Positions 1 through 64,000 of a stretch of 64,000 nucleotides of DNA are shown here, in pieces. The DNA lies in assembly GCA_040954595.2 (NCBI GenBank), contig CM082597.2, forward strand, positions 7,832,343 through 7,896,342, given 5' to 3'. The notes beneath the pieces were generated by a model. That model worked only from the letters and a program-made list of their open reading frames with translations, was not told the origin of the DNA and ran no database searches. The position numbers were made by a program, and so were the translations under genes. The DNA is from Balanoglossus misakiensis (lineage: Eukaryota; Animalia; Hemichordata). How positions within the stretch are numbered: the stretch's first letter is position 1; every line of letters starts with the position of its first letter.

Positions 1-270
1 TATTTACTTTTTAATCCCATCAAATATTTCAATATGATTAATCCCTTGATAACTAAGTGAGGAAGTGCGGTCCTAACTTTTAATGGAGCTGTCCTAACTT
101 TTAAAGGAGCTTTCCCGTCATATTTATTGCTACTAGTAATTTTTTTGTTTAGGATAAAAAAGTATACTGGTATACCGGTATTGTTGAGTTCTCATTGAGG
201 TCTTTCTGTCGGCGCAGCTACTTGGGCACCCTATTAATTAATTCGAATGTTGAACTATGACCTATTTCAG

Positions 271-3200
271 GCTACACTGAATGTATGAGATGTGAGACTA
301 GCTTCTATTGTCTTGGAGATGGGATACAGCGTCCGTGTGGGCGGTGTGATCCTCCCGACACCAACTGCGACAGGTCGCCTAGTGAACACTCCTTTGGACA
401 TGCTTCTGAATGCAGCCCTTGTCCTGTTGGTTGGGTAAATCAAACAATTCAAAGCAAGGAACCATTTTTCCAACCAAAAAATCTTCACATGGTCATGTAT
501 GAAACATATATAAGTGTACCTTTTCGTAGGAATTTGACAAAGAATAGTTATTCGTGACACATATGTCACAGTTCAGAATAGGGAAAGTATAAAATTAATG
601 TAAGAAATAGTCAGTAACTCTGAAATTTGACATTATTATAATGTAACATGTAATTGTTGAAAGTGAAAACTGAAATGATTCTGGGAAACTTTAGATGGCC
701 ACTAGGGACTAAATCTTAAATTGTCTCTTCCTCCAGTTAAAAACTGAAATTTAAAGCTATTTTTTGCACACACAAAATCGTAGTCTTTTGATAGTATACT
801 TATTGTCTAAACTCCTGTTGTCGTATCTCTAGCTATGTGCAGACGGATATGCCACCAAGTGTCCCCTGTACCACCATGCACATTGCAGCGACTCGTCTCC
901 GTGTCCAACAAACTGTACTCTCTGTGAAGCGGGTACGGCGTGTTTTAACGGTGTGCCAAGTGTGTGTGGACTGGGATCATACTCCAGGGGCTACGACTCA
1001 GGTATGGACACTGGCCGATGTGCGGCTGTTGTTGTTCTGATATGTACAGTTTATTGTAAGTAGTCCAATTCAAATTCTGTGGACATTTCAATGTAATTTC
1101 TAGAATATGTAGAATATCAGTACAGTAATAAGTACAGATATTGTGCATATTGATGTCATTTAATGGTAAAGTAAATTTAATGTTCTGTGGCTTTAGAATG
1201 ACTCGTCAAAGAACAAAGGCAGATCCTTACAACAGCAAGTAAACGCTTTCTGCTTGGACACACACAGCTTCAGAACAACCCCCTTCAGTGTGCAGCATTG
1301 TGCATCTCCATTGATTTTCCATTTTTCTGTTCATCAGAACACTGTATCCTGTGTGAGCCCGGTTCCTTCAACAACCTGACAGCTCAGCCGGAATGCCAGT
1401 GTTGTCCCTCAGGCTACACCAGCACCAAATCCAAAGTGGAGTGCGCCCCCTGTGAGCCGCATGAGTGGTCCGCTGGCGACTGTACTCTGTGTCAGCCATG
1501 TGCGAATATTGGAGACTGTAAGTCATACAGTATTAATTGGCGTTAAATGGACAGTGGTTGGAACTTTTGACCTTTTTTACTGGAGGATAGCTAGTACAGT
1601 GAGACCTCTTTATACGGACACATCTCTAATCAGAACACCTAAGTAAGGACGGAATTTTCAAGGCAAAAGTCATGGTTTCTATAGAATATATCCTGTCTAT
1701 TAAGAATACCACTCTATTAAAGAAAGATTTTAACAAGTCCAACAGCTGTCCTTTAATAATCATAGACAGGTTTTACTGTATGTACTGTTAAACAGAGTAT
1801 TTTCACAAGCAATAAATTTCCGCGAAATGCGCGAGAGCCCAAAAAAACGTGAAGATAAAAATGTTTTTCGGAGATAACGATGCAGTTAGTGAAATACGGG
1901 AACGCGATAATTAATCCTCGCATAACAGTTGCCTCTTTCGATATCGCAAAAATTTCATGTCACGAAAATAACCTGTTTGACATTTACTGTATCTTCCTAA
2001 CATAGTCCATGTGCAAATAATTGTAAGAGTGTAAATTCACGTCTCATGGCCTGGTGTGGAAGCATGCATGATGTGGTTGAATGTCATGTGCTTTGTATAT
2101 GCTGTGATATCCTGACTGACTGGTGTATTTTGTACGCTGCAGGCCCATGCATGGCTGAACCCAGTCCCTGCTTTGATGACACCGTGGTCTGTGTCAACAC
2201 TGGTGGTGGAACGTATCTGTGTGAAGGCTGTCCCAAAGGATTCACGGGAGATGGCATCAACTGTAATGAGATTGATGAGGTGAGCAGGGAGAGGGAGGAA
2301 ATTATCAAAATAATTTTTTTCCAAACTGTTGGTATTTATGCATTCTTGGGCAACTTTTTTGTGGGTTCTATTAATAAAAATCATTTCATAATGTACGTGT
2401 GAAAACAAAAACTAGAAAAGGTTACTAGAAAGGCAACCGTGAATGATACAAATCAAACAAAAGAGTATTGTCCATTTGTGCCGTGCATTTATGGGTCATT
2501 GAAACGATCAGTCATCTAAATCCTTAGATTTCACCAAATCCTGCCAATGACTTGTTCATTGACCAATTACTGACACTGCACATTGTGATATTCATCTTTC
2601 AGTGTGCATATCACAACCCATGCTGGGACCAATCTACATGTGTAAATTTGTCCCCTGGATTTGAATGCGATGGTTGTCCGGACGGCTTTGAGGGCTACAC
2701 TCCCCACGGCATTGGATACGAAGATGTCACGGCTGGCGATCAGGTGGGAATTGTGTGAAGAAAATAGAGTGTTCATCACTGCTCTGTTTTTTCTGCATAG
2801 AGATAACACAGAGATTGGTGGCCATTTTGAATTTCAAATTTTTGACAATAAATTGCCTCTGCCATTCAAATATCGAGAGAAATGTTGCCTTGAACAAAAA
2901 ATGAGGAAAATTTACCGCTCTTACTTTTCATTGGGCATGAAATGCTTGTGAAAAGCAGTACATTTCAAGTTTCAGGTGCTGATGGTGCAAACAAAAATGA
3001 AATCCTCGCCTCATTACTCCGTTGCCAAACAGGGGTTTGACCTTGTCAATTATACAGCAACACCCTCCTGTTGATACTTTAGCTGAATAGTCACCAGGTT
3101 TTAGTTGTGAACCAAAATATGTCGCCACTCAATAAACAAAGATTATCAGTGAGATAAGATGGTCGGTTTCTGCCCATTCCCACCAGGATATGGATATGTG

Positions 3201-6200
3201 CAATTGCATGCTTGTAGATTTTTATTCTCAAGAGTACATCTCTATTTATTGTTCGAAGCTCAAAATGATCTGTCTCTGATCCAACAGAATTGCACCGATG
3301 TTGATGAATGCAGCAGAGGAAACAACGCCTGTGATCAGTTGTCTGTCTGCACTAATACCATTGTAAGTAGACGTATGGAAACACCTTGTGGTTGTTTATC
3401 ATGCAGCTATAATTGCAAGGAGCAATTTAATAAATGTAACACCATAACTTAATGCTAAATGCTCAAAAGATACATAAGGCCAAATAAAAATATATGTGCT
3501 GTTCCGATTACCCGACCTACCCTAATTTTCACCCGCGAACCTTAAACTTTTTAAAGCTTTGTAAACTGGAAATAAAAATAACGATGTCAAATATACAAAG
3601 TTTATGAAAATTGCGAGAATCACGCAAGAACTATGACGTCATTCTTCTACACTACCCTGGCCAAAGATATAAAAAAAATTGCACCCTATTTTTGAAAACC
3701 ATGGAATCGGAACAGCACATATATTTTTTTATTTGGCCTAAAGACTCCTGCACACCATGAGAACGTAAAATTTTTCTCGGGTACAGGTCTGCATTCAGAA
3801 TTGCGGGAAACCCCACTTCTACTTGTCATTTATCAAGATTTGCACATGCCCATTATATTAATAGTACAACACATTTTCCCCTGCACTTTTCAGGGTAGTT
3901 ACACATGCGGTCCATGTCCGTATGGATACCTTGGTAACGGTTATGTGGGCTGCATCCCTGGTGATTACTGCAAACTCGGTCAAAATAACTGCAACGAAAA
4001 TGCAGCTTGTATATCCACGGGGCCAGGCACATTTATTTGCGAGGTACAGCTGCTGATTTTGAATTCTGATCTCAGGGTGTATGTCTGGGTGTATGTCTCA
4101 GTATGTGACTGTTTGTTCACAGTGTATGACCCTGTGTTTATTAAGCTATTTCTCTCTGTGTTGTAGTTCTTGTACCGTACGCATGATTATGTTTATCGAG
4201 ACTGAACAGTTGTTTTCTCAATGATGTTGGTTTTTTGGTGAATGTGTTTTCAAATTGGCTCAATTTGTGTGTTTCTCTGAAGTTTATATTCTCGCACCCT
4301 CAATCATTCCCTTAAATACATGTTGCTTATAGTGTAACGATGGCTATGCTGGTAATGGTGTTTACTGCAAGGCAGACACAGATGGAGACGGTTATCCTGA
4401 CGAGGCCCTGTTCTGTAACACTGAGGGTTGCCAAGCTGACAACTGTGTCGATATTCCAAACAGTGGACAAGAAGATAATGATAATGACAATAAGGGAGAT
4501 GTCTGCGATATTGACGATGATGGAGACGGCCTTTTTGATGTCGTGGTAAGTTTATAATCGAGGTCGATTTGAAATTAAATTTTAAATTGCATGTTTAAGC
4601 ATCATCCTGAACTTTGCCAATTGGCCGCATTCTTCAACATTGTCGTATTTGTTTCTTTACATTCCCGGCTGCTGGTAGTGTGACATTGACAATGTTGGAT
4701 AAATTGATCCCTCACAGTTTACTATGCTTGGCTCTTAGTCTTAGTCTGTAAGTGTAGCCCCCAACTATTGACAAAATAGTGTTGGCACAGAGTTGAAAGA
4801 CAAAAGAACTTACATTTGCAAAGTATAGATCTTCTATAAAAAAAATTAAAGCATATAGCTGGATAGTGCATTCATTTGCAACTGATGGTACATGTATATT
4901 TTTTTTGTCGTTCACTGAAACATACACATTTATACTTTTGATACGTTTTCAGCCGCAGTCTCCATTCACCACCCACCATTAAGACACAATATAGTACCAA
5001 TGAGTAGTTAAACCGACAAATTTGGAGTAATGTTCTGTTTCGCCTTTATTTGAAATGTAGGATAACTGCCCATTTGTCAAGAATTTTGACCAGACGGATG
5101 CTGACGGCGATGGCATTGGTGATGCATGTGACAACTGTCCTGGTGACATCAACCCTGATCAGCTGGACACTGATGGTGATGGTGTCGGTGATGAGTGTGA
5201 TACTGACGATGATAATGATGGTATGTCTCTAAGTATGCATGGACCTTTGTTCCTCTTCATCAAAGCAGATAGACTGAATACAGAAAAAGCATTCCATAGT
5301 TATCTTCAGATAATTGTATATCTGTTCACTTCAGTCAGGTACTTCTACATGTAAATGGAATATTAGTACAAAAAGCCATTCGTTGTTTTCAGTTACTGGT
5401 ATTGCGAGAACCGTTGCTTCATTTTAGAGTGGCTTCCAATCTCTGTGTTGTTATTTAGTCTATGAAGAAAATTCAACTAAATTGATTTTTTGAAATCAAA
5501 ATGGTGAACATCCTGCTTGTATGTTTGCAAAAAAGACTCCTCAAACACTTTTAAAGAATTTAAATGTTTGGAGGACTGTCGTTTTGCTGTCACTGAGGTG
5601 TGAAATGTACGATATACCTTAAGACATTGTTTGTTGGCTGGCCATCCCCCAAAATCAATCAGGTTGGCTCTTGGTCACACACAGTGTTCCATGTGTGTGT
5701 GAAATTGAACAGGTAGCATGGAAATACCCCCACCCTTACCCCGAGACACAGAAACCCCAAAGACGACAATGTGTATCATAACTCAACACAATTAGGGCTT
5801 GGATGCATTTATCTGTAATAATTTCACCTGAATCACTTTATTTTATTTGCCAGGGATTTTGGATTTGGCACCTGATAACTGTGTCCTGGTCGGCAACAGC
5901 GACCAGACGGATTCTGACGGCGACGGCGTCGGGGATGCCTGCGACAACTGTCCAGATGATGCGAACACCGACCAGCAGGACAGCGATGACAACGGATGGG
6001 GTGATGTCTGCGATGACCCCTATGGAACAAAGAAAGACAGGTACGACGGCAGATTGGCTATCTCTCCACCAAGCCAAGTTGTAGTTGGATTGGAAGACGA
6101 AAATACCATCTGAATGTAGTCCCTCAGGAATTTCAGAACACATATATTCAAATTTTCGAAACAAAAATATTCTAGTTTCTTTCATGGTGTATTGTGGATG

Positions 6201-9200
6201 GGCATTTTACATTGATTTTTAAAACTTTTATTTATTTTTTAATTTTATCTATTACTTTTCTAGGTTTTAGCCTTGTAGGTGTTTTTTAGTGTAATTGCCA
6301 GGTTTTTTTTTACTAGTTACTATGGACGGTTATGTCTGAAATGAAGATTAATAATAATAATAATTGTTAATGAACCTTAGATTGGATTGGTTGATAGTAT
6401 AGAATAACATGAATATAGCAAGATTTTTTGTGGTTCATTTCTGAAAGAAATCTGATAAACATTTTCAAATTTAAAGACTAGTTCACGCTGATAAACTGAT
6501 AATATTGGTACATATTTTGCAATTTCCGCCCACTGTTATTCCCTCATAGGGACGGTGATGGAATCCCAAATTCCGTGGACAACTGTGCGAATGTCCCCAA
6601 CTCGGATCAGCTGGACACTGATGGTGATGGCGATGGAGACATGTGTGACGATGACAAGGATGGTGACGGAGTGCCGGATAGCTTGGATAACTGTCCGCTT
6701 GTCTCCAATCCATCACAAACAGACCTAAACGGTGAGTTGTTTTTTATTTTGCTTTGCACGATGTACATCTATGACATGAAATGATAACTGCTTAGGCAAT
6801 GGAGTCACCTATGCAAATGTAGCCGCAGTTACCATTGAAGTATAGCTAATCAGAGATTAGCCATATGAATACAAGCACAACTCCACGTGGTCATCGTGAG
6901 CTGTTGTTTGCTCCCCAGGATGTTTTAATAGAATTAAAGCAGGTCCAATGACCAGGGGTAATGATTGTAAAGCCCCTTGAGCACAATTGTTGATACATGT
7001 GCTACATAATTATAAAAACTCTGTATTATTATTATTGCTATTCAAAGACTTGCAGCATACATAATTTTAACCATATATGGACACATGTAAAATAAGAGAT
7101 TATTGTATCCCTTAAGATGGGTCCCTAGGATCTTTTTGCCCGTTGCCGTTCATAACGGTTTCGATCAAAATTGAGTGTAGTGTCCTATAAAGGCCCATAG
7201 CAACGAGCAAAAAGATCCTAGGGACCCATCTTAATGTGACAGATGTAAAAAGTTTTCCCCTGCTTGAAAACAGTGATACAGCTTCATCTTTATCTTGTTC
7301 ATCCTCTCCAGGTGACGGAGTGGGTGATGTTTGTGCAGATGACACGGATGGCGACGGAATCAATGATGAATATGACAACTGTCCCAAAAACAAGCATTAC
7401 CACACCACCAGTTTTGAAGACTACGTTTCAGTAGATCTGGACCCATCTCTCACTGATGCTTCTGATTGGTTTATAACTGACCAGGTGAGAAAAAAATAAT
7501 TTGCATATAACTGGCCAGCACCACCATATCCTGTCAACTGGCTTCTATAATCAATGCATATGTGCATGCAACCAACAGTAAAGCATGCATGTTTGGCTTC
7601 ATGATGAAAAATACCAGTGGTTTTGCATTATTTTTGTGTGTCGCGTTTTGTATGACTTTTAGTGCAATTAGTTAGCAACCAGAAAAGAGCAATAGGAAAA
7701 GTTAACATATGATTCTAACTATAACTTCTGATATATTGCTTGCACAGGGCAAAGAAATCCGGCAGCTGTCAGATACGGAAATGCCGGTCATCCTGATCGG
7801 CAAGGACTACTTCGGTCCAGTGGATTACTCCGGTACAATGTTTGTCAACACTGACAATGGCCAGGACTACATGGGATTTGTGTTCGGTTACCAGAGTTCG
7901 TGGAAGTTCTATGTTGTCATGTGGAGGCATGAAAATTTGAATTACTTCAATTACAGAGCTGGTATCAAAGGGCTTCAGATCAAGGTATAAGTTCAGTCGC
8001 CAAGTATCCTGTGTTGAAAATTTACTTGTCATAATTCATTCAGGGTTGTCCTTAGCCCTTTCACCACCATGGTCCAGTCAAAACTCATTGTTGTCTATAG
8101 TAAGGTTGAACCTCTAAAGAGGGGATTTGGGGTGACATGGTTAAGGTTTATGCAAGACCTAGTAGTGATAAATTTGCTCTTGAACACTGTAATTATTGAT
8201 TCTGATGCAGATTTAACTCGGAATATGAGATTTATTCTGTACAAAAAACAACCCTTCGTCCTGGTTTTACTTGTAGCGGTATAGTAATTAAAGAACGTCT
8301 CTGAAACACCTGTTGTTCTGAAATGTATTGTGATCAGGCCTTGTCATCAACAGAAAGTGGTTTCTACAACAGGACCAAGCAAAGCTCTGGGTGATGCACT
8401 GTGGCATTCGTATGACACAGCAAACCATGTGACATTACTCTGGCACGACCCAGCAATGATTGGTTGGGAGCATCACGTGGCTTACACATGGAGACTCACT
8501 CATAGACCGTCTGTGGGACTGATCAGGTGACGAAAACTATTTTATCATCCTCTCAAACAAAGCTTGAACGTTAAAGTCTAAACATCTTCTGAGCATGCTT
8601 AGCAAGAAGACTGATTGATAACTCGGGGATAAACATGAACACATAATTGGGCAACAAAAGGAGTGTAAAGATTATTTGAGGTTTATCGTTCATTGTTAAT
8701 ATTTTCCCCTCACACTCTTTCTAAAATGTCAGTGACGAACAAACATACACTGCTGTGACATTCTGTCCACCTTACTGTCATAGCGGTATAGTCCATACCA
8801 CTTATATTCAAGTAAAGGTTGAGGGACAAGCAGGATGAGAACAGTTTTGAGATTAGCTGTTTGCAGCCCTAAATTTGAATGCCAGAGAAGTTCATGAAAA
8901 ATGTCTTGTGAGATTCCCAGAGAATAGTAGTTCTTTGAATGTGCATCGGAATCATGATTAAGTTACATATATAGAGCAGGAAATGCAAGAATTCACTTAA
9001 CTGTTCTCTTTTACAGGGTTGTAATCAAAGTAAAGGGGGAAACCATTGTTGATTCTGGAAATCTCTACGACACAACCATCTCTGGGGGACGTCTCGGCAT
9101 CTTCCAGTTTGCTCAACCCGGCATGATCATCTGGTCTAATCTCAAATGCAAGTGTGCAGACAGGTACAGCCTATAGTGGGGATGTGTGACATACATTTGC

Positions 9201-12200
9201 ACATGGGACACACACTGGGGACACACATGACATGTGATTCACATGTGACATGTGTGTGACATACATATGTACATGTATATGAAGTAATGCCTTGGATTTT
9301 TCTGCATTCGATCCCCAAGCCTCATAACCATCAGATCCACAGGGCCTAATTAAACAACATGTATGCCTGCACATTTTCTAAGCATGGTACAATTTATCAC
9401 TGTACTCATAAAGATTTGATTCAAAAGAGTTACTTTACATACAAGGACATTTTTGAGTTGTTCCATCAAAACAAGCACACCCAAAAAATCCTGTACCGGT
9501 AAATGCAATTTCGAAGTTACTTCCAATGTGGGTTTTTTTCCCCAAAGAAATTGGAAACTTGTTACTCTCTGAATGATGTCAGAGGTCACCAGGGTGTTTG
9601 TGTGCAAATGTTTAATTATATGCCAAGGAAAACTCTCCTCTCTGTCTTGAATGCTACGTACAGGCACCAAAGGCAATCAAATAATATATATACACCAAAG
9701 AGTTTTGTCTCCATCTTTGCTCCCAGAGTCAACCAGGCCTTGTATTTCGACGGCAAGGATGACTACGTGACAATGAACACAATCCAGGCACTCCACATGG
9801 AGCTCAGCTTCACCATTGAGACGTGGCTGTATCTGCCTGACAACTACCCCAGCAGCAAATTACCCATTGTCTGCACTGATGATGATACGATTTGCCTTTA
9901 CGTTGAAAATAGGTAACTCGCCTTTGATTTGGGAGAGAATGTCCATTCCAGGGTAGAGGGATAAGTATACTTTGTTGTATGTGTTAAATTATCTCATTTA
10001 TGTCCAAGGGACAGGAAAGCGTGTTCGGTATAGACAGGTTTCTAAATTAGGCCAAATAAAAAAATATGTGCCGTTCTGATTAACCGACCTACCCTAAGTT
10101 TAGCCCGATGACCCTAAACTTTTTGAGCCTCGTAAACTGGAAGTAAAAATAACGATGTCAAATATATAAAATTTATGAAAATTGCGAGAATCATGCAAGT
10201 ACTATGACATCATTCTTCTACACTACGGCGGCCAAAGATGTAAAAAATGCAAAATAAAAAAAATTCCCTACCTACCTACCCTATTTTCAAAAAACGTGTA
10301 ATTGGAACAGCACATATAATTTTTTTGGCCTTAGACATGTTTGTTGTCATAAATTTTCTAGATAATTTATCTGCCTGCATTTAATGTATGTAGCAAGAGC
10401 ACTCAGATCTGTACAAGAAAAACGTGGCTTTCTTGCACAGGCATGATGTGATGTTTGACAACTGTTTTGTTTGTTTTGTGTGACTGTGTCTTTGCAGTTT
10501 GCTGGTGGGACAGGTGGGTTACAATGTGCTGGCCAGCGCAACTACGCCCGTGCAGGCCAATACCTGGAACCACGCAGCCATGCGATATGATGCCCAGAGT
10601 AAGTTACTCCAGATAGACGTGGGCCTTTCAGTGGTGACAGTACCACATTACACGCAAATTATTTATCTGTATATCCAAGCAAGACTTTTGACACTGCCAT
10701 GTGTTTCAAAATGAAGCGTGTGATCTCATTCTATAAAACCGTTCCCAATCACTTTGTGGTAAGGCTAAATAAACAAATATGTGCTGTTCCGATTACATGG
10801 TTTTCAAAAATAGGGTAGGTAGGTAGGATAAATGTTTTATTTTGCAATTTTTTTTTATATCTTTGGCTGCCATAATGTAGAATAATGACATCATAGTTCT
10901 TGCGTGATTCGCAGAATTTTCATAAATTTGTATTTTTGACATCATTATTTAAACTTCCGGATTTACGAAGTTCTAAAACCTGTAGGGTCGGCGGGTGAAA
11001 ATTAGGGTAGGTCCGGTAATCGGAACATCACATATTTTTTTTTATTTTGGCCTAATCCATAGACTCCCTGCAACTACTAAATGTTTATGGTTTTCAATAT
11101 CAGATACTCCTTGGTACAAGGGGTGTAATACCATTTGGCACATTGTCATGAGTCCCTGCTAAAAAGATACTCAGAGTTCATCGAATATTAATGTACATTG
11201 TAATGATAAAACTTCTGATGGCTGGATTGATTACTGAACTCTTTCAGATAATCGGCTGGATTTGTTTATCAACGGAACAACTCTGCCAAGCCCTGGTGCT
11301 GAAGCTACGCTGACTGGTACAACACCGTATATCTGGGTAAGTAATCCAAAGTACGATGGCCTATATGCGGTGGCAATGTTGAAATCTGATAGGAATTATT
11401 TCAATGTGTATATGATGTTGCTTTCTGTATAACTTACATTATTTTTGTTTCAAATGCAGTCTGAAGATACCTTGTTATATCTGGGTAAAGGAAACGACAG
11501 TTACTTCAAAGGAATCATGGATGAAGTGAGTTCTTGTGTATGTCTTCGCCTTCCCGGCAGAGTAACATGACAGTGTAGGATTGCCAGGTTCTACATATAT
11601 ATTATCCATGTAAATTGACTGAAGGATTTGCCTGCATACATGTATGGCAGTTGGCAAATGTTGATGTTAACGATCTGTATGCCGCTGTACATTTGTATGA
11701 GCATGTCAACGTTGTATGTTAATGGAAGTGCTTTTCTTTAGCCACAAGCGGTCATGGACAGATCAATGCAGTGTGTGTATTAGTGCATAGTTTATTGACT
11801 CGGAGGCTCTCGTACTGTGGCTGACAACCTGCAGTATTTATAACTGCAGTTCAGCATGATTAGGGCACTGTTTCAGCAAGGCTCACATCAGCTCCAACAA
11901 ATTTGGAGACCATTTGTGGTTGAGGGGAGACATGTCCTTTGTATGGGATTCTTTCCAATTGAACATGATTTCATACTCACTTTTTCAATCCACCAGTAGT
12001 GTGTTATGCACCATCCTTCTGTGATGCAATATTGAAAATAATTTCCACGAAATATTTTTGTGTATTATTCCACTGAATGTACGTTATATGGGGTTCTGGT
12101 CTATTTGTAGGTACGTGTATGGGGACTGGTCTTATCTAATGAAGAGATCGATGAGCACATGCAGCTTGCCGGCTTGGAGAGACAGAGACACAAGAAACTA

Positions 12201-12617
12201 CTGGAGGCACACTATAACATGGATTCAGAGAGGGAAGGTCTGTAGTGTAGCTGTTTTAATGCAAGATTCACATTTTTGTCATTCTAACCTGTCCAGTAAA
12301 TTAAGACGTGAAATGATAAAAGCACTTAGTTTTGATTTCATCATGGTGTCTCAGAAAAATAGAAAGCTAAAGCGAACCGTCAGTTGATCTTGTGTAGGAT
12401 TTACAGGATCTTCACTGATCCACTGATCCACCCTCGCTCTTTCTTCTCAGGTGACACAGTGCTAATAGACAGTGGCTTGTACGGCCACAATGGTGCCATA
12501 CAAGGCAACGCATTGTTCGTGTCTAGTAGTCTTGACCAAGGAAGATTCCAGCTCACTTATCCGGACGCCCGGAGGAGGCGACGGAGAAGCCTCTTCCACG
12601 ATCACTCTGAACTTTAA
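271..12617 (+). CDS. Thrombospondin-superfamily protein, 5'-partial, 21 exons: Cys-rich TNFR/ephrin-receptor-like repeats, about 4 EGF, TSP type-3 Ca-binding repeats, TSP C-terminal lectin domain, extra LamG/pentraxin-like domain, polybasic site and C-terminal HSEL
   Basis: Manually spliced AG/GT exons with consistent phases: 271-434, 833-1001, 1338-1517, 2143-2279, 2603-2743, 3288-3362, 3894-4043, 4333-4545, 5061-5220, 5854-6040, 6550-6731, 7312-7484, 7748-7984, 8354-8526, 9017-9163, 9727-9912, 10498-10598, 11248-11336, 11460-11525, 12111-12237, 12451-12617. Motifs: [13 protein letters not shown]; CTDVDEC (cbEGF); DNCP..N.DQ.D.DGDG.GD.CD (TSP3); [29 protein letters not shown] (TSP_C); [33 protein letters not shown] (LamG-3/pentraxin). 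Confidence 0.92.
1597..1778. mobile_element. Tc1/mariner-type MITE in TSP intron
   Basis: TA|CAGTGAGACCTCT...ACAGGTTTTACTG|TA: imperfect CAGT...ACTG TIRs with TA flanks. Confidence 0.6.
1784..1990. mobile_element. Degenerate MITE, same family as 14956-15173, opposite orientation
   Basis: tactgttaaacagagtattttcac...cgcgaaatgcgcgag...gaaaataacctgttt matches the reverse complement of 14956-15173. Confidence 0.55.
3478..3738. mobile_element. PIF/Harbinger (Tourist-like) MITE, copy 1
   Basis: TAA|GGCCAAATAAAAA...TTTTTATTTGGCC|TAA; 3-bp TWA TSD; homologous to 10050-10330 and 10763-11052. Confidence 0.8.
6870..7036 (+). mobile_element. Possible SINE/LINE 3' remnant with L2-like tail
   Basis: tgtaaagccccttgagcac...tataaaaactctg(tat)n resembles the L2-derived 3' tail of deuterostome SINEs. 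Confidence 0.3.
7116..7230. mobile_element. Tiny TTAA-flanked hairpin MITE
   Basis: TTAA|GATGGGTCCCTAGGATCTTTTTGC...GCAAAAAGATCCTAGGGACCCATC|TTAA: perfect 24-bp TIR. Confidence 0.75.
10050..10330. mobile_element. PIF/Harbinger MITE, copy 2
   Basis: TTA|GGCCAAATAAAAA...TTTTTTGGCC|TTA. Confidence 0.8.
10763..11052. mobile_element. PIF/Harbinger MITE, copy 3, inverted relative to copies 1 and 2
   Basis: TAA|GGCTAAATAAA...TTTATTTTGGCC|TAA; internal sequence is the reverse complement of 10050-10330. Confidence 0.8.
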
Positions 12618-13392
12618 ACAAAAGAGGGTTTTGATGCCCTTGCATGCATTTTCTGATGTCATATCCGGCCAAATGTAGTCAATTCTTGTTAAAACAGAGC
12701 TGGGTTAGGCCAGGTTTGGAAAGGTACGGCTAACAAGCCACAGATGCCCCACTGGGTGGTTTACATTTCCCAAAATGACAAATGATTGGGTAGGAAAAAA
12801 ATGCATGTCTGACGTTCCATTTTCCAGGCATTTCTGCATTTCTTTTAAAACCTATTTTATGAAGTGTAATATAATCTTGACAGATATGTAAATAATCAAA
12901 GAAAGTACAAAAATTGTGTAAAGATTTGACAAAGGAAGTTCAGTAGATCATACCTCTGAAATTCCATTTTCCAGGCAATTCTGCATTGAAACCATATTTT
13001 ATAAAGTGTAATATAATCTTGACAGATCTATAAAAAATCATGAAATGTATAAAAAAATGTGTACAGATGTGCGGGTATAACTTGTATAGACTGAATTTTT
13101 CCAATTTTGTCAACGAATCTTTTGATTTTTTTTCAGTATCAGATATGTGTATTGATTCCATGTATGATCATGCTTGAGACACTTTACATGTTGTAAACTG
13201 ATCAGAGAATTTGATTTAGGTGTACATAGCTGTAAAGGTTTGATTTATGATGTCACTTTTAATTAAGCCAATGACTGTGTGGTAATCATTGTCTGGTGCC
13301 TACTGTGACCGCCTAAGGTTTATAAAAAAATACAACAACAACAAAAAACAAGTCAGTGAGACTAGTTTCATGTATACAAGTCTTTGGGTTTA

Positions 13393-13739
13393 TTAAAGTG
13401 ACAAAGTCTCTCTCTCGCTGCCTTTTTCATTAATTATGTTTGATACAAGACATCATTTATGTTATTCGACATGTGAATCAACGTTCGACCACACACAACT
13501 TCCATCCCACTTGTAGACACGAAAGTGAAAAACTCGCCAAAATGAATAATCGGTGTTTACCATTTATTCATATTGGCGAGATTTTTACTCTTATATCCTA
13601 CAAACGGGATGGAAGTTGTGTGTGGTCGAACGTTGATTCAGTATATATACACATTTAGAATAAAATAAACAGTGCCTTGTATCAAACATAATTATTGGAA
13701 AAGCGGCAGGGAGAGAGAGAGAGACTTTGTCACTTTTAA
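13393..13739. mobile_element. Long-palindromic TTAA-flanked MITE (Kolobok-like); partial copies at about 15671-15800, 18620-18792, 19285-19346 and 51279-51444
   Basis: TTAA-AGTGACAAAGTCTCTCTCTCGCTGCC...GAGAGACTTTGTCACTT-TTAA with about 120-bp imperfect inverted arms (gttcgaccacacacaacttccatccc / gggatggaagttgtgtgtggtcgaac); RR..YY ends plus TTAA fit Kolobok. Confidence 0.7.
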
Positions 13740-14187
13740 CCCCTAAAGAATGTGAAAAAGTGATGCAAACATTAAAATATGTATAATGTTTTTGTAATAC
13801 TTTACTGGCATTGTCATTGTTGTTATGTCTGGCGAATGTTCCTTTGCAATCGCCTCATTAATTATTCATGAGGTGATGAAAGTGGGGACACAAATATCCG
13901 GCAAGGAGAGCGCACCTCGGACTAGCGTGTTACGCCGGCCCAGGCCCAGCACCAATGCTAGCATGCCATACACTGGCCAGTTTGAACCCCCTAGGTATTA
14001 CGCTGACAGCTGGCTGCGTCTGTCAGCCTACCCATTAAACTGCAGGGGCCTTTCCCCATTTGGGGGGGGGGGGGGTCCAGCTAAATGAATGGCATAAACG
14101 AATGACAATAGGTTTCACAATCTAATGGCAACATGTGTTAGCCAAAGAAAAGAAATAGCAATCTATCATAGTTGATATAAATATTAA

Positions 14188-14371
14188 AGGTATACTGTCA
14201 CCTGTGGAAAATTAGCTATAGTTACCATGGCAAATTGAGATCTAGCCAATCACAGATTTTCAGTGGGTGGCACACGCGAAAAAAGGAGCGCCACCATATA
14301 TTCTCGAGAATGTTTAAATACGCCATTTCAGCCATATATGGCCGTATGTAAATCTGGAGGACTGTATACCT
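14188..14371. mobile_element. TTAA-flanked MITE (Kolobok-like)
   Basis: TTAA|AGGTATACTGTCAC...GACTGTATACCT|TTAA. Confidence 0.65.
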
Positions 14372-14514
14372 TTAAGTAAGACAAGTAAAGCACCCCAAAT
14401 TAAAAGGAGTGAGGCCTCCATTTCCGCAGCATAGAATTAGGATAGGATAGTCGCCAATGGGGCTTGTATAAGCCACAATAAACCGAATGACAGTTGTAAC
14501 TTTGAAAACACTTA

Positions 14515-14657
14515 AGCAATAAAGCACCCCCAGCCATGGTATACCACGAGATTTTGACCAGTTCACGACATATACGCACGAGCGATAGCGAGTGCGTATA
14601 TGGAGTTGAACTGGTCAAAATCGAGTGGTATAACATGGCTGGGGTGTTTTATTGCTA
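14515..14657. repeat. About 140-bp imperfect hairpin (inverted repeat)
   Basis: agcaataaagcacccccagccatggtataccac..gattttgaccagttca...tgaactggtcaaaatc..gtggtataacatggctggggtgttttattgct. Confidence 0.75.
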
Positions 14658-14955
14658 TTATATTATGCCAGTATATTGAAACTTTGCATAAAACATTTTA
14701 AAAAGGCATTTTCTTTGACTATGATATATGACTGTGGTATATGGCTAATATATCACGGTCACGTGTCGTGTCTCGACCAATCAAATAGCGTGATTTACAC
14801 CATCAATATACTTGTATAATATAATAGTAATTTTTCCATGGTTAGATTATGCCATGCTGGTAAATAATTCGAAAATGCGACACTCCTGGCATCAATAATT
14901 GCACATATTAAATTGTAATCAAAATGAGAAGTATTCGTTGCAAATGGGGAGAATA

Positions 14956-15173
14956 TACTGTAAAACGGGTTATTTTCGCAACAGAAATTTTCGCGATATT
15001 AACGGAGGCAACTGTTATGCGAGGATTAATTTTTTCGTTCTCTTATTTTTACTGGTTAGTCATCTCTGAAAAAAAAACCCACATTTTAGGCGACTTTTTA
15101 TTTTCACGGGTTTTTTGGCTCGCGCGTATTTCGCGAAAATGTATTGCTCGCGAAAATAACCCGTTTTACAGTA
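14956..15173. mobile_element. MITE with about 24-bp TIRs
   Basis: TACTGTAAAACGGGTTATTTTCGC...GCGAAAATAACCCGTTTTACAGTA. Confidence 0.75.
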
Positions 15174-16399
15174 GTAATTCAATCATTCCTTAATTAAACC
15201 AATATGACAAACACTGCAGGCACGTAGTACGTGTACTACATACTAGCTGATTATACAGACTGTCCATTAAACAACATGCTATTATCACAAAATAGTTCCA
15301 ATCGCATTATAAAGTGCTATCTCAGGACAGAGTTCTGAGTAACCCTGCGGATGCATCAGCTCAAATAACAAATGAATGACAATAGTTCTGAAATAAATGC
15401 TGATATCATTTACTTTTGATTGTGGTAGACTATTGATATCTTTGTTTTGAAAGCCGGCTATTCTTGAAACCCAACTCCATTTTCCACACACGCATTTCGG
15501 CGTTTGTCAGTTGTATTTTAATTTGGGGGTAAACGTAAACATTTTATTTCTAGTAAATGCGGAAAAGCCCCAAAAACTGTAATGTTCTCCATTATTTTCA
15601 TGATTTTATAATTCCAACTTAGGCCTATGTCCATCTAAATAAGGTTACTGCTACGCATATATGAACATCCTTAAAGGGCCAAAGTCTCTCTTTCGCTGCC
15701 CCTTTTTTCATTAATTATGTTTGACATAAGACACCGTTTATATTAATGAACATGTCTATATAATGAATCAACGTTTGACCACACACACCTTCCGTCCTGC
15801 TTTCTTTTATCATATTAGAACAAGAAGACTTGTTTTTTTTTCATGTAACGGAAATAGACCCCAATATACAGAATGGACTTTGAAACGATAGGCAGGTCCG
15901 GCCCATAGCACTATTTTAGGAAGTGCTTCATGAGATTTGAATATGCAAATACACTTCATAAGATTTGAATATGCAAATACACAAAGTAGACATTAATTTC
16001 TTATAAACCAATCAGACACATTTTCTATTTTATGAACCAATCACTATGTCAAAGTTTTGCGCATAGCGCAAAGAGAAATGTATATAAGAACATGCTTTAG
16101 ATACCGAAATTCACCAGTCTGATCCCCACCACAGTCTGCAATCATCTCGACGAACAGAACAGTTTTGGTATGTACATGAATTTTCGATATTTCGCGTTCG
16201 TATTTGTGTCTTTAATCGAAATGCAGTCTTGACGATACAGATAAACTGTAAAATTGTATGAAGGTGAAGTTTTGAAACAATTTTCTTCTTATCATTAGGA
16301 GAAGCCACGGATTTTAGCTGATCAATTTTCCAAAAAATGCATGGGGTTGGCATAACCATAATTTGAATTATGTGAACTCTAATCCTTCTACATAATTTC

Positions 16400-16406
16400 T
16401 ATATAG
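16400..16406 (+). promoter_or_regulatory. Candidate TATA box of the WxxW-domain gene
   Basis: TATATAG about 50 nt upstream of the ATG at 16453. Confidence 0.4.
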
Positions 16407-16452
16407 ATCTGATCCACTGAAGATAGCACCTTGTCTGTTCAACAACGGAAAG

Positions 16453-19400
16453 ATGAAAGGTTATTGGGCTCTGCTAATTATTGCATGTGTGGTCTCTGCC
16501 TACACAAGGTAACTATTCACTTATAGTATCTCTGCGATTTCTACACCACAATTTATCCTATTTTTCTTTCATTATCCGGACAAAACACTCTACTAGGCAG
16601 TTCACATCACTCAAAAAGGCTAGGACCTTGTTCTAGCAAGGTCCGTGGCAGAGTAAAAAAATGTGTGAACGGGTCTGGCTGACCCTTGTCAGGACAAGTT
16701 TTGTCCCAGTCGAATGGGGTGGTTTGTGGTCGACTCTGGTCCCAGACCGGTGTGTGTGGACATGTTTTGTCCGACTCTGGTTCTAGTTGACACCTTTTAC
16801 AATTCACATAAACAGTGTAGTCTATCATTTGTCAATGGTGAAAATCGTACAAACAACCAGAAGAGGACCAACATGGTTCTGCTTTATACGGTCAAAGGTT
16901 AGCGAGACGATGTTGGCCAGGACTGTCTGAAACAAAATGTGAACAGGGACTAAAGATTAGCTTATCTTTCACAATCATCAGGATTAGTTTTGCCTGGCCA
17001 TGGGCCTAGATGTGAACCCAGCATACATGACATTTGTTCAATCCGAGCTAAGCTCGTGGAAGTACTGCCGCGAACTATATAACACTAGGAGTACACATGT
17101 ACACCGTGACTGTATCACGGGTGACAATAACTTCAACAAGGCACAGATCGCTGCACAGAAGTCAGGCGAGACGCGCCGTCTCATGTCCAAAATGTTAATC
17201 ATTATGTACAATCGGTATCCACTTTTGTGTGATTTGGACTCCTATGTTTTTAATTAAACGATAATGTTGAAATAATCATGACCACATTTAACATTTCCAT
17301 ATATTAATATGTTTGTACACATCTCTGTAGTTAAAAATAATTCTGATGACAGGCCACAGCTAATGCATTAGTTTTCCTGTACGTGTGCTATCATGCATAA
17401 TCACATTAGGTTTGATATTTGACACCTCTTACTAAAGACAGAACGTGTTATAATCAATTAAATGGCTTTTCTGGCTTTGAATGCTATCGTATGATATTCT
17501 TGTGTCTTTATACTATATCAGGTTAGATGCAATGGTTCCAGATTTTTCGCTGCAGGGCTATTAAAAATGTCTGTCATACCATCGAGAATTTTTCTGCTGC
17601 AGCTTTGATGGGACAGGCCTGTGGCAGGTAGACTGCTACAGGTCGGCGTCCATATTGCTGCATATGACCCGTTGGTTAGACATGCACCGGACATGCACCA
17701 GACCTGGTGAACTTTGATTATGTAGGAGTATACATGTACACCATGACTGCACTTCTAGGTAATATAGAAATGTAAAATGTTCCCTGCAACAGGTAAAGAC
17801 ATTCTCAAATGTATGTTTCTGTTGGTGTACCGGTGTGTTAATGTCCAGGTGGCTCACGTTATGTCTCCCATTCTTATTTCAACAGGACATCTGCCGAACC
17901 AGGTATGTTTCCATATGTTTAATAATCAAAAAGAAAAATAATTTCATGAGACTCATGTGTCTTTTTGTGGCAAATGGCTGATCATATACGGTCGAAAACC
18001 ACTAAATATGAACAGATCCGCCTATTTTAAAGGGAAGGGGTCGTCGCGTCGCGTGGGTGTCCCCCTTTGATGAGAATATGTCCTCCAATACCAACACAAA
18101 CCTCACTGCAGTCGCCACGACCTACTAGATCTTCAGTTGCTGTCATGCCCAGTTTACGTCGCTACGGTTGGCTGATTCGTTCATTCTAAGAATTATCTAA
18201 TTTCAGGGATTTGTGGATGAATTGTACTGTTTGTAAACAAACAAACGCTGCGCGATAACCGCTTTCTAACAAAGGAGTCAAGCCTGACGATACAGTGCCT
18301 TCAGAGGAAACTATAAACAAACTAAACACAGCAAACAACTTTTGCCGTTGACATGGTGAATTGCGAAAACCTTCGTGTGTCGTACATAGATTTGATAATT
18401 CAAATTTCCCTTTATGTAAATACAACAACTAACGTGGTCACTAATCTACGATCTTACATTCCACATAAGGCTAAATGCAAAACTTCTTTGTGTTTTGACT
18501 TGGCTAAATTCATAACTCAGCGTTAAAAGTGGTCACTTCGGTTGTTTAGACTTGGTTTGAATGCAGCTTTCATCACTAGATTGCAACTCGACCAAAGAAA
18601 TAATCGGTCTCTACCGTTTATTCAATTTGGTGAGATTTTAACTCTCATATCCTAAAACGTGATGGAAGTTGTGTGAGGTCGAACATTGATTCACTAGTCT
18701 ATATATCCACATGTAGAATAACATAAACGGTGTCTTGTTTCACACATAATTAAAGGGAAAAGGGCAGCAAGAGAGAGACTTTGTCCCTTTAACTATAATT
18801 TTCATCACCAGAGTGCAACGGTGAATGGACACGTTTTTTCGACCGAGATAATCCAGCTGCTACTGGAGATCATGAAACCTTAGAAAGATTGAGAAGCGAA
18901 CATCGCGGCGAAATTTGCGAGAACCCGACAGCGATTTATGCCGAGACCCTCAGCGGTGTACCAGCCGTGAAGACGGGAGAAAAGTTCAATGCGTACGACA
19001 CAGAGACAGGTTTCATTTGTCTTAATGAAGACCAATATGGTGGATCTTGTTTGGACTATAGAGTGAAATTCTGCTGTGCAGGTATGGCTGAGTCGTTTAA
19101 TGTGGGAGACCAAGTGATTGTGCGTGAATAGTCAAAATAGTTTTTTATTGGAGATCAGTCGATGATAACATTTCTTAATTATCTTGTGTTGATTTTAGTT
19201 TCTTCCACTTTCGAAGAAATTTGGACCTCCAGAATCAACTGCATACAAAAGAAAAACATTTGTTGAATGATACTAATGGAACGATGTCTTGTTTCAAACA
19301 TAATTAAAGGGAAATGGGCAGCAAGAGAGAGACTTTGTCCCTTTAACTATAATTTTCATCACCAGAATGCAACGGTGAATGGACACGTTTTTTCGACCGA

Positions 19401-19634
19401 GATGATCCATCTGCTACGGGTGATTGGGAAAACTTAAACAAATTGAGAAGCAAGTATCCCGGCATAATTTGCGACAACCCGACAGTGATTTCTGCCGAGA
19501 CTCTCGGCGGGACGCCAGCTGAGTTGACGGGCGAGACGTTCTATGCGTACAACACAGATGTAGGATTCATTTGTCGTAATGAAGACCAATGTGATGGATC
19601 TTGTAGTGATTATAAAGTCAGATTCTGCTGTTGA
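16453..19634 (+). CDS. Small secreted protein, 203 aa, with two tandem Mucin2_WxxW (CysD/CILP-type) domains
   Basis: Exons 16453-16508 (MKGYWALLIIACVVSAYTR, signal peptide), 17-nt micro-exon 17886-17902, 18812-19081, 19366-19634; 612 nt in frame. Each domain reads ECNGEWTRFFDRD.P..TGD.E...C.NP...GFIC.NEDQ..GSC.DY.V.FCC; AATAAA at 19844. Confidence 0.85.
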
Positions 19635-21846
19635 GTTGCCAAAAATTTAGGTCCAGATCACCTTTCTGTCATTTGACATGATTATGAAACGGCTAGAAGT
19701 GATGTTATTCTTTTCTTTTCTTGATTTTCAAAGTATGAAACTATGGAAATGATTCCTATAAGCATTTTAAAGTTGAAATTATAATGGGCTCCTATGCTGG
19801 ACTATCAATTTGAGATGTGTCGTACGTACCAACTCAGAAACTCAATAAAACTGTGAATCTATGTATCGCAAATTGGTCTTTTCTTGTTCTTTATATGACG
19901 TGTGACTTTTATTCTGGTGACCTAGCTTACACCCTATTTTCATCGGTATTTTATAACAAAGCATGTTTATTTATATTTAACGGTTAGGGTTGGGGTTAGG
20001 GTTGAATTGCCCCACAGCATCACTCCCTATAAATATACATGTATCCAACACCTGACATGTCAACAGCAAAAAAACACAAAAAAAACAGACAGACAGACAA
20101 ACAAACAAACAAAAGAAGGAAACAAAATAAATAAATAAATAAATAAATAAATAAGTAAACATATTTTTCACATCAAAAACAACAACACACATATACACAT
20201 ACACAAATCAAGAACACTGGCCAGGGAAATAAGAAAACACTAAGAATTCTGTCATTATAACTAAATGATAGCCAAGGCTCTCGCACATATTGAATTCTTA
20301 TGGCTGCTTATCAACAACACACTGCTTCTTCAAAAACTGTCCCAGAAATAAAGTGTTTGCACTACTTTCCAACCCATTCACGAACGATATGAGTGATATG
20401 GTCACATTTTTTATTCCCTGGTAACAAGTCGAGCCGCCGAATTTGGAATTGTTTGCAGTTCCTGCATAGCGCCCTCTAGAGGGGTCATAGTCCATGTATT
20501 TAGACCATGTATTTCACAGATATCAACTGAAGCGTTTTTCACTTCATCCGGTGTAGTCAAGGATCTATGTACTCTGGGCACCGTACTCCTCACGGGATCT
20601 GATATCATCAGATCAGTACAAGATCCTCTTGTACTATAACGCGGCTGTTCTAAGTCTGATTCGCTTCTATGTTCTACGGTCAAATTGTCTATATGAATGT
20701 GACATTTTGGTGCGTAGCTTCCAATCCTTAACCTTTTGAAATGAAATACGGTGATATTTGCACGTGTGTATTTTTGTAATTTTTGCTCAAAAACTAAGAA
20801 TTGACATCTCAAACTACAAGTCTTTATTTTTTGCTGCAATCTGGCGTGTCGTCATTTGATCGAGCCATCATTATTTAAGCACGCTGGAGTTGGGCGGGGG
20901 TTAGAGGGGATGGTGTCACTAAAAAGGTGGAAAGCTGCAAAGGGGGTTCTCAAACATAGCTTGACTAAAGGGGGGGCTACTCATTTTCAGGTCTCATTTT
21001 GTATATGGATATTATGTGGTCCCTATGCGTGTGTCTGTATCTATGTGTTGATATGTATCACATGAATGAAGAAATGCAACATTTCTATCCCTGCACTTAA
21101 ACTAGACCATTTCTGGTCATTTTGCTCTGTGGGAGATAAACGAACGCTGAGGGAGGGGAGGGGCCAATCGCAGAGGGTCTCCTTATTTTGAGTCTGCAAA
21201 GGGGGGGGGGGGCGGTGGTATGTTGTGATATTGCTCGGAGCAAAGCTATCTTCGGCCATTTTAAAAGTGTTGGCATCACAAGGACTTGTGAGTAATATCG
21301 ATTGTTCATCAAAAAAGACAAGCATGGCACAACGACCAGTCATTTTAATGTGAACATGTGATTACATACTTGTAGATAGAATATTTCAATCAAAGTAGAA
21401 ATAAATATCTATAAGGTATTGTGACTGAGGGTGATTCTTATAATATAAGAATTACAATTCATTTCCCAGGGAACTTGACATGCAATATTTAATTTTTTTA
21501 TCAATAATAATAAAATGAATATTGCGATTAAAATTACAGAAAACAAATAAATAAATACACATTTTTGTCAACAAATTGAAAGTCGTGTTCACATTCCCTG
21601 GTGTGAATAGGTATCAACATATTGATTGACTAAGGAAAATATATTTCTGTACTCATCTAGTAGTCGCAGAAATTGTTGCCTGAAATTCAGGTATGTCAAC
21701 TGTGGCTGATGCAGAACCGTGTCACACAAAGCTAACTTTCAGGTCATGCCACTCCAGTGGGATTACATCAATGTCACACTTACGTCATCCAAGTATGTCT
21801 TGAAAGTGGGCAGCCATTTCTACATGTGGATTTCCATGTTTTCTGC

Positions 21847-22530
21847 CAGTGTTCTCCCTGGGCCCAGAGGGAAGCAAGGTGGCTAATTTGCATATTTTAT
21901 GCAAACTAATTTGCATAACATATTCATGCAATTTGCATAATGAACTCTGCAGGCTTACAAGTTTCTTTACAGGTTTTCTATTCTTCTGTACCATCCATCA
22001 CATTCATATACACAAAAATTGCACAACAAACTCAAAATTATAAGTCCTGCTATTTATTTACTTATTTACATACTGTCAAAAACCACAATTAAAAGCAAAT
22101 GAGATTTGTAGCTGTCAAAAGCAAGGCGGATCTTTCTGTGCTTCATCTGGCTCCAGATCTTTGCTGTTCTTTTAAAATCAAAGTTTTCTGGAGTGGGTCC
22201 TTCTATGGATACCTTAAGGAGTGCATTAAGAACATGCTCAGAGAATCTGTTACGTAGGCGAGTCTTGATTCGGCCTAGGGCACTGAAGCCTCTCTCACAA
22301 TCTACAGGAAGAAAATAATGAATATGTCATCACATTGTACAAAAATTACTTTTTTAACACATAAAACAGAAAAATAAGAAACTTAGATAAAATTATCAAT
22401 AGCTTGAGAAAAAACAACAATTATACTGCTTTGTATGTGCTATGTTCACAAATGCATTACACATACCTGCAGTTGATACTGGAACAGTTAAGGCTAAACG
22501 CTGGCTACCCGCAGGGTTGTTGATGTGATA
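21847..22530 (-). mobile_element. hAT transposon 3' remnant (spliced C-terminal dimerisation domain plus one terminus)
   Basis: Minus strand RLALTVPVSTA|intron|DCERGFSALGRIKTRLRNRFSEHVLNALLKVSIEGP (hATC/ZNF862-like); CAGTGTTCTCCC terminus at 21847. Confidence 0.75.
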
Positions 22531-22673
22531 TGTGTTGCATTTAAAAGTCCTACCATGTGTGCATACCTTCATAGTACATCTGAACCTCTGATTGGTCTTC
22601 AGACTCAAAAAAGTTATGTGCAAACACATACTGTTTGATACAGTAATAACAACTTCATTTCATTTACTTTTAA

Positions 22674-23088
22674 GGATGTACACGCAGAACATAAACCGGA
22701 AAACTGCGCGCACCTGTCTTTTCCCCATAGGATGACATTGATAATCGCTAGAAAACAAACTTCTACTATTGTCATTTTCACGAAATTTCACATATAGCTC
22801 AGTCCAGTAAATATAAATTCATTGGTCAAATAAAATATAGGGGTCACCGGGCTCTATTTTGAGATAAATTGCGTTAAATATTTTGCCCACAGACAAACCA
22901 TTGGTGAAATATGCTGAGTCGGCAGTTTTCTTCTATTATCGACTTAATTCATGGCTCTGTATTTCAAAAACAAGCGCGATGACCCCTATATTTTATTATG
23001 GGTTTTCCTTATACATGCAAAGGAGAATCCAAAAAGCCACAATTTAAAAAAAAATGACAATACTTTCAATTTTACTGAACGTACATCC
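22674..23088. mobile_element. TTAA-flanked MITE (Kolobok-like); internal part homologous to about 48378-48540
   Basis: TTAA|GGATGTAC...GTACATCC|TTAA. Confidence 0.65.
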
Positions 23089-23372
23089 TTAAACAATTCA
23101 AGAGCATTAACAGTAGTGCAACTTTGTTACGTCTCTTCCCAATGGTCTCAATTCTTGTGAAATGCACGTACAGGTTCTTCGCCACATAATTTCACCACTC
23201 TTCATGTTGGTAGGTTTGTAACATCAGTCTTCGTACTTCCCCACCTCGTCTTTTGTTGAGGAGAATTATTTGTGACAATGTGACTTCTTCTAAGGAGGGC
23301 AATCACTCCTTCTCGGAATCTGTGTTTCTTTGTTTTCCTTCTATGCTTCGACTGTTTTCCTGCTTCCTGAGC

Positions 23373-23790
23373 TCAATAGACCCCGGATGTACCTGCTGCG
23401 GGCACTTCTATAGTATTTCCAGTAAAGTCCCTGGATTCCCAGAATATCTTTAACATCCTACTCATTACTCTTCTGGTGTATAATACTTGCCTAACAGTAC
23501 ATTCTTCAGGCTTGATATCTCTGTGCAGTATTCCAGTCCTTGTAGAAATTGGATACATAGCTCCACTCTTCTGTCATATGTAAGACTCTTTCGCATTGGA
23601 CATTTCTTGTCTTGTATTAATTCTGATAAGTTGTACTCACACAACGGGGTTACAAAGTAAGTAAAGTCTTCATCCTGTTCACAGCATATACCCAAAGGAA
23701 CCAGGGATTATATACGGCTCTCAATGATTTTTCTCCAGGTGCACTCGTATGGGGGAAATATGATTCAGAAGGATTTCCCTGAGTTTGTTG
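23373..23790 (-). pseudogene. Frameshifted protein-kinase fragment (IRE1/RNase L-like kinase lobe)
   Basis: CCEQDEDFTYFVTPLCEYNLSELI...LCIQFLQGLEY, then HRDIKPE and NVLLG in different frames. Confidence 0.6.
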
Positions 23791-24341
23791 GCTGTATTAA
23801 ACGTTAACGATAAAAACAGACAATAGAATATTATCAACGTATAACTATTACTATTAAAAACTGTAACTATAACTGTTAATACATATAAGATATTGAGAAG
23901 GTGTGGGTGTGTGTTACATGAGACAATTTTTCTGGGAATTATTATCATCATCATCGCCATTATCACCATTGCCAGGCATATTGTAAATAATTTTTATGTT
24001 TTTCATAAGTTCTAAATAATTTCTCCTTTACCTGTCCAGTAAATACTACAACTTTAAGCAGATGATGTAAATATCTGATAATTGGTGTTTTTTGTTATTA
24101 TAAAATTATCTCATTTGTCGTCAATTTCAGAGATCTGCATCTGTGGTTCTTCAATACTTGATTAAAAGCATTAGCAATTTCCGGAGATGCTGTTCTTCTA
24201 ATGAGGGCATTTACACCTTCCCGAAATCTATCTTATCTGCATTTCTTTGCCTTCCCTCTATTCTCCTTCATTTTACGACTCTTCGAGACTCATTTTTCCT
24301 GCTTCCTGAGCTCATTCTGCTGGATATACTTTTTTTGGTTT

Positions 24342-26263
24342 TGTCAGCGTCTTCTCCAGTTCAGCAGGCTCTTGGAAGCAAGCAGCTTTTTGTCCAAGAC
24401 CAAACCTTAAGGCAGTCTGACTGTATTCCTTCTTACCAGATGTGGCCCATGTCACTGGAAAGGATTTAAATGAGGATGTAATTTAGTGCAAGATTTATAA
24501 TAAAAAGTAGTAAAATAGATATTAATATTTATATGAATAAACTTTCGTAATGTTCAAATGTTTTACTATGTACTGTAGCTTAGGAGATTTATTGTGTGTT
24601 GTGAAAGACATGGCATCCATATCATTGGCAACAGTTTGGAGGATGGGTCTGCATGAATCAGATGTAAACACCGGCTCTCGCATAGGCTCTTTGTGCGTGA
24701 TTTCCATGATTATTTGTCAAATGTTGTCAGACTTCGGTATCATTCTACAGTGATGACTATCAAGGAAATTGATAAGTTTGTCTTCATGTACTACCTGATA
24801 GTTATTCTTCGATATCAAATGACGTCAGACGCGCTCAGGCGGCAGTTACGTTCGCATTCAAATTTCCAGATGACGGGCAACTTCAACAAAGTGGTGCAGC
24901 CAAAGACTGTGCAGACGAAACTCCATGAGGCTGATAAGGCACCTTACCATACGTGTCTGGCAGTTCTAGAGTAAAAACATACTCGGAAAAACTTTTACTG
25001 GATGGCGAAATATTGCTTGCCTGTCATCTGGAAATGACAACGCTGTGTGTCACATGGCCAAATCACGTGATTGATAGTAAAGAATTACTGGCTTCTTCTA
25101 ATAATTCATGATCACTTTCTGATACAAAACGCAGGTATGTATACAGTAGGTCAGATCGGTCACCGAAAAGCACTTCGTGAATAAAGGATGGGCCAACCCA
25201 ATAGGCAAGTAGCCGACTTGCTGCCATCCACTGGCAAGTATTCGAGCTACAGACTACAATGTACATTCTGAAATAATCGTTTGGGCAAGAACAAACTCAA
25301 ACTGTATTGAAAGGAATGGCAGGAAATGCATGTATTTCAGGTAAAAAGATCCATATCACAGTATCAAGACTAAGCTTCACCATGTGGGAATACTGACTAC
25401 ACAAATCCAACACTTTTCTGGTCACACGAACATATAGAGTGACAATCACTATGCACTTTCATTCGAACAGCAGGTAGATGTCAGATGTTCTGATCGTCCA
25501 CATCATCCTCCCAATCATAACCGGTCAACCTCAACGAGTGAGATATTTACAAATTATGTTCTTGATTCTAAAGGTGACTAGGGGATCCAAATGAAGCAAT
25601 TGCCCCATCCCCTCAGACTAATAGTTCATCGGCAAAGAACGTCTAATCCCCTGCATATGTTGAGGTAGGCTCCCTCGGGGATTACATTAACTGCTGCATT
25701 GAAGGGGTACAGGCGATTATCTGACACTTCTACTCAATCACTACAAAAGAGTACAACGTATGTTGTTTGCTTTCATCATATCGTTAAGCCTGGCACTCTC
25801 ATTTTACAACAAAATAAATAAAATTGTAGCAATTAATCACTCAGTCTGGCAGGAGTCACCTTGTAACCTTACCAGAGACTAATTTGCGAATTAATCTTTT
25901 GTTAAACTGTTTGACATTTATTAAACTGCACCTCAGTTGATTATTCAATTAATAATTCACCCAGAAACTATTGTTCTCTGTGAAGGTACTTGTGATTTAA
26001 TTTAACGACAGCACGGAAAACAAATTCTGAGTAAATTCTGTTTCTGGTGGTTTTACTAGCATAAGTGGTCTTAATTCTAAGTTTTAAAAAGCTCAGCTGG
26101 AAACTCGGCAAAAAAAAAACATTTTAATTTTAATATAATTCAGTTCCCCATAATGACGAACATTATATCGATAACGACTTACGAGAATGCGTTGCATTAT
26201 CGACCAAAATTCGTGTAATAACCCCTTTATCATACATGCCTACCTATAAAACAGTACGATTTG
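24342..26263 (+). repeat. 1.92-kb segmental duplication, copy A
   Basis: Near-identical to 27365-29286 (offset 3023); starts tgtcagcgtcttctcc, ends acagtacgatttg. Confidence 0.95.
24806..25083 (+). mobile_element. ISL2EU-derived MITE (278 bp), related to the element at 47555-54419
   Basis: AT|TCTTCGATATCAAATGACGTCAGACGCGCTCAG...ATCACGTGATTGATAGTAAAGA|AT; both ends, the TTCCAGATGACGGGCAA motif and the THAP 5' leader match the full element. Confidence 0.85.
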
Positions 26264-27364
26264 CGAAAATGCGCCGAGAAAAACAATTTCAAAGTTGAAC
26301 CGGGCGCCCTTGGATCACGGCAGTAGCCATGTTGTGACGTATGACGTGTGGGCCGTAGTATCATTTTAAGGGGGTTGGCAGCTTTCATTACGATGGGCAC
26401 ATCCGCATTCTAAATAAAATTGTCTACGTTCTCTTTCAAAATATCATGTTAACAATTATTTTGCATTGAGAATTTCAAAGAAGTAAAAATGATACATTCA
26501 ACATGGCAAAACCGCCAGCTTTGAAAACGTTATTACAGCTTCTAATAACCGAATTTTACAACACCCCTCTCCACTAGCGTCCTATGCCCCGTATGTCGCT
26601 CGCACGCGCAGCAAACTGTCGTGCCGCGCGTTCTCAAAAATAGTTCAAGATGCCGACAAAGCAGCAGCCTGCAGCAGCTCTGCAGCAGTTCTGCTGTGAA
26701 GGCATTCTGGTGCTCTTGCAGACACGCTGTGGGGTATTCGCGGAGAGTGTCTCTGCAGCAGTGGCAATGCGGCAGGTCGCAACTAAATGGGGCTCCACAG
26801 TAGAGGTGGTAATCCTTGCAATAAGGACACAAGAGCTTGCCGCAAAGTAGCCGCAAAGATGCAAAGCTTTTCTCTATGCAGAAATGATGCAAGAATAATT
26901 CTCAAAGGTACAAATCCATGCAGGGACACAAGAATTAACCTTTTTATGATCTCCAACTTTGGTTGACCTTAATTGATATCAGATGATGTGAAACAAAGGT
27001 AGTAATTGGCCAAAGTCATTTTGCCGCCATTTTCTAAACTTGCAAGCTTCAAACTACAAGTGTCTCTAGCTAGCTGCCAGATCATGAGTATGTTCAGGTG
27101 GACTGTCTTTCATTTAATGCTTTTGGATGTACCAGATGCCAACACGGAGGTACAGCAGAAGACATGCGTTATTGGCAGATCTTGCTATCTAACATAAATA
27201 CAATGAATCAATGCTAAAATCAACTGTTGATAAAATAAAAGGCTCGACAGTCGGTCTCAAAAAGTTGGTATGCATACCAAACTGTTTCCTCAAATTCCTG
27301 TACACTGCATGCTTACTGTACTTTGCGTCCATTGTGTTATCCAAGCAAGCGAAAAAAAGAAACA

Positions 27365-29286
27365 TGTCAGCGTCTTCTCCAGTTCAGCAGGCTCTTGGAA
27401 GCAAGCAGCTTTTTGTCCAAGACCAAACCTTAAGGCAGTCTGACTGTATTCCTTCTTACCAGATGTGGCCCATGTCACTGGAAAGGATTTAAACGAGGAT
27501 GTAATTTAGTGCAAGATTTATAATAAAAAGTAGTAAAACAGATATTAATATTTATATGAATAAACTTTCGTAATGTTCAAATGTTTTACTATGTACCGTA
27601 GCTTAGGGGATTTATTGTGTGTTGTGAAAGACATGGCATCCATTTCATTGGCAATAGTTTGGAGGATGGTTCTGCATGAATCAGATGTAAACACCGGCTC
27701 TCGCATAGGCTCTTTGTGCGTGATTTCCATGATTATCTGTCAAATGTTGTCAGACTTCGGTATCATTCTACAGTGATGACTATCAAGGAAATTGATAAGT
27801 TTGTCTTCATGTACTACCTGATAGTTATTCTTCGATATCAAATGACGTCAGACGCGCTCAGGCGGCAGTTACGTTCGCATTCAAATTTCCAGATGACGGG
27901 CAACTTCAACAAAGTGGTGCAGCCAAAGACTGTGCAGACGAAACTCCATGAGGCTGATAAGGCACCTTACCATACGTGTCTGGCAGTTCTAGAGTAAAAA
28001 CATACTCGGAAAAACTTTTACTGGATGGCGAAATATTGCTTGCCCGTCATCTGGAAATGACAACGCCGTGTGTCACATGGCCAAATCACGTGATTGATAG
28101 TAAAGAATTACTGGCTTCTTCTAATAATTCATGATCACTTTCTGATAGAAAACGCAGGTATGTATACAGTAGGTCAGATCGGTCACCGAAAAGCACTTCG
28201 TGAATAAAGTATGGGCCAACCCAATAGGCAAGTAGCCGACTTGCTGCCATCCACTGACAAGTATTCGAGCTACAGACTACAATGTACATTCTGAAATAAT
28301 CGTTTGGGCAAGAACAAACTCAAACTGTATTGAAAGGAATGGCAGGAAATGCATGTATTTCAGGTAAAAAGATCCATATCACAGTATCAAGACTAAGCTT
28401 CACCATGTGGGAATACTGACTACACAAATCAAACAATTTTCTGGTCACCCGAACATATAGAGTGACAATCACTATGCACTTTCATTCGAACAGCAGGTAG
28501 ATGTCAGATGTTCTGATCGTCCACATCATCCTCCCAATCATTACCGGTCAACCTCAAAGAGTGAGATATTTACAAATTATGTTCTTGATTCTAAAGGTGA
28601 CTAGGGGGTCCAAATGAAGCAATTGCCCCATCCCCTCAGACTAATAGTTCATCAGCAAAGAACGTCTAATTCCCTGCATATGTTGAGGTAGGCTCCCTCG
28701 GGGATTACATTAACTGCTGCATTGAAGGGGTACAGGCGATTATCTGACACTTCTACTCAATCACTACAAAAGAGTACAATGTATGTTGTTTGCTTTCATC
28801 ATATCGTTAAGCCTGACACTCTCATTTTACAACAAAATAAATAAAATTGTAGCAATTAATCACTCAGTCTGGCAGGAGTCACCTTGTAACCTTACCAGAG
28901 ACTAATTTGCGAATTAATCTTTTGTTAAACTGTTTGACATTTATTAAACTGCACCTCAGTTGATTATTCAATTAATAATTCACCCAGAAACTATTGTTCT
29001 CTGTGAAGGTACTTGTGATTTAATTTAACGACAGCGCGGAAAACAAATTCTGAGTAAATTCTGTTTCTGGTGGTTTTACTAGCATAAGTGGTCTTAATTC
29101 TAAGTTTTAAAAGGCTCAGCTGGAAACTCGGCAAAAAAAAAACATTTTAATTTTAATATAATTCAGTTCCCCATAATGACGAACATTATATCGATAACGA
29201 CTTACGAGAATGCGTTGCATTATCGACCAAAATTCGTGTAATAACCCCTTTATCATACATGCCTACCTATAAAACAGTACGATTTG
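27365..29286 (+). repeat. 1.92-kb segmental duplication, copy B (includes ISL2EU MITE at 27829-28106)
   Basis: Near-identical to 24342-26263. Confidence 0.95.
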
Positions 29287-29820
29287 ATTATATGAAACTT
29301 TCTTATATACACATCGTTCAAATCCTCTAGAACTGCCAAATTTCACATTTTCTTCAACCATAAGAAATAGATACTTCAAATATATTCCCTATCCTTTAAA
29401 ATCCCCACCATTAAGTCGTATTACTTGTATTTGCATCAGTTTGTCATCTCTTGGCGACGCATACCACGATAGCTGCGTACTGTTTGTATGGAGGCTGATT
29501 AAATTTAATATATAGCGTGTTTAAATTGTTTGATATATAGCGTGGTTAAATTGTAACATACAGCCACAATTGGGCGTCGATGAGATATTAACGTATACCT
29601 ATGATTAAGCACATTAACATACCAATCTAAGCTTGAAAATAAAGTCATGAAAATAATGCAAAAAATCGCAGCTCCAGAAGCTTTGAGGAACCCTTTGTCA
29701 TAATTGACTGTAAAACGAGCTAAAACAATATTGGAAAGAGGATAGAGTTGCCATGGACACCTAATTGTGTTAATGTGTTGATGTCATCTACAACACCATG
29801 GTAACAAAATACATGAGGTT

Positions 29821-29850
29821 ATTTGCATACAGCGCGCGGAGCCTTATAAA
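29821..29850 (+). promoter_or_regulatory. Candidate promoter (octamer plus TATA) of the PAN-HYR gene
   Basis: ATTTGCAT at 29821-29828 and TATAAA at 29845-29850, about 110 nt before the ATG at 29957. Confidence 0.5.
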
Positions 29851-29956
29851 CGGTACACTGGGCGCGACCACTGCATAGACCACGGTGGGACCGCAGTAGA
29901 TGGAAACTTGAACAAAGATGCTCTCATCAAAAGCCTGATACGACGAAGATCTGAAG

Positions 29957-30008
29957 ATGAGGTACATGGTCGTTACATTGATTGTCTTAGTTCACTGGGG
30001 AAGTGTAG
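29957..30008 (+). CDS. Signal-peptide exon of the PAN/HYR protein
   Basis: MRYMVVTLIVLVHWGSV-G|gtaggt; hydrophobic leader; phase-1 donor matches the phase-1 PAN exon; TATA box upstream. Confidence 0.65.
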
Positions 30009-30633
30009 GTAGGTATGAAACATACTGAGCAAAAAAAATTCTGCTTTTAATTATGCATTTTCTTATGCTTGTACCGCTATGTGTATGTGTCTATTTTATC
30101 AGTAGCCTCTTGATGCCCACAGTCTCCCACATTGCCATCCAGATTGTACTAGTATATATCTTGCTTGCTCTCTCTGTTGCTATGTCTGTCTCTTAAACTC
30201 TGTTTGAATTAAAGTTATGTAGCACTGGGGTATTCAAAGTAGGAAATATGTGCAGGACCAGGTGCATCAGAAAACAAAAGAAGGGTTGGGTGTGAAAATT
30301 GAACAGTGGAAATGTTAACGGGAATGCAAATTTGTAAATGGGTAGTGGACTGCAGAAAACTGACAATTATTTGTAGTGTGACATAAAACTGTAGTCCCAT
30401 ATCCACACAGTCAAAATGTTCGATTAACTTCAGTTCATCTAATTCACGTTAACGGTTGTTTTTATAGTTTGCCTTTTAGGGCTGTCACGGTAAAGTCAGT
30501 TATGGAATGTCCTGGTCTGTTGAAATGTTCACTAACGGGTTTGTGTATATTACCATTCTGTATGTCAAATCTGTGGTTGTTTAAAAAACTTGAATCCTTA
30601 GGACAACTTGTAAATATGTGATGACTAGAATCA

Positions 30634-30900
30634 CTAAGATTTACGATTGTAAAGACATACTGCAGAAGGAATAAAACTATAGGATAAACGATTAGTACTA
30701 GCAGATATAGATCTTAACCTTTTTCCTGATGGTAAAAAATGCAGAAACTCATTAACAGGATGGTAACAGTCATTAATAATACTGGTAATACGTTTCTCTG
30801 TACGTTTTTCAAAGATGGTCTGAATGTTATCCATCTTCACTCCAATGATGTAAGATGCCGTTTTAACAACACGATTGAGCTTTCAGTAATGACTGTCCAG
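30634..30900 (-). mobile_element. Non-LTR retrotransposon (Rex1/Babar-like) C-terminal remnant; second copy at about 58907-59175
   Basis: HPVNEFLHFLPSGKRLRSISASTNRLSYSFIPSAVCLYN. Confidence 0.65.
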
Positions 30901-30946
30901 TTTGACCTATATATACAGCTTGTGGGCATTGTTTGCAGGTGATTGT

Positions 30947-31100
30947 TTAAATGAGGTTGGTTGAGTCACAGGTGAAAGATCCTCTTATTCTGTAGGTGTT
31001 ATCATGGGGTCCAGTGGCCGTGTTGATGTGGGGGCACAGTTTGCACCTTGGTTTCTGACATGGTACATCTCCGTGCGTTTGGTTGGCGGTGTGTAATTTG
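30947..31100 (-). mobile_element. Penelope-like element remnant (Cys motif before the GIY-YIG domain); second copy at about 59220-59370
   Basis: PCQKPRCKLCPHIN...YRIRGSFTCDSTNLI. Confidence 0.65.
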
Positions 31101-32014
31101 ATGAAGGGGACTACATGTTCCCGAAAGGTCATGCTGTAGTTTTAACTCGTTGATCACAGAGTGCTACATAACTTTAATTCATATTGTACTGAAGATCAAC
31201 ACGGCAATACTCCTAATTGTTAAACTCTGATCATGCATACATTGTAAAATCGCAAAGAGCCCATTCCGGGAGGCTGAGGGGAGACAAAATGCTGCCTAAT
31301 TTGGTTAAGTAGTTTATAGAGATCTATGAAAACACTTGTACCGTAAGTGTTGTGTATTGTCAAGTAATATAGAAATAATGGAAGACGCTCTGACCATTAA
31401 CGTTTGTTTATTGGCAAGGGCGAGAGGAAAGCCAAAAAATCATGGGCGAGTTTTCCGAGCCCATGAATTTTAGCTTTTCTCTAGCCGTCAAAATTTAGAA
31501 AATGTCAACACGGAACTTGTGTTACGCAAAATGTTGTATTCACTGAACTGTTTGCTAATATTACTATTCAGATTTACGGGCATGTAAACAAACCATTACT
31601 GAGTATTTGTGGTCAGTGACGTTGTTTATCTCGACCAATTAAAATGCGATGCACAGGCCATGGTAATATAATATCAAGTGGAGATCATGAGCATTTAATT
31701 TTTGATTGCAAATGCAGTCTATGTTGTCAGGATCTCACCACAACAGGTGGCACTGAAACACAACCGCCAGCCCATGAAAAATGCTCCACTTGAAGACTCA
31801 GCTAGGTTTATCGTTAAAGCAAGACCTGAACGTTTGCATATGCAAGTTTTAACAAGATAAATAATGAGGCTTTGCCGAAAAGGAATATGGCTGCCGCCGT
31901 GGAAAAATACCAGAAAATGTTGCATTTCCGACTATGGAACTTCATAAAAAAAGCATAATCTCATCTACTATAGATCTCATGGAAATTAATGTATTCCACT
32001 GAGACATACCCGGA

Positions 32015-32890
32015 ACAATAGATTTTGGCGTGCAATAAAAAGCTGTACGGAACGGTACGTACGGAACGCGCGTTAAATAAGTTTTAGGTTTCAAGGCGCC
32101 CCAACTCACCGTGTACAGGTATGCGTTGTTATGCGGACGGTTTCAAGGCGCCCCCACTCCAACGCACGTGCGCACACGTAAACAAAAAAGAAAGATGGCT
32201 GCTCACTGAGTCAACTGAACGGTTTTCGATCGATTGTATCGGCATTTTGGGCGTTTTGAAAGCCAAGTAACATGCACAACAAGAACTAACGGAGATGTAA
32301 GATGTATAATAATAAGGTTATTACGAAAATACCGCAAAGTATGCACTCGGACATTAGCGCAGCGCATAGCCCTCCACTGCGCGTCGGGCGATACTCAGCG
32401 CTAATGTCCTCGTGCATACTTTGCGGTATTTTGTAATAACCTCATATTATTATACATCTGGCACCGAGAACAATAGAATTGAGCGTGCAATAAAAAGCCG
32501 TATGGAACGGTACGTACGGCACACGCGTTAAATACGCCTTAAGTTTCAAGGCTCCCCAACTCACTGTGTACAGGTATACGCTGTTGTGCGGACGGTTTCA
32601 AGACACCCCACTCGAACGCACGTAAACAAAAAAGAAAGATGGCTGCTCACTGAGTCAACTGAGCAGTTTTCGATCGATTGTATCGGCATTTGGGTCGTTT
32701 TGAAAGCCAAGTAACATGCAACACGAGAACTAACGGAGATGTAAGATGTATAATAATAAGGTTTTTACGAAAATACCGCAAAGTATGCACTCGGACATTA
32801 GCGCAGCGCATCGCCCTCTGCTGCGCGTCGGGCGATAATGCGCACTAATGTCCTCCTGCATACTTTGCGGTATTTTCGTAATAACCTCAT
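32015..32890. repeat. Two tandem units of about 445 bp, each with a about 130-bp hairpin; duplicated at about 60290-61190
   Basis: aggttattacgaaaataccgcaaagtatgcac..ggacattagcgc...gcgctaatgtcc..gtgcatactttgcggtatttt(c)gtaataacct at about 32314-32442 and 32759-32888. Confidence 0.8.
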
Positions 32891-33418
32891 AACATTTTCA
32901 TTTTTCAGTGGAATATTGCACTCTTTAAAAATTTCAGGAATTTTTGACTCTACTCATATTTCTTCAATTTTTGGGGCATTTTGTCATAAGTGTTGATTTA
33001 GATATAATATCACACAATATCACTTGATTGACAGAATTAAAAGCACATCAGATTATTTAAAGCTTAAATTTTTAGCCAGTTGCAGCTCGTGGCTTTAATG
33101 CACGTATCATGATTTGTATCACTAATGTAAGTGAATGTGTTTAAGAACAACAACAATCATATTTTTTTAATCTATATTCAGCATGCAATGTTTAAAATGA
33201 CCATTGATATGCACTCTTGAATAACTACTAGTAAAATTCCCCTAATTAAAATATGCTCTTGAGGCAAGTATGAGTGGTAAATTTATGTAAAATATGTTTA
33301 ACTGCATTACTATGACATACATGATTTTCTTGCAAAACACATCGGGTAAGAAAGAGATATTTGTCATGCCACAATTTTCTCATCATGTTAATGCATCATT
33401 TATCTGTAAAACCCACAG

Positions 33419-33640
33419 AACCTGCTTGTGTTAAGGAGGACGGTTTCTACAGAAGTGGCAATGATATAGACTACGGATATCTCAAAGATACCGCTGATGA
33501 GTGTTGTGAGGATTGCAGGAGTAACAGTCTGTGTCTCGCGTGGCTTTACTACAAGAACACCAAAGTATGTTGGTTGAAGAATGGAGTCCCTGAGAAGTTC
33601 TCGAATCCAGATTTTGTATCAGGAGTTATTGTAAGAGAGG
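33419..33640 (+). CDS. PAN/apple domain exon, variant 1 (phase 1-1)
   Basis: cag|AA..EPACVKEDGFYRSGNDIDYGYLKDTADECCEDCRSNSLCLAWLYYKNTKVCWLKNGVPEKFSNPDFVSGVIVREG|gtaagt; G.DI, CC..C....C.AW, CWLK, VSG PAN_4 signature. Confidence 0.88.
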
Positions 33641-33973
33641 GTAAGTATTCGCTCATCATATTCATCAACGTTCATTGTGATTGCAATTGTTTGCTCTAAT
33701 GTATCATGTGCAAATACTCCAAATGTCTCAGATGAAATACTGGCATAAATTATTATGTTTGAATGGTTTATGTGGTCCTGAATCGTCTAAGATTATAGAA
33801 CAGCTTGACCAGGTTCACAAGGTGTAAAATTTGAGACACTATTAAAAGCAGATCTGAGATTATTTAAAGCTTACATTTTTAGCCAGTTGTAGCTCATGTG
33901 GCTTTAATGCGTCTATCATGATTTGTATCACTAATGTACGTGAATGTGTTAAAGAACACCAATCATCATATAT

Positions 33974-35083
33974 CACTTTCCCCGATCCCTATATATGGAA
34001 GTGCTCATTAATATTTAATTATGAAAGCGCCCTCGAGGTCAGACAAGTTTTTGACCAATCAGAAAGCAGCTATTACGCTCGTAGTGTACAAGTACTTTGT
34101 CTTTTCATGCTTTTGTTCCGGGTTTTATATACCCCATGTTTCTCACTCTGTAAAACGAAATTCTGTCGGCTAAAAAACTTGCCCGCTGGTATATCGATTC
34201 TTTGACCCCGAAGCAACAAGTTTACCATTGCGATTGGATTTTCACCGTTGCTTTGAGGTTTGAGGCCGTCGTGAATCACGGCGTGGCCATGGGTCTAGCC
34301 AAGCACGAAGACATTTCTCCAGGAATCACATCAGGTAGTGATACCGCAAAATGGGGACTTTTGGCGTCAATTTTGTTATTCATTGCGGTGATAGGCGTCG
34401 GACATCGGAACATGGGTGGACGATATACACACAAGTGCGCCAATCCGTACCATGAAGCATGGACAGGGCATATGCGCTTAATGCACAGATATGTTTTTGG
34501 AAGGAAGGAATGGTCATTAAGCCATGCAAACCAGGTACTGATCGATCAAGTGTCAATGATGTCGACATCACACTGAATAAACCCAATTGACGAACTATAT
34601 AAACCAATGTAAAATATCGACGAGAATTTTATGAAGTACAAGCTTTTCCGTGTCTCCTCCGTTGTACATGCGTTCTTCTTGTATACATCGATCGTACACA
34701 GTTTTGCTTCATGTCCATGACGTTGATCTGGACTACTACATGTGTAACGACACAGAAGGTCGGGTGCCGCTCCGTGTGTGAAAACTTCGCTTGTTATTGA
34801 CAGCTAACATTTATCTAAAATTGCCAATGAGGGCTTGATCAAAGACAATAAAATAACAATGAAAACCGCTTTCCTGAATATCAGCAATCAGATCAGAAAG
34901 ACGGAGAAGAAACAGTGCACAAACACATTAAAACGTCGCGCGGCACTTGCAGTTGACTTCAGGTCATCTGACTACTCTTTAATATGCGCACGCATTTGAT
35001 TGGTCACTTCAGTAAACTTTCAGCACCTTTGACCCTATATGAATATTAATGAGCACTTCCATATATAGGGATCGGGGAGAGTG
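33974..35083. mobile_element. Non-autonomous CAC...GTG (CMC/Transib-like) DNA element, 1.1 kb; second copy at 62283-63392
   Basis: TATAT|CACTTTCCCCGATCCCTATATATGGAAGTGCTCATTAATATT...AATATTAATGAGCACTTCCATATATAGGGATCGGGGAGAGTG|TATAT. Confidence 0.8.
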
Positions 35084-35238
35084 TATATTGCAATCTGTAT
35101 TCAGCATGCAATGTTTAAAATAGCCTTTGATACGCACTCTGGAAAAACTAGTAAAGGCCCGCTTAATGAGTGGTAATGCATTATTTCTTTTCTAACAGTT
35201 TTAGTTTATTTCTTTGCTAACTAGATCCTCTTTTACAG

Positions 35239-35478
35239 ACATAGAAGATCCTATCATATCCTGTCCAGAAAGCATAGAAGCAACAACAACCCTTATGGAC
35301 TCCACTGCAGTCGTCACCTGGCAACCCCCAGATGCATCTGATAATTCTGGGGATGTTTCTGTATCTGCAAGCCATGAGCCTGGAAGTAATTTTAACATTG
35401 GTGTGACTGTTGTGCGGTATATAGCTCGAGACCCTACAGGAAATAATGCTTCATGTTCATTCAGTGTGACAGTAACAG
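35239..35478 (+). CDS. HYR (hyalin repeat) domain exon, copy 1 (phase 1-1)
   Basis: DIEDPIISCPESI...VVTWQPPDASDNSG...GSNFNIGVTVVRYIARDPTGNNASCSFSVTVT; cag| and |gtaaat. Confidence 0.9.
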
Positions 35479-36015
35479 GTAAATATCCTACCCAAGACTT
35501 ACATGTTAATGTTCACTAAATCCAAATTAACAATTGAAAGAACAAAGTGGAACAACACCAGAGCTTGGCTGTCTGAGGCGGGAACACCTCGTTTATTACA
35601 GGTGACCCGCAAAAATGGCCACAAAATCGACTTAATACAAAACTGTATCATAGGAAGCATATGTAACACGTGGCTAATGTATAACAAGTACATGAACCCA
35701 TGGAAAGGGTGGGCGGGTGTGGTTGCGAACGCAGGCTAACCCGTCTTGAAGTTTGATGTCAAAGGTCACAACACTTAAACTTAATTACTCCCTTTGAGGG
35801 CGCTCCACTCGCTCCCCCAAAGGGTCACAATTAACTATTGAAAGAACAAAAGTGGAACAACACCAGAGCTTGGCTGTCTGAGGCGGGAACACCTCGTTTA
35901 TTACAGGTGACCCGCAAAAATGGCCAAGGATGAAAGACGGCCAAGCTCTGAACACGCCAATTTGTAAAAGTAGCATGCAGAAGGCATATTACATGTGGCA
36001 AACAAGAAAAGACAA

Positions 36016-37045
36016 TCAACCCTCGAAAGAGCGCAAAAAAACATTAATGCGTTCTGAAACCTCAACCCTTTTTGAAAATGGTATCTCCAGATACAAAAGG
36101 TAAGCCCCAGATTTCCAGTCCCCATGACTTTGTACAAGCTCCCCACAAACATTTGCTGAAAAAGCAGCTGTGGCACCCCCTCTGCGAAAACTGTGGCCAG
36201 AAAAGGACCGTGATGGGTAACCGGCTGTATCCAGTAGAGACCGGAGTTTAGTTGTGAAACTATGGTGGGTTAATGTTAACAACCCTGACCTGCCGGGGTA
36301 AACAAATGCTGGGCTTGCCATAGGGGCAGGGATGGCGCTGGTCATCTGGCGTAAAGCAGTAACTAGATACAGTGGTGAACCTGGCATTTGTAAGATTGGA
36401 ACTGAATGGATTGTGGCCCGACACTGGTTGGTTTTGGACCATGTGGTAGCGATAACAACTCCAACTGATGTGAATTTGAAGTTGCGACGGGCTAGGTGTT
36501 TAGATGGGTCAAATTTATTTGGGCTCGGGGGAACCAAGTTAGACTTGCGCAAGAATAAATGGAAGGCCGTGAGAAAGGCTGACCAAAGTGTGGTGTCCAA
36601 CGGCTTTGACAAATCCAAAAACTTGTAAAGGGTAAGCAAGATAGAAGGCGTGATGGCTAATTTGCATTTGGGAACTTGAGGGTAGGTGTGTGCGATGCCC
36701 TGCAAAGTTAAACGTAAAAACAGATGGTGAACCACTTGCCCGTCAAAACCATTCAACTCGTGTAGCAGGCGAACTGCATTAAGGTAGTTTTTCAAGGTAC
36801 CAACATTTCTAATTGTTGCTGATAAACACTGAACGAACAAAGACAAACTGGTTGGGGAGGCAGGAACTGGCTTCAAACCATAGAAAATGCAAAACAGGAA
36901 GTAAGTCTTCCACTGCGAGTGAAAATTTGAAATTGTCCCATGTGCATAAGCAGCGGAAATGATAGAGGTCTACTTTCGGTGGAATATTCTTAATCCTTTG
37001 TTGAAGACTTCTGCTCCTGTGAAAAATGGAGAAAATACCAGTCAT
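36016..37045 (-). CDS. Ngaro tyrosine recombinase (N-terminus frameshifted; 36016-36876 open)
   Basis: FLRKSNL, WSKTNQ, HSFRRGGAT, HGDWKSGAYLLY catalytic R-K-HxxR-H/W-Y motifs. Confidence 0.9.
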
Positions 37046-38052
37046 GAGTGAAATTGAATAATGTGCTGTCGACGTACTTTTCTGTCAATTGTTTAGCCCC
37101 TGTCAATTCTATGAATTTGGCATGGCTACGATCATCGGTGTCCCAATGGCTAAGTATGTCTGCAATACGATTAGAAGCGCCGCTGACATGTACTGCCTTG
37201 ATTTGAAACTGATATTGGGCAGCAACGAACCATATTTGCCTTGCGCATTTCAACATGAGGGGATCTCTCGTACGACGGGAGTTAAGGACGTGAACGGTGG
37301 CTTCGTTATCACACTGAATGATAAATTGTCTGCCCGTTAGTTGAGTGGCCCACAGTTTACATGCAACCATTACAGTCAAGAATTCTAGAATGCTGATGTG
37401 GTGTTCTTTGTCACGAATGGTTTGGGGAAATTGGCAAATACTCATCCAGAAAGGTGCCACCAGCCCCTAGTAAGCATGCATCTGCAGTTGTGAGAAATTG
37501 GTCTGGGAACCCCCAATCCCCAGTGGGTAACATTGATATACCATTGAAATGCTCTAGGTATGAGGTCCACCACAGAATATCTTTTTTGAACTCGGCATTG
37601 ATATGGAAACGATGATGTTGACGTCGCAGCGTGCGCAACTTGTCTAATAACCTTGAGATAAAGACCCGCCCTGGCCTGACGCAACCTGCCAGAAAGGCCA
37701 GTTTACCGATCAGGGACTGTAATTCTCTTTTATTAGACCGTTTCCTAGACAACCACATGGGGAGGTACTGTTTAGTTTCTTCAAGTTTCTGCTGTGGCAC
37801 ACTCATAGTCATGTCGATAGTGTTGAATTGCCGACCCAGGAAGGTCATTACTGGGGACGGGGAACAAGCTTTTCCCGGTGATTCATCAAGACCAAGCGCA
37901 ATAAGTAAATTGCCCAACTGAGTGAATGCAAAATCAGCCTTATCGACTGATTCCGCACCGGCAAAATCATCTAAATAATTCACACAATCGCTTCCCTCCT
38001 GTTGTGATATATACCGGACTGCATTGGTAGTACGCTGGCATGCAATGGAGGC
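36990..38052 (-). pseudogene. Ngaro RT C-terminal half and RNase H (frameshift near 37450)
   Basis: NYLDDF, LQSLIGKL, TADACLLGAGG, HISILEF, CDNEATV, NRIADILS. Confidence 0.88.
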
Positions 38053-38590
38053 TGTTACGTTTAGCCGGTTCGCTCAGGATTTTCTATATAGGGTAAATCA
38101 GACAGCCTGGGGCGACACTGGATTGTGAAATAAACAGCAACGATTTAATGCTCACCACTCAATACAAAACTGCTGGGAGGGAGGCAGCGGATGATGGTGT
38201 GTTGTACGATGGCTCTCAAACAATGTTTGTTATGTCTTTAGATCTGTTCTCCTCCGAGTCTATTGATCGATTGTGTACGAGGCAGCCATGTTTGTCCGGT
38301 CTCCGCCAGCCTACCCACAATTCCGGAGTTTATGCATGCAAGTACTGGGTGCCCCAGCGCCATCTACGGCAAAGCCTGACTAATCTTTCTTTTGTATGTG
38401 TCGATAAGCAATAGGTGTAATGGTTCGCACGGTCCGCATCACACTGCCCCCTCCTAAAAAAGAGTTATCCGTCCCCAGATAACATTACAACAAGCAACTA
38501 GAAATAGCAGAACAAGTAATAAACAATGAAACTCTGGTAGGTCCAAAAAAATTGTCAACAGGGCAAATATCGCCTGATCAGGCATGTCCT

Positions 38591-41500
38591 TTACAGCTCC
38601 TCAACGAGACGTCTTGGAGGTTTCCGTGGTCTTCTACTTCGACGCATGCCTTCGGCGCTCACAGCACTCCCATCTGCCTCCAAAGCATGGGTAAGTTTTG
38701 AGTCCTCTTCAACGGACACATCAATGCCAGAATCCTCCAAGGCGTTGTTAGCATCTGGTTGCAGATGTGCAGTCGTGGGCCCATCCAGTGCGGACTCTGA
38801 AATGCTGCCACTAATATCAGCTTCGTCAGCAGGCAATTCCTCCATGCAGACATCAGGTCCTCTGCTCTCATTAGGCTGTAGCCAGTCGGCTCTCCAGACA
38901 CTATGGACGATCTTGGGTTTGGAACGAGGCCCTCTCTGGATTCTATACACAAGATCGTTTATGCAGTCAACAACACCATATGGGCCCTCCCATGGTTTTG
39001 CGAGCTTCGGCGAAAGGCCTTTCTTATGCTGTGGGTTATATAACCAGACACCGTCGCCTCGTTGAAGCTTTGGTTGCCCTGCCCTGGTATCGTATCGGCG
39101 CTTCACTCTGTCACTGCTCCTCTTGATGTTGTCTCTGGCAAATGAGTGAACATTTTGCATTCGGTCTTGCAATACTCCGACATACACACCATGAGACTCA
39201 GTTTCCTCCTCTGGACGACCATATACCAGATCTACTGGAAGTTTCATCTCTCTCCCCAGCATCATCATGGACGGGGTGAAACCGGTAGTCTCATGGACTG
39301 CAGTTCTGTAGCTCATCAGGAGGAGAGGCAGATGTTCATCCCAAGTTTCCTGGTGGTCCTCGACAAATATCGCCAACTGATTCTCAATGGTCCTGTTGTA
39401 GCGTTCCACCATTCCGTCTGACTGGGGGTGCAGTGGGGTCGTCCTCGTCTTTTGTATCCCAAGAAGCCCGCACATTTGCTGGAACACAGCTGCCTCGAAG
39501 TTTCGGCCTTGGTCAGAGTGTAATTCCAGAGGAACACCAAAACGACTCACAAACTCATCAACTACCTTCCTCGCTACTGTTACTGCTTCCTGATTTGGTA
39601 TCGCAAAACCCTCTGGCCACTTGCTGAAGTAGTCCATGGCGATGAGAATGAACCGATTTCCTCTTGGCGTCTCAGGAAGGGGACCGAGGACATCGATGGC
39701 CAACCTTTCCATGGGCGCGCCCACATTGTATATGCCGAGTGGCGCGTGCTTCTTATGATATGGCCCTTTCCGTCTGGCACACTGCTCACACTTCTTGCAC
39801 CAAAGTTCCACAGACTGTCGACACCCTACCCAGTAAAATCAATCACTCACGCGAGACAACATCTTCTTGACAGACCAATGTCCTCCTGTACGGGTATCGT
39901 GCAACTGCTCAAGAACTTCTTGCTGTCTGGCTTTGGGTAGTATCAGTTGTCTCTGGATAATACCACCCTCTGGCTTCTCCCATCGGCGATAGAGTACACC
40001 CTGGGACAGTTCAAGAGAATCCCATTGCGACCAGTATGCTTTGGTGGCGGGGCCATATGGGGACACTACACTCCATTTGGGACGCTCTCTTGAGTTATCC
40101 ATCCACAACAGGATCGGCCTGATATCAGGATCCTCTAACTGGGCCTCACGGAGGTCTGATTTCTTCTCCTTGTCAGCATCATGAGACTCATGTTTCGCTT
40201 CTACCTTCCTGGCCACAGAGCTCCCATCCCCACCGTACGGTTTCTCAGGCAGCTGTCTCAGCGACCTCTCATTCTGTTGTTCACGTCCTTCTTGCCTATC
40301 ACAATATTTGCATGAGTTTCCACATGGTCTGCGAGACAGGCCGTCAGCATTGAGATGGCTCTGTCCTGCCCTATGCTGGATAAGGAAGTCATACTCCTGG
40401 AGTTTCTGGAGCCACCTAGCTGTCTGCCCCTCTGGACTGTGAAACTTCATAAGCCATTGTAGCGCTGAGTGGTCTGTTCTCACAGTAAACCTCCTGCCAT
40501 AGAGATAGTGGTGGAAATGGTCGACCGCCTTAACCACAGCCAGTAGTTCTTTGCGAGTAACACAGTATCGCTGCTCAGGCCCATGTAGCACACTGCTGTA
40601 GTACGATAGCACACGCTCTTCTCCATCCTGTTGTCGTTGGGAGAGGACTGCCCCTATTGCACCCTCACTGGCATCCGTGTCGACAATCAGGGGTCCATCC
40701 GGCTGAGGGAAACCAAGAACTGGAGCGGACGTCAACTTCTGCTTCAAGACATTAAATGCCGTCTCGCAATCCGCAGTCCAAGAAAACCTGTGGCCCTTCT
40801 GTGTGAGTCGGTGCAGGGGTCTAGCTATTTCAGCAAATGATGCCACAAACCTGCGGTAATATGAACAAAACCCAAGGAATGCTCGGACTTCCTTAACATT
40901 GGATGGAGTTGGCCATGTGGACACTTCCTCCGTCTTCTCCGCATCAGTCGCCACACCAGCTTCGCTTACAACATGTCCTAGGAAAGCCACTTGACGTCTG
41001 AACAGCTCACACTTCTTGGGACTGAGCTTCAGCCTAGCTTTCCGCAAACGGTTCATGACCTGTTTCAAGTGGCTCATCTCCTCATCGAAGCTCTTCCCGT
41101 GCATGATGATGTCGTCAAGATAGACCAAAACCACAGTCCATGGCAGACCTCTCAGCACCTGCTCCATCAGCCTCTCAAACGTGGCAGGCGCGTTACATAA
41201 TCCGAAAGGCATCACAACGAACTGCCACAAACCACTTCCTGCGGTAAAACTGGTCTTCTCCCGATCTTCCTCAGCCACTTCGACCTGCCAGTACCCGCTC
41301 TTAAGATCCAGGGTGGAAAACCAGGAGGAGCCCGCTAGAGAATCAAGAGTTGCGTCAATTCTGGGCAGTGGGTATGAGTCCTTCCGGGTAACCTCGTTTA
41401 ACCTCCTATAGTCCACACAGAAACGCGTTGATCCGTCTTTCTTTCTAACTAACACGATAGACGATGCCCACGGGCTCTTTGACGGCTCTATAACTCCCTC

Positions 41501-42589
41501 TGCATACATCTTGTCAATCTCCGACAAGGCTTCAGCTTGTTTCACGGGCGGCAGTCTCCTTGGTCGCTGTCTGATAGGTGCTGCGTTTCCGGTGTGTATT
41601 GTGTGCTCAACGATAACTGTTTTACCAAGGTCCTTACTGCCCTTGGAGAACACATCCTGAAATTCTTTCAGGAATTTCCTCAAAGAATCACATTGTTCTC
41701 GAGAAAGTCCATTGCAGCTTCGGTGATATAGATCCTCTAAATAGTCTGGCATCCTAGATTGGTTCCTGTCAGCAACGGGGTCCTCCACCGGCACAGACCC
41801 TCCATCTGGTGCCTCCACACTGCAGACAGTCTCAACAGATCCCAATGTATTGCCTTTCCTCAGTGTTCTCCTTTGCTGAGTTACAGTCATCAGCCGCACT
41901 GGAACGCAATCGCCACTGGTATCAACCAGAGTCTTCCCAACAACAACGCCCTTACAGCTGAAACTCTTCCCAGGTTCTACCAATCCCCAGCCACTGTGCC
42001 GCTTAGGTCTGGTCATTCGGCCTTGTATGATTGCTTTGCTCATAGGTGGAATAGTGACATTCCTATCGACCACCACTCTGCATAAAGTGAACTCCTCTTG
42101 AGTCATTGCTGCCCTAGCTGGCTGATCAAAGGGGACATCTTCATTACCAATCCGCAAACATCTGTGTATCAGGTCTGGCGTACTGTTGTGCTGCGCGAAG
42201 AAATCAGTGCCAAGGAGAACATCATCTGAAATGTCAGCTACCCATACATTATGGTGTACAATGGTTTTGCCAAGTTGAATGGGCAGTAATCCACGTCCCT
42301 TCACAGGTGATGTACCACCGCAGGCTGTCTTTATGTAGACCTTGTCTGTAAGTGTGATTGTTGGCGGTAACTTTCTCTGCCGCATAAGTACATCAGTCTT
42401 TATGATAGTCGCGTCAAACCCGGTGTCCAGCACAATCTTACAGGGAACGCCATCAACAAAACCGCGTACTATGGGCGTAAGGTCAGGTCCAGACACATGG
42501 CCTGTGCGAATGATAACATCAGGGGCAATGTCCTTATCAATAATGCCAGCTGAGTTCTGCCCCGCGAACCCAGCTCCTACTCGTTTCCC
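38591..42589 (-). pseudogene. Gypsy pol (PR-RT-RNase H-IN), with one in-frame TGA at 39839-39841
   Basis: LDTG protease, YLDD RT, DTDAS...ELLAVV...TDHSAL RNase H, H-H-C-C, DVLGP, HSDQG, ERYNR integrase, GPY/F; ORFs 39839-42496 and 38591-39811 are in the same frame. Confidence 0.93.
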
Positions 42590-44166
42590 GAAACAGTTGT
42601 TGGCACCGCTGAATCACGCTTTTCCTTTGGGCAGTCTCTAGCAAAGTGGCCCACCTGGTCACAATTCCAGCATTTCTTGTCCTTCGAGGGCTGGTTCTTT
42701 CTACGCACTGGTCCACTGGGCCTAGCCTCCAGCTTGTCCATTACCTTTTGTAGCATCTGGCTAATGTGTCCAAATAACTGGCCGGTTTCATCACGATCTG
42801 CTGCCACATTGGAATCACTTTTGTCAGGGGTGCAGGTCCTTCGTACGAGGTCATCACTGTGGGTATTGCGTCCCCTAGTCTTACTTGCGATCAAAAAGGA
42901 CTCCAACTCCAATGATTTTTTCGGTTTGGCTTGTCTCAGGCGTAGCCGCATATCGTCGTCATTCACCGCATCAACAAACTGGTCGCACGCCAGGTTATCC
43001 TGTAATTCGCTAGACATGGTCGGATATGCCAATCTTACCAATCGCTCAATGTCACCAGCCAACTCAGGTAGACTTTCCCCCTTGCGTTTCACCCTATTCT
43101 CAAAACGGACACGGGAGAGGTCAGTCTGGTGCGCCGTACCATATCTAGCCGACAATGCCGCCACCAAGGACTGGTAGTCTTGACGTTTCTGCCCAGGTAG
43201 GTTACTTAAAACGGTTAGGGCAGGTCCTTTAAGATTAGATGCCAGATACAGTGCTTGCTGGTGTTCATTCCAACCATTCATCTGTGCCACCAGCTCGAAC
43301 TGCGCCTGATACGCCTCCCATGTGGTCGATCCATCGAACGCCGTTGGCCTCTGAAGTGGTTTGCTGGCATTATTAAAGGAGCTGCAAAGTGCTGATTCCG
43401 CCTGGCGAATTGGAGTACCCACCGGCCTTGGGGCAGAAATGTCCAAGGGGATTGGCTTTGACATGAACTGTGGACTGCCACTAGAGGGCGCCATCACCAA
43501 TGGGGTAGATGTGTGTTGCATGGCACGTCCATATTTCCCCTGGGACTCAGGATCCATAGCAGGCTGTGGCCCTTTAACGTCAAATGTTTCCTCCAATCCA
43601 CACATTCTTTTCTCAACCCTCTCCTGATTAAAGGCGACATCCTGCCTTAGCTTTAATTGTTCATCACTCATTCTCTTCATCTGATCTCTCATTTCTTGTA
43701 CCGTAGCTGTCACTGCAAGCATGCTTTTCTCCGTCTTTTCAACTCTCGCATTTGTGGCTTCATGTCGCTGTATTACTTCGCTCATCCCTCTACTCATTTC
43801 ATGTTGTGATGTTAACACTGTCTGGAAATAGCTTGTAAAATCTTCCCGCATACTGTTAATGCTATCACTGGACTGGCTTTGACTCATTTGCTGGGCAGCA
43901 ATGAAATCATCCCACCTTTGTTTCTGGTCTGCGTTCATGTCCAACAGAATCTGTCCCGTCGGAGCTTTCGACAACTCAACCCCCGATGCGTGGGTAGGCT
44001 GGACGCTTTCTACATCAGCTGGCTGTATGTCACTCTCTATCAATGTGACCTCTGGAAGCAGCAACTGTGTGGCGTCACATGTTTCTCCCATACCAGAATC
44101 CACAGCGGGTTTGTCAAAACCACCAGCCTGTCCCTTGAACATAATTTCGTGGCTATCCTCCATCAT
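42577..44166 (-). CDS. Gypsy gag (529 aa)
   Basis: FDGSTTWEAYQAQFE...NGW, CWNCDQVGHFARDC CCHC knuckle; starts just after the PBS. Confidence 0.92.
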   Translation of the reverse strand: MMEDSHEIMFKGQAGGFDKPAVDSGMGETCDATQLLLPEVTLIESDIQPADVESVQPTHASGVELSKAPTGQILLDMNADQKQRWDDFIAAQQMSQSQSSDSINSMREDFTSYFQTVLTSQHEMSRGMSEVIQRHEATNARVEKTEKSMLAVTATVQEMRDQMKRMSDEQLKLRQDVAFNQERVEKRMCGLEETFDVKGPQPAMDPESQGKYGRAMQHTSTPLVMAPSSGSPQFMSKPIPLDISAPRPVGTPIRQAESALCSSFNNASKPLQRPTAFDGSTTWEAYQAQFELVAQMNGWNEHQQALYLASNLKGPALTVLSNLPGQKRQDYQSLVAALSARYGTAHQTDLSRVRFENRVKRKGESLPELAGDIERLVRLAYPTMSSELQDNLACDQFVDAVNDDDMRLRLRQAKPKKSLELESFLIASKTRGRNTHSDDLVRRTCTPDKSDSNVAADRDETGQLFGHISQMLQKVMDKLEARPSGPVRRKNQPSKDKKCWNCDQVGHFARDCPKEKRDSAVPTTVSGNE

Positions 44167-44606
44167 CTCAGTTTGTCCGAAATTATAGAAAATCCCACTT
44201 CTGACACCAATGTTACGTTTAGCCGCTTCGCTCAGGATTTTCTATATAGGGTAAATCAGAAAGCCTGGGACGACACTGGATTGTGAAATAAACAGCAACG
44301 ATTTAATGCTCACCACTCAATACAAAACTGCTGGGAGGGAGGCAGCGGATGATGGTGTGTTGTACGATGGCTCTCAAACAATGTTTGTTATGTCTTTAGA
44401 TCTGTTTTCCTCCGAGTCTATTGATTGATTGTGTACGAGGCAGCCATGTTTGTCCGGTCTCCGCCAGCCTACCCACAATTCCGGAGTTTATGCTTGCAAG
44501 TACTGGGTGCCCCAGCGCCATCTACGGCAAAGCCTGACTAATCTTTCTTTTATATGTGTCGATAAGCAATAGGTGTAATGGTTCGCACGGTCTGCATCAC
44601 AGAGGC

Positions 44607-45640
44607 CATTCGTAACCCAAAGGGCAATTTAGTGTCAAAGAAAATCATTTCTCTCCACCTGTACCCCAATAGGAAATAGTCGTGCGGATCGACAGGAATT
44701 TGGCGGTAAGCCCGTTTCAAATCACGCTTGTAAAGTAGACAACCAGGGACTTTTATTCTGATAAGCTTAGTGAGATCATCGACGCCAGGGTAAGTCAAGG
44801 AAAAAGGCCCGTCCAAATAGAAATCAGAAGGTATCCCATCATTCACTGAGTGGCCGATAGGGAAACTCAGATCGATAACCACCCGCCGATCCGGCGAATC
44901 CTTCTTGTCAACAGTTTGAAGCGGTGATAACATAAGAGGTTTGTCAAAGGGATTGTCGTGAAAGGGCCCGACTGAACCGCCTAGGGCTACCTCCTTAGAG
45001 ATATATCTGTCTACATGAAGATGAGTTCCATTTTTTATTGGTATGCCCAGTATATCAGTGTATTAGAGAGAGATTTATCCCAAAATTCTTCTATGACACA
45101 CCCCATGAGTGGAAATTTACTTTATTACTTCAGTCAAACAAACCATACATAGTACAAAATCTTGCCAGATACATCTTTTATGCTTTTAAACAGCGACATA
45201 AACTCCTGGATGATGATCCAGAGTAAAACTGTACGAGGAACGAACCCTCAAGCGACTGTAAATTTTGATATTCTTTTTTGTTGTGTACAATATGGCTGGT
45301 GGCCAATAGTACTGAATAAATGCATTATATATATCTGTCTACATGATCTGGGTACAGCACTGCTGATTTGTGGTTGGTGGAAACTGGAAGTGGGTGATGG
45401 GATAATGTGTAATTCAATGGCCATCCAAATTCTAAGAAGTCACAAATCTGCGTAGTCATCATACCCTTGTAGTTTAGCTCGCCAAATTGGAATGCATAGA
45501 TTTGACTGAACTGGAACGCGGTACCCTTTGTAATTGGGTAAATTTGAATTGTAAATTTTGACATGATTTTGAATAGACAGTGAGGCTGTGGGGGACAATG
45601 GGGATGGCCAATACTCTATTGGGATGTGAGCGCTGTGACT
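44607..45640 (-). pseudogene. Ngaro RT N-terminal half, interrupted by a LINE stub
   Basis: PNYKGYRVPVQS, CDFLEFGWP, NHKSA, GPF, RRVVIDLSFP, KRDLKRAYRQIPV, LPFGLR. Confidence 0.85.
45019..45328 (+). mobile_element. 5'-truncated non-LTR retrotransposon (RTEX-like C-terminus) with 18-bp TSD
   Basis: (E)DEFHFLLVCPVYQCIRERFIP; AATAAA near the end; TSD atatatctgtctacatga at 45001-45018 and 45329-45346. Confidence 0.85.
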
Positions 45641-46237
45641 TTGTTCAAAATCACAATCTGCCATATGCAGATCTTAAAGTGTATCTGTTGTTGAGGTATG
45701 TTGTATATCATCTATGATACCAGCCTGGATAAAATCACAATTACTATTGTAGGAGGACCCGGATTGTGGATGTTGTGGCATGTTGGACAATATATCAACA
45801 GGCATGTCATGATTGTTATTGTTGATGACTGGTGGGGAAATTGGGAGTCTGCATTATGAATGCCACCATCACAATGTCGGTTTTTAGAGTCATAATCGCT
45901 GTTATTAGCCTGGGCCATGCCCAAGTGGCAATCGTGGGAGGATTCAGATTGTAATTTTTGTGGCACACTAGAATTTTTGCGAACACATCACAGCTGGACA
46001 ATTTTTGATCATGATGAAAGTATGGTTTATCCTGACTTGTAATATTTGTAACTATCGGTTTAGGTGAAATTGGAATACCTAAACAGTGTGTGCCGTCGTC
46101 ACAAGCTGGATTCTCAGACGCATACCCAGCATCGTCTGAAATATTCATGTTGAGTGGAACACTGTGACCTGAAATTTCATTGTGTGAAGACATGGTATTA
46201 TCGATAGGAAAGGTACTGAGAAGTGTTTGACTAGCTG

Positions 46238-47071
46238 TCAAATTCTCTGAATCATTCTGTTTGAATTCACAAGAAAATTCATGTTGGTTGTTATTGTCAT
46301 AAAGACACCAATCCGTTTGGACACTGCGGTCCAACAAATGTCTCTGGTTAAATTCGTTCCTGTTCCTGACCTGATTTTTTTGTCACTTTGCTGCTTTGAC
46401 CGTTCTTCTCTGAACTTGGGATCATTGTACGGGCATTTTAGCTTAGGGTGACTCTCCTGCCTCTTCCTGAACTTGTGGCAAGCACTGCAAATGTGTTTGT
46501 ACTTGCATGAGCTGCCGTCGTTGCACCGACCCTCAAGGTTGAATGCCCAACAAAACTGGACGAGATCGCCCGATTTGGTATGTAGGGGGGACTTTGATTT
46601 GACCTCAGATGCCCGGGGATACAAGTATAATTCTTTGAGGTCGTGACCGTCGCTATCCCAACTCCGGTGGCCACACTCGATGTCTTGTAAAAAGGCCCCA
46701 TGGAACTTCAACACTGCGTCCCATGGGTACACGGACGCGAACCGCATGAGCATATTTAAGTGTTGTAGGCGTACACGCTTTTCGGTGGCTGAGATCGTGT
46801 CTGAGAGCAAGATTGATGTATAGCCCTCGACAAATTCGTTCATAGTCATGGAATCGTAACTGATTTCCTTGCCGGCTCCGAATGGTCAGGGTTGTGCTGT
46901 CATATGCGGCCAAGATACGGACACCGTAGCCTTGTCTTTTCTCGTCAGAAAATGTTGAGACTTACCCAACTTAAAATTGGAACCGAAGTCCTGCGTTGTG
47001 TTGAGAAAATCGGGAACGTAGTTGTGCTGCGCCTCTCGCAAGTCGCGCTGAAGTTGTGTCAGCGGCCATCA
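46238..47071 (-). pseudogene. Ngaro gag-like ORF, 5'-truncated
   Basis: EFVEGY...LQHLNMLM..A..YPW..VLKFH..FL..IE.G..W; CWAFNLEGRC..C.YKHICSAC..H zinc finger. Confidence 0.8.
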
Positions 47072-47647
47072 TAGTCCATGGGCCAGAGACCGAAACCCTC
47101 CCCCCCCCCTGGGGAGTTTTGCAGACATACATTTTTGGAAAGCCTATTAATCCAGCTGTCAGAATCGGGTTGTTTGCACTCATATTAATGGTGGGTGTGG
47201 CCGTGAGGAGCGGTTGTCATGGTAACGATAGCATAATTTTAGGGGTACTCATACAGTTAAAAAATGATATATTTCGGGATCTGAGAAAGCGAGAGAAAAA
47301 ATTTAAACATTGGGTCTTATAAAGTAGGGTACGGGCTATCCAATGATTACATGACCGACAAGGTCAGAGGTCAAGTTCATCTTCAAAACGCGGGGTCAAA
47401 GTAAAAATTGCGCTATTTTTTGCATATCGATCATACATAGTTTCGATTTACTGGAAAACGGTTTGCTCGAGGAGGCTGTAAATTGGTCATCAGGTAGCAT
47501 GGAACATTAGGTTTAAGAAAAATAAGCTGATTCACGTCTTTGATATTAAGTTATTCTTTACTATCAATCACGTGATCTGGTCATGTGACCTATTTCCAGA
47601 TGACGGGCAAATGCATATGGCCCGTTTCTAGGTGACGGGCAAACAAC

Positions 47648-50600
47648 ATGGCGGAATCTAGTAAAAGTTTATCCGAGTATGTAAACACTCTAGAACCGAA
47701 AGTGCAAGCACGATATCAGTCCAAGATATCATTATGCGGTGGTGTGGATCCGTATGCCATAAAATCGAAGGAACTTTCAACCGACCTGAAAGATTTGCCA
47801 AATCTGCAGTTCCCCGATATATCGAATTATCTGGTGTTGCAGTCATCGTTTTACACGAAAAATGAAATGAAGGCTTTCAAAAGTTTGGAGGCCTATAACT
47901 TTTTCGTTTGTGGCTGGGTGCACGACCTTGGCATTAAAAGGTTACAAGATAATCGTCTTATATGCGCCAAGGTGAGTAAACGTATTATCTTTTTCTGTGT
48001 CGTTAACCGAAGAAAGTCTTTATGAATGACAGCTCTGCGTGGCACGGCTATGTCAATGACTGGACGAAAAAATGCTGCGGGTGACTTTGTTGTTGGCATC
48101 TGTACATATAATTCCTGACGGGTTCGTGGTTTCAAACACAAACAGTTCACTTTTGAGCTATCTCATCCGAATGTGTTTGGTGGTTACTGCATAACGTTTA
48201 TTGTTGTTTTAAAATGAAGCGTGACCATTCACGCGCGGGTTTTCTCCAAGGTGTGTACGGACTGTGACTTGCACGCTGCGTATAACTGTGTTATTGTTTG
48301 TAAAATTTCGGGTGGATCGTGTTTTTGTTCATATCCATAGTTTGTCAACCATCTAATTACCAATACCAGACGATACATCCATCGGTGAAATATGCTGACT
48401 CAGCTGTTTTCTTCAATTATTGACCTATTATTGGCCTTGTATTTCAAAAACAAATGCGGTGACCCCTAAATTTTATTACAGATGTTCATTAATACATACA
48501 CATGGGAAACCAAAAATCCACAATTAAAACAAATGACAACACTGGTACTATTAACTTGGTAACTATATTTTGGTTGTGATTTCTCTCCAATTTCTTTTAG
48601 GTAAACCACTCTCAGAGATCCACTCTGAGTCCTTTAAAGGCATGGGTGATTGTAAAGGAAGATGGAGAGGTGTTGACAGCACATTGCAACTGCATGGCTG
48701 GGTGAGTTGTGTGATAATAATAATTATATGGGTTCTTGCTAGAAATTTCAAAATTTAAATATTGTGGAAATTCAAAATGTTTAACATGATTTGTATTGTG
48801 TTGTAGGTTAGCTGAATCATGCTCTCATGTAGGAGCTATACTGTATGCTGTAGAAGCAGGTGTGCGTATGCGTGATTCTGTCACCTGTACAATGGAGAAG
48901 AGCAAGTGGATGATGCCATCTCATGTGAAAAAGGTACACATCTGATTATGTTCATAGTAAAATTATATATAAAGGGAAAGTAGCTGTAATTTTTCTATAA
49001 TTCCCCTTTCTTCCTAAATCATGTTGAAATGCCCCAAGTTCAGTTTGCTGACACTGCCTGTGACATAGATAGTTATATTGTTGACAATTGAGTTTTGGTC
49101 GGGACTAACAATTATGTGTCAGCAATAATAATACTGTTTGTGTGCAGTCTGATGACAATTAAGCCATGCAGTTGGTGTTTAAACATACTTTTAACAGAAC
49201 AAGAAGTTAATGATATGTTATTTTTTTGCACAGATACCTGCTGCTCCAGTTTCCCAAATTGATTTTTCTTCTGCAAAGGCTAAAAAACAAAGGCTGGATC
49301 AGGCTCCTTGTGATGAAGACACTACGCCAATCAAGGATGCTAGTTCTGTATGTCCATCAGTTACAAAAGGGTCAGAAGAGTATCACAAGTTTTTTAGGGA
49401 ATTGAATACCAATTTTCCAAAGAGTGCCGCACTGATGACCAAACAACCCTACCACAACAAGTTTGTACCCAAGTCATCAACCGAACTTCTGCCAAGATCA
49501 CTTATCGATTACAGAACAGATATCACACTGTCACTCGATAAGGAAAATCTGTTTGCTGACTGCAGTAAATTCACGTTATCAGTGACAGACAGTCAGGCCA
49601 AAGCAGTGGAGTTGGAGACCAGAAGACAGACAAAGAGTAAGATCTGGTTCAGTCAGAGAGCTGGCAGGATCACTGCTTCCAAATTGAGAGCTGTCTTGCA
49701 CACAGACACCGGTAAACCCTCCAGAAGTTTAATTAAGGCAATATGTTATCCACAAGAACATAGATTTTCCAGCCAAGCAACAAAGTGAGTATGCAGTCAA
49801 TGTGGATAGTTTTCTTCTTGTTTACTGTTTTGATACAGTAATGCTTCCATTGGGTCCCTAAGCTGTCTAGCCAGCTGCATTCATTGTTTAGTATTTGAGC
49901 ATGTAAATTGGCCTCTTGGTTTGAAATGCTTAAAGTCAGTATGTTTATCGTTTTCTAAAATATTACATTTTATAAACCATTCACAAATTTTCATGTACTT
50001 TCTCCTTCTATTTCAGTTATGGTTGCAAGCATGAGGCAACAGCCAGAGCAGAGTATGGGCGAAAGATGTCTGCCAGGCACAACAATTTCATACTCGCTGA
50101 CAGTGGCCTTAGGTTGCACCCAAAATGGCCATTCATGGGTGCAACTCCTGATGCTGTGATAAACTGTGACTGCTGTGGTTTTGGTTCATGTGAAATAAAG
50201 GTATGTCAAAGTACCATGGGGTTAATACTCTGTTACAGCATGTGTATATTGTGCTGCTTGGTATGCTTTGGGAAATAGTCATGAATGTTATTAGTCCTTT
50301 TTTTCCGGGTTTGATTAACAAATTTTTTGTTCATTTCATTCAGTGTCCATACTGCCATCGGTACAACACAAGAATCGAGGATTGTGTGGGGAAGAGAGGC
50401 TTCTGCCTGATCCATGGAGATAATGGGAACATGAAACTTGACAGAAATCACAGTTATTTCTATCAAGTTCAAGCACAGATCAATATTATGGAAGCAAAAT
50501 ATTGTGACTTTGTAGTGTGGAATGAAAATGATATTTTCATAGAACGCATTATGCCAGATCATGATTTCTGGGCTGGTATAATGCCAAAGGCAGAAAGATT

Positions 50601-50661
50601 TTTCCGGCAATGCATACTACCTGAAGTTTTGGGGCGACATTTCACAACTTCTGCAGTTTAA
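47648..50661 (+). CDS. ISL2EU accessory protein: SWIM zinc finger plus YqaJ/lambda-exonuclease domain, 6 exons
   Basis: Exons 47648-47971, 48601-48701, 48807-48933, 49234-49784, 50017-50200, 50344-50661; [15 protein letters not shown]; [12 protein letters not shown]; GATPD...EIK|CP; YFYQVQAQ. Confidence 0.88.
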
Positions 50662-50908
50662 AGTCTTTATGGTCAATAATCAATGAATTTTATAAAAAAT
50701 ACAACACAACAGTATATGTGAATTAAACAAATTTATTATCAAATGGTCAACATTATAGACAAAATCTGGGGTGTAGATTTAATGTACATCATATAAATTT
50801 CTGTATATTTAATTTAAATAATTTAAATAAATACAGTGTTACATTTATACTAATATATTATTTCAATGTATGATATATTATTTTTATACAAACATTTAAA
50901 TATAATAT

Positions 50909-51278
50909 GATACATGTTATGTGTATGGCAGTTCTAAAGACTAAACATACTCAGAAAAACTTTTACAGGAAGCTGAAATATTGCTTGCCCGTCATTTGGA
51001 AATGACAAAGACTATGCAGACAAAACTCCATGAGGCTGATAACGCACCATACCTGATACATGTTACGTGTCTGGCAGTTCTAAAGTAAAAACATACTCAG
51101 AAAAACTTTTACAGGAAGCTGAAATATTGCTTGCCCGTCATTTGGAAATGACAAAGACTATGCAGACAAAACTCCATGAGGCTGATAACGCACCATACCT
51201 GATACATGTTACGTGTCTGGCAGTTCTAAAGTAAAAACATACTCAGAAAAACTTTTACAGGAAGCTGAAATATTGCTT
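50909..51278 (+). repeat. 146-bp tandem repeat (about 2.5 units) derived from the ISL2EU MITE
   Basis: cagttctaaa at 50929, 51075 and 51221; the unit matches the interior of 24900-25040. Confidence 0.85.
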
Positions 51279-51528
51279 TTTCATTTTGGCGAGTTTTTCA
51301 CACTCGTGTCTACAAGTGGGATGGAAGTTGTGTGTGGTCGAACGTTGGTTCACTATATATCCAGTAGAATGACATAAATGGTGTCTTGTATCAAACATAA
51401 TTAATGGAAAAAGGGCCAGCGAGAGGGAGACTTTGTCCCTTTAAGAGGGACGCTAGTTACATCACAATTCCCAGCAAGGGGTATGGGGTTTTATTTATGG
51501 GGTTTTATTTATGGGGTTTTATTAAGAA

Positions 51529-54214
51529 TTACTCTAAAGGTACAATGGACTCAGACAGGTTTGTTAGGGCACAGCATATAACTCCAATTTTGTCAATGAG
51601 GCTCAATGACTTCCCCTTTTTTTTAACCAAATACTCAATTGGCAATGCTCTGCTCTGCATGACCTGATACTTTCTACGAACTAACCCAATCACTCTTTCT
51701 ACATGTATGCGAACACTTGCTATTTTTCTTGTTTTTTCAACCTCATATGGGGATAATTGTTTCTTTCCTCTTGTGAAAGCAGGGATTTGCAGTGAAGCGC
51801 AATAAAATCCAACACTGTCTTCAATGGTGAATCCACGGTCTGCAAGTACAATATCACCAGGCAAAAGATTGTTTAAAATTCCACTTTTTTCAGTTATTTC
51901 TTTATCACTAGCCCTACCACCCCAAGCCTCAGATATATATGTAACAAGTCCATTTGGAGCAATGCCAATGAGAAATTTAACAGTATTGTGGTGCTTATAA
52001 TTTGACCAGGTTTGAGCTCTTGCTAACAAATTTGATGGCCGCTCAACAAACACTTCAAAACAATCAATTATTACTGAAACTTTGTTTCCAAATGATTTCC
52101 TAAAATCCATGGGCATTGTAGCTCTAAGCATATCCCTATCTGGCCACTCAATTAGAAATTTCAACCTGAAATACAAGACATCAATCCATTTGTTCCATAT
52201 CCTTGATGCAGTCATCAAGGATATGCCAAACCTGAAGGCTAAATCTTGCAGAGAGAGATTTAAACGGAGACGCATAAAAACTAAAATCATTTGTTCAAAC
52301 TTCCCCAAAACAGATCGATGTGTATGATTTATGTAAGATTCACATAAACTGAAAATCTGCATCAAAACTAAAAAGTTTGGAATGCCAGTGTAGAATTTTG
52401 TCTTTTCATCATTTGCCTGAAATGAACTTTGATTCAACTGTGTGTCCAAAACTTTGGCCCTAAGATTATAAAGTTCAGAGTTCACTCTCATAAAATCTTC
52501 TTCCATCATATCAAGATGGCAACCAGTCAGGTCAGTTTGACATTCTGCGTGCACCATGTGGGAAGCTGCATGGTCTGTAAGAAAGAATTATATTCAAAAT
52601 ATATAGTGTAAGTAAATGGACTATCTTAAAATAGAAAATGTCACAAAATGTGCATAAATTATTACAACATAAATTATTGCTTTACTTGAAGCCAAACATG
52701 AACATGTATGTATGTCTATTCAGAGTTGAAAATAACTACCTTTATTAATCACTGGGGAGTCAACTTGGGTTTGAAGACTGCATTCCAATCTCAATTTCTT
52801 GTGAAAATGAAGCAATGCCTCTGCACCTTCCAAATGCTGTCTCTTCGCAACACGATTTTCTCTGTTCAGAAGACTTAGTGGTTTGCGTAGAATCTTCTGA
52901 CCTCCGAGATTGACAGTAGGGACCCAATCCACATCCTCATCTTCAAATAATTTACTCGGATAACCTGCCATACAATGATAAATCATATGTGTGGGCATGA
53001 TTGACAAACTTCATGGTTCATAAAAAAACAAAACAAGTACAATGTATATAGCATAGAGGTCTTCCTTCCTGTTTGTATTGTGTATGTTTGTTTATTGTTA
53101 TTGATATAATAAACAATAAATATGTTTGTTTACAAATATGGTCACATAAACGTAACCCTATTAAACTGTTGAATACACCCTAACCCTAACATGTCAATAA
53201 ACAAACGTGACCATATTTGAAAATAAATAAATAAATAAACAAACAAACAAACAAACAAACATTAATCAATCAATAACAACAAACTTACACACTACAAACA
53301 CAGAGGAAGAGCTCCCCATACAACCAAATAGTTATACAAAATGGAGCAGGGTCTATCAGCCTACATCAAGGCTCAGACATTTATCTCCGACCTGAGATGT
53401 GCTAGGCACTTTAATATGACAAAATCTACTAGCCTGCGTACAGGTTTATGTGTTACTAGTAACCGTGGCTGGGATAAACTCGCGTCGATCTCCATGGATA
53501 AACACAAAAGACAGTCACTCAACTGTGCAGAAAAAAGGACAAAACTTAGGAAGCGATCGGTTTATGAAACCTTTTGTTTCAGAAACTTCAGTGATAAACG
53601 TATGCGAGGGCTAAATCAAGTCAACGCAACGTACAATGATGTAAACAAACAGTGACCTCGCGCTACGGTCATAATCATGTCCGTTACTGTACAAAGTTGC
53701 CAAAACATTGCTACATGTTAAAGTTTATGAAACCTTTTGTTTCAGAAACTTCAGTGATAAACGTATGCGAGGGCTAAATCAAGTCAACGCAACGTACAAT
53801 GATGTAAACAAACAGTGACCTCGCGCTACGGTCATAATCATGTCCGTTACTGTACAAAGTTGCCAAAACATTGCTACATGTTAAAGTTTATGAAACGTAT
53901 CCGTACATCAATCACACAACGTAATGGCTCATGCTGTTGAACCGCATTTTTAAAACATTGGTACAGATGAGATTAGATGTCTACATACCTTTTATGAAAT
54001 GATCACTACATACACGAGCGTGAAGAGATTCCGCCCCTTTCGTACCAGATTCAGACAGGTTTGCAAGCCATTCTTCACGCCGCTGTCTACTCAACTTTCT
54101 CGCTTTTTCACCCTTGTGCACAACTTCCTTTGGTACTCTAAAAAATCTCTTTTTGACTTCTCTGAGACTATTAGACCGATTTGTACAGCCAGGCACGTAA
54201 CATGTATCAGGCAT
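51529..54214 (-). CDS. ISL2EU transposase: THAP, coiled coil, HTH, DDE_Tnp_4; 3 exons
   Basis: Exons 54214-53989, 52964-52740, 52574-51529 (phase 1 throughout); CYVPGC..FFRVP..W..RVCSDHF..DWVPT; [44 protein letters not shown]. Confidence 0.92.
53560..53896 (+). repeat. Perfect 163-bp tandem duplication in transposase intron 1
   Basis: gtttatgaaac at 53560, 53723 and 53886. Confidence 0.9.
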
Positions 54215-54936
54215 GGTGCCTCATCGATATCAGCCTCATGGAGTTTCGTCTGCACAGTCTTCGCCTCATCAACAGTTGTCGTCTGCTGCACACTGCACGC
54301 GCGCCACGCCGATTTGCCCGTCATCTGGAAAATTTGAATACCCACGTGCCCGATTTGCCCGTCATCTGGAAAATTTGAATACCCGTCTGAGCGCGTCTGA
54401 CGTCATTTGATAGTAAAGAATATTAAAATTCTGTTACCATAACGACGGATAGCAGATTTTGCGAAAATCACAAAAATAAGAATCCTGCTATATCTTTGCT
54501 ACCAATTAAGCTTTAGATAAAATTTAAACACTCAAACTTATAATGTCGGGTGCGAGCTTTTCATTGCTAACTTGAACTTTGGGGTTCAAGGTCAAGGTCA
54601 TCCTCAAATTTCAGGTCAAAGTGACAAAATGGACATTATGGACTTTTGTTCAAAATGACATTTTACGGCGAGCGTTTACTAAACACTGTTTGGGTCTAGA
54701 ATGCTATAATTTGATCTCCAGATACAGATGTGTATTGTTTACAAAGATTCTAATTTGTTTTGCTGTTTACATATACTTAATATGCAAAACCAGCTGTTAT
54801 AATAACAACAAAATGAATGGTAGGAATAGCAAGAGTACTCATACAGTTAAAATGAGATATTTCAGGTTCTGAGAAAGCTAGAGAAAAAAATTAAACATTC
54901 AGTTTTATAAAGTAGGGTACGGGCTATCCAATGATT

Positions 54937-55150
54937 ACATTCTCACATGCTGCACCGAAACTGTGGAACTCTCTGCCACAAGACATTCGTCAAGCTCCAA
55001 GTTTGAGTATCTTTAAGAAAAGACTGAAGACGCATTATTTCGCAAGAGCATATGGTGTGGGCCAATGAGCACAAGCGCCTTTGAGTATGACACTTGTTAT
55101 AGATACTGGCGCTATACAAATTTCTCTGATTGATTTCTCTGATTGATTGT
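54937..55150 (+). mobile_element. L2/CR1-group LINE 3' end
   Basis: FSHAAPKLWNSLPQDIRQAPSLSIFKKRLKTHYF...; 3' agcgcctttgag...ggcgctatacaaat; (ttctctgattgat) tail. Confidence 0.8.
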
Positions 55151-56000
55151 ATTAACAGCAGGTAATCAAAGATAAACCGTCTTCTTCATTTTTGTCATGT
55201 TTTTACATTGCTGCAAGTCATACTATGATAGAAGCACTAACACGGTTTGTCAGGTTCTTCTTGTATAATTAGTTGCTCAGAAAAAAACCCCAGCCATTTC
55301 TTTTGATATAGTAATGTTGATAGTTGCTTAAATGAGGGTCGGAAAGATCAAATGGGTCGACAAATGCTCCACCTTGTAATTCTTAAAGCTTTGCCACATC
55401 AGTATTCCATCTCTTAATGACTGCTTTTCCATATCGGATCTTATTTTGTTTACCAATACTGCATATTTATTTGTGAAATGTATCAGAGAACTTTGCAGTA
55501 ATCGGTCCACCCAAAACCACTTTTCAAGTGCTAAACCTCTCATCTTTAATCCCATGACACCACCAGCACCCTTTAGTGAATCGTCAGATAAGTTTGCCAT
55601 GAAATCCCCTTCATTTAATGACTCTTGTACACTTTCGGGTATTATATGCATCACCAGAATAAGTACTGACATGTATCTTGCATAGTCCGTTTCGATTGGC
55701 ACAAAACAACAGAGGTAATAATAGCTGATTCTTAGCAGTTTGGCAAATATCTCAATCACCATTTCTTAATGTACTTACATTTCTACCGGTGGGTAGAGTT
55801 TTAATGGCAGCAATACTCTACACAAAGTCATACCAAAAGTTAAAAGTTACTCCTCTCTTGTCTAAACTCAGCCATAAGCGGGAAATGATGTTCAATGATG
55901 TGTTCCACAAAATTGTGAACTATTTCCAAAAGTTCATTAGCAGGCTGGGAAGTCAAAAGATCACAATCCATCTCAGGCATTGACTGTGTTCCCTACCTTT
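55150..56000 (-). pseudogene. Degraded Academ-like transposase fragment
   Basis: DYARYMS...P.SVQE.L.EGDF...KGAGGVMGL....LEKW resembles the NYAR/GG.IG motifs I associate with Academ transposases; frameshifted. Confidence 0.55.
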
Positions 56001-56389
56001 ACACCATGATAAAAAGTTGCAGACCCTAGCGCTGGACGTTTCATCAGCAAGATGGAGGCCATGCAATGACAAACAACCGGAAAACATTTTCACATGAGCA
56101 AACGTTTTTTTTTAAAAACGTAGCATTCATTTTGTATGATTATGAATGATTGTGATTTAAAAACATTGCTTTTGAGTATATAATGTGTCTTAAGTGCTTT
56201 ACGCACAATTTCCAAAAAATCTCTGTGCCTAAAACACAGATATTCGATCGGGTTGTCTGGACTATTGCCGCAGTGGCATCATGGGATAACGCATAAATCA
56301 GCATGACTCGCACTCCCACGGTCGCGTTTTTTTATATAATAATATCCAGAAGTAAAAGTGGCATCTTATTTACATATTAATATAAAAAT

Positions 56390-58300
56390 ATACAAAATTA
56401 TAGCATTCTAGATCCCAACAGTGTAGTAAACGCTCGCCGTAAAATGTCATTTTGAACAAAGTCCATAATACCCATTTTGTCACTTTGACCCGAAATTTGA
56501 GGATGACCTTGACCTTGACCCCAAAGTTCAATTTAGCAATCAAAAGCTCGCATCCGACAATATAAGTTTGAGTGTTTAAATTTTATCTAAAGTTTAATTG
56601 GTAGCAAAGATATAGCAAGTTTCTTATTTTGGGGAATTTCGCAAAATCTTCTATCCGTCGTTATGGTTACAGAATTTTAATATAAATTACAACCAAAGAC
56701 GAAAATAGGCCTATTTTACTTAAAGCTAATATTCCTTGCTACCTGATGACCAATTTACAGCCTCCTCGAGCAAACCGTTTTCCAGTAAATCAAACTATGT
56801 ATGATCGATATGCAAAAAATAGCGAAATTTTCACTTTGACCCCAAGTTTTGAAGATGAACTTGACCTACTGAATGTTTAATTTTTTTCGCTAGCTTTCTC
56901 AGAACCTGAAATATCTCATTTTAACTGTATGAGTACTCTTGCTATTCCTACCATTCATTTTGTTGTCATTATAAGAGCTGGTTTTGCATATTAAGTATAT
57001 GTAAACAGCAAAACAAATTAAAATCTTTGTAAACAATACACATCTCTATCTGGAGATCAAATTATAGCATTCTAGACCCAAACAGTGTTTAGTAAACGCT
57101 CGCCGTAAAATGTCATTTTGAACAAAAATCCATAATGTCCATTTTGTCACTTTGACCCGAAATTTGAGGATGACCTTGACCTTGACCCCAAAGTTCAATT
57201 TAGCAATCAAAAGCTCGCACCCGACATTATAAATTTGAGTGTTTAAATTTTATCTAAAGCTTAATTGGTAGCAAAGATATAGCAGGATTCTTATTGTTGT
57301 GATTTTCGCAAAATCTGCTATCCGTCGTTATGGTAACAAAATTTTAATATAACTTAATATCAAAGACGTGAATCAGCTTATTTTTCTTAAAGCTAATATT
57401 CCTTGCTACCTGATGACCAATTTACAGCCTCCTCGAGCAAACCGTTTTCCAGTAAATCAAACTATGTATGATCGATATGCAAAAAATAGCGAAATTTTCA
57501 CTTTGACCCCAAGTTTTGAAGATGAACTTGACCTCTGACCTTGTCGGTCGTGTAATAATTGGATAGCCCGTACCCTACTTTATAATACTGAATGTTTAAA
57601 TTTTTTCGCTAGCTTTCTCAGAACCTGAAATATCTCATTTTAACTGTATGAGTACTCTTGCTATTCCTACCATTCATTTTGTTGTCATTATAAGAGCTGG
57701 TTTTGCATATTAAGTATATGTAAACAGCAAAACAAATTAAAATCTTTGTAAACAATACACATCTCTATCTGGAGATCAAATTATAGCATTCTAGACCCAA
57801 ACTGTGTTTAGTAAACGCTCGCCGTAAAATGTCATTTTGAACAAAAATCCATAATGTCCATTTTGTCACTTTGACCCGAAATTTGAGGATGACCTTGACC
57901 TTGACCCCAAAGTTCAATTTAGCAATCAAAAGCTCGCACCCGACATTATAAATTTGAGTGTTTAAATTTTATCTAAAGCTTAATTGGTAGCAAAGATATA
58001 GCAGGATTCTTATTTTTGTGATTTTCGCAAAATCTGCTATCCGTCGTTATGGTAACAGAATTTTAATATAACTTAATATCAAAGACGTGAATCAGCTTAT
58101 TTTTCTTAAACCTAATGTTCCATGCTACCTGATGACCAATTTACAGCCTCCTCGAGCAAACCGTTTTCCAGTAAATCGAAACTATGTATGATCGATATGC
58201 AAAAAATAGCGCAATTTTTACTTTGACCCCGCGTTTTGAAGATGAACTTGACCTCTGACCTTGTCGGTCATGTAATCATTGGATAGCCCGTAACCTACTT
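56390..58300. repeat. About 719-bp tandem subterminal repeats (about 2.7 units) of the right Academ-like arm
   Basis: attatagcattctaga at about 56397, 57061 and 57780. Confidence 0.88.
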
Positions 58301-61300
58301 TATAAGACCCAATGTTTAAATTTTTTCTCTAGCTTTCTCAGATCCTGAAATATATCATTTTTTAACTGTATGAGTACCCCTAAAATTATGCTATCGTTAC
58401 CATGACAACCGCTCCTCACGGCCACACCCACCATTAATATGAGTGCAAACAACCTGATTCTGACAGCTGGATAAATAGGCTTTCCAAAAATATATGTCTG
58501 CAAAACTCCCCAGGGGGGGGGGGGGAGGGTTTCGGTCTCTGGCCCATGGACTAAAGGGTTGGGTGTGAAAATTGAACAGTGGAAATGTTAACGGGAATGC
58601 AAATTTGTAAATGGGTAGTGGACTGCAGAAAACTGACAATTAATTGTAGTGTGACATAAAACTGTAGTCCCATATCCACACAGTCGAAATGTTCGATTAA
58701 CTTCAGTTCATCTAATTCATGTTAACGGTTGTTTTTATAGTTTGCCTTTTAGGGCTGTCACGGTAAAGTCAGTTATGGAATGTCCTGGTCTGTTGAAATG
58801 TTCACTAACGGGTTTGTGTATATTACCATTCTGTATGTCAAATCTGTGGTTGTTTAAAAAACTTGAATCCTTAGGACAACTTGTAAATATGTGATGACTA
58901 GAATCACTAAGATTTACGATTGTAAAGACATACTGCAGAAGGAATAAAACTATAGGATAAACGATTAGTACTAGCAGATATAGATCTTAACCTTTTTCCT
59001 GATGGTAAAAAATGCAGAAACTCGTTAACAGGATGGTAACAGTCATTAATAATACTGGTGATACGTTTCTCTGTACGTTTTTCAAAGATGGTCTGAATGT
59101 TATCCATCTTCACTCCAATGATGTAAGATGCCGTTTTAACAACACGATTGAGCTTTCAGTAATGACTGTCCAGTTTGACCTATATATACAGCTTGTGGGC
59201 ATTGTTTGCAGGTGATTGTTTAAATGAGGTTGGTTGAGTCACAGGTGAAATATCCTCTTATTCTGTAGGTGTTATCATGGGGTCCAGTGGCCGTGTTGAT
59301 GTGGGGGCACAGTTTGCACCTTGGTTTCTGACAGGGTACATCTCCGTGCGTTTGGTTGGCGGTGTGTAATTTGATGAAGGGGACTACATGTTCCCGAAAG
59401 GTCATGCTGTAGTTTTAACTCGTTGATCACAGAGTGCTACATAACTTTAATTCATATTGTACTGAAGATCAACACGGCAATACTCCTAATTGTTAAACTC
59501 TGATCATGCATACATTGTAAAATCGCAAAGAGCCCATTCCAGGAGGGGAGGCTGAGGGGAGACAAAATGCTGCCTAATTTGGTTAAGTAGTTTATAGAGA
59601 TCTATGAAAACACTTGTACCGTAAGTGTTGTGTATTGTCAAGTAATATAGAAATAATGGAAGACGCTCTGACCATTAACGTTTGTTTATTGGCAAGGGCG
59701 AGAGGAAAGCCAAAAAATCATGGGCGAGTTTTCCGAGCCCATGAATTTTAGCTTTTCTCTAGCCGTCAAAATTTAGAAAATGTCAACACGGAACTTGAGT
59801 TACGCAAAATGTTGTATTCACTGAACTGTTTGCTAATAATACTATTCAGATTTACGGGCATGTAAACAAACCATTACTGAGTATTTGTGGTCAGTGACGT
59901 TGTTTATCTCGACCAATTAAAATGCGATGCACAGGCCATGGTAATATAATATCAAGTGGAGATCATGAGCATTTAATTTTTGATTGCAAATGCAGTCTAT
60001 GTTGTCAGGATCTCACCACAACAGGTGGCACTGAAACACAACCGCCAGCCCATGAAAAATGCTCCACTTGAAGACTCAGCTAGGTTTATCGTTAAAGCAA
60101 GACCTGAACGTTTGCATATGCAAGTTTTAACAAGATAAATAATGAGGCTTTGCCGAAAAGGAATATGGCTGCCGCCGTGGAAAAATACCAGAAAATGTTG
60201 CATTTCCGACTATGGAACTTCATAAAAAAAGCATAATCTCATCTACTATAGATCTCATGGAAATTAATGTATTCCACTGAGACATACCCGGTATTATTAT
60301 ACATCTAGTGCCGAAAACAATAGATTTTGGCGTGCAATAAAAAGCCGTACGGAACGGTACGTACGGAACGCGCGTTAAATAAGTTTTAGGTTTCAAGGCG
60401 CCCCAACTCACCGTGTACAGGTATGCGTTGTTATGCGGACGGTTTCAAGGCGCCCCCACTCCAACGCACGTGCGCACACGTAAACAAAAAAGAAAGATGG
60501 CTGCTCACTGAGTCAACTGAACGGTTTTCGATCGATTGTATCGGCATTTTGGGCGTTTTGAAAGCCAAGTAACATGCACAACAAGAACTAACGGAGATGT
60601 AAGATGTATAATAATAAGGTTATTACGAAAATACCGCAAAGTATGCACTCGGACATTAGCGCAGCGCATAGCCCTCCGCTGCGCGTCGGGCGATACTCAG
60701 CGCTAATGTCCTCGTGCATACTTTGCGGTATTTTCGTAATAACCTCATATTATTATACATCTGGCACCGAAAACAATAGAATTGAGCGTGCAATAAAAAG
60801 CCGTATGGAACGGTACGTACGGCACACGCGTTAAATACGCCTTAAGTTTCAAGGCTCCCCAACTCACTGTGTACAGGTATACGCTGTTGTGCGGACGGTT
60901 TCAAGACACCCCACTCGAACGCACGTAAACAAAAAAGAAAGATGGCTGCTCACTGAGTCAACTGAGCAGTTTTCGATCGATTGTATCGGCATTTGGGTCG
61001 TTTTGAAAGCCAAGTAACATGCAACACGAGAACTAACGGAGATGTAAGATGTATAATAATAAGGTTTTTACGAAAATACCGCAAAGTATGCACTCGGACA
61101 TTAGCGCAGCGCATCGCCCTCTGCTGCGCGTCGGGCGATAATGCGCACTAATGTCCTCCTGCATACTTTGCGGTATTTTCGTAATAACCTCATAACATTT
61201 TCATTTTTCAGTGGAATATTGCACTCTTTAAAAATTTCAGGAATTTTTGACTCTACTCATATTTCTTCAATTTTTGGGGCATTTTGTCATAAGTGTTGAT

Positions 61301-61721
61301 TTAGATATAATATCACACAATATCACTTGATTGACAGAATTAAAAGCACATCAGATTATTTAAAGCTTAAATTTTTAGCCAGTTGCAGCTCGTGGCTTTA
61401 ATGCACGTATCATGATTTGTATCACTAATGTAAGTGAATGTGTTTAAGAACAACAACAATCATATTTTTTTAATCTATATTCAGCATGCAATGTTTAAAA
61501 TGACCATTGATATGCACTCTTGAATAACTACTAGTAAAATTCCCCTAATTAAAATATGCTCTTGAGGCAAGTATGAGTGGTAAATTTATGTAAAATATGT
61601 TTAACTGCATTACTATGGCATACAAGATTTTCTTGCAAAACACATCGGGTAAGAAAGAGATATTTGTCATGCCACAATTTTCTCATCATGTTAATCCATC
61701 ATTTATCTGTAAAACCCACAG

Positions 61722-61949
61722 AACCTGCTTGTGTTAAGGAGGACGGTATCAACAGACGTGGCAATGATATAAACAACGGACAAGAAAATCTCAAAGATAC
61801 TGCTGATGAGTGTTGTGAGGATTGCAAGAGTAACAGTCTGTGTCTTGCGTGGACTTACAACCCGGACACCAAATGGTGCTTCCTTAAGAATCCAGTCCCT
61901 AAGAAGTACTCGAGCTCACATACAGTATCAGGAGTTATTGTAAGAGAGG
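61722..61949 (+). CDS. PAN/apple domain exon, variant 2 (phase 1-1)
   Basis: EPACVKEDGINRRGNDINNGQENLKDTADECCEDCKSNSLCLAWTYNPDTKWCFLKNPVPKKYSSSHTVSGVIVREG; intact splice sites. Confidence 0.88.
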
Positions 61950-63547
61950 GTAAGTATTCGCTCATCATATTCATCAACGTTCATTGTGATTGCAATTGTT
62001 TGCTCTAATGTATCATGTGCAAATACTCCAAATGTCTCAGATGAAATACTGGCATAAATTATTATGTTTGAATGGTTTATGTGGTCCTGAATCGTCTAAG
62101 ATTATAGAACAGCTTGACCAGGTTCACAAGGTGTAAAATTTGAGACACTATTAAAAGCAGATCTGAGATTATTTAAAGCTTACATTTTTAGCCAGTTGTA
62201 GCTCATGTGGCTTTAATGCGTCTATCATGATTTGTATCACTAATGTACGTGAATGTGTTAAAGAACACCAATCATCATATATCACTTTCCCCGATCCCTA
62301 TATATGGAAGTGCTCATTAATATTTAATTATGAAAGCGCCCTCGAGGTCAGACAAGTTTTTGACCAATCAGAAAGCAGCTATTACGCTCGTAGTGTTCAA
62401 GTACTTTGTCTTTTCATGCTTTTGTTCCGGGTTTTATATACCCCATGTTTCTCACTCTGTAAAACGAAATTCTGTCGGCTAAAAAACTTGCCCGCTGGTA
62501 TATCGATTCTTTGACCCCGAAGCAACAAGTTTACCATTGCGACTGGATTTTCACCGTTGCTTTGAGGTTTGAGGCCGTCGTGAATCACGGCGTGGCCATG
62601 GGTCCAGCCAAGCACGAAGACATTTCTCCAGGAATCACATCAGGTAGTGATACCTCAAAATGGGGACTTTTGGCGTCAATTTTGTTAGTCATTGCGGTGA
62701 TAGGCGTCGGACATCGGAACATGGGTGGACGATATACACACAAGTGCGCCAATCCGTACCATGAAGCATGGACAGGGCATATGCGCTTAATGCACAGATA
62801 TGTTTTTGGAAGGAAGGAAAGGTCATTAAGCCATGCAAACCAGGTACTGATCGATCAAGTGTCAATGATGTCGACATCACACTGAATAAACCCAATTGAC
62901 GAACTATATAAACCAATGTAAAATATCGACGAGAATTTTATGAAGTACAAGCTTTTCCGTGTCTCCTCCGTTGTACATGCGTTCTTCTTGTATACATCGA
63001 TCGTACACAGTTTTGCTTCATGTCCATGACGTTGATCTGGACTACTACATGTGTAACGACACAGAAGGTCGGGTGCCGCTCCGTGTGTGAAAACTTCGCT
63101 TGTTATTGACAGCTAACATTTATCTAAAATTGCCAATGAGGGCTTGATCAAAGACAATAAAATAACAATGAAAACCGCTTTCCTGAATATCAGCAATCAG
63201 ATCAGAAAGACGGAGAAGAAACAGTGCACAAACACATTAAAACGTCGCGCGGCACTTGCAGTTGACTTCAGGTCATCTGACTACTCTTTAATATGCGCAC
63301 GCATTTGATTGGTCACTTCAGTAAACTTTCAGCACCTTTGACCCTATATGAATATTAATGAGCACTTCCATATATAGGGATCGGGGAGAGTGTATATTGC
63401 AATCTGTATTCAGCATGCAATGTTTAAAATAGCCTTTGATACGCACTCTGGAAAAACTAGTAAAGGCCCGCTTAATGAGTGGTAATGCATTATTTCTTTT
63501 CTAACAGTTTTAGTTTATTTCTTTGCTAACTAGATCCTCTTTTACAG

Positions 63548-63787
63548 ACATAGAAGATCCTATCATATCCTGTCCAGAAAGCATAGAAGCAACAACAACC
63601 CTTATGGACTCCACTGCAGTCGTCACCTGGCAACCCCCAGATGCATCTGATAATTCTGGGGATGTTTCTGTATCTGCAAGCCATGAGCCTGGAAGTAATT
63701 TTAACATTGGTGTGACTGTTGTGCGGTATATAGCTCGAGACCCTACAGGAAATAATGCTTCATGTTCATTCAGTGTGACAGTAACAG
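63548..63787 (+). CDS. HYR domain exon, copy 2
   Basis: Identical to 35239-35478. Confidence 0.9.
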
Positions 63788-63833
63788 GTAAATATCCTAC
63801 CCAAGACTTACATGTTAATGTTCACTAAATCCA

Positions 63834-64000
63834 AATTAACAATTGAAAGAACAAAGTGGAACAACACCAGAGCTTGGCTGTCTGAGGCGGGAACACCTCG
63901 TTTATTACAGGTGACCCGCAAAAATGGCCACAAAATCGACTTAATACAAAACTGTATCATAGGAAGCATATGTAACACGTGGCTAATGTATAACAAGTAC
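63834..64000 (-). mobile_element. 3' end (B2/A2 repeats) of the Ngaro element in duplicate copy 2
   Basis: Matches 35525-35690. Confidence 0.85.

Follow-up and report, generated by a model that had tools for sequence, protein, structure and literature searches.

The question raised by this locus of the acorn worm Balanoglossus misakiensis is why one short exon differs strongly between two copies of a duplication that are otherwise almost identical. The window, the whole stretch of 64,000 nucleotides that was analysed, contains two modules with a PAN_4/apple exon and a HYR exon each. The relevant features are as follows.

29957..30008, forward strand: candidate leader (first) exon, with ATG, a hydrophobic stretch, a phase-1 donor AG/GTAGGT and TATAAA at 29845
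30281..35691, forward strand: module copy A, consisting of an intron, the PAN exon, an intron, the HYR exon and the end of a DIRS-like element
33419..33640, forward strand: PAN_4/apple exon A, phase 1-1, 73 whole codons, AG/GT borders
33445..33615, forward strand: island of divergence
35239..35478, forward strand: HYR exon A, phase 1-1, Pfam HYR 83.2 bits, same as HYR exon B
58554..64000, forward strand: module copy B, extending past the window end
61722..61949, forward strand: PAN_4/apple exon B, phase 1-1, 75 whole codons, AG/GT borders
63548..63787, forward strand: HYR exon B

With exon linkage and leader read from the genomic sequence, copies A and B are probably repeats of a PAN-HYR exon module inside one secreted-protein gene. 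The putative leader ranked first among 3 distinct candidates in a scan of about 40 kb, with 2 short ORFs upstream of it. Since 273 nt separate it from the duplication, copy B would have no leader of its own. One contig of the sequencing run X3, described below, follows the PAN exon precisely up to its donor site and then reads Asp-stop, as in a spliced mRNA. The sequence beyond this point has 0 matches in the window with up to 3 mismatches allowed, and AG/ATTAA is absent there too; the terminal exon would therefore lie outside the window. The neighbouring WxxW exons were considered as the start of the PAN-HYR gene and ruled out, as the second of them terminates in a stop.

Global alignment of 30281-35691 with 58554-64000, a 5.4-kb duplication, reveals 55 substitutions, of which 34 fall in the 222 nt of the PAN exon and 21 in the remaining 5,189 nt (15% versus 0.4%; Fisher p=2e-34). 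All 34, together with one in-frame 6-nt indel, are contained in the island at 33445..33615, where contigs of the three sequencing runs also diverge into versions, and the first 26 and last 25 bases of the exon are identical between A and B. Another young duplication in the window (24342-26263 versus 27365-29286), used as a control, differs at 25 places over 1,922 nt, and no stretch of 222 nt holds more than 7 of them. The original prediction of an exon-restricted divergence, with PAN exons about 15% different and introns about 99% identical, is thus borne out. Our recount also agrees with its figures of 34 substitutions, a 6-nt in-frame indel, 20 codons changing the amino acid and 4 synonymous ones, and all 6 cysteines are kept along with the exon ends, as it had stated.

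Could intense positive selection on new point mutations after a recent duplication have produced the island? Among the 24 changed codons, 20 alter the amino acid, as such selection would have it. However, by the NG86 method pS (0.153) is as high as pN (0.156), giving a dN/dS of 1.02-1.09 depending on gap placement. The 6.7 synonymous differences in 43.5 sites amount to about 40 times the flank rate of 21/5,189 (p=2e-9), and hitch-hiking cannot raise the supply of synonymous mutations 40-fold over flanks that stand at 0.4%. This is the least probable of the explanations considered here. The near equality of synonymous and nonsynonymous divergence indicates instead old exon versions between homogenised flanks. 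The 4 purely synonymous codons are what random placement would give (mean 4.5), and the share of transitions by hand count is 15/34 in the exon and 10/21 outside.

A dN/dS above 1, which had been anticipated, was not obtained for A and B, where it is about 1.0-1.1 overall. Outside the conserved core it is about 1.2, on just 4.7 synonymous differences (pN/pS 0.182/0.149, versus 0.072/0.164 in the core), and X3 record 17 compared with A gives about 0.8 by hand count. A ratio near 1 and not above it speaks against the selection for distinct versions proposed below. When the 34 changes were placed at random in 20,000 trials, absence of a stop with retention of all cysteines occurred in 1.2%, and retention of the whole shared core at a frequency of 5e-5. 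The cysteine core is retained despite the divergence, as is the apple fold in the predicted structures.

Further versions of the exon were read from contigs of three public runs (X1, X2 and X3), all from one study and recorded as one sample, with the library type unrecorded and X3 presumed to be DNA. Contig depth is uncalibrated to copy number, and half-to-half linkage and record letters were assigned by depth. Together with the two in the window, the runs yield at least 8 distinct PAN 3′ halves and at least 4 deep PAN lineages between shared flanks. In X1 a 5′ half with a depth of 194 (record 3) is matched by three 3′ halves whose depths add up to the same value (79.7+62.2+52). Among these three is a half that differs from copy A by 1 letter in 123, though the 5′ half of A differs. 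Similarly, at 33540 and 33570 all four two-site combinations are found among A and records 5, 12 and 17, as attributed by depth. At least 3 amino acids occur at PAN codons 12, 18, 42, 46, 49, 60, 62 and 65 by hand reading. The intron letters 34741, 34747, 34978 and 34996 are common to all X1 and X2 depth and unlike both window copies (unphased, one species), as concerted evolution predicts. Flanks at 0.4%, at least 8 3′ halves, half swaps and a four-gamete pair support the original view of homogenised introns, a pool of PAN variants and mosaic exchange. Its exon-targeted conversion fits less well, since one exon half was found behind two intron types and exchange must also occur at or beyond the exon edge. 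The immune, allorecognition or gamete role that it suggested would be a putative one.

We consider it fairly likely that the PAN exons are old mosaic variants, which selection likely keeps distinct, and that the introns and most of HYR are likely kept alike by short-tract gene conversion. We infer conversion and unequal exchange among the copies as the cause, and selection for differing binding surfaces, with a lectin-like recognition role, as the reason for retention. Conversion tracts starting in the intron would extend up to the outermost selected codon, and those crossing it would be purged. A sharp island would be left behind, within which synonymous changes would hitch-hike, and exchanges across the conserved middle (helix region) would reshuffle the 5′ and 3′ halves. 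Against this account, the contigs listed from the runs include neither the 5′ half of A nor that of B, and a single study supplies all the runs.

Alternatively, a recent and possibly transposon-linked duplication could have been followed by neutral import, in which one exon was overwritten by conversion from an old paralogue whose introns no longer align, with homology alone confining the tract to the exon and no selection for diversity. Copy B begins exactly at a transposon end, the runs contain diverged paralogues whose flanks are unlike (X2 record 10, and a diverged HYR class), and the neighbouring WxxW exon pair is a small version of the island pattern. The PAN dN/dS of about 1 and a similar ratio in HYR also suit it. 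Nevertheless, at least 4 deep PAN lineages lie between shared flanks versus a near-uniform HYR main class, and 8 PAN codons each hold at least 3 amino acids. Old paralogues under purifying selection alone usually have dN/dS well under 1, which counts against neutral import as well, and we hold it to be unlikely, although it comes nearest to conversion with selected PAN variants.

The HYR exon was claimed to be identical, and between A and B it is. This identity is expected at the intron substitution rate (P=0.38), however, and HYR varies in other runs. The main HYR class of both DNA runs is one contig over 160-319 nt with 1 difference, but X1 shows polymorphism in the final third of HYR; X3 has no contig on HYR and carries no weight. 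A restriction of variability to PAN could not be upheld, as run variants are as often nonsynonymous in HYR (15:5 nonsynonymous to synonymous) as in PAN (24:5; p=0.72). Variation of HYR across the family with a PAN-like ratio speaks against the explanation that we propose. A word-based homologue search, weak as evidence, kept 1 of 51 HYR candidates, with non-matching domains, and 0 of 5 PAN candidates.

Mobile elements occupy the interval between the two modules.

35525..47071, reverse strand: retroelement labelled DIRS-like from its RT/RNase H, CCCH and tyrosine-recombinase-like ORFs
38053..44601, reverse strand: Gypsy-type LTR element inside the DIRS-like element; its LTRs agree at 98% of positions, and GAGGC is the target duplication
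47072..58553, no strand assigned: DNA transposon with 486-bp terminal inverted repeats and DDE_Tnp_4, THAP and YqaJ-like ORFs

The right end of the DNA transposon adjoins the first base of copy B, and the end of the DIRS-like element near 35525 is found in both modules. The ORF 36016-36969 of the DIRS-like element had no match in the Pfam search, and we take it to be tyrosine-recombinase-like by its motif. The transposon terminal repeats differ at 6/486 positions and the Gypsy LTRs at 8/391, both more than the module flanks (p=0.024 and p=0.0006), which weakly suggests flanks of younger appearance than the locus. A diversity-generating retroelement does not fit, since 17 of the 40 variable sites lack adenine in every version seen (hand count), no template repeat is present in the window, and the RT ORFs belong to the LTR and DIRS-like elements.

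The layout itself could be an assembly artefact, in which a pair of haplotypes, or chimeric copies of a repeat, were placed one after the other. The flank divergence of 0.4% is near acorn-worm heterozygosity, reported as 0.5% and 1.3% (PMC4729200). No matched run contig spans copy A or B, and neither PAN exon is whole in the runs. On the other hand, A and B have different left neighbours, B starts precisely at the transposon end, and independent contigs have the same alternative-exon structure between shared flanks, with the 3′ half of A in X1. An artefact is thus highly improbable, and the exon pattern would hold even with a wrong tandem layout, as these contigs carry alternative exons independently.

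A dedicated diversifier would direct cDNA-mediated or enzyme-triggered conversion to the PAN exon, perhaps in somatic cells and in the style of chicken immunoglobulin, VLR or FREP. It would place the divergence borders inside the exon, where they are. Retroelements lie within the locus, and the three runs are one sample on record, yet their PAN variant sets differ. But the upstream intron type, too, is not the same in X1 and X2, with about 10 differing sites in 33315-33396, as would be the case for different animals, and one exon half occurs behind two intron types. The transition share is alike inside and outside the exon, the missing adenines (hand count) are contrary to adenine-directed mutagenesis, and the window has no third PAN copy as donor. 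We find such a device very doubtful.

Conversion with selected variants has precedents, and the evolutionary mechanism is likely a known, textbook process, with the hemichordate example likely undescribed. A peak of divergence under interlocus gene conversion is described for primate red/green opsin exon 5 and colobine RNase (PMC3924837). In these cases, as here, duplicates lying in tandem at a distance of tens of kb have homogenised introns and a single exon that diverges, and the hallmark of homogenised flanks with a local peak that includes synonymous sites (pS 0.153) is present in our locus. They are two fixed paralogues, however, whereas many versions segregate and recombine in the acorn worm. 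MHC, plant R-gene and self-incompatibility clusters, in which conversion generates haplotype variety (PMC3924837), resemble PAN in having many variants, mosaics and, in a domain that putatively faces the ligand, variable codons with several residues each; they differ in fold, the PAN A/B dN/dS is only 1.02-1.09, and a recognition role here would be by analogy. Sea-urchin SpTransformer (Sp185/333) and snail FREPs (PMC7588048) are multigene families of invertebrates that owe their diversity to duplication and conversion, but their proteins are unrelated to PAN-HYR, and immune induction and somatic change are demonstrated in those systems. KRTAP1 has a pattern opposite to the PAN exon island (bioRxiv 10.1101/282418), and VERL has no introns between repeats, unlike the PAN-HYR modules (PMC2704960).

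Hemichordates are placed between the echinoderms (SpTransformer) and the chordates (VCBP, VLR, Ig). By term search, 'hemichordate' and 'acorn' are absent from the main text of a review from 2026 that covers immune diversification in animals (PMC13428168). Our literature search returned no paper on hemichordate PAN-HYR proteins; hemichordate genome supplements, outside that search, could list the family.

What the variable residues may do is suggested by the fold. Exons A and B score 32.4 and 41.5 bits with Pfam PAN_4 (cut-off 27), and their structure models (pLDDT 94.3 and 91.8) both adopt the apple fold with conserved cysteines. The top Foldseek match of the exon B model is the galactose lectin SML-2 (TM 0.73-0.75), and against SML-2 and factor XI apples it reaches TM 0.73-0.80. 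Variable positions 44, 46, 51 and 53 of B alternate along two adjacent strands of the model, which argues for a surface location. K55 of B, invariant in A and B and located after the last core Cys, aligns in 2ll3 to the MIC4-type binding Lys, which we take to be MIC4 K469. Four further MIC4 pocket positions, by our assumed residue list and numbering, align to variable PAN codons. Apple 5 of MIC4 binds galactose (PMC13672358), and K469M abolishes binding (bioRxiv 10.1101/187690). The apicomplexan apple lectins SML-2 and TgMIC4 share the fold and, by this alignment, the binding Lys with PAN A/B, but at just 23-26% identity, and glycan binding here is putative. A variable lectin repertoire of secreted (PAN-HYR)n, with its binding pocket re-dealt by exon-aimed conversion and a set of its own in each animal, possibly in each tissue, seems very improbable. 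If true, hemichordates would gain their first described diversified recognition system, and PAN domains would for the first time be the basis of one. With its identical exon ends this polymorphic mosaic apple family can be easily amplified, and is therefore a ready candidate for tests of recognition diversity in hemichordates.

HYR is undetectable in any of the best 150 PAN hits, which also speaks against the account that we propose. A Ptychodera flava repeat and the HYR exon, used as cluster queries, returned only generic PAN and HYR clusters. The closest relatives among the 150 hits are uncharacterized tandem PAN proteins of Ptychodera flava (XP_070554976.1, XP_070554994.1 and XP_070555069.1; 36-44% identity). 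Their gene models are without HYR, and their near-identical repeats diverge less from each other than A from B. These repeats nevertheless vary in overlapping segments, in columns that overlap the variable PAN positions of the window (p=0.02-0.08).

A direct duplication of a PAN-HYR exon module lies in the window, copy A at 30281-35691 and copy B at 58554-64000, the second extending past the window end. In the alignment the copies differ by 55 substitutions, 34 of them in the 222-nt PAN exon and 21 in the remaining 5,189 nt (p=2e-34). The original prediction had counted by hand about 34 substitutions, a 6-nt in-frame indel, 20 codons with a residue change against 4 purely synonymous ones and no loss of Cys, and alignment reproduces these counts. 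Every A/B difference of the PAN exon is contained in 33445-33615, and both exons (33419-33640 and 61722-61949) are open, sit between AG/GT sites in phase 1-1 and encode six Cys. A control duplication within the window differs at 25 of 1,922 nt, with at most 7 per 222 nt and no PAN-like peak. The exon peak in A/B is real and cleanly shaped. The HYR exons of A and B are identical, as expected from the rate in the flanks (introns and remaining duplicated sequence) alone (P=0.38).

The stretch 34512-35691, HYR included, has 0 A/B differences over 1,180 nt (P=0.008 given the average rate in the flanks) and is possibly a recent conversion tract. Two copies (88%) of a 137-bp repeat lie in direct orientation on either side of the PAN exon, at 33030-33162 and 33835-33971, and could seed exchange around it; related pieces precede HYR (35042-35153).

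Pathway counting for the PAN exons gives 6.7 synonymous changes in 43.5 sites and 27.3 nonsynonymous changes in 175.5. The dN/dS ratio, to which the original prediction looked for diversifying selection, is 1.02-1.09 for A/B; synonymous sites are as diverged, about 40-fold more than the flanks (p=2e-9), and therefore selection on new mutations cannot account for the divergence. Judged by sequence comparison, exon interiors and flanks differ in age and the exon versions are old. The domain is still under constraint: 34 changes placed at random leave no stops and all Cys kept in 1.2% of trials, and pN/pS is 0.072/0.164 in the 18 columns that stay conserved across 32 distant PAN domains versus 0.182/0.149 in the others. 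The probable explanation is that the repeated PAN-HYR module would evolve in concert, that selection would hold alternative PAN surfaces apart, and that exchange across the conserved middle of the exon would yield new combinations. Neutral import from old paralogues, confined to the exon by homology, is the main rival, and seems unlikely. A targeted or somatic diversifier is very improbable. The mutation spectrum is ordinary by hand count: transitions are 15/34 in the exon versus 10/21 outside, and of 40 variable sites 17 never show A.

Contigs of three public sequencing runs (X1, X2 and X3) from one study, two of which contain fractions of 0.64 and 0.41 of the words sampled, diverge within the PAN exon and merge again in the flanks; the comparison covers the contigs and difference rows listed, and its variant counts are lower bounds. 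For instance, X1 has one 5' half of the exon at depth 194, close to the summed depth of three 3' halves (79.7, 62.2 and 52) with 14, 17 and 1 differences from A, respectively. This match and the single difference place A's 3' half behind a 5' half unlike A's, a linkage drawn from depth. Among the contigs listed, X2 carries another two 3' halves, with 22 and 17 differences; it also carries one paralogue with unlike flanks, and X3 a further version with 24 differences. Letters assigned to the numbered contigs by depth explain 17/17 differences of record 12, 24/24 of record 17 and 16/17 of record 5. With letters so attributed, all four combinations are present at sites 33540 and 33570. The half swaps and this pair, read through depth, bear out the mosaic tracts anticipated by the original prediction. 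Distinct 3' halves number at least eight, A and B included, and fall into about four deep lineages. By hand reading, at least three residues occur across versions at each of eight PAN codons. One 5' half is preceded in X1 by an intron close to the window's and in X2 by one that has about 10 differences, so exchange is not confined to the exon interior. Four intron letters in X1 and X2, at entire contig depth, differ from both window copies, so these runs are probably from other animals, although all three are recorded as one sample. An assembly artefact is very improbable; it could affect the tandem layout of the copies but not the variant pool.

HYR provides a control at the sites listed from the run contigs. 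Its main class is a single contig that differs at 1 position in 160 nt of X1 and at 1 in 319 nt of X2. A second, diverged class has 33 and 24 differences, and X1 shows polymorphism in the final third of HYR. Nonsynonymous to synonymous changes among the sites listed are 15:5 in HYR and 24:5 in PAN (p=0.72). PAN is split more deeply between shared flanks than HYR, yet variation is not PAN-only, which at the family level speaks against exon-restricted variability as first claimed.

The process is known. The system resembles in its workings both the peak of divergence at opsin exon 5 and the haplotype shuffling of MHC or R-gene clusters (PMC3924837). A DGR was considered for the exon diversity and rejected. 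No description of the hemichordate PAN-HYR family was found in the literature searched, where hemichordates are a phylum without a described variable recognition system.

The PAN exon is a PAN_4 member by test, and its predicted folds are confident (pLDDT 91.8 for B and 94.3 for A). The best solved-structure match of B is the Sarcocystis lectin SML-2 (TM 0.73-0.75), and 2 of 397 matches lie at E up to 0.001. Variable residues 44, 46, 51 and 53 of B alternate along strands 42-46 and 51-55, and W43, Y45, C52, L54 and K55 are invariant. This alternation, read from strand order, suggests one exposed face in the predicted fold. B positions 12, 46, 53, 55 and 62 align to what we take, in identity and numbering, to be the galactose-pocket residues of MIC4 apple 5. 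A and B share the Lys and have different residues at the other four. For MIC4, it is the importance of K469 that bioRxiv 10.1101/187690 confirms. Repeats of Ptychodera flava vary in columns overlapping the A/B variable ones (p=0.017-0.079, four tests), which could alternatively reflect general loop tolerance.

Features around the two module copies
261-12617, thrombospondin-like gene of several exons (EGF, type-3 repeats, TSP_C, LamG), resembling an orthologue of S. kowalevskii LOC100367144
18726-19081 and 19280-19634, tandem WxxW (Mucin2_WxxW) exons of a neighbouring gene
23376-23707, protein-kinase fragment with a frameshift on the minus strand (Pfam PK_Tyr_Ser-Thr match weak, E=0.06)
29957-30008, candidate leader exon just outside the duplication, TATAAA at 29845
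35525-47071, DIRS-like element between the copies, its end common to both
38053-44601, Gypsy element nested in the DIRS-like element (LTRs 98%, GAGGC target duplication)
47072-58553, 11.5-kb DNA transposon with 486-bp inverted ends and TA each side

Among the best 150 of 1,803 PAN profile matches, the best per-domain ones are P. flava proteins that have 2-3 PAN repeats in tandem, and the remaining named ones are algal or bacterial. A cluster member carries 8; in P. flava XP_070555069.1 the eight PAN repeats are themselves patchworks of a few segment types, and a Pro/Thr-rich tail follows. If the leader candidate is real, B, without a leader, would be a repeat inside the gene that also contains A. 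A contig of X3 departs the PAN exon precisely at the donor and then reads Asp-stop, an exon with no match within the window. These pieces are compatible with a putative leader-(PAN-HYR)n-PAN-stop layout.

The DNA transposon, which has DDE_Tnp_4, THAP and YqaJ-like ORFs and internal tandem arrays, ends exactly at the duplication junction adjoining copy B, and may therefore have made or bridged the duplication. One thrombospondin exon shares 78-80% identity with Saccoglossus kowalevskii proteins and 59-63% with those of echinoderms (11 matches from 18 candidates). With the P. flava PAN matches, this points to an animal that is probably an acorn worm. The WxxW pair, whose second exon terminates in a stop, is a small-scale version of the inverted exon/intron pattern: 50 of 266 exon letters differ (pS 0.22, pN 0.18), against 3 of 86 in a MITE-like piece of the upstream intron (p=2e-4). 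The kinase fragment adjoins a 1.9-kb tandem duplication at 24342/27365.
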